NCBI RefSeq assembly: GCF_964355755.1
Contig: NC_092677.1
Coordinates: 24,601,175 to 24,665,174 of the forward strand
DNA from: Antedon mediterranea
Lineage: Eukaryota > Animalia > Echinodermata
Reading direction: 5' to 3'
Length of the DNA: 64,000 nt
Shown here: positions 1 to 64,000 of the stretch, one piece after another
Layout: every line of letters starts with the position of its first letter
How positions within the stretch are numbered: the first letter of the stretch is position 1
Position numbers and translations under genes: made by a program
Notes under the pieces: model-generated
Told to the model about the DNA's origin: nothing
The model's input: only the letters and a program-made list of their open reading frames with translations
Databases searched by the model: none

Positions 1-50
1 CCGACAGACCGACATAGTGAACTATAGAGTCGCTTCCACGCGACTAAAAA
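1..50 (-). mobile_element. Terminus of a Helentron-associated/DINE-1-like non-autonomous element (same family as 46255-47194)
   Basis: GACC/GACA microsatellite remnant followed by atagtgaactatagagtcgcttccacgcgactaaaaa, almost identical to 47150-47194. Contains a short hairpin (agtcgc...gcgact) next to an A/T-run. Confidence 0.6.
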
Positions 51-375
51 CCATTTATAATAACTTATAAATTACTTGAAAAATCCTGGCACGGTGATGA
101 ATCACTTCGAACATAAAGTCCCAGTGCCACTGGCAGAAATTGCTATTTTAATTAACTATGTGTATTTTTTTTCAATATTTATGTCTTTTTGTTATGTAGG
201 CGTTTTTTTCTTAAAATAGTATTGTAAATCTCATATAACAATAACGACATAATATTGTTATTGTCATTTAATACCAAATGTTGATAATGTTGATATCAAC
301 TAATTTTGATTATAATATCAATTCATATGGTGCAAATACAACAGCTCTTTTAAATGTATTTGTGTTTCTTTATAG

Positions 376-459
376 CATTGGTTGCTGTTCTCGTCGCTAT
401 TGTTGGCATCGCACTATATTATTACTATTTTGCCATTAACGTTTCTGACGACCATGAAG
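376..459 (+). CDS. Gene A cassette exon TM-1 (ALVAVLVAIVGIALYYYYFAINVSDDHE)
   Basis: Acceptor tttctttatag and donor G|gtaact; 84 nt, phase 1-1, open, hydrophobic. Confidence 0.7.
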
Positions 460-847
460 GTAACTATATTTATGATTATTTGTTTTAACTACATTTAAAA
501 AATGGAAAGGAGAAATCTAAATGATGAAAGTTTTTATTATGATAATAATAGAATCACCTGTACCATTACAGCTTTCGAATTGTTGCTTTCATTGCTCACT
601 TGACTAGATTTAAATCTATATTGACACATGTTTCTTTAACGTATATATATCATTCTCACATATATAGTTTTTTTTATAAATATTTAGGTCTTTTTGTAGG
701 CTATGTTTTCTTGAAATAGTAATGTAAATCTCTTATAACATACATCATTTAATACCAAATGTTGATATCAACTAATTTTGATTATAATATCAATTAATAT
801 GATGCAAATACAACAGCTCTTTTAAATGTATTTGTGTTTCTTTATAG

Positions 848-925
848 CATTGGTTGTTGTCGTCGCTATTGTTGGCATCGCACTATATTACTATTATCCT
901 GTCATTACCGTTTCTGATCATCAAG
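848..925 (+). CDS. Gene A cassette exon TM-2 (ALVVVVAIVGIALYYYYPVITVSDHQ)
   Basis: Same splice sites as copy 1; 78 nt, phase 1-1, open. Confidence 0.7.
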
Positions 926-1686
926 GTAACTATATTTATGATTATTTGTTGTAACTACATTTAAAAAATGGAAAGGAGAAATCTAGACTCTAAATGATGG
1001 AAGTTTTTATTATGATAATAAATAGAATCAAACAATATTTATATTATATAAGGCGGTATAGTTAGGAGTTAAATTTCTCTAGTTTATCTTCATCTATCCT
1101 GATTTATTCTCGTTTATCCTCGTCGCCAATTGTAATGTTTTATATCTCTCTTCGATATACACTTTATTAACTTTCCATGAAGGAAAATAAACCTTTGTTT
1201 TTTTATGACATCACATCCGCACAGCGCAAAGTTGCATGCGAGTTTACATTATTTTCCATATGCTGCTTATACGCATATATATGCTTGTAGAATGAATGAA
1301 AACAGATATTTAAAGGTTTTGTTTTTATTTTGCAAATGAAGAAACTGATGATGAAAACAAACAATTACCTAGTATATTGCCAAGTTAGTTGTATATTGTA
1401 TTTAGATCTGTTTAAAAAAATATTAATAAAAATAACATTTATAATAACCTATAAATTACTTGAAAAATTCTGGCACGGTGTTGAATCACTTCGAACATCA
1501 AGCCCCAGTGCCACTAGCAGAAATTGCTAATTTTATTTAACTATGTGTATTTTTTTGTTTTTTCAAATATTTATGTCTTTTTGTAGGCTATGTTTTATTA
1601 AAATAGTATTGTAAATCTCATATAACAGTAACGACATAATATTGTTATACATCATTTTAATACCAAATGTTGATATTGTTGATATC

Positions 1687-2191
1687 CATATGGATCTCCG
1701 ATTAAAAATTTCCTCACACTACACTAAAGCTTAAATAATAGTGGATATTATGATTTATACTTTAACTAAATCAGAGGAAAAAATTCCCGTCAAATTATGT
1801 TTTAAAACATCTACTTAATCAAACCGCTGATAGCGTAGAGGTCGAATTTTGGTCGTATTTTTGGTGAGGCCATTATCGTTACTCAAAGGGTACATGCAAA
1901 AGATTGCCTCCCATTACACAAAAGATGAATATTCATGTCATTTTTGTTCTGATTAGTTAAAAAAAAAACGTCAAAATTATGATTTGCATAACACTAAAAA
2001 TTCAACAATGCGCGCACATTTAGATGATTTGGAATCCACCATTATCGTGAATGGCTGAATGTGTTCGCAGAAATGATATTTGTTATTTTGTAGTGCTCAA
2101 TAACTTTATAATATAGATGAAAAACAAATTGTTTTAAATTGAATTAAATTGCACTGTTTGGTTGAAAATAAAGGGAACAGAGATCCATATG
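1687..2191. mobile_element. MITE with 12-bp terminal inverted repeat CATATGGATCTC
   Basis: catatggatctc at 1687-1698 and gagatccatatg at 2180-2191. It interrupts the duplicated intron sequence that is continuous in the copy at ~290-330. Confidence 0.6.
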
Positions 2192-2253
2192 ACTATCAAT
2201 TCATATGGTGCAAATACAACAGGTCTTTTAAATGTATTTGTGTTTTTTTATAG

Positions 2254-2316
2254 ATGTCGCTACTGTTGGCATTACACTATATAACCATTTTGCCAGTCAC
2301 GTTTCTGACCATAAAG
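2254..2316 (+). CDS. Gene A cassette exon copy 3, hydrophilic variant (DVATVGITLYNHFASHVSDHK)
   Basis: Acceptor ttttatag and donor G|gtaact; 63 nt, phase 1-1, open, but the hydrophobic core is shortened and more polar. Confidence 0.55.
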
Positions 2317-2733
2317 GTAACTATATTTATGATTATTTGTTGTAACTACATTTTAAAAATGGAAAGGAGAAATCTAGACTCTAAATGATGGAAGTTTTTA
2401 TTGTGATAATAATAGGATCACCTATACCATTAGAATTGTTGCTTTCATTGCTCACTTGACTAGATTTAAAACTATATTTACATGAAAAAACCCACAATTT
2501 TTGCACATGTTTCTTTAACATATATATATCATTCTCACAGATTGTTTTTTTTTTAATATTTAGGTCTTTTTGTAGGCTATATTTTCTTGAACTAGTATTG
2601 TAAATCTCATATAGCAAACATCATTTAATACTAAATGTTGATAATGTTGATATCAACTAATTTTGAATATAATATCAATTCATATGATGCAAACACAACA
2701 GATCTTTTTAAATGTATTTGTGTTTCTTTATAG

Positions 2734-2808
2734 TATTGGTTGCTGTTCTCGTCGCTATTGTTGGCATTGCACTATATTACTCTGCAATTAACGTTTCTGA
2801 TCATAAAG
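2734..2808 (+). CDS. Gene A cassette exon TM-4 (VLVAVLVAIVGIALYYSAINVSDHK)
   Basis: Same splice sites as the other copies; 75 nt, phase 1-1, open. Confidence 0.7.
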
Positions 2809-3216
2809 GTAACTAAATTTATGATTATTTTGTAAAACTACATTTAAAAAATGGAAAGGAGAAAATCTAGACTCTAAATGATGGAAGGTTTTATTATGAT
2901 ATTAAATAATAGAATCATCTATATATACCATTACAGCATTCGAATTGTTGTTTTTATTGCTCACTTATATCATCGTATATATCATTCTCAGATTTTCTTA
3001 TCTTTTCAAATTCTTTAATTAAACATTTCAGTATTTTACCGAGAAGTTTAGAATTCACAGACACAGAACAAATTCTAAACCGCCCGGTGATATACTGAAA
3101 ATGTACCGTATATACGATGTTGATTACAATGGCCTATAAGTTGCTGCTACATCTGTTGAAATATATGTTATATGAATTGAAACACCAAGTAATTTCTGAC
3201 ATTTTCATTACTACAG

Positions 3217-6200
3217 ATCAACTTGTGATGTTAAATGTGAGCTGTAAAGGTAGAACTCTCCATCTTAAAGATGAAGATATAAAGTTGGAGATACCATCTG
3301 GAGCAATTGAAGAAGGGAAAAAAGTTAAAATATCACTAGAAAATATTTGGGAGGAAATAGACATTCCTTTATCTCATCCTCTTAACTCATTAATATCACC
3401 CGTTGTTAAATGTGGACCAGAAGGCACTATCTTCAACAAGCCCTGTTTACTGTCATTTCCACACTATGCTAGAAATGAAGAGTTTTGGGAATTCACTCTA
3501 CTTGTTAAGGATCGCATTCAAGATAAGTGGAAACGAATAGCATTGAAAAGTAATGACACAGACATAAATTTTACTTTAAACAGCGGTCTATGTTGTGTAA
3601 CCTTAAATCATTTTTGTTTTTTTTCGTTTGTGGGTCGTTTAATAAATGTTGTACAAGGAAAGAAAAGTACAATATTACTGGTTTTTGGAAAGAGAATTGA
3701 GAATCATATATATCAACTTCAAATAAGACTTTGTGGATCCGGAGATAAAACGGTAATTATTAATTTCTTATTATTATTCTATTCTAAAAACAACAACAAC
3801 AATAATAATAATATGTTTTACCTGACAACAGATGATATGTTTTTGATTAAAGGATTGTGTGTCACATAAAATTCAATCGATTGAACTCATGCAACATCAA
3901 GAGTGCAATTTGATTTATGTATTTCAGAAAATATGTAAAGAGCATGAACGACATGAGGAGTACCTTGTACGAACACCTGTAGATATACTTACTTTGTATA
4001 AAGACATGAAAATTACTGTAGCAGTACCAAACCAGGAATGGAATGTTCAAGAGGAAGAACAAGTAAGAATATTTCTTAATATGAAAAATTGTATATAAAT
4101 CAATGCCAAAAGTAACATTCAAGTAGTGTAAGCTGTCTCACTGCGGGCCAAATTAAACATTTTGAAGGGTTTATAGTCTTGATTAAGATGGAAGCAGTGT
4201 GTTACTTGAATACATTTACTTTAGAACAGTTACTGTGTTATAATAAATAATAAGTTATTTGTGCCCTACATCTAGCAAAATAAAGAGAGAAAAGGAAAGA
4301 GAAAGTAGAAGAGAAACCATCATTATCTAGGCCATAACAGTTTCTTTGTAATGTGTGACTGACGTGTATCATCACAGCCGAATCGATACATGCTTTTATA
4401 TCATGGAGGAATTAATTTAGCTTATACTTTATTTTACATTTCTATACAATAGTTTTCATAATAATTAAGAAAGATAACTGACTTATTTAGTATTTATTAA
4501 TCTTTATGAATGTTCAGTGTGTTGTATATCACATTAGAGTCACCACTCCGGGGTGCGATTTTTTTTTTCGTACATAAGTTGGGGACCCCTCATGAAACGT
4601 CACAAAATAAACATGAATAATCAGTTAAATTTGTTGTTCCGTGTGCACCCAAGCGTATAGCAACAAGAAGTGATTACACAACTGCGATACGATACTTCTA
4701 CAGTGATTCTAAGTCAATTCACGTGATTGCCTTCGCGCCACTAAGGCGCAGGATTGGTCATAGCAATAAATAGCAAACAAATAGCTGTGTAAATGCTATA
4801 CCTGATACAGCAATAATAGCAATTAATCGACAGCTAGGCAAGACATTAAACTAAGTAGTAATTCATTGGACATAGCCCAAAGAAAGCTTAGACCCACAAG
4901 AATAAAGAATGTGTATAATTTGTGTACTGTATTTTTTTAATTCTGCTATTTTATTATCAAACAGTATGCATGTACTCAAAGGAACTTTAAAAATGCGCGT
5001 ATATGAACACATGAGATGGGAAGATTTGACCCACGAGAATAAAAAATGTATTTTTGTGTAATGTTTATTGTTTAATTTTGCTGACTTATTACTCGGATTG
5101 TGTCATACCAAAGATAGTGTAACTATCTCTGGTCATACCTAACACACACACACGTCACACACACCCACACAGCTACTACTAGAATAGACATGGGTTTAGA
5201 GAGTAAATTAGGCCGAATAGTATTAATAGAAACTATAATTTTAACACGTAATTCTTTAGTAATAAATTATATTAAAAACACCATAAACTAAAGGCTGATT
5301 ATTTCGACAATCCACACAAAACGCCGCTATTCTTCTATGACATTGCACGCCGCAACAACAGCGGAGATAGGCCTAGAATCGTACCGCACTTGTGTAATCA
5401 CTTCTTGTTGCTATACGCTTGGGTGCACACGGAACAAGAAAATTTAACTGATGAATTATTCATGTTTATTTTGTGACGTTTCATGAGGGGGTCCCCAACT
5501 TATGTACGAAAAAAAAAATCGCCTCCGGGGTATACAAAACAAATACACGTTTTTAAATTAGATGCCATACGAGCATCTCAGTCTTATTTTTTCCCAAAAA
5601 AATGTCCTACATTAGGCCTAACCTATTTTCTATTCATATTTATCCACATTCCACATTCTTACATAAAAAGTATATCGGAAAATAACATAAACATAAAATA
5701 CTCTCATTCATAAATATTTATATTTTTCCATCTAACTCTCTTGGTCTTATATATAAATAAATATAAATATATGTGGATAAACACTTGTTTAGTATGGTTT
5801 AAACAATGTTCACTTTGTTAGAATTAATGAGATAACATTGAAAAGGATGATTTGACCAATACAAATATTTAGGCCTTGACATCCATCTTCTAACCGTGAT
5901 ACTGTTGGTGTTATATGGCGTATTGACTGCTCCGACAATATATAAATGACACGATTGATTGTTAATAGTGGTTGGTATGGTGTTTATTTTGCAACCCTCA
6001 GTACAAATGGTGTTGACTCCGTTTTTCTCTCTCCCCTATTTATATTGACCTCTATCTGACCTTATGGTCTACTATTATTTTGGAGGGTTACAGTATCACA
6101 CACACACACCCACACGGGCACGAATCAAATAATTTAGCTTTAGGCCTACTTCTCTTTTAAATAAATGTTTTGAATAATGTGTCAATGAAAACTTTGACAC

Positions 6201-8727
6201 TTCTGATAAACAGTACACAAAACTGAAAGTTTTAACAGTCAGAAATTACAAAAAAATAAATTAACAAATATTATTTTGTTATTCACCAAAGTAGTCAGTC
6301 TAATCACATGCAGTACCTTACTTGAAGCTGTAAAACTTTTTGATATGAGTATGATTTCTCTTTTCTAGATTATTACAACTGACTATGTATGGTCTCAAAA
6401 CCCAGAAAAGACATATTATTTAGAAAGAAATAATTCATCAACAAATACGTTTTGGGCAACAGTATTACTGTCACAAGGAGATGCAAATGCTATTCCTAAT
6501 GTGCCAATTTGTTGTAAGTATAATTTTAAACAAGAATTTAAGAAGTACAAATTATGTAGCACATAAAGTCTACATTTTGATAAAATAAAATAATATGGTT
6601 TGAAAGAATCAAAACATGCATCCTAATTAATAACCAACAACGAATTGTCTATCTAAATTTAAAGAATTATTGTATTATAAATGTTTTTTGTTACAGGTGA
6701 TATTCGGAAATCAAATTCAAATCCAGGTAAATTAAAATATTATGGTAAGTATAGGTTAAGTTGAATTTTTTTTAGTTAGCAGCGTTTTTTTAAATACTTG
6801 AATCATAGTTACACACCTTATATAAAAGTTGCCTTTCCACAGCTACTAGTTTCTAAATTCCTTATTCAAATCGAATTAAAGGGACAGTTACAACTTTTAA
6901 ATACATAAACAAATATATTTTATATTTGTTATTAGTACCGCATTACCATATATATCACGACCTTAAGATCTAATTAGTTTGAAAGCCCAGCTCATTGAAC
7001 CAGAATTAAGTGTAGCACAGGTCAAATTTAGACAAATGCGCGCAATTTGGTGATGGCTTGACACAACGTTTTATACAGCATGTGACATCTATTCCAAGTA
7101 AATACTGTACTCAAAACAAGGTTTTAAACAGTGAAAGACAATGATGATGGATGAATTGATTCCACGTTAGAAATGGTTAGGGTTGATTGTGCCAGGTAAT
7201 GTAAACAATGCTTAACTGCTTAAAGTACTACTGCTCCAGTTCAGGTTTGCGTCAGCTATGAGCATTTCGAGCAAAAAGATTTCTGCATAGCCGCGTAGAG
7301 CTTGAAAAACGAAACATTGAGATTGAGATTTTATTTGCCAGAGCCGGACCGGAGCAGATGTGAAAGACACTTAACTGTTGTTTGCCATATTTAATTGTTA
7401 ATACTGATATTCATTTCAGATCAGCATTCACCAGAAAATGTCAGGTAAGTAGTTTAATGAGTAACCAATTCTGCCAGCATCAAAACTGTTTTATATATAC
7501 AGTAACTACATAAACTATGAAAGTTTATGACTTGGATAGTGGAGAATATGTTGGGAAAAAAACTATACTTAACAAGGCGGCAGCCTAGTTAAACATAGCC
7601 GTCTCCTTCAATGAATGAAATATTCTCCACCATCCAACTACGAATAGGCTACAAAACATTCATTATTTGCTTTTTAACACACCTGTTATGAATTACGTCA
7701 ACAACCAAAATATATTCCTAGGCCTAGCTAGCTAGGCTAAGCCTAGTGTAGAAAATAAGCGACGACAAAAATGCTAGGCAACTGAAACTGATCTACAGTG
7801 TTTTTTTCTAATGATTCCACGTCTTGGAGTTGTTCCCATTAATAAATTTAAAATATCATTGATTAAATAAATTAAAGAGCTTCAAATAGCCTAACCATAT
7901 ACAAAATAAAGCTAAATAATGTCCATGAAATAAGAATAAGATAAAGTAAGTTTATGTAATACTTTACATAATAACAATTTAGTTTAATTTGTATTTAAAT
8001 TTGAGGTGCAATCAATAGTTTAAATTCAAAATAAAACATTTAAAAATATTAATGTATTACCTCAGCCTTAACAAATGTGAATAGTCATCATTTGTAATTT
8101 CTAGAGAGATTTTAAATATCATTACTTATAGTTTTACTTATATCTTTATTTCTAGCTTGAAAAACGGGATACAGTCACTGTTTGCCAAAGGTAATTTAAC
8201 CTTTTATTTATTCTTCTTCTTCTTCTTTATTGTATCAAACAAAAACAATTTCAATACAAAAGGCAGCCAAGGTATAGCCGAAGCTAATCAAGCTTGGTAC
8301 CTTTTATCTTAACTAACTTAAGCTACAAAATTTATATATATATTAAATATATTATTTTATTTAAGTCCTGAGTATTAAAAAGATGTAAAACTTTATTTTA
8401 TATAAAATTGAGGAAATATATTCTTTTCTCTTAACATAATAACAAGTCCCTAATTTTATTTTGTAAATTCAACAATCACAAATAATATTATAAAAAAAAT
8501 AACTTTAGTTATTTTTAAATCTCATCAAAATTGAGACTTTAATGTGTTTTTTTTTTATTCCAGAAAACCGTGTTTTGATAATTTGTTTTATTGTGGTCAT
8601 AGTGTCTGCATTCTTAATATATATACTGCACGATACAGTAGCAACATTTTGCAGTAGCATAGTTTTGGCTTTATCTCTGGTTACATGTGGCTATCAAGTA
8701 TATAAAAAAATAAGAGGAATAGACTGA
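3217..8727 (+). CDS. Gene A core: ZU5-UPA (UNC5/PIDD/FIIND-like) protein with C-terminal two-helix membrane anchor; exons 3217-3752, 3928-4062, 6369-6513, 6697-6726, 7420-7444, 8156-8190, 8564-8727
   Basis: ZU5 motifs LEIPSGAI, ISPVVKCGPEGTIFNKPCLLSFPHY and LNHFCFF. All seven exons have AG/GT ends with matching phases (1/0,0/0,0/1,1/1,1/2,2/1,1/stop). The last exon encodes two hydrophobic helices (VLIICFIVVIVSAFLIYIL; FCSSIVLALSLVTCGY) followed by KKIR. Confidence 0.85.
4545..5531. mobile_element. Non-autonomous DNA transposon (MITE) with ~135-bp terminal inverted repeats in a gene A intron
   Basis: 4549-4680 (gcgatttttttttttcgtacataagttggggacccctcatgaaacg...gtgattacacaa) is the near-perfect reverse complement of 5390-5530. 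Confidence 0.8.
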
Positions 8728-9810
8728 ACTACAACATGCCAATGAAAAGAATGCAAGTGCAAGCTACTAGGTTTTGCGAAACAAAAAAATACACTTTTGT
8801 TTTCATTAAGTTAAAATCTGTTTCTAATTTACCTTCCAAATGTAGGCAACAGTGACTCTAGGCTAGTATGAAATTCAAACTACTTGTTGTGTGTTTATCC
8901 TGTTTTCGTAAAATACTTTCAATAACTTACCCATGGCCATATTATAATCATATACATTCCTGAATATGGTTACTGGTCCTCATAAAAACAAATACATGAA
9001 ATGAGAATCAGCTTTAAAATACCATCACCGATTCATTGAAACTCTTACTGACTGTTAACAGTCTAGTATAAATACTAAAAATAAATAAATGTGAAGCAGT
9101 AAGATCTGATAATCGACTAGAAAGAAAAATGCCACTCTAATAGATTGAAAATATAATAATAAAAAGGAATTTTTTTATTATTGGCAACAAAGTATGTATT
9201 TAATGCTTCAAACATTTTGTAATTTAATTGTAGGCCTATATGCAGTAGAATAGCTACTGTAATATTATAGCAATTATATTTATCTGGTTTCCTTACACAA
9301 TGTTACCTTCTATGTTTATTTATTTTATTTTATTTTAAACTCTCTCAAAACAGAACTGTCATAAAAATAGAATTTCTCTTTATTTTAATAAATTAATTGT
9401 AAATGTTAATTGTGTGTGGTTTTAGTATTATATTTGTAAATAATGGTATGCATTGTTTTTCTTTGTATTAATCAACATTAAATATAACTAGAATTGGATT
9501 CGTCGATGACGAATTATAGGTGATTATTGTGAAAAAAGATAATTTTACCGACATTTAATTAAAAAAATAAATTCGCGTGTTGGTGATTTGCATAACTTTT
9601 TACATACATAGTCACTGGTTGGAGGTACACACCTAATTGGTGACAGTGGCTTAGGCTGCTTTTGTGCTTTCCTGGCAGCTAGTGACTTATATTTCTTTTG
9701 CGTTGCGTTTAATTTGTTGATTTGTATTATATTTTGTAAAATGTAGCTTTTGCCTGAATAAATAATAAATAAATAAATAACAATAAACAAATTAAAACGT
9801 TTTTATTTAT

Positions 9811-9930
9811 ATAAATAGTATGTTGAACAAATACGATGGTAATCATTTGAAATCTAAAAATGTTACCATTGATTTAAAGGGAAATGACCTTTCAGATATT
9901 GATACAGATTCACTTGGGAAGCTGATCAAC
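9811..9930 (+). pseudogene. Isolated relic of an NLR LRR repeat (NSMLNKYDGNHLKSKNVTIDLKGNDLSDIDTDSLGKLIN)
   Basis: Clear nucleotide and peptide similarity to the gene B repeat at ~27825-27945 (NSMLKKHEVKYLKLKNITIQLEDNNLSDIDTDSLVKLIN). Confidence 0.75.
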
Positions 9931-12900
9931 AAATTAAACAAAATAACAAAAAAATAACACTGTATAAGAAGCGTTAGAATGAACTAAACTATTTTTTTTA
10001 TTCGACAAGAGAGGGATATTACCATTGTTGGTAAATTCATATTGAATTGTGTAGATGTTTGGTACATTAAGGAATTGAATTGAATTTGATTAAAATTACA
10101 TTTTTTTTTAAAACATCGATCTATATTTTTTTATTTAATTAATTTTGTAGGCATAAAGATAATTCAATGCTATATCGTATAGTTGTAAATTGTTTTCATA
10201 ATTTGTAAAGAGAATGTAAAGAGTTGCTACTGTAGATTGAAGTACAAACAAATATTATTTTTACTTGTATATGACGGGTAGATTGAAAATAATATATTTG
10301 AGTAGTTTAAAAAAATACATAACAACAGCAAAACTTGAAATATTACTAAACAAACTGAATCAAGATTAAGCTGTATATGAAGAAACTGCTAATCTTGAAT
10401 TTTATAATTATTCCTAACGGCATTACGAAACTTATTTGTAAGTAACTTAAACAAGATGAGGAATATTGTTTCAGGTATGTAGGCTTACATTACCCGCATC
10501 AACGCGGCGAATGCAGTATGAATGCAAAACAAATGTTGTTTATCCTGCAATTATGCTGGATTTTTCCAACACACTTTGAACTCCATCTGCTTCAAATTTA
10601 GGCTTTTCTTTCCGCGTTATACACTTTTAGGTACAACAAATCATTTTCACTTCATTTATACACCGCTTTCTTAAATTAATTGAAATTTTAACATAAATAA
10701 ACAATTTGATCAGTTAGGTGAAATATACGATGGCGGCACGTTTTAGACTTTTGAAGCTCTAAGAGCCCAGAATATCATGTTCCTATTGTTTTTACTTTTT
10801 TTAGTCTAATAAAGATATATGCAATATCCAATGACAGTCAGCATTAAAAGTACTTATTTTTGTATTACGTGGGTGGAGAGTAGGCCTACGTATTAACACG
10901 GGGTGTAAACTTTGTCAATACGTTGGTACAACCAACAGCATCAACTTTAAACAATATATTGATTGACTGAATTTGATTTTTATGAGGAAAATCGATGATA
11001 TTGAAATGGTTCTGAAATTCCACACAGCTGCGCTTCACACATTGTACTGTTAGCCGATTTGTTTAATTGATTATAATAATAATAATAATAATAATAATGG
11101 TTTCGCATTTTCAAAGTGTACACATAACAACAATATATATACAATGTTAGTATACACTACTACGGAGATACGAATACTTTTATAGAATAACCTATACTTG
11201 CTTCCTTTCCAGGAACGTTGCCATTTATTATTTGTACATGGGCCATTGGCCTCCTGAATACAACAATGAAAATACGATAGAACTTTAAGTGTGTGTTAAA
11301 TATTTTTCTGTTTTCCCTTAAATAAATGAACTTAACGAGATTAAACGTTTTCTTTTTTACTGGACATTAATAAAAAAATAAACTTTTCTACTGTAGGAAA
11401 TTTAAATTATTGTTATACACCTTAAATAGTCTTTCCCTTTTGATGTTCTTGTCCAACATCTTTCTTCAATTTCAAGGTGAAGAACACTTCATAATCTAAA
11501 CTTAGTTTTATTTTAAATTATGGATCCGAACATTATGTATGGAATATCTCGTTTAGATTTACTAAGATACTTTAATCGGGAAAATGAACCTAGTTTTTTC
11601 AACAACAAAAAGTTGTCTTTCAATCGCTTGAACGTTTAAACTTATTTATAAAACTATTTATCATTATTATTTGTGCAAAAACTAATTAAACCCAATTGAG
11701 AGTTGATTCTTTACTTGAATAACACAACGTTTTCATTTTTTCTATTCTTTTTAATTTGTAAATTTTTGAAACGAATATAATAACACTTTGAAAGGAATCT
11801 ACTTTTGTCGGTCTGAATAATATAGGCCTATAACAATATATAATAATATTAGGTAAACCTGTCATTAATAAAGAAAATCGTCCCATGTTGAAAGGGGTTG
11901 ACATGTTTGGCCTAAAACATATCTACAAAATGTCCCCTCGTCCTCTTAAGGCACCGTTATCAAACATATAGTTTGCTCAGCTATGATTCCAGATGTTAAT
12001 GGCAATGTTAAAACGCCTAACATTTCTTATTCATAATCACAATTCCAATGACAGATTTTAACTTTAATTTTAACTGCCCTAATTTTAGAAATAAAGCGAA
12101 CTTTGAACGGAATATACGTTTAACCCATCTTAACAATAACAAATATTTCGAGTTTTTAGCAAAGTTGGAGATGATGACACCAGTTGGTTGATTTGGCACG
12201 GAATTAACCAATAAAAAAAGGGCACATAATATTGTCTATTAATCGCTTTTTTGTTATGCATAGTAATCGATCGCAAAGATAGACCAATTTAACTGACGGT
12301 GATCCCGAAACACGTCTTTCTCTGCAGTAGATACTGAGCGGTAATACACACTTTTTCTTTTGGAATTTCTCTTAGAAAGGTACTTTAAAAGGTAAGCATT
12401 ATTACATAACATCTCAGTTTTTATGTATAACAAAGAACAATAGAAACAAAGCAAATACTGTAATTTCAGATTATTAATTTGATTCTTTACAGTATCCCCG
12501 ATTTCTAACGAACGGGTGTAATTAGTATATTAGAATTAGAAGGGAATCGAGAAACAACAACACAATAGCACTGATTTTACAGCAGTCTGCAATAGAGCAA
12601 TAGGTCAGTGTCTCTGAAATCTGTAATAAAAAAAACATGCAACTCCCAACATAGGCTTTTGTAGGCTTTTACGGAAGTCGTTGTCGGCGTCGCCATCACC
12701 ATCTCAGTTTTTATGTATAACATTTGAACCAATGAATATAGATTCAGATTATGCATTTTATTCTTGAATTAACAATATATTTCTAACGAACGGGTGTAAC
12801 TAGTAGGCCTATGTTAAAATTGGAAGGGAATATTTATTTTGAAACCCAACCAACAGCAAACAAAAACATTCGCCAATAACAGGAGGGTTAAAGAACCAAA

Positions 12901-13157
12901 CAGAAATAAAACATATTTCTAAATTTAAATTTAAGAAAACCATTAAATTATTAAACAATATATTTGACTACATGAATATTAGCTTGGATAATATTAATTA
13001 TTGACGTACAAAATAATTTATTTTGTTGTTTTAGGAAGATCGACATCTACAGTAAACGGATGTGCATTTCAACGACATGTAAAACAGCGCGCCAGGGTTT
13101 TGTGAACATTTTAGGCCTTTTTAACTAAAACGAGGATTTTTAAAGATTTTAAATAAA

Positions 13158-16100
13158 ATGGCAAACACAGGTACGTTAGATCATAGAGATAGTTCACTAT
13201 AATATCTCTATGGTTAGATCTATTAATTAATCCATGATAAGACGTGTTGTCCTACTCTGATGTAATTGTACTTTGACCAATCAATCGAACAGGCTTGCAT
13301 TGCGCCTACGTCGTTGCGTTTTGTTGGGACAAGCTTAAAGCGTGGTTCCCACTAGCGACGCAACGCAAGGACGTAACGCAACGCAAGTGAATTCGTAAGC
13401 GATCACAAGCGATGGCTTATTCGCTTGTGATTACTTCGCTTGTCATTGGTTAAAACGCTTGCGTTGTGTTTACGTCCTTGCGTTACGTTCTAGTGGAACC
13501 ACGCTTAAGAAGACGGCGTAATTACGTCAAGGAGGGCACAGCATCTGGTCAAATTAATTAGCTCCTTGAAGCAAACCTACATCGCAATTATCGTCAACAT
13601 TAATGCATGACGAGGGTTCACATTCCCCCGACGCTAAAAGCAAAGCAAAACAATATGAAGAACATCAAACTACACTGTGGTATTCAAATGCGAAAATGTG
13701 CTTATATAATCTGGCTCCTCCGATGGCACCACTCCTGCTAAAACCTAATGGTGATGATAATGTTAATATTAGAGTAGAAACAGATAATGCGTCGATTGAG
13801 TAGTATTCCGTTAAAACACTTAATTTTACATTTTTATTTTACAACTTATACTTTCCAGCATTATCAAAAGAGGAATGTAGCCTATTGAAAAGTTCTGTGG
13901 CAAACTGGTTTGACCAACGTAATTTAATCAGTATGATCAAAGTTTTGTACGAAGAGTTGGTGACTAGTAAACAAGACTTACATAAATCTACTACAACGTT
14001 GGAATTGATCAACTTGGTAAATACTTATAAGGGATTTAGTCAAAATGATCCAAGTCTTTTACTTGCGACAATAAATGTTACTGGGCAACACGGCATATGG
14101 AACAAAATAGAAAAATTAAAATTACCTGAGCTACGTCAAACAAGAACAGTATCAATGTTCAGTGAATTCAGACAGAAGGTAATGAGGCTCGGATTAAAAA
14201 TGAAGGCTTGTGACGTAAAAAGGATAAGTCATTTGTATGAAGAAACAAAGTTTAGAAAGTATGAGGATAGCTGGAGTTTGATTATTGATCTTGAACATAA
14301 CGCCCACTTATCTAATAAAAACATGACGAGGTTCATTAGAACGTTAAGCGAGAATAGTCTCGGTCATTTAATATATACTATAGATGGCGGTATGTATTAC
14401 ATTTTATCCTGATATTGTTTATTTAAATACTATAACATTTAATTTACTAACCAGTATACCTATTTTCAAACAGTATTACATAATTAGATTCAAATTTAAC
14501 ATTTTGCTTGATTATTGATCTTAAACTTATCTTATGAAAACATGATAGAATTCATTGACATGTTAAGAATAAATACGCACTTTTTAATATGCGGAATGTA
14601 TTCAATTTTATCCTGATAATGGTTTATATATACTTTATACTATATAATTTACTTTACTAACCAGTATATCTAATTTCAATCAGTAGTATACGATAGAGTC
14701 AAATTCAATCCACCATTATTCACATATCCACAAAATACTGTTCAATTATTCGGAAGTAAACGAGAGATAATTTGAGCGTATTATCTAGTTTTAGTAATGA
14801 CTCTAGGTCAGGTCAATCGATGAGTCATCGGTCGTCGCCTGGACCATGGATGAAATAAGTATAATTTTGTTCATGCCTGGCCCTAGTAACCATCAAACCT
14901 GTGTCACGGTGGGGAGCGAGGACACATGTCCAATCTCCGCATGCGCATATTTCAACAATTAATTATCGTCGGTCGTGGCAAATCCAAAGCCCCCTAATGT
15001 TTCTTTACTTTGCTATATGATACAGGTGAACAACAAGTTGATATTGTTGAAAACAGAGACTTTGAATTACCAGGAACCGCAATAAAAAAAAAAGGTATGT
15101 AAATCAGTTTAGAAAAATCTGATTGATTTATTTTAATCTGGTCAAACAATTGTTGATATTATTCGATTGCATTGTGGATTTAAAAGCGGCACGAGGAATG
15201 GAGCTCTAAATAGATTAAATTAATCGAATATCTAAACAATTGACCATTAGTAGTAGTAAATACATTTGTCTACTACTGTATTTCCAATGCAATATTTAAG
15301 ATACAAGTGATTTACCTGCAAATTATTGACTTGTATGTGATCATGAATTGTAATACTGTACTTTCATATTATATATATAATATAGGCCTATATATAAACA
15401 AATTAGGCATAGAACATTAATTCCAAACCGCCCGGTAATATACTGAAATTTAATTAATTAATTTGAAACGATAAAGATGAGACTCGAACTCGGACCGCCT
15501 GCTTGATATGCAGATGTCCTAACCGTTAGACCACGGTATTGTTCGAACTCGATTGGATAGCGACTCTTTAACATTCTCGGCGTGGTACGGCCGGCGGAAC
15601 AGCAGCACTAGTCCTCAGTTGTACGCACGCGCACCAGAGATCAAATTGATACGCCCTCATCTTACAGTATTTTTATTTATTTTATATATACATATGTTAG
15701 TAATATATAAATTGTTTAAAATATTATATGAATCATGAGATGTGCTATTAACTGTAGAATGGCAAACAAATAACAAACAAAAAAATCTTGGTGATCTATA
15801 AATGTATAAATTGAAAAATAAAACAAAACTAGATAATTTGATGATTATCTCATTTTTTTTATAAGATCTTGTATTTTTGTATTCATGACTTTTTATATAT
15901 TTTTAATTAATTGTTTGAGAGCTTGTTAACGAAACGAAATTCCTTTTGGACCAATACATTTCTGTATTCTGTGTATTCTGTATTCTGTATTTGGCCTAAG
16001 TTTATAATGAAGAAAAGATATGCAATCATGAATTAGTATAAGGCATATAATATGATGTATGTTATATTTGTACATACATGTTTTATATATTCCCATACTT

Positions 16101-19100
16101 CAAAGAGTTTGGTTATGCTTTGTAACGTGTTACAAACCAAATACTGTAATTATGTAATTATGATGAATTCGATTAGATAATGTAGGCCTATATATATAAA
16201 AATCATAATGAATGAAGCAATTTTAATGATGATGAAATAAAAGTGGGAAACCCACAAAAGACAAAAAAAAAATACATTTGTCTGTTTAAACCAAAATAAA
16301 ACATGAAATTAAATTTAGTTGTTATTATCATGTATTATTATTCTTATTTTAACCATCAACATCAACTTCGTTTATCGAAGATAATCGGTTATTTTCTGTA
16401 TCGAATATTACTTTCTTAAAATTTACTTGAGTTGAATTAATATTCTTCTGACAACAAGAAAACTACTCACAGATACAATTAAGAAACAAACCCATGCATT
16501 ATAAACCAAAAGTCTAATTTGAGCCACGGCAGTGGCACTTTATTGGCCGCGAGAACTGTGACAGCCCCATGATTTGAACCCAGGACCTGGGATTAACAAG
16601 CAAGCTAATCAGACACTAAAGAATCAACAGATCAGAAACCTATATAGTTGGCTCTGTATTTCTTTTTTATACGTATGTTTTTGTGTCTTGTATTTTATAA
16701 TCATTTCCTCCTATAACAGTCAGTCTCATCTTTTATTAAATCAATTATACAGTAGGCCTACATCAAATGCAGTACAGTACACGGTTTTTGATGTTGTTAA
16801 GACATCAATATTAATATTGTGTTTCTTTATAGCATTGGTTGTTGCTGTTGTCATCGCTGTCATCGCTGTTGTCGTCATCACTTTCATCACTACTAGGCCT
16901 ATAGGAGGTGATGATTTATCTTTTTTTATGGTTAGGTTGAGGGTTAGGTTATGGTCTATCAATACTAGGTGATACACGTGAAACACATGTGATGCTATAT
17001 TCCAGAATTCAAATGACACTGGAGAAATTTAGATACAGTATCAAGAATCAGTTGCACGTAACGAGTAAAATCCATCTGTCATGATTAGGTTAGTCATAAT
17101 GGCATATGACCCAGGCATCACATGTGATACATATATGACATTAATTACAGAATTGTATAAAGTGATATTCATGAACAAATTATATACATAATGTATTAAG
17201 TACTGACATTTGGTAGGGAGAACGGTATGAGGGAAATAGTGAACCTCCAGGAAACCACTGTCTGGGGGTCAATGGGTTTTGATTAAATGTAATGTTTATT
17301 TTGTCGTAGGCCTATAATCATTCGTTTATTTAAATGATTTTCTAATTTGTTTGAGCAGTAATTATTTGTATTTTATTTGTCTTTTAACTTAAATGTAACT
17401 GTTTATTTTGACATTTTATAACAACATTATTATTTTTAAATATTACTTGTGTTTTGCCTACTATACTAAGTACTGTATTTTTTAATTTTTAATTTTATTT
17501 ATCTGTTAAATGTTAATTGAATTATAGGTCGACCAAATGCGCCAACAGTCACACTGTTGGAACAAAACCTCACTTCCATTACACTACGAATAGAAGACCC
17601 TGAATACACCGGTGATCTTGACCTAATTTTCTACAATATCAGCTTTAAATATGAAAGTAGGGGAAAGGATGTCGTTGATTTTAATATGTTTGATTACAGT
17701 AAGTCTTCATCAATTAAGTAAAATAAAACAACTATTGGTTGACATTGATAACCAAGGGCTGCACAGAAAATGTTGTTTATTTCTCCTTTTTTTATTATTC
17801 AATCAGAGGATAAAAATGACAAAGATTTTCAAATTTACACAATCAAAGAACTGTTATCAGAGAAACCATACAAAATCAGAGTGGCTGGCAAGAATAAATA
17901 TATGTTAGGATACCAAAGCGAAGAATTATACGCTAGAACACTAACAGAAGGTAAGTATCGTTATTTCATGAAGGATACATAACTTAAGATTTAAGTACAG
18001 CAATCCATTAGACTTAGGTACCATCAAAATGTCCACAAAAGTTGGTTAAACTGAGTTAAATATGGGTTGGTAATGTGGAAAAAAGACTTTCTGAATACCA
18101 AAAAGTTATCTATTGTGATCATTACATAGTTTGAAAAATATATATACACATATGTATTACCAACTGTCTGAAATGCGACATAGGCTGTACAGTAAGATCA
18201 AGAAAATGGTTCCTTTCCTGCCCTAAACTCTGTAAATTAAGAAATGGTCTAATCCGCCATGTATGAACACATAATGTAATACAGTAATAATAATATTGTG
18301 TAGACTAATAAACATTTATAACTGTTTAGTAATTCATTGTTAGATTCCAAACATTATTATAAAACATATGGACGGATTAAAATAAAATAATAAATTGTTA
18401 CTGTGAGCGTAGGTAGGGAGGATAAGGGAGAAAATCAAACTGTGTACGTCAATACTACTTAGTTAGGGAAAATCAGCACCAAACCTAGAAAAAATTATTT
18501 ACAAAGCGACTTTTATGGGAAAACCTTTATATGAATCTAAAATACCACCAAAAAAAAGTTCTAAGGATTTGGCCCATGGGAGACTTTTTTTGGCGTCATT
18601 TTCAAAATGGCCGCTTACAACTTGACATGCTTGTATCTTAGTAACCATTAATCATGGAGACTTGGTTTTGGTCTTAAATTGTTGAGAAGATACATATTCC
18701 TATTCTTCATAATGAAACATTTTGTCCAAAAGTGACCAGAAATGATATTTCTGACGTTTTGACCTTTGACCTCAGCTTATTATATCTCAATAACTACTGG
18801 TCGCATAATCTTCATATTGGTCTCAAATTGTTAAGAACATGTATGTTCCTATTTGGTATAATGGAGCATTATGTACAATTGTGACAAGAAGTATGGTTTT
18901 ATTAACTTTTAACCTTATATGTGAAAAGAGCACCAAACTTGAGAAAAAAATCACATTTTAAATGTTTTTGAGGGTGGGAGAGGGGATTATTCATCATGTA
19001 ATAACACCGAAACTTGGATATTGCTCCCAGTCGTTTACTTACTAAAGATTCCTTATTATTGGTAATAGTTTAAAATCCACATGTAATTATAGACGTACAA

Positions 19101-22100
19101 TGATATTATTTTTACCAAATAATCAACTTTCTTTAAAACATACACCGTCACTTAGACGAAAGCTGATGATTTTGTTGTTGTTGAGACTAGCCAGATTATT
19201 ACTGTGTCAGTAAAGCCTAGGTGTCTTCATCAGAAAAATGAATGAAAAGTTACATGAGCCATTTTCACATTCGTCTAATGTTGGGACTGGTGTTAGTTCA
19301 CCATTGATGTTTTTTCCAACCGTATTTGGTGGCATCAAAGACATGTACATCAATTTCATGATGTGCTAATTTCCTCCAGTCCAGTACTTGAAACCATACC
19401 CTCAATGAGTGCTGTAGGATGGCACCTTCAGTTGGAGAGTGACGCTCAATTGTTAAGCTACCCCTCGCTACCATTTTGGAGTACATACGTACTCTATGTT
19501 GTCATGTCTTCATCAGCACCATACATTAGTTGCATCAACGATGAGCATGTCAGCATCTGCTGAATAAGCATGGTAAACATTAATTCCATCCTCGGCTAAA
19601 GTCGATCATAATAAGTTAATTAGTTCTTGCTTATTTTTCAAATTTGAAAGAAACTGTGTCTTTTGGACAATACATCTTTGGTTTGTTGACACCTTATAAC
19701 TTGCACATTTAATCTTTGTTCTTCGTTTGTGTTCATGGTCTTTTATTGATGCATGTGTGTAAGTGTCAAAAATGACTTCTACTGTTCCTGCCTGGAAATT
19801 CTTTTTGATATAATTACTGTAGGATTTAATTATATCTAGGAATTTTGAATTTGGAGTCCATGGAGTCTGATGTATCAACCATCCTCCATCTATAACGTAC
19901 ACACACTGGCTGACTCAGATATGGTTTTGAGATAGTTCCCAAGTGACGCCTTGTCAGGCTTCTGTAAAAATTCAGAGGTATCATACAGGGATGTTGATAG
20001 AGGTGTCAGTTCATATTTTAATGTTTCACATAGTGAAAAGTTATCACGTTCACTGAGAAGGACAAGTCTTGTAAATAGGGTTGTATTGTTGACATAAGCA
20101 TTCTTTCCTCCAACTTTCACACATTTTTTACATGTAGACATGATAATGGTTTAATGTTTCGTGTAGACATTCTGTGATTCAGAGGTTTAGCATCTACTTG
20201 TTTCTGTATGGTGAGAGACCTATATTGTAGCAATTGTCACAATTTACTTCGTTGACGAATTCAGTGGATAAACCTGTCGACAGTGAAACGATGATTTTAC
20301 TGTGGATTCTGTGGATCTTCAAAACATTCATTGAACCAATTGAGTACTTGACCGAAGATAGATGTGTCAATTTTCATTGCACTTTGTGAGCATTCTTTGT
20401 GTGGCAGGTTTGGAGTGTTTCCTTTGTCTTCTAGTAGGTGATGGATCTCAGAAACATGATTCAAAGTCAGTACCCAAGGCAGGTATGTTGCTCCGCTTGT
20501 AGTTGAAGTACCCCTCATCCGGCCCATAGACAAACCGCCCTGTGATTTTGAATGTCTCATAAGGGTCTGTTCAATTGCTATGTCACTCCATACACCTGCC
20601 CATTGTTTTTCGTTATATCTGATGGTATGATCCCCATTGCAGAATATCGCCCATGTGGCAGGATCATCTTTTTTCAGCTGCAACATAGTCTGAAGGTATA
20701 TACTGCTGCCTTTGTCTAATGTGTGTTGCTTCTCTATACATAAACAAATATTCTATTTATGCTTACCAAAATTGCATTTGATATGCTGTTGCTGCACTCT
20801 TTCTAACAAACATTTGAAATGTATCCTGCTAGATGGCGCTTCCTGATTGGTCAAAAAGTTTAGCCTATGTACAGCCATGTGGTGGCGGTGTTAATACTTG
20901 AATTATATTATTAATAATAATTGAATAATATTGGTTAATTGGGTTCAACGGTCAATAAATGGTATTTCTACTTGCTTTATAGAAAAATGTGTCATTACTG
21001 CAAATATAAAGTTGTACATTATAAACAAATTAAGACCAAAACCCACTCTCTAGGTCAAATAGTTATGTAGCTATGAAACTTCCGGTCAAGAAAGGTCAAA
21101 GGTCAGAAATAGCATTGCTGGTAATTTTTTAGAAAAATATTCCATTATTGCAAATAGGAAATTGTACATTGCGAACAATTTGAGACTAAAATTAAGCATC
21201 TACACTGTGTGGTTAATGAAGTACTAACTCGTTACTAAAAATAGATTTGACCTTTATATAAAAGGTCATAACTCCTTCCCCCATAGAGAAAATCACTAGA
21301 ACTTTTTTTTGGTGACCCCTGGGACTTATATGTTAAGTTTGATGATAAAAATCCTTTGTAAATAATTTTTTCCAGGTTTGGTTAAAAAATGACGTTTTTA
21401 ACCCTAACTAACTACTTAGTTAACGCATTAGTGTTTTTCTACTTGACAACATTCTACAAACAAACGTATATTTTTTATTTGTTTGATAATTTAGATTCTA
21501 TATTATCTACATTAATACCTAATGTGACGTTTTCCATTCCATTCCATTTCTTAAATAAATCTAAAGTTTATTTTATATTTTTTTATATATATCATTTGCA
21601 TAATAAATATAAATGTATGGCTAATGTGCATATTATGTGGCATTTAGAAGATAATTAACATAGATATTTCAACAAGTAATGGGATGGAACCTTGGGAACT
21701 CCACAGAACAATGGGAATTAGATTTGAATCAAATTATTATTTTTTTTCTTATTGACCAAAGACCATTTATTGAACACTCATTAAACATTATACAATAAAC
21801 TTTAATTTCAATATCATGGTTACGTTATTAGTGGCAAAACAATCAATTAAAAAATATTTGTTTCTATTTTCTAATGTCATTTGTCATGTATGTTTATCTA
21901 TTTTTATTCAAAACAATGTTTTATAATAATACAAAAATCAATCTTCACCAATTACATATTAATTACGATTTTTTATACGACTCTGACATCATAATTCGAT
22001 AGTTTACAGAGTGAGATATTTAGATCGAAGGTTTTGGACAAAGAAAACGCAGATTGTGTTTTTTGCAATAGGCATGTTTATAATTGTTGATACTAGATGG

Positions 22101-25100
22101 TTCTCGAATAGGCCTACACAGTAATTTCAGCGTCAGTGTAAAAAAATGGCGATTTCAAATGTACGTACCGCAGGACTATATTACATGTCATTTACAGAAA
22201 CGAATAAATAGACACGATGATTTATGTAGTCAACTAAAATTAGCACCTTGGGAATTACTTCCAAAAGAGAAACTTGTCACAAAATTTGTCTGATTTGGAC
22301 TCAGTTAAACAAACCCAATTTGTGTTTTGTGTAACATTAGGGTTGAGGGATGGGGAAGAGGATGGGTACAAAGAAGAACAACTTTTAAATATATTCTTTA
22401 TCTAACGAAATATTTGTTCATCTTTGATAGGCCTATAAATAATATATCACTTGATACAGTAACACATTTGCGATTTAATACTTTGTTAAAACTGTCACTG
22501 TCATAGTCGATTGAAATAGCATAGTACATGTAACGATACACCACTACAACGTTTATATATTTGTAATTATTAATTAATAGTCCATGGGCCAGACATTTTT
22601 TTCGGTATCAAATTGGTGGCAAATGCTACCATACATTTTTGGAAAGCTTAATCTGTCTAATTTTCAGAAATCCATGATAGCAATGCCAATAGTACAGCTT
22701 AATAGTCATTTTTTAGGATTATATAACACCGCCTACGGAAAATATGCAACACAAAATTTTGCGGTAGGGGGTAACACTTTTCCTAATAACTCGGGATGTA
22801 ATGAACAGATTTGCATTTTCTTGGTATCAATATGCAGTGTATAGACTGCTAACGTGTAATATATTTTTCTAAGTAAATCCAACAATTATTGACACCATTA
22901 GAGGTCAGAAGGTCATTGAACTTTAATAAAAAATGATTTTTTTTCTAATATTAACTTATAACTTTCAGTTTTTAACAAAAAAAATACCATAGATGTTATG
23001 TAAACTGATGTTTTCATGAACATATAGACCCAATAAACAAGAAAATTGAAGTTAAAGATTAACAAAATATGAATATGCTGTGTATTATGAAGAAATTTGT
23101 TGTTTTTAGTAATTTGTAATCGTTTACAGTTATGGGGTAGGGGGTAACATTTTTGCGAATAACTTAAAATTTAGTTAACAGATTTGCATTTTCTTGCTAT
23201 CAGTATGTAGTGTATAGATTGCCTAATTGTAGTATACTAAATGAATCCCGCATTTATTGACATCTTTAGAGGTCAAAAGGTCACTGACCTTTAATAAAAA
23301 ATGCAATATTTTTCTAAATTAGCTTATAAATTTCAATTTTAAACACAAAAATACAAGATATCTTATGCAAACTAATGTTTTCTTAAACCTATAGACAGAA
23401 TAAATAAGAAAATTGAATTTAACATTTTTTCAAAATTGAATATGCTGTGCATTATAAAGAAACTTGTTCGTCATTAATAATCTTTGACAATAATGGGGTA
23501 GGGGGTAACATTTGTGCAAATAACTTAAGATTTAGTAAACAGATTTGCATTTTCATGTTATCATTATGTAGTGTATGGATTTCATTATTGTAATATACTT
23601 TTTAAAAATGAATCCAGCATCTATTGACGTCTTTAGAGGTCAAAGGGTCAATGACCTTCAATCAAAAATGCAATTTCTTCTAAATTAACTTATACATTTC
23701 AATGTATAAACGTTTTGAAAATAAGGCCTATGTCAGAATTCACATAATTTGAGTAATTGAATAGTTTGCGTTTTGTAATGTGATTTATGACACTTTAAAA
23801 TTAAGATACAAAGTTGTAAATTGGTATATCTAGGGTCAATTCCCACCATATAATGCAAATCTAAAATGGTAAGTAAGAACAATCAGAAAAGCTTATATTG
23901 TATATATGTATTGTTGAGGCACTTGTGGTTGCCTCAATAAAATATTAGACCATTTACTCTTTTCAACTGTGTCTGGCATGGCTTTAAAGTTGGTTACAGA
24001 CCAAAAATGGGCAAAAAAAGATTATATTTACAGTGACCTTTGACCTAGGCAACATTTATCCACCCACATAAAATTATTACCATTTTTGAACACATATCTG
24101 GTGTACCTCCGGACAAAATTCTGTTTTGGAGACTCATCTCCTATATGGTGTGACAATTTTGCCATTTTAAATGATCTACGGGGTATTTCGTTGTGGCATA
24201 ACTTCCTAAATACTAAATAGCATATTGCAACTATCCCCTTGATGCCCTAGAATGTTACCAAAATTAAAAGGTGCACCAGCTCGGCGCTAGTATCGGACTT
24301 CTGGTTTAGATGGGGATAGAGGACGAAATAGAGGAACATATTTTGGCGTAGTGCTATTATATTATAGATAAGTAAACTAGTCACTAACTCCGTGTCGATT
24401 ACTCACCTATAGAGATATTATAGTTCACTATAATATCTCTATTACTCACCCTAGCTGTTCCATATTGTGTACCGCCGCGATAGGTATATTCTACAACATT
24501 TTAGCAGGCCTTTACGATTGTTCCATTTCTCTCCTAGGAAGATATCATGAAGGGTTTTAAAACGAAATTATAGATTTCATCGGTAGATTTTTGAAACGCC
24601 AATTTCGGACCGCGCGTGAACGTAGTTAGCAAAATAAAAATTATACAGTACTGAAAATTTAATTAATTAATTAATTAATTAAATATGTTCATAAATCAAC
24701 GAAGTATATTGTGGGGAATAGTATATAAAAGTACATCGAGAGAACTGATGATAAGACCTTTTGTTTAAAATCGGTGAAACCCCGATAGCTGAGGTGTTGA
24801 ATTGAGTAAGCTGGAAGGTCTGTATACTGCGCGCTATTTGTGTCCCGTTAAGACCCTTGGATACTTCTGCCCATGTTGCAAGTCGTCTAAAACACTTAGG
24901 CCAAAACGGCCTACTGTGTCTTGGAAGTTAGTTTCACAAGATGTTTAAACTAAACAATGTATTTTATTATACCAATTAAGATGATATTTATTTGAATAAA
25001 CGCCCAACACCCCACACATATCGTCATCTCTTCAAGGTATGCCATTCGTTGAGCATTGAACTGCCTCATAAATATTGGGTATTCTATTGCGTTCCGCTAA

Positions 25101-28100
25101 ATTTCTTTATTGTGTGTATCGGTTTTCTTAAACTTTTTACAATTTCAACAATACCATCATGATAGGGCGTGAATGTCTTGGCTGTCGGTTTAAATTGTTT
25201 ACGATTTTCATGAGGAAGAGTAATTAAAAATGGGAAATACATTTGCATCACATTTAGGTATATTGAGCATTCATTAAACATATACATTAAACTAAATACA
25301 CTTCAATTTCAATATTATGCTGATGAAATTCGGATAAGGCCCTCCACGGTATAGTAGCCAGAAGTGCAGAACCTACCAGATCAGCACACCGGGTCCCGGA
25401 GACGATCCCTACGTTTTTCCATTTTTTTGTTTTACAATAATACGACAATTATTCTTTACCAATCACTATTAATTACGAGATTCTGACCTCATAATAAGAT
25501 AGTTTACAGATTGAGATATTGAGATCGAAGGCTTTGGACAAATCAAAGAAAATACAGATTGTATTTTTTTGCAATAAGCATATAGATATACAGCAAGGTA
25601 GTATGTCAACTGTAAAATGATACTAGGACTAATGATGTAAGGAAAATAATGGTTAACAATTATTTTTCTTTTCAGATGAAATTATCCGAAACTTTTTAAC
25701 AGCAGAACAGAAAAGGAAATTTAAAGATCCAAACAGGAAACCGCCGACGTGGGACACGTATTTTAGACATACATACAACATTTCACAGATGTTTACTGAT
25801 CTAATATTGAAACCAGAAATTTTGAAGAAGTATAAATACCTGGATTTAAAAATCGAAAGTCCTACATCATTAAAAGAACTATTATACTTTATCAGGTCCG
25901 TGGAATCATGTAAAGTATGCATGACAGGAGAAGGAGGGGTTGGTAAGACGACTTTACTTCAGTATATATCTTATAACTGGGCAATTGATTCAGATTCTAC
26001 GTTTGCCGGTAAAATATTATTTCTTATAAATGTACGAGATATCGAGGCAGGTAAAACAATTACAGATATGATTGTAGCGCAGGTTAGTATGAGTATTTTT
26101 TTTAAACATACTAATCTCCCGACAAATGAACTACTAATAGAAAGGTTTATACAGAAGTATGACAGGGAGTTAATTGTGTTGTTAGATGGATTAGATGAGT
26201 TGGAATATGGTGTCGTAGGGCCAAAACTGATGTTAGAAGGTAATGAACTGAGGGAAAGCATAGTTATTATGACATCACGACCGGGTTTTACGAAAGACTT
26301 ACTTATTCATTGCGATTTAGATGTAAAAGTAGAAGGGTTTTCTAAAAATAACATTGAGGAATATATTCAAAAATATTTTATACTTGTTGAAAACCCTGCG
26401 CTTGGTGATTCATTGATTGAAGAATTCAAACTTAATTCGGAATATACAAGTTCTTGGGGTGGCGATCACAAAAAAATATTTGAATTCCTGCAATCCCCTT
26501 TTTTATTACTTAAAATGTGCACCATATGGGACCATGAACAAATAATTCCTAAACATTTTGAACACTTTTTTATAGAAATTTTTCGATGCATTTTAAATCA
26601 GTACCTTAATAGGAACGGTACTTCTAAAGCAATTCCAAAATATCTTGACTTTCCCGACGAGTTTAACAATTCACTTCGAATATTAGGCAATATTAGTTAC
26701 ATAAAACTACAGACAAATTTACTTCATTTTTATAAAACGGATTTGATAAACCTAGCAGGAAATAACAGTTTAGTTGACTTATCTCTTAAATTAGGTTTTG
26801 TTTACAAAGACCCTCCATCTGAAAAAGATTCCTTTTTGGAGACTTATCGATGTCCACATAAGTTACTGGCAGAGGCCCTAGCAGGATTTTACTTGTCTTA
26901 TAAAAGTCAATTTGAAATTTTAAATTTTGACGAAAGTGAAGAAATAAGAACTAACACGTATCTACATATGACTAGAGTGTTTACAGTTAGTTTTCTAGGT
27001 CCCAACGCGGACAAACTTATGAAATACTGGTTGTTGAATAATGCTTCTCATTATTACTCATTTGCAAAATATTTCCAATATGTAAATAAAGAACACGAAA
27101 AAAGGGTATTAGAATCACTTGATGAGCACATAAACCAATCGAAAGAACTAACGATACAAGTCGAACGCTTAACGCGTTCCTTTACAGCGTTTTATAATTA
27201 CAATTTACACTTTATACAGCATTTGAAATTGTTACATGAAGAAGTAACAAAATCAGGTAGATATGTAATAGAAAATAAAATTATCGAATTGATAGAAAAA
27301 TCGACAAAAGAATCATCTGAAGATATTTGCAGGCTTGTAGCACACGTATTAATAATAATACAACAAAATAAGAATATAGGGATCGATGAATACGTTGAAT
27401 ACAGTGACTTATATTTACTGTATTTATTTAATAAATGGGGTGATACAGCTATTGAGATTCTCTCAAACGAGTGGAGAAGATGTCATTTAAATGAAGAAAT
27501 ACAGGAAATTAGTTTTTCTTACCCCATGTCCACGTTATTTCTTATTACTTATTTGAATGGCACACACTTATGTCATTTTTTTCAATCTTTTTCCAACCTT
27601 CGATTTCTCTACATGGACGACGGTGGTTATATATATAATGGTAAGCTTATTAAAGAAATTATAACCGAATGTAACAATAGTACAGTGTTTTCAGAATTAA
27701 CGGAGCTTGATCTCAGTCACAATGATTTAACAGATATAAATGGAACATTATTAAGTCACATAATTCATATTTCTAAAGATTTGAAAAGAATTAATTTAGA
27801 ATCTTGTAATTTAAATGGTACCCATATAAATAGTATGTTGAAAAAACATGAAGTAAAGTATCTGAAGTTAAAAAATATTACCATTCAATTAGAAGACAAT
27901 AACCTTTCAGATATTGATACAGATTCACTTGTAAAGCTGATAAACTTAGAAACATCCGGGTGGTTAAAATGGAAAAATTATAAACTATCAGCCAAGCACT
28001 TACAAGCTCTTCTGATTTCACATCAGAAGTACAGATTTATAAGAGTCATTCGTGTTGATTTGGATAATGTAGACCTATCGTCAATTAATGGAAGTATACT

Positions 28101-29133
28101 AGCTAACATTTTTATTATATTTCCAAATATAAATAATCTTTTTATGAATAGTTGTAATTTAGTAGGTAGCACTATGTCTGATATGCTAAATATACAAATA
28201 TCTAGTAGTACGCATGTAAATAGTATGTTAAAGGAAACTGTTGCAAAGTATCTAGAATCTAAAAAAATGACCATTGAATTACATAGAAATGACCTTTCAG
28301 ATATGGATGCAGATTCACTCGGACAGCTGATAGACGTTCACTTTTATAGTGGACTATATTTTTTTCGTTTAAAATGGAAAGGTGATTATAATCTATCAGC
28401 CAAGAACTTACAAGCTCTTCTAATTTCACCTCAGAAGTACAGATTTCTAAGAGTCGGTTGTGTTGATTTGAATAATGTAGACCTATCATCAATTAATGGA
28501 AGTACACTAGCTAACATTTTTATTGTATTTCCAAAAATAACACGTCTTTTTATGAATAATTGTAATTTAGTAGGTAGCATTATTTCTGATATGCTAAATA
28601 CACAAATATCTAGTAGTACGCATGTAAAAAGTATGTTGAAGGAAACTGTTGCAAAGTATCTAGAATCTAAAGAAATTACAATTACATTAAGTGGAAATAA
28701 CCTTTCAGATATTGATACAGATTTACTCGGGAAGGTGATAAACTTTGAAGCATCCGTGTCGTTAACATGGACAGATTATAATCTATCAGCCAAAAACTTA
28801 AAAGCCCTTCTAATTTCAGCTCAGAAGTACACAGTTTTAAGAGTCGTTACTGTTAATTTGAATTATGTAGACCTATCCTCAATTAATGGAAGTACACTAG
28901 CTAACATTTTTATTGTATTTCCAAATATAACAGATCTTTTTATGAGTAATTGTAATTTAGTAGGTAGCACTATTTCTGATATGCTAAATACACAAATATC
29001 TAGTAGTACGCATGTAAATAGTATGTTGAAGGAAACTGTTGCAAAGTATCTACAGTCTAACAAAAAAAAAATTACCATTGGATTAGGTGGAAATAACCTT
29101 TCAGATATTGGTGATAGACTTAAGATTTCATAG
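13158..29133 (+). CDS. Gene B: membrane-anchored NLR, tandem death-fold (DED-like)-linker-TM-FN3-NACHT-LRR, ~1486 aa; exons 13158-13170, 13859-14389, 15026-15094, 16833-16907, 17528-17698, 17807-17950, 25676-29133
   Basis: All introns are phase 1 with AG/GT ends, and the summed CDS of 4461 nt is in frame. Walker A GEGGVGKTT, Walker B LLDGLDE, sensor-1 TSRP, winged-helix HKLLAEALAG, and LRR motifs (LTELDLSHNDL, LKRINLESCNL). Confidence 0.8.
13339..13505. mobile_element. Palindromic PIF/Harbinger-type MITE
   Basis: TIR agcgtggttcc...ggaaccacgct with long internal inverted symmetry, flanked by TAA on both sides. Confidence 0.65.
13859..14389 (+). CDS. Gene B exon: tandem death-fold (DED-like) N-terminal domain
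   Basis: Helical ~177 aa with two repeats carrying DED-like patterns (TTLELINLV; SWSLIIDLEHNAHLSNKNMTRFIRTL); acceptor ctttccag, donor G|gtatgt. The fold assignment is by pattern only. Confidence 0.6.
15476..15540 (-). mobile_element. tRNA-derived SINE head / tRNA pseudogene
   Basis: The minus strand reads tggtctaacggttagg (A box) ... gagttcgagtctc (B box); no convincing acceptor stem. Confidence 0.5.
16833..16907 (+). CDS. Gene B transmembrane exon (ALVVAVVIAVIAVVVITFITTRPIG)
   Basis: Acceptor tgtgtttctttatag is identical to the gene A TM cassettes; 75 nt, phase 1-1; preceded in frame by KKK from exon 15026-15094. The donor gtgatg is weak. Confidence 0.7.
17528..17950 (+). CDS. Gene B fibronectin type III domain (exons 17528-17698 and 17807-17950)
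   Basis: RPNAPTVTLLEQNLTSITLRIEDPEYTG..LIFYNISFKY ... YTIKELLSEKPYKIRVAGKNKYMLGYQSEELYART matches the FN3 consensus (P.AP, SITL, Y.I, L...Y..RV.A.N..G..S); both donors are gtaagt. Confidence 0.85.
18460..21410 (-). mobile_element. Academ (AcademX-type) DNA transposon, internally deleted and frameshifted, in a gene B intron
   Basis: Termini TAGTTAGGG...CCCTAACTA, 3-bp TSD ACT on both sides, and subterminal inverted homology. Minus-strand ORF pieces carry Academ transposase motifs (WSDIAIEQTLMRHSKSQGGL; LFTRL...EL.P..SL) and an XPG/PIN-like nuclease (VIDGGWLIH, IFDTY..SIKDHEHKRR, FLSNLKNKQELI). Confidence 0.85.
22760..23720. repeat. Tandem array of a ~365-bp unit (~2.7 copies), probably internal to a non-autonomous DNA element starting near 22578
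   Basis: ggtagggggtaaca...cagatttgcattttc...tagaggtca recurs at ~22762, ~23134 and ~23496. Confidence 0.75.
25676..29133 (+). CDS. Gene B large NACHT-HD-LRR exon
   Basis: Acceptor tttcttttcag|ATGAA (phase 1) is in frame with the 1114-aa ORF; NACHT motifs are intact; LRR super-repeats of 130-136 aa. Confidence 0.92.
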
Positions 29134-29846
29134 TAGGCATTTGTTGCTTTATTAAATTTGGAAAGGTGGTTATAATCTACAAGTTCTTCTAATTTCACCT
29201 CAAAAGTACAGATTTCTAAGAGTCGAGGGTGTTGATTTGAATAATCCAGACCTATCATCAATTAATGGAAGTATACTAGCTAACATTTGTTTTGTATTTC
29301 CAAAGTTAACCCATCTTTCTAAGATTGGATGCAATTTAGTAGGTACCATTATTACTGATATGCTAAATACATGTAGAGAAATGAATATTGAACTGAACGA
29401 GAATTCAATATCACTAATGAACAATAACATTTCTATTGATGGCGAATCGTTACTTAAATTATTGTGTTATAAGAAACGATGAATACAGATGCTCAGAAAC
29501 ATTAGAGTGGAGGAGATATAGTTTAACAGGTGGCAATCTTAAAGATATATTACAACGACCTAATAACAATGAATTAAAGTGGAAATATGTTGATTTAACG
29601 GATATAGATCTATCTTTAATTAGTGGTGTTACATTAGCGAAAATATTTAAATTATTTCCAAACTTAACTTATATAAGACTGAAAATATCAGACGATATTC
29701 AGCGAGAAATGTTGAAGGAATGCGTTAAACTCAGTGTTTCATTAGAAAATATCACAATTGATGTTTCATTTTCCTCTGGACAGTTCTGCCTTCAACGAGA
29801 GATAATTGAAAAAAAAGGACGTTTAATTTATACAAATTTGTTATAG
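29134..29846 (+). pseudogene. Frameshifted continuation of the gene B LRR region
   Basis: ORFs 29237-29482 and 29436-29846 continue the DLSSINGS..FP.L..L...C.L repeat in different frames. Confidence 0.7.
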
Positions 29847-30984
29847 GACATGACATGAGAATATAATTTACAGATACAAACTTACCTCAATGTCCCCAAA
29901 CAATGTGCTTTAATATAAGTTTTGTTGCATAGGCTATGGAGAAATAAAATCGAATTTATGTTTGTATTCTGTGGAAATATAGGTTATTGGCATTAAACGT
30001 TATGATCGTACGTTAAACAGATTTTGTTTTTATGTAATGTCCATAGAATGTGGTACTTATCTTGACACTTGTCCTATGAAACAATTTGCCGTTTCCTTTC
30101 TTAAACGTTTCGTATAAATCTACAACTTCATGTTACAGACAGTTTCTGTTGGTTTGCATCATCCTCGAACGTTTTTGTTAATTAATTAATCAATTTATTG
30201 TATGGATATTTCATTTTCATTTATAATGTTAAATTTCAATCACTTTTTAAAAGTTAATAAATGGTTCAATTGTATACTTTATTCTATCACATGTTTATTT
30301 GCGTTAATGTAAAATTAATGTAACGTATATTGATTAATATGGTATAATATATAAATATATTCTGGTTTTTTTTTAATTATTTTAAATACTTTATTAGTTA
30401 TTTAATGTTAGGTGTACAATATCATATTATCAATTTGCATTTAATAAAAGTTTAATTGTAAATATTGTAAATATTTCAATGCTAAACTTAATTATTAACA
30501 ATAAATGGATGTACCGATAAATATACTGTATATAATAATATAGATTTAGCAAATGTGTATAATAAATAGAGAATTTGTAAACATTTGATATAGGCCTATT
30601 AAGAACAGATTCAGTGATTGTTCAAATGTTGGAAAGATAAACACTAGTAAAGTTAGCGAAGGAAATAAAGTATGGTTGAGAATTATATCTCGATATTTTG
30701 GTTGTGCTACAGACTGTCTGTTTATTCTGCATTGAATTTTTTTTTTTTCATTTTTCACATAGGCCTCCAAGAGGTAGATTTCATCTGCTTAAATTCATCT
30801 TTTATTATAGTTATTGGACATTTAAATCTTTGCAATGCAGGTTATAAAATTTGTAGTAAATAGCCTTGCCGAATTACTAATAAATGTACTAAATGAATGT
30901 TGCTTCTGTCAAAAGTATTTACGTGCGTTTTATTCCGTTCATTATACACAAAATAGTATAACAATTTATTATTTAAATCGTAAT

Positions 30985-31800
30985 GCGTAATAATAATAAT
31001 AACACTAATATTAATAATAATAATAATAATAATAAATAATATATTTATACAGGATAAAACAATCAGATAACAGTGTATCTGTTTTACATTGTGGTCCTGT
31101 CTTAATCAAAATATACATAAGAGAAACTAAATTAAATATAATACAGTGTTTATGAAAAGAAATGAGATTTGTATCTAGCCTTAAAGGACGTAATTGTTGG
31201 TGCCGATTTAATATTAATTGGTAGACTGTTCCATATTTTTGCGCCTGCAACTTTAAAGGACGAATTCATTTTACTAAGGGTGTATTTAGGTATTGTTACA
31301 TTCAAATTTTCTACTCCACGTGTTAAGTGGGTGTGAATATCGCGAATCAATTCAATTTCATTTACTAATCTAATTGGTGCAAGGCCGTAAACACATTTAT
31401 ACATTAGACATGCTAGGGAGAAATCTCGTTTCTCTTCAAGAGTTTGCCACGATAGGTTCTGGATGATGTTGTCACCCCTTACATTAATATAATTCGAGCA
31501 GCTCTTTTTTGATGTCGCTTTAAAATATTTTTGTTTAACTCTGTCGTATTTCCCCAGACTGTTATAGCATAATCACTACAAGGCTGAATTGTACTTATAT
31601 ATAGAGTTTCTAGTAACGGTTTACTTAAACTACTAGCCATTTTAATTAGCATTGTTATTTTATATCCAATATTTTTACTAATACATTGAGTATTTTGTTT
31701 CCAAGTTAACATTTCATCGATTACGACTCCCAGATACCTTATACTATCAACTTGTTCTAATTTACTGGTTCCAATTTGTATATTTAAATCATTACTGTCA
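30985..31800 (-). mobile_element. 5'-truncated CR1/L2-like LINE fragment (RT C-terminus, (TTA)n tail)
   Basis: YKCVYGLAP..H.HLTRG...PK...SSFKVAGAKIWNSLP.IK..FK and LY.S.IQP..DYA..VWG motifs; (tta)n at ~30990-31035. Confidence 0.75.
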
Positions 31801-32339
31801 GCTGTATGATTGTTTCTTAGTTACATAATTCGTATACATCAAACACTAAGCCTGTTGAAAGATCATACTAAATGTTTCTTTCTGCCACTAAATTAAAAAT
31901 TAGATCCCATTTCATCTTATATATTAACCATATTAACGTTATAGAAGTCCACGGTTGGAAGAGTCTATATGTAAATTGACGGACTGCAGCGTAAAATTAA
32001 CAGCGCACAATTTAACGGCTGCGGTCAGCGTAATTTTTTTAATGTTTTATATACATGTTTCTGAACATGCTCAGAATGAATTTCTGACTGTTTGGATTGC
32101 TTGTGCGTCATAAGAAGGTACGTGGAAAACCCTGTCATATGGGTTATAATTATTGCATTTCGCCGGGATTCCCCATCATTTAAGTATTTCCGTAGTACCA
32201 TAATTATATTTATCTTCATTTCCCTACGTCCGTAATATTGGGCAGAATTTCCGTAGACGGACGTTCCGAACTTTGAAATAACAGTGTTTAATTGCTTCTT
32301 TCTGCAAATTTCGATCATCTTTTCTTTTATTTATTTATT

Positions 32340-32770
32340 TATTTCGTTTTTTTTTAGTAGGGTAGCCCTCTCAGTAATAAAATAAAACTGCTCTTCCGAG
32401 GGGCCCTACGGCACATTTAAACAAAATTTGAAAACAACTTAAACTAAACTTAAACTAAAACTTAAACTAAAACTAAACTTCAATGCATGTTCTCATTATT
32501 ATTATACTTTTATACCATATTTAAATATATTTCACTGGAACCATCCTAGACCACCGGCAACAATAAATGAATCTTAACAAGTGATTTAAAACGGTTATAA
32601 TTGTTTTGTTTTCTTAATTCATAAGGTAGGCCATTCCAGAGTGAACTTCCATAATAAACAAAACTACGTTTGTATATTTCGAGGTTACATCTGGGCAAAT
32701 ACAACAGATTATTTTCATAGTTTCTGGTTTGAATATTGTGGTTTCTGGAGTGTGGTTTAAGCAACACTGT
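32340..32770 (-). mobile_element. Second CR1/L2-like LINE 3' fragment
   Basis: HNIQTR...LYLPR....YKRSFVYYGSSLWNGLP.ELR..FK is a typical CR1/L2 ORF2 terminus. Confidence 0.65.
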
Positions 32771-33229
32771 TGTACAGTATAGTGGATAAATGAAAATTAA
32801 TTTTGTAAATTGTGGTTTAATTACTGACTAATTTAGCATTTATTTCAAAATAATACAATTCAACGTTTTATTCAATATATATATATAGCAGCAACTTCAC
32901 ATTTTTTGTCTAACTTTTTAAAATTATTAATTGATAACAGGTCTAGTAATTAATTTGTATTAATTGATTATAATTGCTGGAATAATATTGTCTATCCTTA
33001 GTTACCGGCGGAAAAAATATGCGGGATAAATACTGCTTTTTACTACTGTAGTTCGATAGATATAGAGTGTCATTTCCGGCGAACTATAGGTGCCATTTAT
33101 CATGCATTTTACGTGCAAGAGTACTATTTCTGGCCACATAGAGGTGTCATTTACTTATACTTGGTTTCTATATGGCCCTGGACTCTTGGGCAACCCCCCT
33201 GCGACCGCCCCTGAAGATGGTAGAACTAC

Positions 33230-35864
33230 ATACACCACTTTATTTTGGAAGCTTATTTGGGTAAAGTAAACTATACAGTCAGTTACGTTTTACAATGTCT
33301 CTATTTTTGGGTTTGGATATAATAATATAGAGACTTTAAGAATTATCGTACGTGTCGACAATTTCATTGTACTATTATCAATAGAAAGACCTATTTTCAA
33401 AAACCTATTTATTAAATTGCATTGAAGCAGAAAGTATTATACTAATACTAGGTGTACTGAGGCCTGTCATGGATTAGTATGTACCGTATACTGTACAGGC
33501 AAATTATAGGCTTGTTCTATAAGTATAATTATACGAAAATCGAGTGATATAATAACAGTGTTGCTGTAACAATACGGCACAGGCAGGTCTGATTGATTTA
33601 AATTTTCTATTTATAAGCAAAGGTAAGTTTTTTTTAAATTAAATTAGATTTGTATACAAGGTTAGTATGAGATTAGATTAGGTTAAGATAAACCATTGAA
33701 GACCACTGAAGCAATCGTATAGGCATGTTTTAAGGTCTGTCATTAAGTTTTTTGCTTGCAATGAATCAATTTTCTGAGTATAAACTTGATAGTGTAGATT
33801 GTTAACGAAGACCACTCATAACAAAATCACGAAGTGCATTATGGGCGTTATGGTGGTGTGCATTGTGGAACTGCTCACAGTGGGCCAGAATCGGAATCAT
33901 GATTATGTGCCTCTAATTGTATAGACCATTGAAATCGCATTAAGTTTGCAATGCATTGTGGGCGGTATGAGATGAGCATTGTGGGCGGTATGAGATGAGC
34001 ATTGTGGAACTGCTCACGTGGGCCAGACTCGGAATCATTATTCTATGAATATATCATTGTATAAAACAGACTATTCACGTCAAGTTTGGGTGTAATGGGA
34101 TTGCGGAACGGTGATGGGTAGATGCAACTAAATGTTAGTTTGGAGTTCGTTATTAGCGAAAATGCAATTTATTTAGATTATTTTATTCAGAAATCCAATC
34201 AGCTAGATATTAATATTAGAAGGATTAACATTATTTTGGAATCAGCGAAAATGCAATTCGTGCAATCCCGTTATCACGATTATAGCACAGTGTTTTGAGG
34301 TTGACCTTGTAACAAAAATACACTTTGGAATTTCTAAACTATTCTACATTCCTAAAAATAGATGTACACTATTTGATAATAATGCATAACAATGATAAAC
34401 GCAATCAATATGGCTGTAACAATACATGATAACTGATTTACAAATAGTGGCTATTAGTGGAATGATGAATCCAAAATAAAAACATGCGAAATTATTACAG
34501 TTGGTATCTTACGGATAGGTCGTTCTAATACTGTACAACATGTCTTCCAATGGAATTTCAATCAATTATCTATATTTTATAAATATTACAAACTAATACT
34601 ATTTTACAGAATTAACCATAAAAACCTCTATTAGAAACAAATCAGGACAATTACATAATACATTACACCATATAACTTTGTGTGGCACGGTTGAATCACG
34701 AAGGATTAAATTGCTCCATGGTTGAACATAGATGGTCATTTATACTGTCATTTGTAAGGTTAACGGGACTAGTAGCAATATGGGTTTCTTAAAGACCAAC
34801 TCAGACAGCGTCGTACGACAAGGCTCGACGAGTCGTTTTGTCGGGAAAAGACCTAAGAATTACGCCCGACGCTATCGCAAGACGACTAGTCTCGTCGGAC
34901 GGAGTTGGCCTTAATGTGTATTTGTTATAATGACCATTGATGAAACGTATTTTCTGTCTAGAGGGCACACTAAATAGAAAATGAAAGTTCTTACAATGTC
35001 AACCTCTACAACTTGAATGTTTTAAACGAAATATAAAGTAGTATAAACTTGTATTGGTCTGCTCGCCTAATTGTAACATTTAAAGTCATATCATAAAAGG
35101 GAGGTGCGCGTGTGAGTCACAATCTTGAGAGTGTACCGTACTGAATAAATATGTTTCAGCTGAAAAGTCATCATACATGGCACACTCAGACATTATGTTC
35201 AAATTGTAATTGATACATTATGTTTAAAATAATTATTATCGGATATTAGAAATACATATATATTACGGCATAAGTATAAAGATAACAAAGCGTAACTATG
35301 GAACTACTACTAACACTTTCTTTTACAGTAACATAATGGAGGATAGATTTACAGACTTTCTTCAAGAATTCAGTGATGCCTATCCTGGTGAAGATGTAAA
35401 GGAGTTAAGATTACTTCTACATGACCACCTACCGATTAGTGCACTGTATAAGAAACCCAACTTGGGAATGGATTTATTTACTGAACTCAAGAAGAAAGGT
35501 CTTATCGCATACCATGATGTTAACATTATGTCAGAAATTGCAGAATTGACAGAAAATACTGCTGCAAAAGCCAGTGTAATGAGATACAAACAAGACGTTG
35601 TAGAATATTATGATGGTTTCGGTCCATATCGGGCAAGTTTGAAGGAAAGGCGTAAACAACTTTATAAAGCTGTGTGTAGTATAACTGAAAATAAGGGGGG
35701 TGATTTTCACAAATTGATTGCGTTCTACGGACTGCGTTCATACGGATTTACGAATAAATGGGATTTAGTATTTTATCTGGAGAGAGAACTCAAATTAGAT
35801 ACACAGATGAAGTTGAAGAGATTTGCCAATCATTTGGATGAAGGTGCAAAAACGATATTACTTA
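33230..35864 (+). repeat. Segmental duplication (promoter, non-coding exon 1 with donor at 33623, intron, death-fold exon) shared with 47300-49751
   Basis: Long colinear near-identity, e.g. aatacggcacaggcagg.ctgattgatttaaattttctat..aagca.ag|gtaagt at both 33570-33628 and 47660-47719. Confidence 0.9.
34792..34912. mobile_element. Harbinger-type MITE (copy also at ~48742-48890)
   Basis: TIR a(g/a)ccaactc...gagttggcct flanked by TAA; palindromic interior. Confidence 0.55.
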
Positions 35865-38800
35865 GTACGTATTCAAACCATTGTATTGTTGGAGGTAAAG
35901 GAACAACTACTATACTGCAAGGTTGGTTTTATATAATATATTTACTAACAATTAACAAGGTCTACGTGTAGTAGTAAATGCATTTATTATTTTTTTTCAT
36001 TATTTAGAAACATCAATGTCAAACCGAATCTACAATAAACCAATTTATACTTGTATGACATTAGTAAAGTCTTGTAAGATATTATTTGTAAAACTGTTAT
36101 TATTATAATACTGTAAAGTAAACTCTTTGAATTGTATAGATGAGGGGGTCAATTTTATTTCTTTATAATACAATTAACTTTTTTTCATTATTGAACATTA
36201 TTTAACGACGGTAACCCCAAACAGAGTTGACTGCATAAGGCCCAATAATACAAATAATATCAGTTTTTATTATGATGCAATTAAAAATTGTTATTGATAT
36301 TAAAATTCCTTTTGTTTCTTTATAGCTCTGATTGTTGCTTTCATCGTTCTTTTATTAAGCATCGGACTCTCAATGAACTACTATGGTAGTCAAAAATTGA
36401 CAGCATTGACAGACAGCAAGTATATTTTAATAGAATTTGTATAAAAATAATACCTATACGGCGTACTATATGTCATGAATATCTTGTCTATGGCTTTAAA
36501 AGAAAGGATTGGGCGTCATTCAAATCCAAAAAATATATATTCTATTTAACATGATTGCACAACAGATGGTCAAACAATTTTGAATTATTTTTAATTTCAG
36601 ATGAAATTATTAGAAACTTTCTGATAGCAGAACAGAAATTCCAATTTAGAAAATCAAGCAAACTACCGCCGACGTGGCAACACAATTATAACATTTTACA
36701 GATGTTTACCGATCCAGTGTTATATATTAAGCATAAACACATGAAAGAGGGAACACAAATACCATTAAAAGAACTTTTAGGTGTTGTCAAATCCATGGAT
36801 TCATGTAAAGTATGCATGACGGGAAATGGAGGAATTGGTAAGACCACTTTACTTCAGTATATATCTTACAACTGGGCAGCGAATTCAGATTCCACTTTTG
36901 CTGGTAAAATATTATTTCTTATAAATGTAAGAGATATCAGGGCAGGTCAAAAAATTACAGATGTGATTGTAGAGCAAGTTGAACTTGGTATTTTTAGTAA
37001 AAATACAAGACTCCCGAAAAGTAAAACAATTGTAGAAGCCTTTATAGAGAGACATGACAAAGAATTAGTTGTGCTGTTGGATGGATTAGATGAGTTAGAA
37101 TATGGTGCTGTAGGCCCAAAAAGGATATTAGAAGGCAACGAAATGAGGGAAAGCACAGTTATTATGACATCACGACCCGGTTTTGCTGGAGACTTACTTA
37201 ATCATTGCGATTTAGATGTTAACATAAAAGGGTTTTCTGAAAATAACATCAAGGCTTATATTCAAAAGTATTTTATTGAAAAACCTGCGCTTGGCGTTTC
37301 ATTGAGTGCAGAATTCAAACTGAATTCGAAATATGCAAGTGATTGGGGTGGTGATAATAAAATGATATTTGAACTATTGCACTCCCCTTTTGTATTACTT
37401 AAAATGTGTACAATATGGGAACATCAAAACATAATTCCTAACAATTTTGAAGGCTTTTTTATAGAAATGTTTCGCTGCATTTTAAATCAGAACTTTAACA
37501 TAATTAGTACTTCAAAAGCAATACCAGCGTTTAGCGACTTTCCGGGAGAATTTACCAAATCCATTTTAATATTAGGACATATTAGTTACAAAATATTACA
37601 ACAAAATTTACTTCATTTTACTAAATGGGATTTAAGAAAACTAGTAAAAAATGTACATTTAGTTGACTTATCACTTAAATTAGGTTTTGTTTACAAAGAC
37701 ATTCATCCAAATCCAAACTCATTTTCAGAGACTTACCGATATCCACATAAGTTACTAGCAGAGGCCCTAGCGGGGTTTTATTTGTGTTACAAGAGTCAAT
37801 TTGAGACATTAGATTTTCAAGAAAGTGAAAACATAAGAACTAACGCGTATCTACATATGACAAGAGTGTTTACAATTAGTTTTCTAGGTTCCAATGCTGA
37901 CACAATTATGAAACACTGGTTAGTGAACAATGCTTCAAATTATTATTCCTTTGCGAGATATTTTCAATATGTAAACCAAGCACACGAAGAAAGAGTATTA
38001 CAATCACTGGATAAACACCTATCCAAAGAAATGAAAATGCACGTTGACATCTTAAATCATTCTTTTAAAACGTTTCAGAGAAATAACAATTTACATTTAA
38101 TACAGCTTTTGAAAATATTGTATGACGAACTTACAGGTAATATAGAGAAAGTGTTACAGAAAGTCAGCATATTTATAAATGAATCAGATGAGAAATCATC
38201 TTGCAAGGTTGTAGCGCACGTCTCAATAATATTGCAACTGTACAAGTCTGAAATTCCTAATATTAGGCCTAATAGACGTGGATACGATTACTATTTATTG
38301 TCACTAGTTAATAAATGGGGTGATACAGCTATTGACATTCTTTCAAACGAATGGTCTCGATATTATTTAAATGAACAAATAAAATCACTTGATTTTTGGT
38401 ACAATGATTTAGAAAATGATTTAGAAAATGAGTTATATAATAATAATATAATAATTTGGCTTATCCGGCTTTTTCAAATTGTTCCTAACCTTGAATTTCT
38501 CTATATGTAGCGCAGTAGCATTAGTCATAGAGGTAAAGTTATCAACGAAATGATAACCGAATGTAAAAACAATACAATATTTAAGACACAACGATCTGAC
38601 AGATATAAATGAAGAAACATTAGATAATTTATTTAATACTTCTAACAATTTAGAACTTGTTAGCTTATATAATTGTAAATTAAATACACAAACAAAACGT
38701 ATGTTGACAAATGATGTACAATATTTAAAATCCAAAAATATTACCATTGAATTAGGTAATAAATACCTTTCATATATGGAGAAATATTCACTTGAGAAGT

Positions 38801-40316
38801 TTATAGACTTGATAAAAATGTATTATTTAACTTGGAATGATTATGGTCTATCAGCAAAACACTTACAGGCTCTTACAGATTTAAATATAATACTCTTATT
38901 TTGGATCATGTAGACCTCTCATCAATTAATGGAAGTATACTATCTAAACTTTTTGTTATATTTCCAACTTTGAAACATCTTTCTATGAACAATTGCAATT
39001 TAGTAGGTACCACTATTACTGATATGCTAAATACATGTAGAGAAATGAATATTGAACTGAAAGAACATTCAATATCACTTATGAAAAATAACCTTTCTAG
39101 TTTTAATGTTGAATCGTTATTTCAATTATTACATGTTGTGAGAAACATGAATTACCACTATAGACCTATAGAAAAGATAGAATGGAGGCAGTATGGTTTA
39201 ACCGTTCAAAATCTTAAAGATATATTAAAACAACCTAACATGATCTTATCCAAGTGGCAATATGTCGACTTAACGGATAAAGACCTCTCATCAATTAATG
39301 GAAGTATACAAGCTAACATTTTCGTTATATTTCCTAATTTAGAATGTCTTAACATGGACAATTGCAATTTAGTAGGTACCACTATTACTGATATGCTAAA
39401 TACATGTAGAGAAATGAATATTGAACTGAAAGAGAATTCAATATCACTAACGAATAATAACATTTCTAACATTGATGGCGAATCACTACTTAAATTATTG
39501 TATGTTATGAGAAACGATGAATACAGATGTTCAGAAACATTAAAGTGGGGGGATTATGGTTTAACAGTTAAAAATCTTAAATGTATATTACAACGACTAT
39601 CATATCTAAGTGGGAAATGATCGATTTATCGTATATAGACCTCTCATCAATTAATGGAAGTATACTAGCTAACATTGTTGTAACATTTTCAAATTTAAAA
39701 CACCTTTCTATGAAAAATTGCAATTTAATAGGTACCACCATTACTGATATGCTAAATACATGTAGAGAAATGAATATTGAACTGAAAGAGAATTCAATAT
39801 CACTTATGAAAAACAATCTTTCTAGTATTAATGTTGAATCGTTACTTAAATTATTACATGTTGTGAGAAACATGAATTACCCTTCTAGACCTATAGAAAA
39901 ACTAGAATGGAGGCAGTATGGTTTAACCGTTGAAAATCTTAAAGATATATTTAAAAAAAACTAACACGATCTTATCCACGTGGCAATATGTCGATTTAAC
40001 GCATATAGACCTCTCATCAATTAATGGAAGTATACTAGCGAACATTTTTGTAATATTTCCAAATTTGAAACGTCTTTTTATGAGAAATTGCAATTTAGTA
40101 GGTACCACTATTTCTGATATGCTAAATAAATGTCGAGAAATGAACATTGAACTTAAAGAAAATTCAATATCATTAATGAATAATAACATTTCTAATATTG
40201 ATGGCGAATCACTATTTAAATTATTGTATGTTATGAGAAACGATGAATAAAACAACAGAAACATTAAAGTGGAGGGATTATGGTTTAACAGTTAAAAATC
40301 TTAAATATATATTACA
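35336..40316 (+). pseudogene. Gene C: NLR with tandem death-fold-linker-TM-NACHT-LRR (no FN3); exons 35336-35864, 36008-36052, 36326-36385 (or -36415), 36601-38510; LRR region disrupted and truncated by Gypsy
   Basis: Phase-1 junctions are in frame. TM exon SLIVAFIVLLLSIGLSMNYY; Walker A GNGGIGKTT, Walker B LLDGLDE. There is a stop at 38510, then LRR repeats in shifting frames (38701-40250). It could still encode an LRR-less protein. Confidence 0.75.
38880..40316 (+). repeat. Four ~360-370-bp LRR-coding repeats alternating in an ABAB higher-order pattern
   Basis: gacctctcatcaattaatggaagtata at 38913, 39282, 39638 and 40008; the tails alternate RNMNY..IEK.EWRQY / RNDEY.CSETL.W.DY. Confidence 0.85.
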
Positions 40317-40475
40317 TCGGCACAGAATATCTCTGCTCATGTACAGATAACTTTCTACTTAAGTACACAATGGGATAATCATTACCCTCACCATCTATTT
40401 GGCTCAGCACTGCACCTATGCCATAATTTGAGGCATCGGTTTGCAATATAAACATCTTATCAAAATTTGGGGCTT

Positions 40476-42786
40476 TTAATACATTATCATCAGTAAGTCG
40501 TTTTCACATTGTTCATTCCACTTAACGGTATTACTTTTACTCTTTAAAGTTAAATCAACCAATGGCTTAGCAATATCGGCATAGTTCTGTACAAATTTTC
40601 TGTAATAGCCAGTTAATCCGAGAAATGATCGGACTTGTTTCTTAGACAAAGGTCTGGGGAACTTTTCCACAGCCTCAACCTTATCAATCATGGGTCTAAT
40701 TTCTCCATTACCAATCTTATGCCCCAGAAATTCTACCTGAGCATAGGCAATTTTACATTTCAAAGGCTTTGCTGTCAATCCAGCACTACTTAATCTTTCT
40801 AATACATCATTCAAATGAAAAATATGATCTTTCCAAGTTTGACTATAAATACATATGTCATCTATATATGCCTTAGCATATCCCTCAGTACCTTGTAATA
40901 CCTTATCCATTAATCTTTGGAAAGTACTAGAGCTATTTTGCATACCAAATGGAAGTACATTGTAACAATACTGTCCAAATTGTGTAATAAACGCTGATTT
41001 GTCTTTGGTCTTAGGATCCAGAGGCACCTGGTAAAATCCTTTAGTTAGATCTAATGTAGTTATGTATTTTGCGGATGATACCTCATCCAACATTTCGTCT
41101 ATGCGAGGCATAACATAAGGGTCAAATTGTGTAGTCTTATTTAGTGATCTAAAATCTGTCACCATTCTAATTTGATTCTGGCCTTTCTTCAGGGCAATAA
41201 TAGGTGCAGCATAGGCACTAACTGTAGGTTCTATTATACCCATAGCCAACATACTATCTAATTCTTCTTTCAATTTACCCTTTAATGCTTGGGGCGTTCT
41301 ATATGCCCTATGCCTTATAGGCATTTCACCATTAGTCTTAATTTCATGTGTCACTAAGTGAGTTCTACCTGGTACATCCGAGAATACATTCTGTTGGTAC
41401 TTTAACAATTCTGTTAATTGTTTAGTTTGTGTATCATTTAAATTACTACTAATGTTAACATCTCTCCATGTTTGTGATTGATGATAAGACAATCCTATGT
41501 CTATTTCACTATCTAACTCATTGTCATGGACTGTTTCATTTAAGTCTACTTCTTCTATCGACTGAACATTTGTTACTACATAATAACCATCTTTACTTAT
41601 TTCTACTTTATCATACCATCTCTTTAACATATTAACATGTAGAATTTGTTTTTCTTTTCTTCTACCTCCTATGTATATTTCATAATTTACATCATTGACC
41701 TTTTTAGTAACAGTGAAGGGGCCTTGCCATTTACTGTCTAACTTACTATTTCCTACTGGAAGGAATATCAACACTTTGTCCCCTTCTACAAATTCTCTAT
41801 CAATAGCATTCTTGTTATAATTGTGGGACATAATTTCTTGTTGTTCAAGTTTGTTTACATTAGCATCTTTCATTAATTCCTCCATTTTTTCTCTTATTTC
41901 TAACATGTATTTGATAACATCAGTAGATGTTTCTTCATCTTCTACCCAATTACTTTTGAGTAAACTCAAGGGTCCCCTCACCTCTCTACCATAAAGCAAT
42001 TTAAAAGGTGAATGGCCCGTCGCTTTACTAGGAACTTCTCTGTATGCAAACAGAAAGGGGGGTATGTATTTATCCCAATTTTTTCTTTGCTTAACTGTAA
42101 GTTAATGTACCGTGAAATCTTTCAACAAGCCCATTGCTTTGGGGGTGGTACACTGTAGTCTTTAATTGATTAATCCCCAACATACTACATATAGATTGCA
42201 TAATTGAAGACATGAAATTAGTTCCTTGATCATGTACAATCTCTTCGGGTAATCCTACTCTAGTAAAGACTTCTATTAGAGCCCTGGCTACTGTTTCAGC
42301 TCTAACATTGGGTAACGGGGTAGCATCCGGATATCTCGTAGCATAGTCAATTATAGTAAGCATATATTTGTTATTACGGCTTGTTCTAGATAAGGGTCCA
42401 ACAATGTCTATCGCTATACGTTTAAATGGTGTACTTATAATCGGTAATGGTATCAAAGTATGTTTCCTTTTACTTTTACCCTTATCTACCTTTTGGCATT
42501 CCTTACAGACTTTACAATAGACTACAACATCTTTAAATATACCTGGCCAATAGAATTGGTTCAGGATCCTACTTTTTGTTTTCTCAACACCCATGTGACC
42601 TGCAAATGGCACATTATGACCTAAGTGTAATACACCCTGTCTACACTGAGTGGGTAATACAATCTGTTCCACTTGGTTATTCTTATCTTTAATACTACTC
42701 CAATTTCTCATCAATATACCTTGTCTCATAAAGAAACATACCCTATGCTGACCTATTTCTTCTATAGGGACTACCCTGTCAAACAC
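40476..42786 (-). pseudogene. pol: Gypsy pol (integrase then reverse transcriptase), frameshifted
   Basis: ORF 42091-42786 is the integrase core; ORF 40476-41999 is the integrase C-terminus (WQGPF) plus RT. Confidence 0.85.
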
Positions 42787-43200
42787 TCCTTTGAGTTTGC
42801 AATTTGATCAGTTCTTGTTTAGTTAGGTTCAGCTTGTGCTGTTGTTCATAAGTTTTATGTTTGACTGTTTTATCTTTAGCTTTATCCTCATTTTCGTCAA
42901 ACAAATTATTCATTTCTGTTCCATTCATATCATCTAAACACTTAGTTTTATTTACTTTGTTGTCATTTACTACTGTTTTCAACAATTGTACATTAGTTTC
43001 TTTAGGCGGCTCTTCTATCGGCTTAAAGTTACTATCTTTCCCTAACAATATCATTTCGTCTTGTATTCTAACATCATTTTCTATTCTGGCTTGCTCCCTA
43101 GTTAGGACGAACATTTCTTTAGCCATTGTTTCCCCACAATTCTGGTCCAAATCATGACCCAATAACATATCCCTCTGTAATCCTTCGATTACGGCTACAA

Positions 43201-44643
43201 TCACTTTTCCTGTGTCACTATCTTACTTTCTATAGCTACCTCAGCTAAGGGGACGGTAATATCGCCTCCTATACCTCTTAACGTAACCCATTTTCCTGGC
43301 AAGTAACATTTGTTAGGCACTAGACTTTCCTTAACAGCTGACTGGGTACATCCCGAGTCTCTAAGCATAGTTATATCCTGTCCTTCTAATTTTCCTGGTA
43401 TTATACACTTCTCCATTTTATTTTCTACACTATCCATAACTACTTGGGGTCTATCTGATTTTATTCCTTCACATCTTAAGCCATTTTTCACATTCGGGCC
43501 CTTCTTAGTGTCACTAGTCTTTCCTTTTGCTACCATCTTAGGACAATCCCCTATTTTATGTCCCTTCTCCTTACAATTGAAGCATAGGCCATTAATCCAT
43601 TCATTTGAAGGTTCTCTCTGTTGGAAATTTCTACCATAGTTATGGAATTTGCCTCCCCTTCCGCGATACCTATTGTATCCTTGCTGCCTAGCTCCAGGGT
43701 TGTTCTGAGTCGTACCATTCTTAGGGTTACTATTTTCTTGGCCCTTATGATACGTAGCCTTATTTTCAGAATTTACGGTATTCCAATAGCCACGGCCACC
43801 TCTATTAGCTATATAATCATCGGCTATCATAGCCATATCATAGCTCTTATTTACTTGTTTATCTCTAAGATAAAGCCTCAGATCTTCAGGCATTTTATCA
43901 AGTGCCTGTTCCATTATAATCATTTCAATAATGCCTGCAGCATCATCTTCTTTTACATTAGCACATTTCATCCAACATTTTAAATAATGGGAGAGCTCAT
44001 TCAGCCATTCCCTGATGGACATATCTTTAACTCTGTTTGAATTTCTAAATTTAAATCTGTAGGTCTCTGCGGACACATCATACTTTTCTAAGATTGCCTT
44101 CTTTAAGGTATCATAATCTACACATTCTTTTACGGTTAAGGATGCATATGCTGTCCTAGCTTTACCAGACAGTTCAGGTGCTAACCTAGCGGACCACGTA
44201 TTCTTATCCCAACCTGTGGCTTCTGCCAAGTGTTCAAATGTTCTAAAATATATATCAATATCATCTGATTCCTTCAAAGTAGGAACCTTTACCTTCATTT
44301 CATCTACTATATTCCTAGCATTACTGTAGCTAGACCTATTTTCTAATTCCATCATTTTCACTCTTTCTTGTGATTCAATTTTTCTTTGCTCTATATCTGC
44401 TTCTAATCTTAATTGGTCTTGTTGGTATTGTAATTCTAACTTTTTGTTTTCGGCCTCGGCCTCGAACTTCATTCGAAAATATTCGAGCATCATATCTTTA
44501 GGCATACCGCCGGGTATTTCGGGCAAATCAATATCCCTAGCCATGTTATCATACATTTCATTGACTTGGTCAACCATATCTTCCCTAGTATCTTTGTCTG
44601 ACATAGTCTTATCTATATTTTTACCCGATCTTAAAGTTGTCAT
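43201..44643 (-). CDS. gag: Gypsy gag-protease
   Basis: 480-aa ORF with coiled coil, capsid/SCAN-like region, zinc knuckle and DSG protease motif. Confidence 0.85.
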   Translation of the reverse strand: MTTLRSGKNIDKTMSDKDTREDMVDQVNEMYDNMARDIDLPEIPGGMPKDMMLEYFRMKFEAEAENKKLELQYQQDQLRLEADIEQRKIESQERVKMMELENRSSYSNARNIVDEMKVKVPTLKESDDIDIYFRTFEHLAEATGWDKNTWSARLAPELSGKARTAYASLTVKECVDYDTLKKAILEKYDVSAETYRFKFRNSNRVKDMSIREWLNELSHYLKCWMKCANVKEDDAAGIIEMIIMEQALDKMPEDLRLYLRDKQVNKSYDMAMIADDYIANRGGRGYWNTVNSENKATYHKGQENSNPKNGTTQNNPGARQQGYNRYRGRGGKFHNYGRNFQQREPSNEWINGLCFNCKEKGHKIGDCPKMVAKGKTSDTKKGPNVKNGLRCEGIKSDRPQVVMDSVENKMEKCIIPGKLEGQDITMLRDSGCTQSAVKESLVPNKCYLPGKWVTLRGIGGDITVPLAEVAIESKIVTQEK

Positions 44644-45167
44644 GCTAATAACAATTTTACTAATGAAATATGTAAACTTATGTATACAAAATATGTTATA
44701 AAAGTATGTGTATTACCTTGATTCCATTCAGATATGTAAAAATATTAAATCCACATAAATTTTTAAATGCAATACAATCTAAGACATTAATTTACTTCAA
44801 AGTCACAAACAACGTTCCAAGTTCGCTCCGTACAAAAATTTACTTTCGAAATAAATAATAGTTTACAAAGTCAGCTTTGCAAATCTTCTCCAAATTTACT
44901 GGGCTTCCTTCTGTTACTTCAGTCTTCTTCTTTCAGACCTCGGTGAATATATACAGTATCTCCGATGAATATCCAGCAGTCTTGAGCTCAACAGTACTTC
45001 TTCTTCGTTGTAATATCCAAACAACGCACGGTATAAAAACTGTCAGGAATCCAGATCTTCGTAACCATTTAACTTTTTGGTTACTGATTTAACAGGCCCG
45101 TAGAGTAGGCACTGTCACTTCTTCTTCTTCTTCTTCTTGATACTTAAATCATGTAAACAAAAATTTT

Positions 45168-45573
45168 CACCGCTGCCACCATGTAGTGAATTTATCTTTT
45201 AGTTGGTTCCGAGCTTTCTCAGGCGTATATATTTCCACGCGACGTACACAGCTGTCACTGAATGATAACTCATACAAAAAGTATATTTAACTCAACTAGA
45301 ACTTTTATTCCTTGTAATTCAATTAATACATCTTTCTACCACTACCAGTCAAGCCTTATTATATTCTTTATCATCTTTTCGTTTATCTACTCTGATCTTA
45401 TTCTCTCTTCTCCTTAATATCTATTACATTCCACTTTTATACTGGACATGCAAATTTTAGGCTTCAGAGGAGGATAACATTTTCCCTCCAAAAATTATAC
45501 GATTTTGATTGGCTAATAATATAAGGCGGACCTGGTCTAAAGCATCCTTCTCTAAACACAGAGAATCACAACA
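45168..45573 (-). repeat. 5' LTR (45182-45573) and tRNA-Leu-type primer binding site (45168-45181)
   Basis: LTR ends tgtagtga...tcacaaca (7/8 inverted match). The adjacent minus-strand TGGTGGCAGCGGTG is complementary to the CACCGCTGCCACCA 3' end of eukaryotic tRNA-Leu. Confidence 0.7.
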
Positions 45574-45589
45574 TCAATAATATGACAAC

Positions 45590-45790
45590 AGTGTATACCA
45601 CGATCGGAAAACACCCCTATTTGGGGCAAATCGTTGAACCTAAATTCGTTTTAATCGTCAATAACTAATTATTCTAACCTAATTTAATTAGTAAACAGGG
45701 TTACATCAGGTGGTTAAAATCAGTACCGAAAGTACGAACCAAGGCGCGATTTACCGAATTTTGCCCTTACGTAAATTTATATATAGATTA
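45590..45790. mobile_element. Dispersed repeat fragment; inverted copy at ~51295-51530
   Basis: gatcggaaaacacccctatttggggcaaatcg...ttttgcccttacgtaaatttatatatagat matches the reverse complement of 51296-51528. Confidence 0.7.
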
Positions 45791-46254
45791 ATAGCAGTCA
45801 ATTAAACACTTAAGGTATACATTTAAAAGAATTACCAAATCAGTTTAGTCAAATTTAATGTAGTTATTTAATTTTATGTATATCATTTATTGGTAATTAA
45901 AGCAATCAATTTGCATTTGACAAAAGTTTAATTGTAGATTTGAATGATACATTTTATGTAATTAACTAAAAATATATTTGGAGAAGGCCTACTGGTATAT
46001 ATAAATATTGAGCTAGTAAATGTGTATTATAAATAGAGAATTTGTAAACATTTGATATAGGCCTATTGAGAACAGATTCAGTGATTGTTCAAATGTTGGT
46101 AAGAAGAATAAACACTAGTAGTAATTTGTAGTAAATAGCCTTGTCGAATTACTAATAAATGTATTAAATAAATGTTGTTTCTGTCAAAAGTATTTACGGT
46201 CTTTTGTGCGTTTTATTCCGTTCATTATACATAAAATAGTGTAAACAATTACAT

Positions 46255-47194
46255 AGAATGTCACAGCTGCAATGCGGCAAATACACCAACGGTTGATCAG
46301 AAACAAACAGTAAGTGTTTTAGAGACTTAAAAACTCGGCCTATTTAAAAGATGGTCTTTAATAGACATATAAACAAGGCCAACAGCCATTAAGTCGCGTG
46401 CTACAATGCATAGTGATACCGGACCGACAGACAGACAGACCGACCGACAGACCGACCGACCGACAGACCGACCGACCGACAGACCGACCGACCGACCGAC
46501 CAACCTACCAACTGACCGAAATTACTGAACATGTTTAAAAATGTTGAAATGTTTAAAAACATTTATATTTTTTTAATTTACACGTGCGTAGCCTGTCACT
46601 TTTGACGTGCTCGTATAACGTAATTTCGAGTTGAAAAGTAAGTCAAGAAAACAGAAATCGGGCAAAAAGAGTGCGTAATAACATTTAACGCGCAGTGCGC
46701 GCGCAAAAATATGCGCACTCATGGCAATTTTGTAAACGCTTAAAATTGCCTGAAACGTACTCTTATTTCATCGAAAATAAATTTTGAAAATTTTAAACGC
46801 GCGTACGCATGCGTTACATACGCTACGCACGTAATTGTATTGCCATATGATGATTTATGCCCTGAAATTTATGAGTACCAAATTTTATTTAATTGTGATT
46901 CATGGTTGTGAAGATATGATTACAAACGTGATTTCGTTAAATCGTGCGTAGACCGCGTAATTTTTTATTACGCACCGTGAAAACATAACCACATCGATTC
47001 CTGGCCATAAGGAATATACTGTGAAAAATTGACTTAACTAGGTTAAACTGATATCAAGATAAGGTCAGAAAGCGATAAAACGCATAGTGATACCGGACCG
47101 ACAGACAGACCGACAGACCGACCGACAGACAGACCGACAGACATACCGACCGACCGACATAGTGAACTATAGAGTCGCGTCCACGCGACTAAAA
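46255..47194 (-). mobile_element. Helentron-associated/DINE-1-like element with (GTCG/GTCT)n microsatellites
   Basis: The minus strand begins tttttagtcgcgtggacgcgact (hairpin) followed by a (gtcg/gtct)n block; a second microsatellite block lies at 46420-46510. It is absent from the homologous region downstream of gene B (~30960). Confidence 0.7.
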
Positions 47195-49231
47195 ATATAG
47201 CAGACATTTATGAGGTATTTGTTTCTACATAGTTTTCAACGTTATAGTAGCAAAGTAGTATAAAGACTACAGTAAATGAATGTATAAAAACGAATTTATA
47301 GAAACCACCATTTTATTTTGGAAGCCTTTATAGGTAAAGTCTATACAGTTAGTAACTTTTACAATGTCTAACTGCTTTAGGGTTTGGATATAATAATATA
47401 GAGAATTATCTTACGCCCCGACAGTTCCATTGTACTATTATCAATAGAAAGACCTATTTTCAAAAAACTTTTTATTAAATTGCAATCAAGCAGAAAGTAA
47501 TATACAGTACTAATACTAGTGTACTGAGGCCTGCCATGGAATAGTGTGTACCGTCTACTGTACAGGAAAATTATAGAATAATTACAGGCTTGTTCCATAA
47601 GTACACACGAAAATCGAGTGATATAATAACTCCTGGATGTCACGTCCAGTGTTGCTGTAAAAATACGGCACAGGCAGGACTGATTGATTTAAATTTTCTA
47701 TTAAAAAGCACAGGTAAGTTTTAAAAATTGAATAATATTTTTATACAAGGTTAGTATAAGACAATGCTTAAAATATTGTTAACTGAGGTTAAGTTAAACC
47801 ACTGTAGACCACTAAATATGTATATCACAGTAAGCAATCGTATAGGCATGTTTTAAGGTCTGCCATTATTAAACAGTTGCCAGCGTTTTTTTGCTTGCAA
47901 TGAATCAATTTTCTATGATTATAAAAATAACGTGGATTGTATAACGACAGTATATAGACCACTCCTAACACGAAATGCATTGTGGGCGTTATAGTGGTGT
48001 GCATTGTGGATCATGATTATACAGTACCATTGGAATCGCGTTAAGTTTGCGAAATGCATTGTGGGCGGTATGAGATGTGTATTATGGAACAGTGGGCCAA
48101 ACTCAGAATCATTATTCTATGAATATATCATTGTATAAAACAGACTATTCACGTCAAGTTTGGGTGTAATGGGATTGCGGAACGGTGATGGGTAGATGCA
48201 ACTAAATTTTAGTTTGGAGTTCGTTATTAGCGAAAATGCAATTCGTGCAATCCCATTATCAAGATTATGGAGCACAGTGTTTTGAGGTTGACCTTGTAAC
48301 AAAAATACACTTTGGAATTTCTAAACTATTCTACATTCTTAAAAATAGATCTACACAATTTGATAATAATGCATAACAATGATAAACGCAATCAATATGG
48401 CTGTGATTTACAAATAGTGGCTATTAAGCGGAATGACACACCTCCAAAACATGCGAAATTATTACAGTTGGTATCATCTTACAGATAGGTCGTTCTAATA
48501 CAACATGTCTTTCAATGTCATTTCAATCTATTATCTATATTTGATAAATATTAAAAACTAATACTATTTTACAGAAAACCATAAAAACTTCTATTAGAAA
48601 CAAATCAGGAAAATCATACCATATAACTTTGTGTGGCACGGTTAAATCACGAAGGAATAAATTGCTCCATGGTTGAACATAGATGGTCATTTATACTGTC
48701 ATTTGTAAGGTTAACGGGACTAGTCGCAATATGGGTTTCCTAAAGGCCAACTCAGACAGCGTCGTACGACAAGGCCCGACGAGTCGTCTTGTCGGGAAAA
48801 AATTTAACATTTAAAAGTTCTCGCGACGACCTAAGAATTACGCCCGACGCTATCGCAAGACAACTCGTATCGTCGGGATTCAACTCAGACGTTTCGTATT
48901 TGTTATAATGATCATTGATGAAACGTATTTTCTGTCTAGAGGGCACACTAAATAGAAAATGAAAGTTCTTACAATGTCAACTTGAATGTTTTAAACGAAA
49001 TATAAAGTTCCTGTATACCACTGTATTGGTCTGCTCGCCTAATTGTAACATTTAAAGTCATATCATAAAAGGGAGGTGCGCGAGTGAGTCACAATCTTGA
49101 GAGTGTACCGTACTGAATAAATATGTTTCAGCTGAAAAGGCATCATACATGGCACTCTCAGACATTAAGTATAAAGATAATAAAACGTAACTATGAAGCT
49201 AATTACTAACACTTTCTTTTACAGTAACATA

Positions 49232-52200
49232 ATGGAGGATAGATTTACAGACTTTCTTCAAGAATTCAGTGATGCCTATCCCGGGGAAGATGTACAGGAG
49301 TTAAGATTACTTCTACATCATCACCTACCGATTGGTATATTGGCACGTGACAACTTAGGAATGAATTTATTTACTGAACTCAAGCATAAAGGTCTTATCG
49401 CATACCATGATGTTAACATTATGTCAGAAATGGCAGACGTGACAGAAAACGCTGACGCAAAAGCCAGTGTAATGAGATACAAACAAGAAGTTGATGGTTT
49501 CGGTCCGTATCGGGAAAGTTTGAAGGAAAGGCGTAAACAGCTTTATAAAGCTATGTGTAGTATAACAGAAACTGCGAGAGGTGATTTTCAAAAATTGATT
49601 GCGTTCTACGACCTAAGTTCATACAGATTTACAAATAAATGGGATTTAGTATTTGATCTGGAGAAAGAACTCAAATTAAATACACTGGATGAGGATAGTT
49701 TTACGAAATTTGCCAATCAGTTGAATCCAAGTGCAAAAAGGATATTACTGGGTACGTTTTAAATAATTATCAACATTATTCCCACGGTTAACGTTGCACA
49801 AGTCTATTTTCCATTTACAAGTCCCTTTCCAATTATTTTTTAGTGGTCTTTAGTTGCTTTTGTCTCTAATTAGAATCCCTCTAACTAAAAACCGGCACTA
49901 GAATTGGTCTCTAAATTACCTATTCGAGGGAAATTAAATGTCAGAATGATTATCTTCGTCCCTGAAGAAGGCTAAAGGTAAATATAATCGAGTTGGTTTG
50001 TCTGCCCTTCTGTCCAGTTGTGTGTATTTGTCTATTCAATGGATGATACCCACCCTAAAAATGGATTAAGTTTATTTTTAAAGTAGTCTTTAATATTGGA
50101 GCGAACATTTGAAGGAAACTGTTAATTAGTTTAAAACCGTGGTCTTTTGTCTCTAATTAGATAGAGTCTTTAATTGAAGAGAGCAGCTAATGATAAAAAT
50201 AAGAGATCATCCCATCCAGGCAGTGTTAAAGCTGTCTTTAATTGGAAGAAGTCATGTACTTTTACATGTTTGGTATTCCCCGTCGACATGTTTTTCATAT
50301 TTTGGATAAATTGATAATAGAAAAACATCGGCGTTCATTTCGCTCTGAGCACATTTTGACAGAAACTATAGGATGTCGGGAGTTCTAAATTTTTACCCCA
50401 TAACGAGAATACCTGAGAATACTTTTTCTAGGATGGGACTCGAACCCACGACCTTCAGGTCACTAGCCTGGCGTTCATACCGCTCAGACAACCGAGCTTG
50501 TGCTGATGCATAGGGTAAGATTCGAGCCCAAGTAAGTAGTGGGTACTAACACCAACAGGGCTATATTAACGAACTGTGGAGTAGCTTTGCGTCAGGGGGA
50601 GTTGAGTAATTGGTCAGACATTTTGCCCTACTCTGACGTAATTTAATTTAATACATTTGCGAATTTACATGACGTAGTTTGGTCGTCAGCGGTCGTCGTT
50701 AATCGAAAGCTCCCTAATACATTCATTCATTCAGGCTTATCGCCTGACTTTATTTACTTTAGGCCTCTGGCCCCTAGTAATTAACAAAATAATAATTACA
50801 TTGAAAAATAAAGCAATTTATGGTCACAAGATAAATGAATTAATTAATTTCGTTCTCTAAGCAAAACATATATCTTAACTTATAAGCATGATACTGTATT
50901 TGTTTACTTTGCTATAAATACAGGTGGACAAGTTGATATAGATAAAAACGAAAATATTGGATTACCAAGAACAGTAATACAGGTAAGTAACCAGTTTATA
51001 CAAATTTAAAGGCGGCATGAGGAATGGAGCTCCAGTTTACATATCGAATACTTTTAAAGAATAATACCGGAATATAAAAAGGGCCAAAGTCCATCATTTG
51101 ACCAAATTGAGTTAAACATAGAAAAAAACTTAGGCATAGGGCTACCTTGTGTATGAATTATGGACCGAAGTCCACTCATTAAGTACTATTAACACGTGGT
51201 AGAAAACCGGTATGTATAAAAGAAAGGCCCAGCTCCAGGGACTTGGACCTTTCTTACACACAATATAGATAGCATCCTCTGTTGACGAATATGTATCTAT
51301 ATATAAATTTACGTAAGGGCAAAATTCGGTAAATCGCGCCTTACTTCTAGAATGTTTACTCGATGGTATATAAAGTTAGTTCGTACTTTCGGTACTGATT
51401 TTAACCACCTGATGTAACCCTGTTTACTAATTAAATTGAGTTAGACAATCAGTTTTTGACAATTAAAACGAATTTAGGTTTAACGATTTGCCCCAAATAG
51501 GGGTGTTTTCCGATCGCGGTATAAACTGTCTAATGGATGTCTATCTTGAAAAATACCGCACACAATAATACGAGGATGCTTCGCATTTTTCTATCTCCTC
51601 CTACGATAATTGTTTTTAATAGATGAAAACCGGTTGAACAGCTCGAGTACAGCATCATAATGTTGAAGACAGGCCGATTTTCTTTTAAAAAAATACTACT
51701 TTTGATAGATTTAATATACGTTTATACAAATGTATTGATTTCTGATGAATGGAACATTCCAATATAACTATTTGGTTTAAAACAAGTACCAGCTGTAGGT
51801 AAATTTATTGGCCCTTGGGGAATTAACCTGGAACCTATTGGACAGTACTGTAAATACGTATTAACCATTTTTGGACACATATTACTGTGAGTGTGAGTAG
51901 GCCCTACTGTTAGATATATAAACGCAAAATATACAAATAAACTTTTATTACTGACAGTTGCTTCTCAACGTTTGTATTAATTAATAATTACAAAAAATGT
52001 AAACGTCGTAGTAGTGTATCGTTACATGTATTATGCTATTTCAATCGACTAATGACAGTGACAGTTTTAACGAAGTATTAAATCGCCAATGTGTTACTGT
52101 TTCAAGTAGTATATTATTTATAGGCCTATAAAACATGAACACAATATTTCGTTACTGAGTAGATAAAGAATATATTTAAAAATTGTTCTTCTTTGTACCC

Positions 52201-55200
52201 ATCCTCTTCTCCATCCCTCAATCCTAATGTTACATACAAAACACAAATTGGATTTGTTTAAATGCAAAAAATTGGACTCATTTTGTGACAAGTTTCTCTT
52301 TCGGAAGTAATTCCCATGGTGCTAATTTTAGTTGACTACATAAATCATTGTGTCTATTTATTCGTTTCTGTAAACGACAATAATTATAGTCCTGCGGTAC
52401 ATTTTTGACGCTGAAATCACTGTGTATTCTAAAACCATCTAGTGTTATAAATTATGCTTAATTCTGACTTCGGGACAAATCTCTCCGCCTTGGATACATA
52501 CATCATCTATCTCAAATGTACCGCGAAACGTAGATTTGATAACATTAGCTCTCACTATTACGATATTGTTATCTTAGGAAGATGTTATAAATGGTTTTAA
52601 AACAAAATTTGTGCTTTCATTGGTAGATTTTTTTGGAAGTAATTTCAGGGTTCACGGTGAGTTCACGGGTTCACCTTGCCACTTTCAACTAAGTTGGCCG
52701 TTGTTGGTGATAGCCATTTTAGATTTTGTTTATTTTCGGACCGCGCGTGTGAAAGGGTCAGTAGATCAAAATTTTACTGCAACTTAATAAAGATAAAATT
52801 AAATATATTCATAAATCATCCAAGTATATTATGGGGAATAGTATATCAAATTACATCGGGAGAACTGATGATAAGAACTTTTGTTTTAAATCGAGTGAAA
52901 CCCCGATAGCCGAGTTGTTGATGAGTAAGCTCAGGAATAACTTCTGCCCATGTTGCAAAACGTCTAAAACGTCTTCTTTCTTGGGCCGAAACGGCCCACT
53001 GTGTCGCGGAAGTTAGTTTCAAAATATGTTTAAACTAAATAATGTATTGATCCAATTAAGATTAAACGCCCAATACCTCCCCAATAAAACATCACTTAGA
53101 ATAATAAACGTCCATCGACATTTATACACACAATATTGTATTATAATTTATAACACTATTATATTGTAGTAGAATTCATCGAACTGTTATCTACAATTTA
53201 TCAAGCATTTGTTATTCTTTTTTACCACTTTTCATATCTATTAGAGGATTTTATTTTATTATAAATGTTACCATATTACTAAAATGCCTTTACATTTTGA
53301 AATTTTATTAGAGACTAAACAAAACAAAAAAGAAATTACGAACGATTTAAAAAAAATCTGGAAAACACATGAAACATTTCAATGGTCCGAAACAAAGGTG
53401 AATAAAGCCAAGGACAAATGGAATGATGAACACATTTTCAAATTTCTTGATGATATTAATGAAAATGTTGAAAAAAGGGATATTGATGAAGCCCTAATTA
53501 ACTTTATAGAACTTTAAAATATGTTTACATAAATACAAAAAAACTAACACAAGTACACAAAAAATGCACAAAATTGCCCAAGAATACATGGTTTGATCAT
53601 CAATGCATAAAAAAGAAAATTATTATTCGTAGCATTCTTAATAAATATAGAAAATACAAAACTAACTAACCTATTAAAGGAGTATCTGTTAAAGAAAAGG
53701 AGTTATAAAAAATTAATAAAATAAAAAAAAATAAACATAACAATTCATCACAACAAAAATTAATCAGGTTAATAAAGGAACATAACAGTACAAAATTTTG
53801 GAAAAACCTTAAAACCAAACGACAACAACACGTGACCAACATTACACTTAAAAAATGACATGATTACTTCAAAACAATGTTCCAAAATCAAACAAATAAT
53901 ATACAAGAAATCAATATAGAAGACGATAACGATAACAATTGCGAACATAACGATTGTTACAATGAAGAAATCAGCCGGAAAGAGGTAATTTATGCAATTA
54001 AAGCACAGAAAAGGGGTAAAGCTCCAGGTATTGATGGATTCCCGATTGAATTTTTTACTTGTATGCCAAATGCTGCTATTAGCGCAATTACGAAAATTTT
54101 TAATAGTATTTTTACCTCTGGAAATTTTCCCCAACAATGGGCAACAAGCATTATTATTCCTATATTTAAAAAGGGAAAAAGAGATCAACCAGCAAATTAT
54201 AGAGGCGTATCCTTAATATCCACTTTAGGCAAGGTGTTTTTATACATTATAAGCAATAGATTAAGCAAATGGACAGAAGAAAATGAAACATTACATCAAG
54301 AGCAGGGAGGGTTTAGAAAAGATTGTCGTACTATTGATAACATATTTATTTTAGACACAATTGTTAACAAATATCTCTCAAAAAAACGAGGAACTGTGTA
54401 CATGGCGTTTATAGATTTAAAACGCGCTTTCGATTCTGTTAGACACGATTTCCTTATAATTAAACTAAGAAAATCTGGTATAAAAGGTAAAATAATCAAA
54501 GTTATAAAAACAATGTATAGTAAATTAAAAGGGCATGTAAAGGTTGGCAACAAAATTGGAGAATCCTTTAAATGTGAAGTAGGAATACAACAAGGGTCAC
54601 CTTTATCTTCATTATTATTAAATATTTTTATTAATGATATAACTGAGTTATTACATACTGCTGAAAATCGAAACAAAATAAAATTGATAACATAAATATT
54701 AATCACCTACTGTATGCAGATGATCTAGTTTTAATCAGTGATACAGTGTACTCATTACAAGATCTTTAAAATAAATTAGCATATTATTGTAATAGGTGGG
54801 GATTGGTAGTTAACATTGACAAAAGTAAAATAATAGGTAGGTGTAGTATTTTAAAAAAATGGAAAACTTAAGAACTACGAAAAGTGGAATTATCTTGGTA
54901 AAGAAATTGAAATAGTAAAATCTCTTAAATATCTTGGAGTCACTTTCGATGGTTCAGGAAATTGTGAAAAGGCCAGAGAACAAAATAATACACAGGCTAA
55001 TAAAGCACTTTTCTCACTCAAAAATATAGTATATCAGAAATATGGACATCTACCAGTGAATATTTGGAACTACTTATTTAATGTTAAAATAAACCAATTA
55101 TACTGTATGGTAGTGAAATATGGGGAAAACTAAACAACAACAAAATTGATGATATTCAAAATAATTTCTGTAGATATGTTTTAGGGGTCGGGAAATCAGC

Positions 55201-58200
55201 CACAAATGTTTCAATTAGAGGAGAATGTGGACGATTCTCTTTATCAATCGAAAGTGTACTCAATGTTATCCGTTATTGGGTAAGACTAGTAAATATGAAC
55301 GAGGACAAATATGCGAAGAAATGTTATAAATCTCAACTTCATAAAGCGCAAAATAATAGTAATTGTTGGGTAAGCGATATAAAACATATGTTATGCTCTA
55401 TTGGTCATGGAAACATATGGTTTTCACAAAATAATGTCCTTGATAAATTTTATATAATTAATAAAACAAAAGAAAGGCTAACCGATATGGAACGCCAATC
55501 CTTTCTTGAAAGCATAAATATTTCTTCAAAATTAAGATATTATAAAATGTTCAAAAACAATTTCGGAGTAGATGGATACTTACTACAGACCCTTGATACT
55601 AGATATAAGCGAGCTTTAAGTCAACTAAGACTGGGCACACTTCAACTAGAGGTAGAAAAGGGAAGATGGAAAAGAATAGAGCGCAGCAATAGGTTATGTA
55701 AAATATGTAATATAAATGAAGTTTTGTTACAGTTTGCCCTCGTTACAAGGAAATTTATATCTTCTTTATTTTTTGAAAATCCAAATACTTTTAAATTCTG
55801 CCGATTAATGTCATCACATGATCCAATAATTATTGATAATATATCTAAATATATGTATCATGCTTATAAGTTAAGATATATGTTTTGCTTAGAGAACGAA
55901 ATTAATTAATTCATTTATCTTGTGACCATAAATTGCTTTATTTTTCAATGTAATTATTATTTTGTTAATTACTATGGGCCAGAGGCCTAAAGTAAATAAA
56001 GTCAGGCGATAAGCCTGAATGAATGAATCAATGAAAACTAAAAATAGCAGACAACCGTGACAATGTTAGACTTAATATTAATGTCAAATTATGTAAATTC
56101 AGCTTTCTGATAATTGTCTGTATTTGGTTATAGAAATTTGTTGCTGCAACTGTCATCGCTGTCATCGCTCTAATCGTAGCTTGGTTTGTCTTGGGTAAGT
56201 TAGGTGTATTTATCTTTTGTATGGTTAGTTTGAGGGTTGGTTGGTCGATGATACTAGTAAAACACATGTGATGCGATGCTATATATTCCGCAATATTTGT
56301 ATGACACTCTGGAGAAATCTAGATACAGTCCCAAGAATCAGGTGCAAAATCCCTGTTTCATGTTTAGGTTAGTCATATGGCACATGATACAGACATCGCA
56401 TGTGATACATATGTGACATTAAAGTACTGAAATTTGGTTGGGAGAAAAGTATAGGGGAAACGGTGAAACAAAACCTCCAGCAAAGCTACTGTCTGGAAGT
56501 AAATGGGTTTTTGATTAAATTTGATTGATTTATTTTTTTATAAGAAGCATCGTTTTTTTTGGCGTATTATACAGTATAAGTATTTATTTATTTAGTATTT
56601 TATTTATCATTTTAAACATATTGTCTGGAAGTCAACAGGTTTTTGGTTAAATTTAACTGTTTACTTTGTCTTTTTTATAAGCAAAATAATTAATTTGTAT
56701 TATTAATTATTTCTGTTTTGCTTATATAATTATCAATATAAGTATTTTATTTATGTTATTAATATTTTGAATGTTAATTGAATTATAGCTCGACCAAATG
56801 CGCCTACAGTCACACTGTTGGAACAAAACCTCACTTCCATCACACTACGAATAGAAGACCCTGAATACACCGGTGGTCTTGATCTAATTGCCTACAAAAT
56901 CAGCTTTAGATATAAAAATGATGGTCAGTATGTTGGTGAATCTGAAACGTTTGATTACAGTAAGTCTACATAAAAGTAAAATAAATAAAAAACTAATTCA
57001 TTGACATTGATACAGAACATGTGCTTTATTTATCTTTTTTATATTATTCCACCAGAGGATAGAAATGAAAAAGATTTTCAAATTTACACAATCAAAGAAC
57101 TGTCACCAGCGAAACTATACAAAATCAGAGTGGCTGGCAAGAATAAATATATGTTAGGAGACCAAAGCGAAGAATTAGACGCTAGAACACTAACAGAAGG
57201 TAAGTATCGTTATTTGATGAAACATACATAACTTAAGATTTCAGTACAACAATCCATTAGACTTAAGTACCATCAAAATGTCAACATACTGTGTTGCAAA
57301 AGTTAAACAACCTGGGATGGTAATGTGAAAAAGGAAAAAGACTTTTTGAATACCAAAACGTTATCTGTTAATTGTGAATATTACATAGTTTTAAATAAAT
57401 GTGTATTGCCACCTGGCTGAAATGTGACGGAGTCTGTACTCTTTAAAAAAAACACACCTATTTTTAATCAATTATAGCTTCTCTGGATGGCTGGTTACCC
57501 CAAGTTTTTAAAATGTATTATGGAAGCTGATGAGTTGTAGATATCAATTCATGTAAAATGTGTACCTACCGGATGGTCTGATGTCACCATATGGCCACTT
57601 GAATTTAAAAAATAACTTCTTTTTTCGCTTTAGTACTAGTTAATCCCATTTAATAGAGCGCATTGCACTTATAATGCTTATCCGATTGTTCTTTCTCAAT
57701 CAATTCTCTTTCACATTCGTTGTGAAAAAAAAAAATTGAATTTGTATTACGTCATCATATTAAAAAATTAGAATAACGTGACTTACTTAATTTCGTCTAT
57801 ACAGTATATTATAAGGCAAGTGCTGCCTGGGTGGACAGGAATAAAAGTATGTAAATGGTGACGATACCTGACACGTTTCTCGGACAGGCGACGTAATTTG
57901 GTAAAGTTATCCAAAGTACCCTCCATAATTACAGCAAAATCAGATCAAAACAGTCCCTAAAGGAAGATGTTCCAACAATTTCACATATCTTTTTGTTGGA
58001 ATATACAAGCCTGTAGATATCCTCATCTAGTTGGTCAGCCTCATTCTTTGCCCTGTCAAATCCTCTCTTGACCATTTGTCTCAATATTTTATGGCAACAC
58101 GATTCCATCTTCTTTATTTCATTCTCATTTGGAAACCATGATTGTGTACCATAATAAGAGCCTGGATCTTACGCAGGCCTCTAAAACTTTCTTTCTTGTC

Positions 58201-61200
58201 TTCATATAGACATCATGATCTTTTAAAACTTCTTTTAATTCATGGAACTTTCCTACAGCACTTGATGTTCTATGGTCAGTGAAGCAGCCATCCTCTCTAT
58301 TTGTGATTGTATGCCCTAAATAAACAAAGTCTCTTACATTTTCAATATCCACTCCATTTATGTTTACTAAGGAACTTTTCTCTGCTAGATGTTGTTCACC
58401 AAACACCTGAGTCTTCGTTTTCTTCAGGGAAACATTCAACCCGTATCTTCTGCAAGTATCACAAATAATGGTCAAGATTTGCTGTGATTCTTTAACATTT
58501 TTTTAGAATAAAACAAGATCATCTGCATATAAGATCCACTTGATTATTTCCACTCCATTCTGCTTAGCTTCTTTTCTCTGTTTTTACATTAATTTGGAAT
58601 ATTATAACGAAATCCAATACCCCATCCATCAGGAAATTCCTTATCGATTTCGAATGCAGAAATTTTGAGGACAAAATCAAAATACAAATTAAAAAGGCAA
58701 GGGGATTCCTGACCACCTTGTCTGCATCTGACTCTCACTTCAAAGAAAGATTTCATCCCGTTGATGCATGCGGTTGTTCCATCATACATAGCTTTTAGAA
58801 GTGAAACAATATGTGTAGCTTTTGTCCTGAGAAGTAGAGCTTTAAAGAGTAGGTGTCTTGGTATGTGATCATATGCAGCAGTGAGATCAATATAGGTAGC
58901 AATAATTGTACCTTGATGTTTCTCGATAACAGCTCTGGTTATAAAAATAGCATCAGCAGTTGATCTATTACTGCGGAATCCAAACTGACTCTCACTTAAA
59001 TGACTTTCATACGCCCCTTTCAATCTCCATGTGATAATCTTGGATAGAATTCTTCTGAGATTTGATCCTATCGATATCCCTCAATAATTCTTGGCTTCAC
59101 TGACATTCCCCTTCTTAAAAATACGTGATCTTGCTCATCAGCCAAGAGTTAGTGACCTTCCGTGTTGTCCAGATTACAATTATAAGCATATGAAGGAATG
59201 CAAACAGGCGTTAACTTATATTGTACTTCAGTACTTCGGACTTGATGTTATCTGTTCCTCCACTTTTTTCAATTTTGAATGACTTTATAACCTCTTCTAG
59301 TTCTTTGCTAGTTAGTGGATCCTCATTAACTATACAGTCTTCATCATTGAACAACTGTGGGAAACTTCCTGGGTCTTCTAGCTCACTAGGGACACTGAAG
59401 GATTCAGGTGGGCCTGCAAAGTGTGACTCAAAATGTACTTTCAGCTTTTCCTTCTGAATTCTACTATCACTGGATTTCTTGAAGACTTTGTAATAATGTT
59501 AATGTAATATAATATTTTTAGATTCAATAACTGTCTATATTAATACCTATGTGACGTTTTTAATAAATGATAAATCTTAAAGAATCTTAAAAAATTATTT
59601 TTAAACATATAACTTGTATAATAAATACAAATGTGAATATTTTGTAGCATCTGGGATATAATTTTCATAGATATATTAAAAAGTATTGAACCCAGGATGG
59701 ACTCCTGTCAACATTGTTATTTTTATTGACCAAAGAACATGCCTATTGAACATTTATTAAACATATATACAATAAAAAACAATACGTATAGTACGGTATG
59801 TGACAAAACAATCAATTGAAAAAATTTGTTTAATTTACTAATATTTTTTACGTATTTTCGTATTTTTCAATGTGTTGTTTTATAATAATACAAAAATCTT
59901 CACCAACCATATATTAATTACGAAATCATATTTATACGATTGTAACATCATAATTAGTGGTTTACATAGTAATATATTGCGATTGCAGCCTTTGGATAAA
60001 TCAAAGAAATTTCAGATTGTATTTATTTATATGCAATAAGCATTTTTATAATAATATGTTGATATATAGCAAGGTTGTAGTTACAGTTATGTCAACTGCA
60101 ACATGATAGTATGCCTAATAATAATGTGAAGAAATTATTGGATTACAATCATTTTTCTTTTCAGATGAACTTATCCGAAACTTTCTAATAGCAGAACAGA
60201 AAAAGAAATTTCAAGATCCAAACATAAAACCGCCGACATGGAACGCTCAATATAGCAATAAATACAATATTGCACTGATGTTTACTGATCTAATATTGAA
60301 ACCAAAAATATTGAAGAAGTATAAATACCCGGATCTAGAAATCGAAAGTCCTACATCATTAAAAGAACTATTAGACATTATCAAGTCGGCGGAGTCATGT
60401 AAAGTATGCATGACAGGAGAAGGAGGAGTTGGTAAGACGACTTTACTTCAGTATATATCTTACAACTGGGCAACTGGTTCTGATTCTACATTTGACGGTA
60501 AAATATTATTTCTTATAAATGTAAGAGATATCAAGGCAGGTAAAACAATTAGAGATATGATTGTAGGGCAAGTTAATCTGGTAATTTTTAGTAAATATCT
60601 TCGTCTTCAGAAAGATAAAACAATTATAGAAACGTTTATAGATACACATGAAAAAGAATTAGTTGTGCTGTTGGATGGATTGGACGAGTTAGAATATGGT
60701 GTTGGAGGACCAAATATAATATTAAAGGGTGACGAACTGAGGGAAAGCACAGTAATTATGACATCACGACCGGGTTTTCCTAGAGACTTAGGCCTATTTA
60801 ATCATTGTGATTTAGAAGTAATAGTAGAAGGGTTTTTAGAAAATAACATTATGAAATATATTGACAAATATTTTAGACTTGTTAAAAAACCTGCGCTTGG
60901 TGATTCATTGATTGAAGAATTCAAATCTTATTCGCAATATACAATTGGTCGGGGTGGTGATCACAAAGAGATATTTGAACTCGTTCAATCACCTTTTTTA
61001 TTACTTAAAATGTGTACCATATGGGAATATGAAAAAAAAGTACCCAACAATTTTCAACACTTTTTAAAAGAAATTTTCCGTTCAGTTTTAAATCAGTACA
61101 TTAACAGAAGTGGAAACTATACTGTGAAACCGATACAAACACTAGATCACATTCCATCTGACTATAAAAATTCCATTTTATTATTAGGAAATATCAGTTA

Positions 61201-62458
61201 TATAAGTCTACAGAAAAACTTTCTTCATTTTACTAAATTGGAATTAGGAGAGCTAGTAAAAAATGATACTTTAGTTGACTTATCACTCAGATTAGGTTTT
61301 GTTTACAAAGATAATCCTGCTTTCCCGGATAGCTTTTATGAAACTTACCGATATTCACATAAGTTACTGGCAGAGGCACTAGCGGGGTTTTACTTGTCTC
61401 ACAAAATTCACTTTGAGACTTTAGATTTCAAAGAAAGTGAAATCATAAGAACTAACATTTATTTACATAAGACTATAGAATGTACAATTAGTTTTCTAGG
61501 TTCTAATGCAGACAAACTCATGAAACACTGGCTGGTGATCAATGTTTCTAATCTTTATTTATTTTCACAATATTTTAAATTTGAAAAACAGGAAGACGAA
61601 GAAAAAGTATTGGGATCCCTAGATGAATACCTCAGCAAATCCGAATTAAAACATATAAAAATACAAATTGATAGTTTAAAACGTTCCTTCAAAACGTTTT
61701 ATAATAGCAGTTCACACTTCATAAAACTTTTGAGAAAGTTGTATGAAGAACTTGAAGAATCTCCATTTAAAGTAATAGACAAAGTCAATATGTTCATAAT
61801 TAATTCAACTGAAAAGTCACCTAAAGCTGTTTGCAGACGTGTAGCGCACGTCTCACTAATAATACAACTATACAAAAATAGAAATTTTTATCGGTGGCTG
61901 TCAGTGGGAGAATTTGGCGATTATCATTTACTGGAACTAGTTCATTTATGGGATAACGAAGCTATTGAGGTTCTCTCAAATGTATGGAACATGTTTAATT
62001 TAAGTGCACAGATACGCGCGCTTGATTTCAATCCCACTAGTTTGTCAAACGGCTTGCTTTTTAGAACAAGAGGTTCTACTCCTGAACAATTAACAAATAA
62101 AAGCTTGTGCAATTTTTTTCAAATATTTCCCAATCTTCAAAGACTAATGATAAGTTCCATTGTTATTAATGATATGATTAACGAATGCAAAAGCAGTAAA
62201 ATATTTGTTTATTTCGAGAAATGTAATTTTTTTAGAAAAGTTGAATATGGAGCAATAATTGACATAATGAAAACTTCTACCCATTTACGAATTATTGATC
62301 CTAATAAATGCAAATACATATATTATAACATGGATCGCAGGGTGATGTATTTTTCACATCCTATATTTGAAAATTTGAAAGATTATGTAACTATACACAA
62401 CGAAACATGGTATGCCGATATAGAAATAGCCGAGTACATCGATGCTGGAATCATCTGA
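49232..62458 (+). CDS. Gene D: intact membrane-anchored NLR, tandem death-fold-linker-TM-FN3-NACHT-short LRR, ~1082 aa; exons 49232-49751, 50924-50982, 56134-56194, 56789-56959, 57056-57199, 60165-62458
   Basis: All donors are gtaagt or gtacgt, the phases chain correctly (1,0,1,1,1), and the summed CDS of 3249 nt has no internal stop. TM KFVAATVIAVIALIVAWFVL; FN3; GEGGVGKTT; LLDGLDE. Confidence 0.85.
50432..50498 (-). mobile_element. tRNA-derived SINE head / tRNA-Thr(AGT)-like pseudogene
   Basis: Minus strand: A-box-like tgtctgagcggt, stem-loop cagg-ctAGTga-cctg, T arm gtggg-ttcgagt-cccat. The acceptor stem does not pair. Confidence 0.5.
50720..50894 (-). mobile_element. ~175-bp 3' end copy of the RTEX-like LINE
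   Basis: Near-exact reverse complement of 55856-56030, including the (GAAT)n tail. Confidence 0.85.
53284..56030 (+). mobile_element. RTEX-like non-LTR retrotransposon, 5' truncated and frameshifted
   Basis: RT motifs GKAPGIDG, PIFKKG..P.NYRGVSL, QGGFR, FIDLKRAFDSV, QQGSPLS and LYADD; C-terminal RLGTLQLEVEKGRW..R.CKIC; (GAAT)n tail. Confidence 0.8.
56134..56194 (+). CDS. Gene D transmembrane exon
   Basis: ttggttatag acceptor and G|gtaagt donor; phase 0-1, which exactly matches the phase-0 end of linker exon 50924-50982. Confidence 0.8.
56789..57199 (+). CDS. Gene D FN3 domain (exons 56789-56959, 57056-57199)
   Basis: Paralogue of 17528-17950 with the same exon lengths (171 and 144 nt); both exons are open. 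Confidence 0.85.
57860..59490 (-). mobile_element. RTE-like LINE reverse transcriptase fragment
   Basis: SQFGFRSNRSTADAIF, IDLTAAYD, RQGGQESPCLFNLY, LYADD, GLNVSLKKTK and FVYLG motifs, spread over several frames. Confidence 0.8.
60165..62458 (+). CDS. Gene D NACHT-HD exon with minimal LRR tail
   Basis: Acceptor tttcttttcag|ATGAA is in frame with the 726-aa ORF; NACHT motifs are intact; only about 2 LRR-like units (IRALDF, FPNLQRLMI). Confidence 0.92.
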
Positions 62459-63048
62459 TACGCTGATGGCATATTGAACCTGAACGTGTATGTATGTATG
62501 TCTACAATGTAACCATAGAGTGTAAATGAAACGGAGACACATCGCAAATCATATACAGCAATAGTTTTCTGAAGGCGTGTGAAATCATCAATTACCATTT
62601 TATTCCTTTTTGTATTTTCACTCCCTTTATCGTATTATGTATATTGTTGTCTTTATATTGCTGTACTGTGTTTTGGCGTTTTTATGCATGTTTTTAACCT
62701 TTTAATTTCTAAAACATCACCATATTTAAAACAGGTTCTACATCTATATAGATATATGTTTTAATTAAAAAATAAATAAATTCCTTTAAGTAATATAAAT
62801 CCTTACGGGAGCAGTAAAACCTTTGAAGCAAGTGTATATGATAGCAACATGCGACTGGCTTGGATAACTGTGCTTCAGACACTCTCGAGAACAAGAACAT
62901 TACACATAACTTTACTGCTATTTGTACAGTATGGCTATATAAAAAAAAGTACAATAAACAGGTAATCTTAAAAAAAAAAAAAAAATCATATCACATCATT
63001 GGAGAATAATTTTAATCATACCGTACTGAATAGCAAAACATCTATGGA

Positions 63049-63095
63049 TGTTGGTTGGTTGGTTGGTTGGTTGGTTGGTTGGTTGGTTGGTTGGT
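63049..63095. repeat. (TTGG)n microsatellite
   Basis: About 11 tandem ttgg units. Confidence 0.9.
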
Positions 63096-64000
63096 CAGGT
63101 GGCAGGTGATGTATACCTATCGACCCCATGTTCTTCTTTTGAACACTTTGTTTCTTTCATTCGCTGACATAGCAAAAGTGATTATAGTTTATTTTAACCA
63201 GCCTGTTAGTGGCGATGATTCGCTGTTGTTCTGGAATGAAATAAAAGATAAATAGTAAATAAGCATGTACATGCCAAGGAATCATTAATTATCTATTATT
63301 ATGAACTAACTAAACATGCTTATTTACAAGGAGGCCTAGCAGATAATCTACTGGTTGTTGGCTATTATAATATAACAGATATCGCCTTTTATATCGGTTA
63401 AATAAAAGATTTGACATATCCTCGGGAATGATATTTTGCTCTTGTAAATATATATTATATACATTCCCTCGAGCAAATTATCATTCCCTCGAGAATGTCA
63501 AATCTTTATATTTCACCTCTCTCTAAGCAGGCAATATCTGTATAATAAGATAATATATAATAATTATATATAAGATATATGTCCACGGGATAGAAAAATC
63601 CACATAAAATAACGGTGATGATGCACAATTTAGAGGGATACATTCACTCTTGTGGAGGACATTTTGGTGTGAACCTAAGTGACATAAGCTTTGGTGTTTG
63701 ACATGCTTGCTTATTGTCATTGGTTCCAGATCCTGCATATTACCAGCATTGATTACAGTGCCATGATTTAGAGATTTATTTTAAACAATTGTATTAATGT
63801 GCATTTTAAGTTACCATTGCCGCCAATTAAATCTTACGTTTTAGTATCATTTATTGTTTTTTTTAATTATTTTATTAACAATAGAGTATTAATAATTGAT
63901 TTTGATTTTTATAGTTATCAAAATTACTGTATTATAAGTTTTAATGTTGTTGAATGATAGATACCTAAGTAAGCAGATACTCCATATACTGTATGTACCT

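Follow-up and report, generated by a model that had tools for sequence, protein, structure and literature searches.

The array of four short exons described here lies in a gene of the crinoid Antedon mediterranea whose product contains, in this order, DED-DED, a basic linker, the four array modules, ZU5-UPA, a linker and two C-terminal hydrophobic helices. The exons for the DEDs and the basic linker are located upstream of the window (the whole 64,000-nt stretch of DNA that was analysed) and are known from the RefSeq protein only. The RefSeq protein of A. mediterranea was identical over the ZU5 exon, and its protein cluster consisted of two isoforms, XP_071957969.1 (isoform X1, 662 aa) and XP_071957970.1 (isoform X2, 656 aa); no further 100%-identical protein of 313-2000 aa was present among the seven matches. 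When the 11 exons of the window were spliced in silico with all four copies included, the exact C-terminal 456 (X2) and 462 (X1) residues were obtained. The single difference between the isoforms was an 18-nt donor shift in the micro-exon 6697-6726/6744, and the 656-aa reading frame was intact along its full length. The exons, all on the plus strand, are as follows.

376-459, plus strand: anchor exon copy 1, 84 nt, phase 1-1; hydrophobic helix and acidic linker
848-925, plus strand: anchor exon copy 2, 78 nt, phase 1-1; hydrophobic helix
2254-2316, plus strand: anchor exon copy 3, 63 nt, phase 1-1; non-hydrophobic, predicted polar loop
2734-2808, plus strand: anchor exon copy 4, 75 nt, phase 1-1; hydrophobic helix
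3217-3752, plus strand: exon for ZU5 and the start of UPA, 536 nt; HFC is residues 432-434 of the RefSeq protein
3928-4062, plus strand: UPA exon; a contig of run X5 shows it spliced to the ZU5 exon
6369-6513, plus strand: UPA exon, spliced to exon 3928-4062 in the same contig of run X5
6697-6744, plus strand: micro-exon with two donors, ending at 6726 in isoform X2 and at 6744 in isoform X1
7420-7444, plus strand: linker micro-exon, 25 nt, placed by in-silico splicing against RefSeq
8156-8190, plus strand: linker micro-exon, 35 nt, placed by in-silico splicing against RefSeq
8564-8727, plus strand: last coding exon, with two hydrophobic helices (KD19 3.32 and 1.84), a basic tail and the stop

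The first-pass annotation of this DNA had described four open mini-exons of 84, 78, 63 and 75 nt, all of phase 1-1 and with preserved splice sites, and this description was confirmed; the sites are GT-AG. Each copy is preceded by TTTATAG and followed by GTAACT, and phase 1-1 is the sole open frame. The view that the exons encode helices, three of them hydrophobic and one decayed, and are joined to the ZU5-UPA exon was upheld by both RefSeq isoforms. The best 19-residue Kyte-Doolittle means of copies 1 to 4 were 2.23, 2.25, 0.32 and 2.21; the suspected loss of hydrophobicity in copy 3 is thus real (0.32 vs 2.21-2.25 in the other copies), and by this measure copy 3 is no helix.

The ZU5 domain in exon 3217-3752 was matched by Pfam PF00791 (E 1e-19), and ZU5-UPA resembled the UNC5B cytoplasmic region in sequence (E 6e-12) and in structure (Foldseek E 4e-20, rmsd 2.5). 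The predicted model also resembled the caspase-8/cFLIP tandem DED (Foldseek, probability 1.0, E 0.002). In the AlphaFold model (mean pLDDT 81), which allows no membrane placement, each array exon formed one helix with a pLDDT of 51-74. No P-loop (NACHT) was found in the focal protein; NACHT is present in neighbours such as P0010.

Three genes downstream each carry DED-DED, one hydrophobic exon and NACHT-LRR exons, with FN3 in two of the three. The second gene of the window (13858-29843) ends after FN3 in RefSeq (350 aa, XP_071959548.1); a NACHT-LRR frame of 1,150 codons with a frameshifted tail (25677-29130) is not joined to it in RefSeq, and transposon remnants lie between them. The third gene (35336-40247) has DED-DED, no FN3 and a NACHT-LRR split into several frames, and its hydrophobic exon at 36326 has no clear canonical donor. 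The LRR regions 27700-29130 and 38841-40247 contain long internal tandem duplications with units of the 'LSSINGSILAN' type, suggesting rapid repeat turnover. The third gene is followed on the minus strand (~40479-44712) by what we take, from its ORF content and motifs, to be a Gypsy-like LTR element. The fourth gene (49232-62455; XP_071959549.1, P0010) encodes an NLR built as DED-DED, one helix, (FN3) and NACHT-LRR, a build shared by P0011 and P0013. Its introns contain two LINE-like reverse-transcriptase remnants on opposite strands (53859-55906 and 57932-59498; labelled from ORF content). An element of ~1 kb at 4548-5529, which has long terminal inverted repeats that are 93-95% complementary and was high-copy in the mapped runs, is presumably a non-autonomous DNA transposon.

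Duplication, divergence and origin of the anchor exons

The array consists of four repeated units of ~470 bp, which can be grouped into two pair units.

46-1030, plus strand: first pair unit, copies 1 and 2 with introns
1430-2960, plus strand: second pair unit, copies 3 and 4 with introns and an insertion
1687-2191, strand not assigned: 505-nt insertion bounded by 12-bp terminal inverted repeats, in the intron that precedes copy 3; probably MITE-like

The block 46-160 recurred only at 1430-1545 (91% identity), and an intron indel of 19-21 nt grouped copies 1 and 3 against copies 2 and 4. Both observations agree with the earlier proposal that a pair arose first and was then duplicated as a pair. 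Informative sites numbered six for 1+3 against 2+4, three for 1+2 against 3+4, and one for 1+4 against 2+3, and intron identities among the copies were all 87-94%, suggesting that the rounds of duplication were close in time or that the copies were partly homogenised. An assembly artefact was considered as the source of the array and rejected, since contigs of the DNA-like runs X1 and X4 bridged 982-1314, 1285-1627 (run X1), 2441-2662 and 2738-3085 with 0 differences; these runs are possibly the assembled sample and hence non-independent.

The first-pass annotation had contrasted the preserved frame and splice sites of the exons with the free accumulation of indels in the introns, and had proposed that exon and intron indel sizes be compared. 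When they were compared among the copies, all of the minimal indel events in exons (5/5) were multiples of three, vs 4/12 (alignment gaps) or 1/12 (hand tally, pairwise gaps) in the flanking introns (Fisher P 0.02 to 0.001). Left out of the intron count were the 505-nt insertion and two gaps at unit ends, of 111 and 54 nt (each a multiple of three); with these gaps kept, the count became 6/14. This part of the contrast stood, and the in-frame bias suggests that the exons are translated. The splice-site part did not stand: at the private substitution rate measured in introns, the chance of keeping all 16 AG/GT letters was 0.62, so that in copies this young the retention is not beyond chance. 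The chance of finding no stop codons at this divergence was likewise ~0.6.

These values bear on the possibility that the gene is a young, weakly constrained chimera drifting to loss, in which the instability of an immune cluster would have produced the array neutrally and slippage in codon runs the in-frame indels. The two chances of ~0.6 fit such a history, as does the fact that four of the five exon indels were one-codon slips in triplet-like runs; the 15-nt deletion, however, is in frame too. In pairs involving copies 2 and 3, pN was near the intron divergence (0.10-0.24), as drift would predict, whereas copies 1 and 4 differed by pN 0.04 vs pS 0.16 (small numbers). Frameshifted NLR genes in the neighbourhood and the lack of an orthologue with the focal domain order among 179 proteins also favour it, but the intact 656-aa frame and the spliced RNA found in another sample speak against it. 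Taken together, we regard drift to loss as improbable.

Copy 3 carries a 5' deletion of 15 nt and five private substitutions, all five of which are non-synonymous. The five private changes compare with 2.5 expected from its own introns (P 0.11; P 0.03 against the mean rate), and neither a decay significantly faster than that of its introns nor positive selection is shown by these sequence counts.

A single-copy relative of the array exons was found in the neighbouring gene.

16833-16907, plus strand: sister anchor exon, present once in the adjacent DED-DED-TM-FN3 gene; 75 nt, phase 1-1

This exon shared 84% DNA identity over 50 nt with the acceptor and the 5' end of copy 2, and is likely to represent the donor lineage of the array. 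Since the single-copy sister exon already has 75 nt and phase 1-1, the symmetry of the array exons appears to have been inherited. Among human neighbouring exons of high similarity, the same symmetric phase was found in 108 of 118 cases, according to the accessible text of PMC3632108. The anchor exon of the fourth gene (56134-56194) has 61 nt and phase 0-1, vs phase 1-1 in the second gene, and tandem duplication would thus be tolerable in one sub-lineage only.

The DED exons of the focal gene and the next gene were 93% identical, and the focal ZU5 was 60-65% identical to those of six Antedon paralogues that have no N-terminal helix. The order DED-TM-TM-TM-ZU5-TM occurred in two of the 179 proteins compared, which are the two isoforms themselves. 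Of the 7,995 candidates scored in a homologue search with residues 1-300, the protein itself was the only one returned. When 21 crinoid NLR matches were scored, five had one helix before NACHT, 16 had none, and none had more than one.

From these comparisons we infer that the focal gene is a young chimera, formed by a recent fusion that was followed by an increase of the anchor exon from one to two to four. The 5' half (DED-DED, basic linker and one type II anchor exon) would have come from the neighbouring DED-TM-(FN3)-NACHT cluster, and the 3' half (ZU5-UPA and the two-helix tail) from the UNC5CL-like family of Antedon. Copies of an anchor exon that was already symmetric (phase 1-1) would have been tolerated, and frameshifts would have been purged if every copy was read in every transcript. 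The ZU5-UPA family is itself expanded in Antedon (P0001, P0003-P0007, P0009, P0043 and P0044), with shuffled death-fold, tail-anchor and Roc/COR-like partners, and in most members ZU5 still ends in HF[S/T/C].

Probable inclusion of the four exons in mRNA

In both RefSeq isoforms (2/2), all four anchor exons are joined in tandem. These models resolve micro-exons of 25-35 nt and an 18-nt alternative donor, which suggests that they rest on RNA-seq; as predictions restricted to well-supported isoforms, they would miss rare skipping. We conclude that the four copies are probably all spliced into one mRNA and give a predicted three-helix anchor in which copy 3 is a polar loop, with no switch selected by splicing. 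The splice-controlled switch proposed in the first-pass annotation was therefore not supported, since both isoforms carry all four copies and none of the usual mechanisms of exclusion was found. The choice between anchored and soluble forms that was part of that proposal also fell away, as exon 8564-8727 leaves two hydrophobic helices in all 16 skip combinations.

A contig of run X5 was spliced over 3479-3751, 3927-4062 and 6369-6513, with 4, 0 and 10 differences, indicating that the focal gene, a close allele or a paralogue is transcribed. Run X5 is taken as RNA by guess, though this one contig is spliced, and the mapping was made on positions 1-8300 with four of the seven runs, short of the last coding exon. 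Among the joints listed from the contig mapping, there was no junction that linked two array exons or joined the array with ZU5. Run X5 gave no cover in the bins 555-831 and 1386-1662. If only exons were covered, the implied depths were ~5.7 for copy 1 and ~6.6 for copy 2 (both after subtracting other contigs), 6.07 for copy 3, and 6.14 and 5.98 for the two halves of copy 4, with 11.6 for the downstream contig. These depths fit one contig containing all four copies but are not counted as evidence, because contig depth cannot rank gene parts and the copies can cross-map at 87% likeness. Copies 1 and 4 have 33 identical bases in common.

Mutually exclusive exon (MXE) clusters typically arise from adjacent homologous exons that are alike in length and frame, as the four copies are, and the ancestor had one such exon, so that using one copy at a time would preserve its topology. 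Members of an MXE cluster are unjoined in transcript models, whereas both isoforms here join all four. The introns after copies 1 to 4 (388, 1328, 417 and 408 nt) have near-identical GT-AG sites and the exon lengths are all multiples of three; thus none of a steric block (donor to branch point <50 nt; judged from intron length), a U2/U12 mismatch or frameshift-dependent NMD was found. These mechanism criteria follow the accessible text of PMC5740500, according to which many validated human MXE clusters also lack classic cis mechanisms, so that the absence of such devices is supporting rather than decisive. In a duplex test made against the last intron only (the upstream intron lies mostly beyond the window), 13, 19, 11 and 1 of 30 shuffles were as stable as the regions upstream of copies 1 to 4, i.e. 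three of the four regions were at shuffle level and that of copy 4 was at 1 of 30. The C-terminal helices would be kept whichever copy was chosen. A strict mutually exclusive choice as in Dscam exon 17, in which use of copy 3 would leave the protein with no N-terminal anchor, is considered very unlikely.

A milder alternative is that the all-four mRNA is the main form and that single cassettes are modestly skipped, by regulation or as noise, giving minority proteins with two helices instead of three and with ZU5-UPA on the opposite membrane face. All 16 skip combinations are in frame, with 0-3 helices before ZU5, and the copies have identical splice sites with none privileged, which makes stochastic skipping plausible. 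The skipping of helix exons is predicted to invert the topology of tetraspanin isoforms, according to the accessible text of PMC6773723, which also warns that such topology predictions can fail. However, neither RefSeq isoform skips an exon, even though the 18-nt donor shift was resolved in the same gene, and no regulatory element was found. Modest skipping is rated as unlikely, albeit the least unlikely of the alternatives to constitutive inclusion.

The frame bias, the intact splice sites and the absence of stop codons do not separate alternative from constitutive use. A frameshift would be more harmful if every copy were present in every transcript, and constitutive inclusion predicts in-frame indels no less strongly than alternative use does.

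Predicted topology and comparison with known systems

The positive-inside rule is the established basis for predicting the side of a membrane protein segment. Four K/R are present within 15 residues before helix 1, the loop after helix 1 has no K/R, and the flanks of the C-terminal hairpin have 3, 0 and 3 K/R. With the four K/R before helix 1, the tandem DEDs would be cytosolic and the loop after helix 1 outside; helix 2 would return, copy 3 would form a polar loop of 25 residues, and helix 4 would cross the membrane again. Simple start-stop counting of helices 1, 2 and 4 would place ZU5-UPA on the same side as the cargo that follows the helix in the one-helix ancestor, in the lumen or outside. 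Six sequons were present in ZU5-UPA and the linker, vs 2.6 expected and 0-4 in paralogues, and those at N307, N413 and N545 are private, i.e. missing in four aligned paralogues. The helix count and these three private sequons favour the lumen, while the charges of the tail favour a cytosolic ZU5-UPA. Against the lumen also stand paralogue P0044, which combines ZU5-UPA with a similar tail, and other paralogues, which join a death-fold region to ZU5 with no helix between. To our knowledge, all characterised ZU5-UPA modules are cytosolic. We give the lumen or outside about an even chance, the cytosol a somewhat lower one, and a mixed arrangement a small one.

The protein may act as a membrane-tethered death-fold adaptor whose DEDs could recruit DED partners such as caspase-8-like proteins. 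The ZU5 end motif is HFC in the focal protein, and HFS, HFT or HFC at the homologous place in relatives. Cys may serve as the nucleophile there. ZU5 is possibly self-cleaving at HF|C, in which case both halves would stay membrane-bound. PIDD is cleaved at HF/S, and UNC5CL combines a membrane anchor with retained self-cleavage (accessible text of PMC3210808 and of the review PMC10084454, respectively).

The further proposal of the first-pass annotation, that helix parity could decide the side of ZU5-UPA, is logically sound but conjectural. In its fullest version, regulated skipping would move a self-cleaving ZU5-UPA from cytosol to lumen or back, with the tandem DEDs cytosolic throughout, so that the protein would be an adaptor inside and a sensor outside, and copy 3 would have been selected to lose its helix, thereby setting the default parity. 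We consider this version doubtful, with only a small chance of being right. Selection to regain an odd helix count may conceivably have removed the copy 3 helix. A flip of ZU5-UPA by skipping, if real, would make a rare designed topology switch.

If constitutive inclusion of all four copies is the true reading, the gene would be a clear and recent case of a multi-pass membrane anchor made by copying one helix exon, and a young immune chimera with a domain order found in no other protein examined. The array is a natural test of how a protein responds to duplication that alters helix parity.

In the one-helix NLRs (P0010, P0011 and P0013), basic residues precede the helix, which would make NACHT-LRR face the lumen or outside. 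In NACHT, the five single-helix NLRs had 27 sequons vs 19.1 expected, and 15 helix-less NLRs had 33 vs 47.0 (P0023 and P0025 left out). This mild excess is a lead only, as it is driven by two close paralogues and the third NACHT of the window had 2 vs 3.9; it echoes the extracellular NACHT of AjNLR-new. The data point to a crinoid clade of DED-TM-(FN3)-NACHT-LRR receptors that have a single helix between DED and NACHT; such a clade is relevant to the extracellular NACHT reported from the sea cucumber.

Like UNC5CL (ZUD), UNC5, PIDD1 and NLRP1/CARD8, the focal protein has death folds in the same chain as ZU5, which ends in an HF motif with a candidate nucleophile. ZU5 is followed by UPA as in the UNC5CL/PIDD type, and a membrane helix directly precedes ZU5-UPA as in UNC5CL-type proteins. 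Unlike the UNC5CL/PIDD type, it has no C-terminal death domain; a linker leads from UPA to two hydrophobic helices. It further differs from UNC5CL-type proteins in that its death folds are N-terminal tandem DEDs ahead of the anchor, in its three helices instead of one, in Cys for Ser at the motif, and in that its ZU5-UPA may be non-cytosolic.

The sea cucumber proteins AjNLRC4 and AjNLR-new are likewise echinoderm immune proteins with transmembrane helices between normally cytosolic modules, and the NACHT of AjNLR-new is reported to be outside; neither an exon array nor a splice switch is mentioned for them in the accessible parts of these sources (PMC8699970, PMC13133943). The focal gene, in contrast, encodes neither a NACHT nor an Ig domain. 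A literature search that reached few subscription papers found no report of the focal gene or of a crinoid anchor-exon array.

As in Drosophila Dscam1 exon 17, which comprises two mutually exclusive transmembrane exons, the focal exons are tandemly duplicated with a helix per exon. According to the accessible text of PMC1397879, each Dscam1 transcript contains one of the two variants and insects share the pair as a conserved feature, whereas the annotated transcripts of the focal gene use all four copies. Moreover, intron identity among the focal copies is 87-94%, and the array was found in no relative. The array also resembles the constitutive tandem duplicates of symmetric exons, which are adjacent similar exons of one symmetric phase (accessible text of PMC3632108), and differs from them in that its module is a membrane helix, so that copy number alters topology as well as length.

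Follow-up and report, generated by a model that had tools for sequence, protein, structure and literature searches.

A spliced ZU5-UPA gene with an HF|C motif in an NLR cluster of Antedon mediterranea, predicted to encode a self-cleaving membrane-anchored protein

What would a self-cleaving ZU5-UPA protein do in the middle of an NLR cluster if its C-terminus is a pair of hydrophobic helices? The gene at positions 3217-8727 of the window (the whole 64-kb stretch of Antedon mediterranea DNA that we analysed) is real and spliced. It comprises seven exons, each with AG/GT ends, that form a single open frame through to the stop; in the exon model this one frame runs through ZU5, the HF|C motif and UPA, then over three micro-exons into a hydrophobic tail of two helices. 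The matching annotated protein of the same species, XP_071957970.1 (656 aa; hereafter P0002), is letter-identical to the gene model over residues 202-656, i.e. from the first of the hydrophobic exons described below onward.

3217..3752, plus strand: exon with the entire ZU5 domain and the beginning of UPA (ZU5 profile, frame, phmmer, fold model)
3928..4062, plus strand: UPA exon 2 (frame; joined in X5 contig 19)
6369..6513, plus strand: UPA exon 3 (frame; joined in X5 contig 19)
6697..6726, plus strand: micro-exon, 30 nt (frame, splice-site ranks)
7420..7444, plus strand: micro-exon, 25 nt (frame, splice-site ranks)
8156..8190, plus strand: micro-exon, 35 nt (frame, splice-site ranks)
8564..8727, plus strand: last coding exon, with two hydrophobic helices, a basic C-terminal tail and the stop (frame, KD19, fold model)
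9080..9085, plus strand: first AATAAA 3' of the stop, a likely poly(A) signal (sequence; length of X5 contig 19)

An earlier sequence-only reading of this DNA had proposed the exon chain with its micro-exons of 30, 25 and 35 nt, and the frame, the splice-site ranks and annotated P0002 all agree with it. Ranked by a matrix trained on the other exons of the window, the acceptors of the three micro-exons take ranks 1-3 among the 114 AG sites in the stretch that separates exon 3 from exon 7, and their donors ranks 1, 4 and 8 among 92; the rank-2 donor, at 6744, gives a 48 nt exon that corresponds to annotated isoform X1. The micro-exon phases are intact (1-1, 1-2, 2-1) and the frame is open across 11 exons in the window. 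Direct splice support covers exons 1-3, which are joined in contig 19 of another sample, X5, with the same Cys codon; by its length this contig would end at 9110. X5 is a presumed RNA run (no run is on record as RNA), its coverage of the micro-exons is swamped by repeats, and the stretch compared excludes the last exon and the neighbouring NLRs.

The annotated protein extends 5' of the part previously described, with a tandem DED followed by four duplicated hydrophobic exons (376-2808).

376..459, plus strand: hydrophobic exon copy 1 (TM1), 84 nt, phase 1-1, P0002 residues ~202-229 (KD19 2.23)
848..925, plus strand: hydrophobic exon copy 2 (TM2), 78 nt (KD19 2.25)
2254..2316, plus strand: copy 3 of the exon, 63 nt, with most of the hydrophobic core gone, a poor TM (KD19 0.32)
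2734..2808, plus strand: hydrophobic exon copy 4 (TM4), 75 nt (KD19 2.59)

Three of these four exons are convincingly hydrophobic, and the back-calculated depth in run X5 is 6.07 for copy 3 and 6.06 for copy 4. Together with the two helices of the last exon (KD19 of 3.32 and 1.84) they provide the membrane anchors that had been proposed. The description of a two-TM tail in place of a death domain fits the 3' end and fails for the whole protein: the upstream death-fold exon that the same reading suggested looking for has its counterpart in the tandem DED with which annotated P0002 starts, known from the annotated protein and encoded 5' of the window, and the absence of a death fold is not supported. 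The Pfam DED profile matches the P0002 head under its cut-off (E 8e-4) and the structure model has low confidence there; the head of P0010, 93% identical, matches an echinoderm cluster in which DED members make up 51% (TM 0.78 over 173 residues). A structure prediction of a complex between the DED head of P0002 and a neighbour's head, run without alignments, scored 0.00 and speaks neither for nor against pairing.

The presence of ZU5 is clear from Pfam PF00791 (67.9 bits against a cut-off of 21; E=1e-19), and UPA follows directly, with a phmmer match to the UNC5B structure 3G5B over residues 309-560 (E 6e-12). The Pfam UPA profile did not match P0002 at E 0.05 and matched its paralog P0005 under the cut-off; model residues 449-582 match the rat NLRP1 UPA chain (Z 10.3). 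The AlphaFold model of residues 301-580 has a pLDDT of 87-98 per block up to 570, and its best structural match is the uncleaved UNC5B (Z 26.4, rmsd 2.1, 274 aligned), with CARD8 (Z 17.3, rmsd 3.5, 247 aligned) and rat NLRP1 (Z 17.0, rmsd 3.8, 248 aligned) also matching, in keeping with the proposed kinship to UNC5B and FIIND. Matches in the ESM Atlas are to ZU5/UPA clusters only (best 0.91). Toxin-like beta-sandwich matches to UPA (Z ~7) were set aside as the level of a common fold. Pfam FIIND did not match P0002 at E 0.05. Profile searches found no NACHT and no LRR within P0002 and, with the fold model, neither a death domain after UPA nor a CARD on the C-terminal fragment; UPA is followed by a linker and two hydrophobic helices, then the stop.

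The end of ZU5 reads VTLNHFCFF, as previously noted, and lies at 3597-3623. Within it is the candidate cleavage site:

3609..3617, plus strand: His432-Phe433-Cys434, predicted self-cleavage site with the cut between Phe and Cys (alignment, fold model, codons)

The codons are CAT TTT TGT. The turn ahead of the last ZU5 strand holds the His (-2) and the Phe (-1), Phe433-Cys434 forming in the AlphaFold model the two-residue turn that joins strands 425-432 and 435-442. Alignment and fold register place the Cys exactly at the nucleophile position, where autoproteolytic ZU5 domains of the PIDD1/UNC5CL type have Ser or Thr. This variant, first taken to be exceptional, recurs among relatives: in the 94 that have HF, the next residue is Thr in 62, Ser in 21 and Cys in nine, so that one of these three occupies the position in 92/94 HF rows and Ala or Gly in none, against 6/18 of the rows that lack the Phe. 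Among the 12 Antedon rows five have Cys, as do proteins of starfish and hemichordates, and the Cys-type rows are dispersed over the tree (10 changes for 11 rows) with no large Cys clade. A one-off or an assembly error can be set aside, the codon being the same in a second sample and Cys occurring also in paralogs. The UNC5-receptor-like rows that do not cleave have the whole motif replaced (QLG, KLG, AFG).

Ser, Thr and Cys are interchangeable also on grounds of size. The available parts of two articles describe cis-autoproteolysis as able to start from Ser, Thr or Cys (PMC3210808, PMC9162469). The cleaved chain of latrophilin-1, 4dlq_A, ends at residue 837, which aligns with model residue 433 (Z 7.5, rmsd 3.3, 128 aligned); H836 is described as the base and T838 as the nucleophile in the accessible part of PMC13062082, according to which an intact H-X-S/T motif is insufficient for cleavage in the GAIN fold. 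Because of the Ser/Thr/Cys pattern after HF and the register with the cleaved GAIN domain, in which Phe433 corresponds to the cut residue, P0002 is predicted to self-cleave, and likely does so, between Phe433 and Cys434. A search of the accessible literature for Ser-to-Cys mutants by guessed mutant names returned nothing relevant.

Word-seeded protein searches gave matches from Antedon proteins only. P0013 (XP_071948789.1; 49% identity to P0002) has ZU5 with HFC, UPA and a two-helix tail, its model beginning within ZU5 and its N-terminus being probably incomplete; P0005 combines ZU5-HFC and UPA with DEDs and a tail anchor, and P0007 has Roc-COR, DED and ZU5-HFC. Like P0002, P0013 and P0005 have a C-terminal hydrophobic anchor after UPA (two helices in P0013), but their models have no DED or hydrophobic cassette ahead of ZU5 and no homology of their tails to that of P0002 is detectable: 81 and 72 of 1000 shuffles score equally high, and a common origin of the tails was rejected. 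These Antedon paralogs are soluble or anchored at the C-terminus only, and the close ones lack any N-terminal hydrophobic segment; many of the relatives found do have such a segment ahead of ZU5.

The tie to the NLR cluster proved closer than first claimed, since the DED head and hydrophobic exon are shared with neighbours and an LRR remnant follows the gene.

9808..9930, plus strand: NLR LRR repeat remnant (81% DNA identity to the NLR LRR at 27824-27945)
13860..14389, plus strand: tandem-DED exon of the next gene (protein 93% identical to the annotated P0002 N-terminus)
16833..16907, plus strand: the one hydrophobic exon in the next gene (homologue of copies 1-4 at 376-2808)

A hydrophobic exon between DED and NACHT is common to all three neighbouring NLR loci, in which the parts after the membrane segment are FN3, FN3-NACHT-LRR and NACHT-LRR. 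The DED exon at 13860-14389 is probably the donor or sister of the P0002 head module. The LRR remnant spans 41 codons, 1.1 kb beyond the stop, and because of it the gene looks like a young NLR-locus chimera; the ZU5-UPA-anchor module of an expanded Antedon family may have taken the place of the NACHT-LRR part in a duplicate of the next locus. The surroundings of the gene contain transposons and broken LRR frames.

We tentatively propose, as a reading that falls somewhat short of an even chance, that P0002, composed of a DED head, four hydrophobic exons, ZU5-UPA with HF|C and a two-helix tail, is a self-cutting, membrane-tethered regulator of death-effector signalling whose ZU5-UPA is cytosolic. 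Of this, the analysis directly establishes the exon chain, the motif, the splicing of exons 1-3, the fold class (from a predicted model), the homology of head and hydrophobic exon to the neighbouring NLR loci, and the LRR remnant. His432 would activate the Cys434 thiol for an N-S acyl shift at Phe433, and the resulting thioester would be hydrolysed. The two fragments (~49.0 and ~25.5 kDa) would remain associated via the last ZU5 strand, and the half with the DED and the half with UPA and the hairpin would part upon degradation of ZU5 or pulling, the cut thus serving as a latch. With anchors on both fragments and the death fold on the N-terminal one, no soluble death-fold fragment would be released; the latch would instead switch a membrane DED platform, or a decoy for DED partners; these could be proteins like caspase-8 or the heads of the neighbouring receptors, which are nearly identical to that of P0002.

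The sidedness of the membrane bears on this proposal. An unlikely alternative is a GAIN-like receptor facing outward, in which TM1, TM2 and TM4 span the membrane, a luminal or extracellular ZU5-UPA, placed like the FN3 of the next gene, cuts at F|C, and its shedding or unfolding passes a signal to the DED in the cytosol. Three strong segments would indeed preserve the sidedness of the neighbours' single segment, flanked by basic residues on the N-side and followed by FN3; since ZU5-UPA ends up outside with three spans, a cytosolic placement requires that the weak third segment be threaded or that one exon be skipped or non-spanning. The gene model has five sequons (NVS, NDT, NFT, NNS, NSS) where 2.2 are expected, and two of them, NVS307 and NDT413, are new to P0002, but the excess is borderline (P=0.052-0.057) and NFT and N[ST]S occur also in paralogs without any hydrophobic segment, so that the sequons do not prove the luminal domain formerly deduced from them. 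For a hairpin tail, whose ends both have basic residues and look cytosolic, the K+R bias is +10 to +11 when ZU5-UPA lies inside and -2 to -3 when it lies outside; outside models in which the last helix does not cross still reach +4. The charge bias thus leans toward a cytosolic ZU5-UPA. The absence of an N-terminal segment in close paralogs also argues against the outward orientation, and the known ZU5-UPA domains of PIDD1, NLRP1, CARD8 and ankyrin are cytosolic. That of UNC5 is described likewise in the part of PMC10084454 covered. An extracellular NACHT has been reported for an echinoderm NLR from TMHMM and indirect assays (PMC13133943, available part), which favours the outward reading. It is improbable, in our view, that the whole cluster consists of inside-out immune receptors, each with its tandem DED in the cytosol, a span through the membrane and an exchangeable sensor outside, P0002 having swapped in an outward ZU5-UPA that would cut itself via a cysteine thioester in a GAIN-like manner, wired to death-effector signalling.

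Somewhat unlikely is a scaffold that cleaves very slowly or not at all, Cys being size-neutral; the uncut protein would then sit in the membrane as a decoy or adaptor for DEDs, its ZU5-UPA serving for binding as it does in UNC5B and ankyrin. The uncleaved UNC5B is the top structural match, the motif by itself is no guarantee of cleavage (PMC13062082, in the part seen) and the scattered Cys changes are as expected of a short-lived variant; on the other hand, His and Phe are retained where non-cleaving rows lose the whole motif, and the Cys recurs within Antedon and in starfish and hemichordate proteins. We consider it very improbable that the gene arose recently by shuffling in a cluster with fast turnover and, though transcribed, has no function and is under no selection. 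The head 93% identical to a neighbour, the one decayed repeated exon, the LRR remnant and the nearby transposons and broken LRR frames would agree with such an origin, but the open frame over 11 exons, the intact micro-exon phases, the spliced contig in X5, and a ZU5-UPA that is ~40-50% diverged from every paralog found with its core residues undamaged speak against it.

In the preferred reading, P0002 has partial counterparts in several known systems. PIDD1, a soluble protein with the order LRR-ZU5-ZU5-UPA-DD and HF|S at S446 and S588, releases a death-domain fragment; P0002 resembles it in that its ZU5 closes with the same His (-2) and Phe (-1) and is followed by UPA, but has one ZU5, Cys instead of Ser, and a C-terminal fragment without a death fold. 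The FIIND of NLRP1 and CARD8 (SF|S) has the same ZU5-UPA fold and NLR context, with 4-9% identity to P0002, which has His instead of Ser at -2, no CARD after UPA and no NACHT, so that functional degradation could liberate no death fold. UNC5B is nearest to P0002 in both sequence and structure; this type I netrin receptor has a cytoplasmic ZU5-UPA-DD and has lost the motif, with DQLGTY opposite the P0002 NHFCFF. UNC5CL (ZUD) is described as a membrane-anchored ZU5-UPA that retains autoproteolysis (PMC10084454, available part), a property predicted for P0002; it has a single anchor, at the N-terminus, and its UPA is followed by a death domain, whereas P0002 begins with a tandem DED, continues with four hydrophobic exons, and has a Cys nucleophile and two helices replacing the death domain. 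The neighbours of P0002 are comparable to AjNLRC4 and AjNLR-new, NLR-type genes of sea cucumbers that include transmembrane segments (PMC8699970, PMC13133943), which, in the parts of these sources covered, are Ig-NACHT proteins without DED, LRR or ZU5.

The weight of these observations is limited to a single young gene in one species, with a role predicted from sequence and model. In the parts of the literature covered, the ZU5, GAIN and MAIN self-cutters that have been tested use Ser or Thr, and the toggling between Ser, Thr and Cys among close paralogs in one animal offers a natural panel for the function of Cys, which could also show whether the thioester is kept or transferred. The polarity of NLRP1, CARD8 and PIDD1 is reversed in P0002, with the death fold ahead of ZU5 and anchors at both ends, which raises the question of the purpose of a ZU5 cut that releases no death fold. 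With a hydrophobic exon shared by the three NLR loci nearby, the topology of membrane NLRs in invertebrates can be tested; the sequon test on the neighbours' NACHT-LRR parts gave mixed results (P 0.04-0.94).

Our analysis showed that the ZU5 gene at 3217-8727 is real and carries the motif attributed to it, that its fold is ordinary, and that its unusual part is a reversed, doubly anchored architecture that has arisen in an NLR cluster. The seven exons proposed in the sequence-only reading form one open frame with AG/GT ends throughout, the micro-exon sizes of 30, 25 and 35 nt and the VTLNHFCFF motif (3597-3623) were borne out, and the 3' end does encode a two-helix hydrophobic tail finishing in basic residues. 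The micro-exon acceptors are the top three of the 114 AG sites in their interval. The annotated Antedon mediterranea protein XP_071957970.1 (P0002, 656 aa; isoform X1, 662 aa) matches the ZU5 exon with 100% identity, and its residues 202-656 are the same as those of the model read from base 376 onward. Ten sequencing runs were considered, none recorded as RNA; one of them, X5, was presumed to be RNA and comes from another sample and another study than the best DNA runs. Three successive pieces of its 1191-nt contig (1-273, 274-409 and 410-554) map to separate exons (3479-3751, 3927-4062 and 6369-6513), without the introns between them; the first piece shows four differences (3654, 3700, 3702, 3709), none in the HFC codons. 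Exons 4-7 plus UTR in the remaining 637 nt would give an end at 9110, 25 nt past the first AATAAA, an indirect fit to that composition.

The head exons of P0002 lie 5' of the window and the head is known from the annotated protein alone; its ~180 N-terminal residues are 93% identical to the tandem death-effector domain (DED) exon of the next gene (13860-14389). The elements that follow are these:

Hydrophobic exons and LRR remnant associated with the ZU5 gene (window positions, forward strand)
376-459: hydrophobic exon, tandem copy 1, after the DED head
848-925: hydrophobic exon, tandem copy 2
2254-2316: hydrophobic exon, tandem copy 3, core lost
2734-2808: hydrophobic exon, tandem copy 4
9808-9930: LRR remnant, 41 codons, 81% DNA identity to the next NLR

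All four repeated exons are in phase 1-1 and, with their acceptor context, are homologous to one exon in each of the neighbouring NLR loci (16833 in B, 36326 in C and 56134 in D). X5 depth, back-calculated from bins over exactly the extent of the third and fourth repeated exons, is 6.07 and 6.06 (the control calculation for exons 2 and 3 gave 11.55 against 11.6 listed), a hint that both are spliced into the transcript. The ZU5-UPA region shares 49-58% identity with an Antedon family located on other contigs, and we infer that the gene originated as a copy of the next locus in which the sensor part was replaced by a ZU5-UPA-anchor module. Another Antedon protein that combines a ZU5 bearing HF|C with UPA, P0013 (XP_071948789.1), lacks a death domain and has a tail of two helices; this tail is related to that of its paralog P0005 (1/1000 shuffles) and not to that of P0002, suggesting more than one gain of anchors among these proteins. 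Shuffling of ZU5/UPA and death folds is known in marine invertebrates (PMC8195603, PMC3482391; further background in PMC9162469, PMC10084454, PMC3879445, PMC13133943, PMC8699970 and bioRxiv 10.64898/2026.05.12.724683). In the literature searched, mostly through listings, neither a DED-TM-ZU5-UPA-TM gene nor a natural HF|C ZU5 was found; central papers beyond that coverage could mention Cys variants.

The AlphaFold model of P0002, built on a 96-row alignment, reaches high confidence over residues 301-570, with low values outside them, and places Phe433-Cys434 in a turn joining two strands. The fold comparison suggested earlier bore out the expected kinship (UNC5B, Z 26.4; rat NLRP1, Z 17.0), and ankyrin-B (Z 20.2), CARD8 (Z 17.3) and GAIN domains (Z 7-10) also matched. 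The last residue of the cleaved latrophilin-1 chain, 837, lies opposite model residue 433, where the alignment of two more GAIN chains likewise stops; since latrophilin uses His836 as base and Thr838 as nucleophile (PMC13062082), Cys434 occupies the nucleophile position. A full HMMER scan gave 314 relatives at E<=0.001, of which the best 150 were covered; a set of 153 proteins then yielded 165 domain rows, 141 spanning the cut site and 24 not. Among these rows, HF is followed by Thr in 62 of 94 rows, Ser in 21, Cys in 9 including P0002, a share possibly inflated because the query itself has Cys, and Arg in 2, both fragments whose alignment stops at that site. The other Cys rows comprise four Antedon paralogs, one Patiria, one Ptychodera and two others; the 12 Antedon rows divide into 5 Cys, 4 Ser, 2 Thr and 1 partial. 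On a 139-row tree Cys occupies this +1 position in 11 rows (two without HF) and needs 10 changes, at least 8 of them forced by strong branches, a count not below that of shuffled labels (130/500 equally low). On these alignments Cys recurs as a minority state, and in HF|C it is a chemically conservative variant. The toggling of +1 only among Ser, Thr and Cys (92/94 HF rows vs 6/18 rows without Phe) suggests that selection keeps a nucleophile there.

From alignment and model together, we consider it fairly likely that P0002 cleaves itself at Phe433|Cys434. Most likely, folding would drive an N-S acyl shift and then hydrolysis, yielding fragments of 49.0 and 25.5 kDa, each keeping an anchor of its own, which the last ZU5 strand would hold together, as described for CARD8 in PMC3210808. 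NLRP1, CARD8 and PIDD1 free a UPA-death-fold piece, whereas P0002 would carry its death fold on the opposite, N-terminal fragment, so that such a release could not apply. It likely serves at the membrane as a DED platform or decoy whose latch can be cleaved, with partners proposed solely because the neighbour's DED head is 93% identical. The protein could instead be a scaffold without cleavage, the motif being insufficient for cleavage according to PMC13062082, or a chimera without function.

A further rival is a GAIN-like receptor facing outward. The sequons had been read as consistent with a luminal domain, an argument that proved weak: five occur where 2.2 would be expected (P 0.057 and 0.052), and paralogs without any hydrophobic segment also carry NFT and N[ST]S, though NVS307 and NDT413 are new in P0002. 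Simple K+R counting across 16 topologies gave +10 to +11 when ZU5-UPA lies inside and the tail forms a hairpin, -2 to -3 when it lies outside with such a tail, and up to +4 for the outside if the last helix does not cross. The outside is favoured in that one of the four repeated segments is not a good span, leaving three, and the inside by P0005 and P0013, which have HF|C with anchors at the C-terminus only. We lean towards the inside, at slightly better than even chances; the outside is clearly less probable, and mixtures through exon skipping, which the shared phase would permit, are improbable.

The hydrophobic exon of the neighbouring NLRs may surprise more than the ZU5 gene. Loci B (13861-29133), C (35336-38510) and D (49232-62458) each have one homologous hydrophobic exon of 19-22 residues between tandem DED and NACHT. 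Open GT/AG chains are predicted as DED-linker-TM-FN3-NACHT-LRR in B (1481 aa) and D (1082 aa) and as DED-(linker)-TM-NACHT in C (832-847 aa), with Walker A/B intact; the annotated product of B (P0010, 350 aa) stops after FN3. If the exon is a single span, the predicted chains would place NACHT-LRR and DED on opposite membrane sides. In D, the linker exon (50924-50982) ends, and the hydrophobic exon (56134-56194) begins, in phase 0, which means that neither can be used without the other. The LRR regions of B (29133-29846) and C (38510-40250) have shifted frames beyond stops, reflecting broken genes or assembly errors.

Putative mobile elements are interspersed with these genes. Intron 2 of the ZU5 gene holds a MITE-like element (4548-5529) with long inverted ends (arms of 70, 42 and 41 nt) and very high read depth. 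In locus B, an element at 18546-21314, located between FN3 and NACHT, has inverted ends of 38 nt and broken ORFs on the minus strand and is presumably a DNA transposon; the intron that precedes the NACHT exon contains, at 22730-23718, a ~370-bp unit in three diverged copies. On the minus strand at 40476-44712, ORFs resembling Gag, integrase and RT lie in different frames and appear Ty3/gypsy-like by eye; a search for long terminal repeats in 40001-47500 found none. Reverse-transcriptase-like remnants occur at 31150-31820, 53859-55909 and 58125-59080.

Follow-up and report, generated by a model that had tools for sequence, protein, structure and literature searches.

Organization of the locus

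The window analysed here, a stretch of 64,000 nucleotides from the feather star Antedon mediterranea, carries three NLR genes on its + strand, termed B, C and D. In gene D the spliced model joins a tandem-DED exon (49232-49751), a linker exon in phase 0 at its end (50924-50982), a transmembrane (TM) exon (56134-56194; 61 nt, phase 0-1), two exons of an NCAM-derived FN3 domain (56789-56959 and 57056-57199), and an exon with an intact frame that encodes NACHT-HD1-WHD-HD2 and about three LRR-like units (60165-62458). The model is identical at every letter to RefSeq XP_071959549.1 from A. mediterranea, which includes the same TM exon, RefSeq models being themselves predictions. The exon phases compensate to give an intact frame of 1082 codons, and removal of the TM exon causes a frameshift with a stop at aa 215. 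The exon is thus frame-obligatory in gene D, and the consistent skipping that the original prediction had named as its own test would shift the frame. The LRR region is vestigial, with about three beta-alpha units, which weakens a sensor role for the LRRs.

Gene B comprises a start exon (13158-13170), a tandem-DED exon (13859-14389; DED E=1e-4, below the Pfam cut-off), a linker exon with three lysines at its end (15026-15094), a TM exon (16833-16907; 75 nt, phase 1-1, 21 uncharged residues), two FN3 exons (17528-17698 and 17807-17950) that are 60% identical to the first FN3 domain of the animal's own NCAM, and a NACHT-HD1-WHD-HD2-LRR exon (25676 to ~29846) that is open to 29133, with LRR-like repeats before the frameshift and frameshifted LRR pieces after it. 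RefSeq XP_071959548.1 (= P0077) maps to this gene at 100% and contains the TM exon; it takes a short terminal exon (18413-18462) and, at 350 aa, stops before NACHT. No database protein spanning the NACHT-LRR exon was found. Four read runs over gene B cover its introns and, among the matches listed, contain no joint matching an intron; hence they behave as DNA.

In gene C the tandem-DED exon (35336-35864) and the linker exon (36008-36052) both have weak donors, and the TM exon (36326-36385; 60 nt, phase 1-1) lies 215 nt before the NACHT exon, leaving nearly no stalk between helix and NACHT. The latter exon, which with its LRR remnants extends over 36601-40317, is open to a stop at 38508-38510, after which the LRRs are frameshifted and extend to a retrotransposon. 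Transposons are also found within introns of the NLR genes of the window. Only gene D is an intact full-length member among the three copies; B and C resemble copies that are decaying or have been truncated, although an assembly error may be the source of the gene C stop or of the frameshift in the tail of gene B. The original prediction of three paralogues ending in LRRs was therefore right about the order of death fold, TM and NACHT, but overstated both "three" and "LRR", given the stop in C, the frameshift in B and the approximately three LRR units of D.

Hydrophobic mini-exons

The three mini-exons on which that prediction was built are all found at the positions given above. They are bounded by AG and GT (GT-AG introns), in frame, and located between the tandem DED and NACHT. 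Each encodes the top hydrophobic segment of its model, with KD19 of 3.41 (B), 2.38 (C) and 2.90 (D) compared to 1.43, 1.51 and 1.05 for the second-best segments. The TM spans comprise 20-27 uncharged residues without internal proline. The exons of B, C and D are homologous, descend from one ancestor and have a common acceptor context.

A scan of the whole 64 kb for hydrophobic AG..GT mini-exons yielded six acceptor sites on the + strand (those of B, C and D, two in gene A described below, and one within a retrotransposon) and one site on the - strand. A loose exon scan of the TM-FN3, FN3-NACHT and TM-NACHT introns, which recovered the true exons of B and C as controls, returned no second hydrophobic exon, and hydropathy analysis of the spliced window models identified no N-terminal signal-like segment. 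Thus, the absence of a signal peptide and of an obvious second TM, as originally noted, is borne out by both scans, and the models have the features of type II single-pass proteins, i.e. one TM and no cleavable signal. We also considered an upstream signal-peptide exon, which was ruled out by in-frame stops: gene B has them 5' of its start, whilst in C and D they occur within the spliced 5' leader.

Domain assignment and selection

Pfam matches NACHT in B, C and D with E-values of 1e-15 to 1e-18, and no Pfam LRR match was obtained in their open frames; the relatives P0007 and P0042 possess longer LRR arrays. The Walker A, Walker B and sensor-1 motifs are intact in 9/9 TM members. The N-terminal death folds, which the earlier reading had left to be specified by fold and profile searches, are tandem DEDs according to the profile search, in which the closest DEDs are those of cFLIP (E 5e-6) and caspase-8 (E 3e-4). 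An alignment-based structure model of gene D (pLDDT 81.7) has NOD2 and NLRC4 as its best Foldseek matches and contains two N-terminal helical bundles with pLDDT ~90, with FN3 and the helix modelled at low confidence. Single-sequence fold prediction reached a pLDDT of 31.6, and the ESM Atlas provided no usable match. The dN/dS of the NACHT exons of B, C and D is 0.50-0.55 with intervals that exclude 1, which indicates purifying selection, albeit with only moderate constraint.

Distribution among crinoids

The comparison with relatives, suggested along with the original prediction, covers nine TM-bearing NLRs of two crinoid families. Among 47 of 68 proteins, the other 21 having short N-termini, KD19 is >=2.38 in the 10 TM proteins and <=1.51 in the 37 complete non-TM relatives. 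The eight database TM members have one helix and no N-terminal signal-like segment. The nine TM NLRs from Antedonidae and Comatulidae form one group (SH-aLRT 87) in a tree built from 9/10 TM rows, without P0003, which nearly duplicates P0042. Its 23 non-TM rows are P0074 and 22 of the 37 complete relatives. In the mixture-model tree the Antedon and Anneissia TM groups appear as an unresolved fork.

These data bear on whether a DED-TM-NACHT protein is made at all. The exon joins are known from sequence and RefSeq predictions, gene C is broken and has weak donors, gene B is annotated without NACHT, and transposons occupy the introns, all of which would suit annotation artefacts or pseudogenes. 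Against this stand the 1082-codon frame of gene D with its compensating phases, the nine members in two families, and the purifying selection on the NACHT exons, and we consider such an explanation very improbable.

Membrane topology

NLRs are by definition cytosolic sensors, in which NACHT gathers the attached effector domains. The crinoid proteins possess both NACHT and a death-fold effector, but judging from their sequence these would not share one compartment, as a single helix of 20-27 residues separates them; this violates the rule whichever orientation holds. Since in these feather-star NLRs one predicted TM helix parts the NACHT ATPase from the domains for death signalling, the sensor, which is normally cytosolic, is likely exposed to the outside of the cell or to the lumen of an organelle.

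A type II topology, with the DEDs inside and NACHT outside, is probable in view of the NCAM-derived FN3 or EGF pair, the basic flank, the halving of Cys after the helix, and the occurrence of the same cassette with mucin/MAM ectodomains. The FN3 domain on the NACHT side is a copy of one from the NCAM ectodomain, and Anneissia P0017, a model with no DED, has two six-cysteine EGF domains directly before NACHT. Extracellular modules between helix and NACHT are present in 3/8 database TM proteins and in gene B, versus 0/37 non-TM proteins. Basic residues precede the helices of B, C and D, as the earlier reading described; among the nine members the K/R count before the helix exceeds that after it in 8/9, and the net C-N charge is negative in 8/9. 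The charge measure is noisy, since the differences are small (+1 in gene B, with basic residues on both helix flanks, and just -1 in four other members) and two type I controls score 0. Compared with non-TM proteins (34 of the 37), TM proteins have less Cys in the NACHT core (1.12% vs 2.13%) and the tail (1.99% vs 3.70%), though not in the DEDs (1.08% vs 1.00%), and Cys exhibits the largest shift among the 20 residues. Low Cys also occurs in the non-TM proteins P0070, P0030, P0024 and P0026 (6-7 Cys), and the loss in TM members is one evolutionary event.

The expectation of glycosylation found no statistical support: sequons are not enriched in TM relative to non-TM proteins, the observed/expected ratio being 1.14 vs 0.89 in the core (p=0.054 for density) and 1.45 vs 1.52 in the tail. 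LRR sequons such as N-G-S were not counted towards the topology, as they are just as numerous in non-TM relatives. The FN3 of XP_071959549.1 has a sequon at N227.

The rules of membrane-protein orientation have been summarised (PMC2174215), and that review mentions that long, strongly hydrophobic helices may favour the reverse orientation and that folded N-terminal domains resist translocation (citing Denzer 1995). The last point, together with 20-27 uncharged residues without internal proline, the lack of a second hydrophobic exon in the introns scanned, and the six-cysteine EGF pair adjoining NACHT in P0017, argues against a cytosolic NACHT, in which the helix would be monotopic or re-entrant, or type III with the DEDs outside, or one of two, the exon for the other having escaped detection, to make an ordinary tethered NLR. 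DED, NACHT and ZU5 are established as cytosolic, sequons give no signal, gene B is basic on both sides of the helix, and FN3 occurs in cytosolic proteins too; even so, this arrangement seems improbable. Of the originally proposed inside-out type II model, the architecture and the single helix stand, and none of the three outcomes named there as refuting it was encountered. Exon structure and domain order are established, as are the single helix, the intact ATPase motifs and the origin of FN3; we infer membrane insertion and orientation from the NCAM FN3, the EGF pair, the charges and the Cys loss, and hold both to be probable. Gene D is one intact annotated frame, so the topology is directly testable in cultured cells.

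The DED-DED-TM cassette in other contexts

Outside the three NLR genes, the window contains gene A (375..8727, + strand), which begins upstream of it. Its RefSeq model starts with tandem DEDs 93% identical to those of gene B; the gene has four copies of the TM exon shared by B, C and D (three hydrophobic, one degenerate), ZU5-UPA, and a hydrophobic pair at its C-terminus. ZU5-UPA is normally cytosolic; here it lies behind the shared exon and displays no cysteine loss, which speaks against the type II reading. In P0145 and P0157 the DED-DED-TM cassette is located upstream of mucin-like/MAM ectodomains. Altogether the cassette precedes FN3 only in the RefSeq model of B and ZU5-UPA in gene A, and elsewhere MAM, NACHT or a short tail.

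This variety invites an alternative, in which the tandem DED, tethered to the membrane, does the work as a decoy or scaffold resembling cFLIP, and the far-side part is a swappable passenger or adhesive ectodomain instead of a signalling nucleotide switch. It has type II topology too and hence differs from our preferred explanation in mechanism only. Broken or reduced LRRs in B, C and D, and dN/dS near 0.5, are what it would lead one to expect, whereas ATPase motifs intact in 9/9 members, dN/dS intervals excluding 1, and TM-NACHT pairing retained across two families speak against it; we regard it as rather unlikely.

Proposed mechanism

The explanation that we favour, with some reservation, is an inside-out membrane NLR with the helix acting as an internal signal-anchor: the DEDs would fold first and remain inside, and the remainder would be translocated. 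Self-association of the outer module, driven by ligand or nucleotide, could next bring together the helices and with them the cFLIP/caspase-8-like DEDs, which might recruit DED-bearing caspases or adaptors as in a death-receptor complex, minus the death-domain adaptor. Such death-receptor-like inward signalling is put forward tentatively, as a hypothesis only. Equally speculative is a broader scenario, in which a feather-star NLR became inverted before the Antedonidae/Comatulidae split, its nucleotide-gated NACHT, by now suited to an oxidising compartment and furnished with NCAM/EGF spacers, oligomerises outside or in the lumen to seed a cytosolic DED filament, and the DED-DED-TM cassette marks a wider class of inverted receptors that includes kinase-DED-DED-TM-MAM.

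Type II proteins are frequent substrates of sheddases and of SPP/SPPL. The type II form might accordingly be a precursor: shedding of the NACHT part would yield a soluble opsonin or agglutinin, and cleavage within the membrane would release the DEDs; recombinant AjNLR-new NACHT is reported to bind and agglutinate bacteria (PMC13133943). With gene C nearly devoid of a stalk between helix and NACHT, we regard this as unlikely.

If the favoured topology is true, a STAND ATPase operates in the lumen or extracellularly and signals through the membrane, and an animal without adaptive immunity would have found an independent path to a death receptor, possibly a sensor of extracellular nucleotides or microbes. 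The locus is also a record of receptor assembly via exon shuffling.

Comparison with known systems

The original prediction held that membrane NLRs had been reported only with a cytosolic NACHT. This is contradicted by AjNLR-new of Apostichopus japonicus (JBC 2026), another echinoderm membrane NLR-like protein, for which an extracellular NACHT has already been claimed (PMC13133943). As far as the accessible text of that report goes, the topology relies on TMHMM, DiI colocalisation and recombinant-fragment binding, not on protease protection or glycosylation, and is thus indirect; the architecture also differs, as AjNLR-new lacks death folds and has two TM segments flanking Ig domains that are reported as intracellular, unlike the one helix and tandem DEDs of the crinoid genes. 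Our search of the openly accessible literature found no account of crinoid TM NLRs or of DED-TM-NACHT.

AjNLRC4 (PMC8699970) and the Diadema Ig-TM-NACHT protein XP_071476618.1 (= P0043), which starts with a signal-peptide-like segment, resemble the crinoid genes in having a TM before NACHT, but with Ig domains outside and NACHT inside, opposite to the probable crinoid orientation; no Ig match was obtained in the pre-NACHT regions of the crinoid TM NLRs. Putative membrane-bound NLRs of anthozoans and sponges likewise carry N-terminal TM segments, three to four in the former and weak one-to-two TM signals in the latter, and the accessible portions of these reports describe no helix parting a death fold from NACHT (PMC3879445, PMC12909245).

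The death receptors Fas/TNFR, with their FADD-caspase-8-cFLIP partners, may share with the crinoid proteins, by analogy, the logic of clustering outside to gather death folds inside. Homology is limited to the DED fold of the receptor partners: death receptors are type I, with a cysteine-rich ectodomain and a death domain, neither of which was found by Pfam in the crinoid TM NLRs. Also among the closest counterparts are the cytosolic DED-NACHT-LRR NLRs of crinoids (the 37 complete non-TM relatives), which have the same tandem DED, NACHT-HD1-WHD-HD2 and LRR modules, but, like NOD2, NLRC4 and NLRP3 by fold, contain no helix and keep effector and NACHT in one compartment.

Domain architecture of the NACHT genes

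Three NACHT genes, B, C and D, lie on the forward strand of the window, as does the 3' portion of the related gene A. The exons of B, C and D, rebuilt from GT-AG boundaries, follow one order: a tandem death-fold exon, a short linker exon, a hydrophobic mini-exon (TM exon; 16833-16907, 36326-36385 and 56134-56194 in B, C and D, respectively) and a single large NACHT exon, which in B and D is preceded by two FN3 exons. The mini-exon forms the highest hydropathy peak of each model (KD19 of 3.41, 2.38 and 2.90), with values of at most 1.51 elsewhere. When the full 64 kb were scanned for exons of this type, six acceptors appeared on the forward strand, five of them within genes A-D, and one on the reverse strand. 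All seven copies of the TM exon, one each in B, C and D and four in A, can be aligned as a single ancestral exon. The hydrophobic mini-exons of the original prediction are confirmed as genuine, well above chance. The introns of the window yielded no second hydrophobic exon.

The N-terminal region corresponds to a tandem death effector domain (DED), with weak matches to Pfam DED, two helical bundles in the predicted structure (pLDDT ~90) and, for the family profile, cFLIP, caspase-8 and FADD as the best solved matches. The NACHT module is predicted to fold like NOD2 and NLRC4, and dN/dS of the NACHT exon in the three pairs among B, C and D is 0.55 (0.46-0.68), 0.55 (0.44-0.69) and 0.50 (0.41-0.65). 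Over 104 residues the FN3 shares 60% identity with the first such domain in the NCAM ectodomain of A. mediterranea itself, and its only solved match is the FN3 of human NCAM1. The FN3 exons of B (17528-17950) and D (56789-57199) are far closer (dS 0.07; dN/dS 1.64, interval 0.70-5.27) than their NACHT exons (dS 0.45), which suggests a recent copy or gene conversion. The tandem DED of B (13859-14389) belongs to a subtype other than that of C (35336-35864) and D (49232-49751), with 12% identity, though the TM, FN3 and NACHT exons of these genes are close; the DED exon was therefore swapped.

Relatives with a predicted membrane anchor

Among 68 related proteins with Walker A, ten possess a helix before NACHT ("TM members"), 37 are complete and lack it, and 21 have N-termini too short to be classed. 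The split is clean (KD19 of at least 2.38 vs at most 1.51). TM members occur on two contigs of A. mediterranea and in Anneissia japonica, which belongs to another family. In a 32-row NACHT tree the nine TM rows fall on one side of a branch with SH-aLRT of 87. With a mixture model and 44 rows, the groups from Antedon and Anneissia form an unresolved fork. A single origin of the TM members is likely. All nine TM members examined retain intact Walker A, Walker B and sensor-1 motifs. None of the TM members has a signal-like N-terminus or, upstream of Walker A, a further hydrophobic segment. Four non-TM crinoid NLRs (P0009, P0014, P0035, P0050) carry an OTU protease domain before NACHT. A protein of Strongylocentrotus purpuratus (XP_030836011.1; P0135/P0184), with ~130 residues lacking a Pfam match, one hydrophobic helix and then NACHT, is possibly an independent single-helix NLR of sea urchins.

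Orientation in the membrane

DED and NACHT are both normally cytosolic modules, so a lone helix between them places one of the two across the membrane in either orientation. Five lines favour DEDs inside. First, the helix is preceded by a folded 175-residue unit without signal peptide, and rapid folding hinders N-terminal translocation (PMC2174215). Second, K/R are commoner before the helix than after it in eight of nine TM members, although by the charge measure B comes out at net +1 and the two type I controls at 0. Third, extracellular modules were gained twice on the NACHT side, in Antedon as the NCAM FN3 and in Anneissia (P0017) as a pair of six-cysteine EGFs; they are found in three of eight database TM proteins and in B, and in none of the 37 non-TM proteins. 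Fourth, cysteine shows the largest shift of any residue in the TM group: in the NACHT core and in the tail it is half as frequent, with no such drop in the DEDs; this loss of free cysteines would suit an oxidising compartment, with the caveat that it concerns a single lineage and that four non-TM proteins are likewise low. Fifth, the same genome places DED-DED-TM ahead of Thr-rich and MAM ectodomains (P0145, P0157).

Against DEDs inside count the sequons, which are not enriched, the potential of long hydrophobic helices to favour reversed orientation (PMC2174215), and gene A, in which an odd set of these hydrophobic exons precedes ZU5-UPA and no cysteines were lost. The inverted topology of the original prediction is probable: with the helix serving as signal-anchor, the product would be a type II protein of the ER that may also reach the surface or endosomes.

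Gene integrity and possible signalling

The model of gene D is identical across 1082 residues to XP_071959549.1 (feather star Antedon mediterranea). With a linker exon that closes in phase 0 and a TM exon of phases 0-1, the gene cannot lose the latter without reaching a stop at residue 215; in B and in C the TM exon is symmetrical, so in-frame skipping would be possible. The sequencing runs examined have the character of DNA. As annotated in RefSeq (XP_071959548.1, 350 aa), B contains the TM and FN3 exons and terminates on a short exon (18413-18462) upstream of NACHT. The NACHT exon of B is open up to 29133 and frameshifted after, and a protein search with it returned nothing closer than 58%. 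Gene C has a stop at 38508-38510, behind which lie frameshifted LRR pieces and a retrotransposon. With B frameshifted and annotated without NACHT and C stopped, the proposed three NACHT-LRR paralogues reduce to one intact full-length gene, D, which retains ~3 LRR-like units. An isolated LRR remnant between A and B (9809-9936) resembles the repeats of gene B.

The retained ATPase motifs suggest that an outer NACHT could still bind nucleotide and self-associate. Self-association would cluster the cytosolic DEDs and might thereby draw in DED caspases or adaptors, in the manner of a death-receptor complex; we advance this scheme as tentative and somewhat doubtful. In the main alternative the topology is the same, but the outer module is an exchangeable passenger attached to a DED that serves as decoy or scaffold; the decayed copies B and C and the shortened LRRs are in keeping with this view.

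Relation to known membrane NLRs

Anthozoans and sponges (PMC3879445, PMC12909245), as well as sea cucumbers (PMC8699970; review PMC13673367), are reported to have membrane-bound NLRs. According to PMC13133943, AjNLR-new is the first NLR whose NACHT is extracellular; it has Ig domains inside and no death folds, whereas the genes described here possess tandem DEDs. The available sections of PMC2858798 and PMC8913654 contain nothing on the DED-TM-NACHT architecture, and neither it nor a crinoid TM NLR was found in the open-access literature searched. The crinoid genes would represent a membrane NLR variant conserved in two families, whose inverted topology, as we infer it, is directly testable on the single intact gene.

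Gene A, possible related receptors and transposons

In gene A (375-8727, forward strand; XP_071957970.1 and XP_071957969.1, i.e. P0187 and P0193), DED-DED is followed by the TM exon in four tandem copies, of which three are hydrophobic and one is degenerate, then by ZU5-UPA and a C-terminal pair of hydrophobic segments. Such an odd number of helices would once more leave the downstream module and the DEDs on opposite sides of the membrane. Other A. mediterranea models combining DED and TM (P0145, XP_071963970.1; P0124, XP_071963914.1; P0157, XP_071963567.1; P0103) include the architectures kinase-DED-DED-TM-(Thr-rich)-MAM, kinase-DED-DED-TM-short tail and DED-TM-MAM, and may be inverted receptor-like kinases assembled from a similar cassette.

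Directly behind the LRR remnants of gene C, on the reverse strand (40476-44712), lie pieces of gag, reverse transcriptase and integrase frames of an LTR-retrotransposon-like element, which we take to be Gypsy-like. Broken LINE-like reverse transcriptase pieces are located at 53859-55909 (forward), 58125-59080 (reverse) and 31150-31572 (reverse), two of the three within introns of gene D.

Follow-up and report, generated by a model that had tools for sequence, protein, structure and literature searches.

The 64,000-nt stretch of Antedon mediterranea DNA analysed here (the window) contains three related genes, B, C and D, which lie, with all features listed below, on the + strand. Gene D is an unbroken model of 1082 codons. 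The exon carrying its ATG (49232..49751) encodes tandem DED-like death folds and has a start that is not signal-peptide-like. It is followed by a linker exon (50924..50982, phase 1 to 0), a transmembrane (TM) exon (56134..56194, phase 0 to 1; KFVAATVIAVIALIVAWFVL) and an FN3 domain (56789..57199) encoded by two exons (56789-56959 and 57056-57199). The FN3 domain matched Pfam fn3 under the curated cut-off (E=4e-4) and NCAM1 FN3 (E=7e-6), an ambiguous assignment, with titin being the best match for half of the domain. The last exon (60165..62458), held in ORF 60125-62458, codes for the NACHT NBD, HD1, winged helix, HD2 and a short degenerate LRR tail. It includes Walker A (GEGGVGKT, 60416..60439), and Walker B, the sensor-1 TSR, the SPF motif and the winged-helix His are all intact. 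A RefSeq model labelled Antedon mediterranea is identical to this NACHT-helical-LRR exon and has the architecture DED-DED, linker, one TM helix, FN3, NACHT.

Gene B (13859..29133) comprises DED-DED (13859-14389), linker (15026-15094), TM (16833-16907), FN3 (17528-17698 and 17807-17950) and NACHT-LRR (25676-29133) parts, with more LRR units, out of frame, up to about 29846; its 5' end was not found. Gene C (35336..40250) consists of DED-DED (35336-35864), TM (36326-36385) and NACHT (36601-38510, ending in a stop) parts followed by frameshifted LRR pieces, and has no FN3. The LRR tails of both paralogs are broken, by the stop and frameshifts in C and also in the tail of B, and their LRR units are recent tandem copies with DNA identity of about 70-90%. 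Contigs of another sample aligned to gene C show a 7-nt deletion. Stray copies of the TM exon and retroelements are also present in the window. Sequence runs matched to D and C behave as genomic contigs without splice joints and are uninformative on expression.

The assignment to NLRs is based on both profile and structure comparisons. The NACHT exon of gene D matched Pfam NACHT over the cut-off (E=4.9e-17), and its AlphaFold2 model (pTM 0.79) places HD1-WHD-HD2 after the NBD, with NOD2 (5irm, E=3.5e-17) and NLRC4 (4kxf) as the top Foldseek matches and NLRP3 also matched. Pfam DED matches were under the cut-off in B, C and D (E about 1e-4) and over it in the related protein P0003; the N-terminus is all-helical in a low-confidence model. 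Pfam LRR gave no match in the D or B ORF and weak ones in the C pieces, while LRR_4 was found over the cut-off in P0006. Canonical NLRs are soluble and TM-less, whereas B, C and D have one TM exon each. The full-length model of P0001 (pTM 0.49) was too poor in the FN3/TM region to use.

A single clade (UFBoot 100, SH-like 0.99), nested among TM-less crinoid NLRs, unites nine TM-bearing NLRs of two crinoid genera. One TM precedes the NACHT domain in 9/9 members and in none of the TM-less crinoid relatives, and the NACHT NTPase motifs (Walker A/B, sensor 1, GxP-type, winged-helix His) are intact in all nine. Four proteins of the clade carry additional modules between TM and NACHT: D, B and P0002 have FN3 there, and P0005, a single automatic gene model whose start seems truncated, has a pair of six-Cys EGF domains (Pfam E=1.3e-12). 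P0068 comprises a TM and then LRRs of the crinoid NLR family. P0004, P0006 and P0170 also finish in a hydrophobic stretch; these C-terminal second TMs are not taken as firm, as D and B lack them and they may be read-through. Querying with the TM-clade alignment in a third homolog search brought back only P0001 and P0002, and all clusters from the ESM Atlas were NACHT ones, below 0.9. All features of the clade come from one origin, and P values across its proteins are therefore pseudo-replicated.

An exon scan of B, C and D, which recovered the true TM exons as a positive control, found no further TM exon in the interval from DED to NACHT. No signal peptide is evident in the TM-clade proteins, a crude scan found no signal-like exon, and in C, P0001, P0002, P0003 and P0170 the DEDs start no more than about ten residues from the first Met. 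An acceptor lies open 7 nt ahead of the ATG in the DED exon, and a further coding exon, encoding a signal peptide, could therefore exist upstream. The clade proteins have basic N-flanks. Net charge is higher on the N-flank of the TM than on the C-flank in 9/10 proteins, the exception being gene B (+1 vs +2), and the K+R count of the N-flank equals or exceeds that of the C-flank in 10/10; by the positive-inside rule, this pattern favours an N-in orientation. The TM clade probably consists of type II receptors, the NACHT-LRR lying outside the cytoplasm and the DEDs in the cytosol.

N-glycosylation sequons had been proposed, in a sequence-only reading of the window, as independent support for a luminal NACHT-LRR. 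Its ten sequons of the last exon of gene D (NRS, NYT, NIS, NDT, NVS, NSS, NST, NLS, NKS, NET) are all present, among 47 Asn rather than the roughly 42 counted by hand. Compared with composition shuffles, an excess was seen in D (10 vs mean 5.4, P=0.032) and in B, which contains repeats (22/91, P=0.007), but not in C (3/50, P=0.92). The sequon counts of the pre-TM DED exons were confirmed (D 0/8, C 0/6, together 0/14; B 2/11 Asn), with a chance probability of 0.20 for the 0/14 of C and D. NLT occurs in the FN3 of both B and D, as reported. The sequon SINGS, said to recur in every LRR super-repeat, has 8 copies, in B and C only and none in D; five of the eight are downstream of a stop or frameshift, and one B unit reads LISGVT. 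These copies do not count as many independent sites, as the units are tandem copies and in most Anneissia TM proteins the position reads SG[AST].

Some sequon excess might be expected of a secretory protein. RefSeq proteins labelled Antedon mediterranea served as same-species controls, and the wider set comprised 53 TM-less and 9 TM-bearing crinoid NLRs. Counted from the NACHT exon through to the C-terminus, the same-species rates were 80/468 (TM) and 132/791 (TM-less; P=0.46), and equality with TM-less relatives was the outcome that the claim itself had named as contradicting it. Twelve of the 53 TM-less NLRs match or exceed the rate of gene D. Within the NACHT core the counts were 45/324 (TM) vs 172/1739 (TM-less), with an equal small excess of the reversed motif S/T-x-N. 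Sequon depletion in DEDs was rejected as a cytosolic signal, the TM-less DEDs, with a rate equal to that of D, being richer than those of TM proteins (93/441 vs 5/60 Asn). The sequon count is at chance level for the TM-NLR family.

Positional conservation was only partly borne out: NAS of B and C shares an alignment column with NVS of D, as does NNS of B with NDT of D, but NGT of B and NYT of D are two columns apart, and NES of C and NST of D one column apart. In a conservation test made on pairs of proteins, sequons were retained in 64/224 (TM) vs 236/2650 (TM-less) comparisons, with a normalised value of 1.10, rank 20 among 63 motifs and three TM-less subclades matching it. Judged from these alignments, positional retention appears to be at the level that shared ancestry gives when N and S/T are each retained independently. 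The NVS site (61541..61549, exon residue 459) has a sequon in 5/9 TM and also 6/53 TM-less proteins, and its Ser is conserved family-wide (39/53). Two winged-helix sites are clade-specific, being nearly confined to the TM clade. NIS (61190..61198, exon residue 342) is present in 4/9 TM proteins vs 0/53 TM-less and sits inside a predicted helix of the winged helix, and the position of NDT (61262..61270, exon residue 366), in the loop preceding a helix of the winged helix, has a sequon in 5/9 TM proteins (NDT, NNS, NET x3) vs 1/53 TM-less and is the best of the clade-specific sites. These two sites appear to be the only, weak, residue of sequon support. In secretory glycoproteins sequons are expected to be missing from buried sites, according to the part of the source considered (PMC5562741). 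By a secondary-structure proxy, sequons fell inside elements in 9/111 (TM) vs 42/540 (TM-less) and in loops in 36/213 vs 130/1199 cases.

Cysteine content differs between the two groups. It is 0.90-1.44% in the NACHT cores of all 9 TM proteins vs at least 1.72% in all 53 TM-less cores, although over a narrower span 8/53 TM-less proteins likewise have no more than 1.5%. Cys shows the largest shift among the 20 residues between TM and TM-less cores in both genera, and is unchanged in the DEDs taken as control (9/1052 vs 86/8237, P=0.74). General AT drift was rejected as the cause, as K and M fall and G, P and R are flat. Clade-specific disulfides were also rejected, since the conserved Cys 78, 214, 283 and 556 are found in TM-less sisters as well. 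Overall, topology, the FN3/EGF modules and cysteine loss make it plausible that the NACHT-LRR is luminal or extracellular; because the TM-less rate is equal and retention appears to be at the level of shared ancestry, the sequons add no independent support. In proteins that are rich in Asn and bear LRRs, the number of sequons is no evidence of topology, while cysteine loss may be.

Gene D and its paralogs are crinoid NLRs with tandem DEDs, one TM helix and NACHT-LRR. They are likely type II membrane receptors, in which the NACHT-LRR part in the ER lumen or outside the cell would transmit a signal through clustering of the DEDs in the cytosol. We infer that the TM helix probably acts as a signal-anchor, leaving the N-terminus in the cytosol. 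The NACHT domain would fold and load nucleotide in the ER, where some exposed sequons, likeliest NDT/NET of the winged helix, may be glycosylated. By analogy with known NLR behaviour, ligand or nucleotide exchange outside the cytoplasm would drive NACHT oligomerisation, and the clustered DED pairs, as known for DEDs, would recruit FADD/caspase-8-like partners. A bolder and more tentative proposal is an NLR turned inside out in feather stars: a functional NACHT switch at the surface or in the endomembrane lumen may sense microbial ligands or extracellular nucleotides, its oligomer nucleating DED filaments across the membrane, with an inflammasome-like ring as the death-receptor ectodomain.

Alternatively, these proteins could be membrane-tethered NLRs facing the cytosol, with a hairpin or monotopic anchor, an unseen signal peptide (type I) or a usually skipped TM exon, and with all sequons unused. 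We consider this unlikely. Sequon rates equal to those of TM-less NLRs agree with it, as do Walker A/B and sensor motifs that are still intact, the state expected with abundant ATP, and in-frame skipping is possible for TM exons of 60 nt (C) and 75 nt (B) or for linker plus TM of 120 nt (D); the sea cucumber AjNLRC4 is described, in the part of the report considered, with an intracellular NACHT following the TM (PMC8699970). However, the TM segments, 20-29 residues long and without a central Pro, form a single helix in the low-confidence model, the EGF pair would be cytosolic along with NACHT, type I insertion would put the DEDs outside, and the Cys loss is confined to the post-TM part.

Improbable, in our view, is an extracytoplasmic protein that does not signal through DEDs, with NACHT-LRR being an ER-resident or surface lectin, decoy or scaffold that retains its ATPase for folding only. 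Such a role would suit the short or degenerate LRRs of D, P0002, P0003 and P0005, the complete lack of NACHT in P0068 and the reported binding of bacteria by recombinant sea cucumber NACHT in the available part of that study (PMC13133943), but every complete model keeps the tandem DEDs, duplicated in P0003, and the nucleotide motifs are conserved in 9/9. Decay, in which an unstable NLR cluster captured TM and FN3 exons as a by-product of exon shuffling and encodes proteins without function, is scarcely credible, for despite the broken tails of C and B, the deletion at C and the stray exons and retroelements, TM-clade members are 37-60% identical across two genera with motifs intact, and the gene D model is unbroken.

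NLRs are defined as cytosolic sensors. If the preferred type II arrangement is true, with a membrane between NACHT-LRR and death-fold effector, the clade would demonstrate that folding and activity of a STAND ATPase are possible under the oxidising conditions of the secretory pathway. It would also be a natural example of a cytosolic protein recruited to that pathway, for which the soluble sister genes offer controls. The crinoid clade shares NACHT-HD1-winged helix-HD2, a death-fold N-terminus and a probable LRR tail with canonical animal NLRs (NOD2, NLRC4 and echinoderm death-fold NACHT-LRR proteins). It differs from them in the TM helix, sometimes with FN3/EGF, between effector and NACHT, in the predicted location of the two halves on opposite membrane sides, and in its halved Cys. 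Death receptors (Fas/TNFR), type I proteins with a Cys-rich ectodomain and a death domain, relay clustering outside to a cytosolic death fold, as the proposed crinoid receptor would; in the crinoid clade Pfam scans found no Cys-rich ectodomain, and the death fold precedes the TM. Torsin, which has neither NACHT nor death fold, is a P-loop ATPase active in the ER lumen, and resembles the proposed receptor in this lumenal activity.

Among echinoderm NLRs, a secretory-pathway route has also been proposed for sea urchin proteins with 2A-like signal sequences; unlike in the crinoid clade, as far as the partial account goes, their N-terminal recoding signal, which was tested on reporters, would take the entire protein into the ER, and effector and sensor are not separated by a TM (PMC4981915). 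AjNLRC4 (PMC8699970) and anthozoan multi-TM NLRs (PMC5094078, PMC3879445) are likewise membrane-anchored invertebrate NACHT proteins. AjNLRC4, however, has Ig outside and NACHT inside (PMC8699970), the anthozoan forms have 3-5 N-terminal TMs in place of the single crinoid TM (PMC5094078, PMC3879445), and the excerpted descriptions mention DEDs ahead of a single TM neither for the former (PMC8699970) nor for the latter (PMC5094078, PMC3879445). Similar by description is AjNLR-new of Apostichopus japonicus, reported in the part considered as a TM protein with a receptor role and a NACHT claimed to be extracellular; two predicted TMs flank its Ig domains, and a death fold is not described (PMC13133943). 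Its topology is based on TMHMM, membrane co-staining and binding of recombinant fragments, according to the same partial account (PMC13133943); its first 'TM' could be a signal peptide, inverting the topology. This is the only published claim that a NACHT is extracellular, and the crinoid clade would offer a cleaner system in which to test it.

The AT-rich animal DNA of the window contains three NACHT genes, B, C and D, all on the plus strand. The NACHT exon of gene D (60165-62458) is a 100% match to the RefSeq protein P0001, labelled Antedon mediterranea, and the translated exon model equals P0001 exactly: DED-DED, linker, transmembrane (TM) helix, two-exon FN3 and NACHT exon, the last with a predicted structure resembling NOD2 and NLRC4. 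Gene B has the same layout; in gene C, linker and FN3 are both missing. Gene C (36601-40250, plus strand) is interrupted by a stop at 38508, and its LRRs are frameshifted; since contigs of another sample disagree at two positions (base C at 38508; a 7-nt deletion at 37960), alleles or close paralogs of this gene differ. Between C and D, the DED exon together with the stretch upstream of it (33233-35876 and 47306-49763) is 75-86% identical and the NACHT exons 74%, which suggests that the 5' module was recently duplicated or converted. Between C and D lies a Gypsy-type LTR retroelement (40476-44712, minus strand; gag SCAN/zinc knuckle, integrase and RT in several frames), and gene D introns contain LINE-type reverse transcriptase fragments (53859-55909, plus; 58125-59080, minus).

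Homolog searches yielded nine TM-bearing sequences (D, B, C and P0002-P0007) and, without a TM, 53 NLR cores of crinoid type. Six proteins without a matched Walker A, two that were too short, P0070 and outgroups were left out before counting; P0170, a further TM-clade member, is outside these counts. Species labels exist for P0001-P0038 alone, other sequences being assigned by tree. Of the "TM-less" models, some are incomplete and may be missing a TM exon. The nine TM sequences form one clade nested within the TM-less NLRs (SH-like support 0.99 with 70 sequences; UFBoot 100 with 24 of the 70).

A single TM helix precedes NACHT, and no second TM exon was found by a scan of B, C and D that recovers the true TM exons, that of gene D only at a relaxed setting. 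The DED starts at the first Met or within ~10 residues of it in five complete models; by the established rules of membrane insertion, a folded N-terminus of ~170 residues without a signal peptide remains cytosolic. In 9 of 10 proteins the charges on either side of the TM point to an N-in orientation; gene B departs from this by net charge, although KKK adjoins its TM. An FN3 domain (in three genes) or a pair of EGF domains (in P0005, from Anneissia) is located between TM and NACHT. The EGF pair is the only strong module clue, because FN3 matches are split, the whole domain matching NCAM1 best and its first half titin. The main rival reading, a tethered NLR facing the cytosol, gains from the TM exon being skippable in frame in B, C and D; against it stands the architecture of P0005, which speaks for an extracytoplasmic NACHT more strongly than any other single clue. 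This Anneissia japonica protein reads TM-EGF-EGF-NACHT, and its gene model looks 5'-truncated. On grounds other than sequons, luminal topology is fairly probable.

Gene D most likely encodes a type II receptor, of which the anatomy alone is observed. Its TM helix would insert as a signal anchor and the NACHT-LRR would fold in the ER with nucleotide, the nucleotide-binding motifs being intact in 9/9 TM-clade members. Ligand or nucleotide exchange would lead to NACHT oligomerisation, and this to clustering of the cytosolic tandem DEDs, whose match to cFLIP is weak (E=0.06).

Cysteine content is also halved in TM-clade cores, with 5-8 Cys per core (0.90-1.44%) in 9/9 sequences against at least 1.72% in 53/53 TM-less ones, although over a narrower segment 8/53 TM-less proteins overlap the TM range. 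This is the largest shift among all residues and is present in both genera, with Cys replaced mostly by Ser, Thr, Arg or hydrophobic residues. The LRR tails contain 67/3371 (TM) and 1248/35480 (TM-less) Cys, and the DEDs show no shift (9/1052 vs 86/8237, P=0.74). Among 83 distant NLRs, including the TM-clade member P0170, the mean is 2.25%, and the TM clade is therefore the outlier. The loss, in a single clade, could mean that free thiols were purged in a compartment that is oxidising.

The sequence-only reading had taken N-X-S/T sequons as independent support for a luminal NACHT-LRR; what it observed holds up in part. The ten sequons listed for the gene D exon are present, among 47 Asn rather than ~42 (shuffle mean 5.4, P=0.032). 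Gene B has 22/91 Asn in sequons (P=0.007, with tandem LRR copies inflating the figure) and gene C 3/50 (P=0.92). The pre-TM DED counts of 0/14 (C and D) and 2/11 (B) are right, but 0/14 has a probability of 0.20, and TM-less DEDs carry 93 sequons among 441 Asn, gene D's rate. Two of four paired sequon positions share an alignment column, while NGT/NYT are offset by two and NES/NST by one. The motif SINGS, assigned to every LRR super-repeat, occurs in eight copies in B and C only and in none in D; 5/8 lie past a stop or frameshift.

The comparison proposed as a refutation, with same-species TM-less NLRs, reveals no excess (80 sequons/468 Asn in TM vs 132/791 in TM-less proteins, P=0.46; Antedon-labelled proteins, NACHT exon to C-terminus), and 12/53 TM-less proteins match or surpass gene D's rate. 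Tail rates are 0.21 (TM) and 0.21-0.24 (TM-less), mostly from the LRR consensus NLS. Pooled cores have a small excess (45/324 vs 172/1739, P=0.022), equalled by the reversed motif (45/324 vs 180/1739); the observed/expected test, protein by protein, gives P=0.25. N-x-T relative to expectation is 0.97 in TM and 0.70 in TM-less cores. Retention at 45-65% identity, in 64/224 comparisons within the TM clade and 236/2650 outside, favours the earlier claim. Normalisation by N and S/T retention, however, brings the value to 1.10, which places it 20th among 63 motifs. The TM/TM-less ratio is third of the 63, and values of 1.30-1.60 are seen in three subclades without a TM, of which two are nested. Sequon conservation appears to be mostly ancestry; with this and no excess over TM-less proteins, sequons do not serve as independent evidence. 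The retention excess sits in loops (36/213 vs 130/1199) and the winged helix (12/48 vs 21/285, nominal P=0.001); of the 12 there, 9 come from two columns. These columns are good candidates for real glycans, and each may represent a single evolutionary event. The sharp secretory signature is described as loss of buried sequons (PMC5562741).

Gene A (376-6513, plus strand; 5' end beyond the window) carries three to four tandem TM-exon copies like that of B (376-459, 848-925, a degenerate one at ~2254, 2734-2808) and, in compatible phase, ZU5 (Pfam E=1e-19) and UPA-like exons (3217-3752, 3928-4062, 6369-6513). It may be a second case in which a module that is normally cytosolic sits behind the same TM. 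The joined model has 6 sequons among ~20 Asn. A segment resembling an exon (8564-8727, plus) encodes two hydrophobic helices and ends in YKKIRGID-stop; it yields a stop when joined directly to the UPA-like exon. An isolated LRR fragment (9809-9930, plus) is 76-81% identical to gene B repeats.

Other membrane arrangements occur among the homologs. P0068 (Anneissia japonica; 17 sequons/63 Asn, Cys 1.7%) has a short basic N-terminus, one TM and then solely LRRs of this crinoid NLR family, NACHT being absent. The distant NLRs P0098 and P0100 bear N-terminal TMs: one joins a KAP NTPase that has three TMs to NACHT-LRR, the other has an N-terminal anchor with a basic C-flank followed by NACHT-LRR, a form that likely faces the cytosol.

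No description of a crinoid DED-TM-NACHT-LRR family was found in the literature covered (titles and abstract openings, few subscription papers). TM-bearing NLRs are described from anthozoans (PMC5094078, PMC3879445) and a sea cucumber (PMC8699970), sea urchin NLRs are reported to carry 2A-like signal sequences (PMC4981915), and one 2026 paper claims an extracellular NACHT (PMC13133943).
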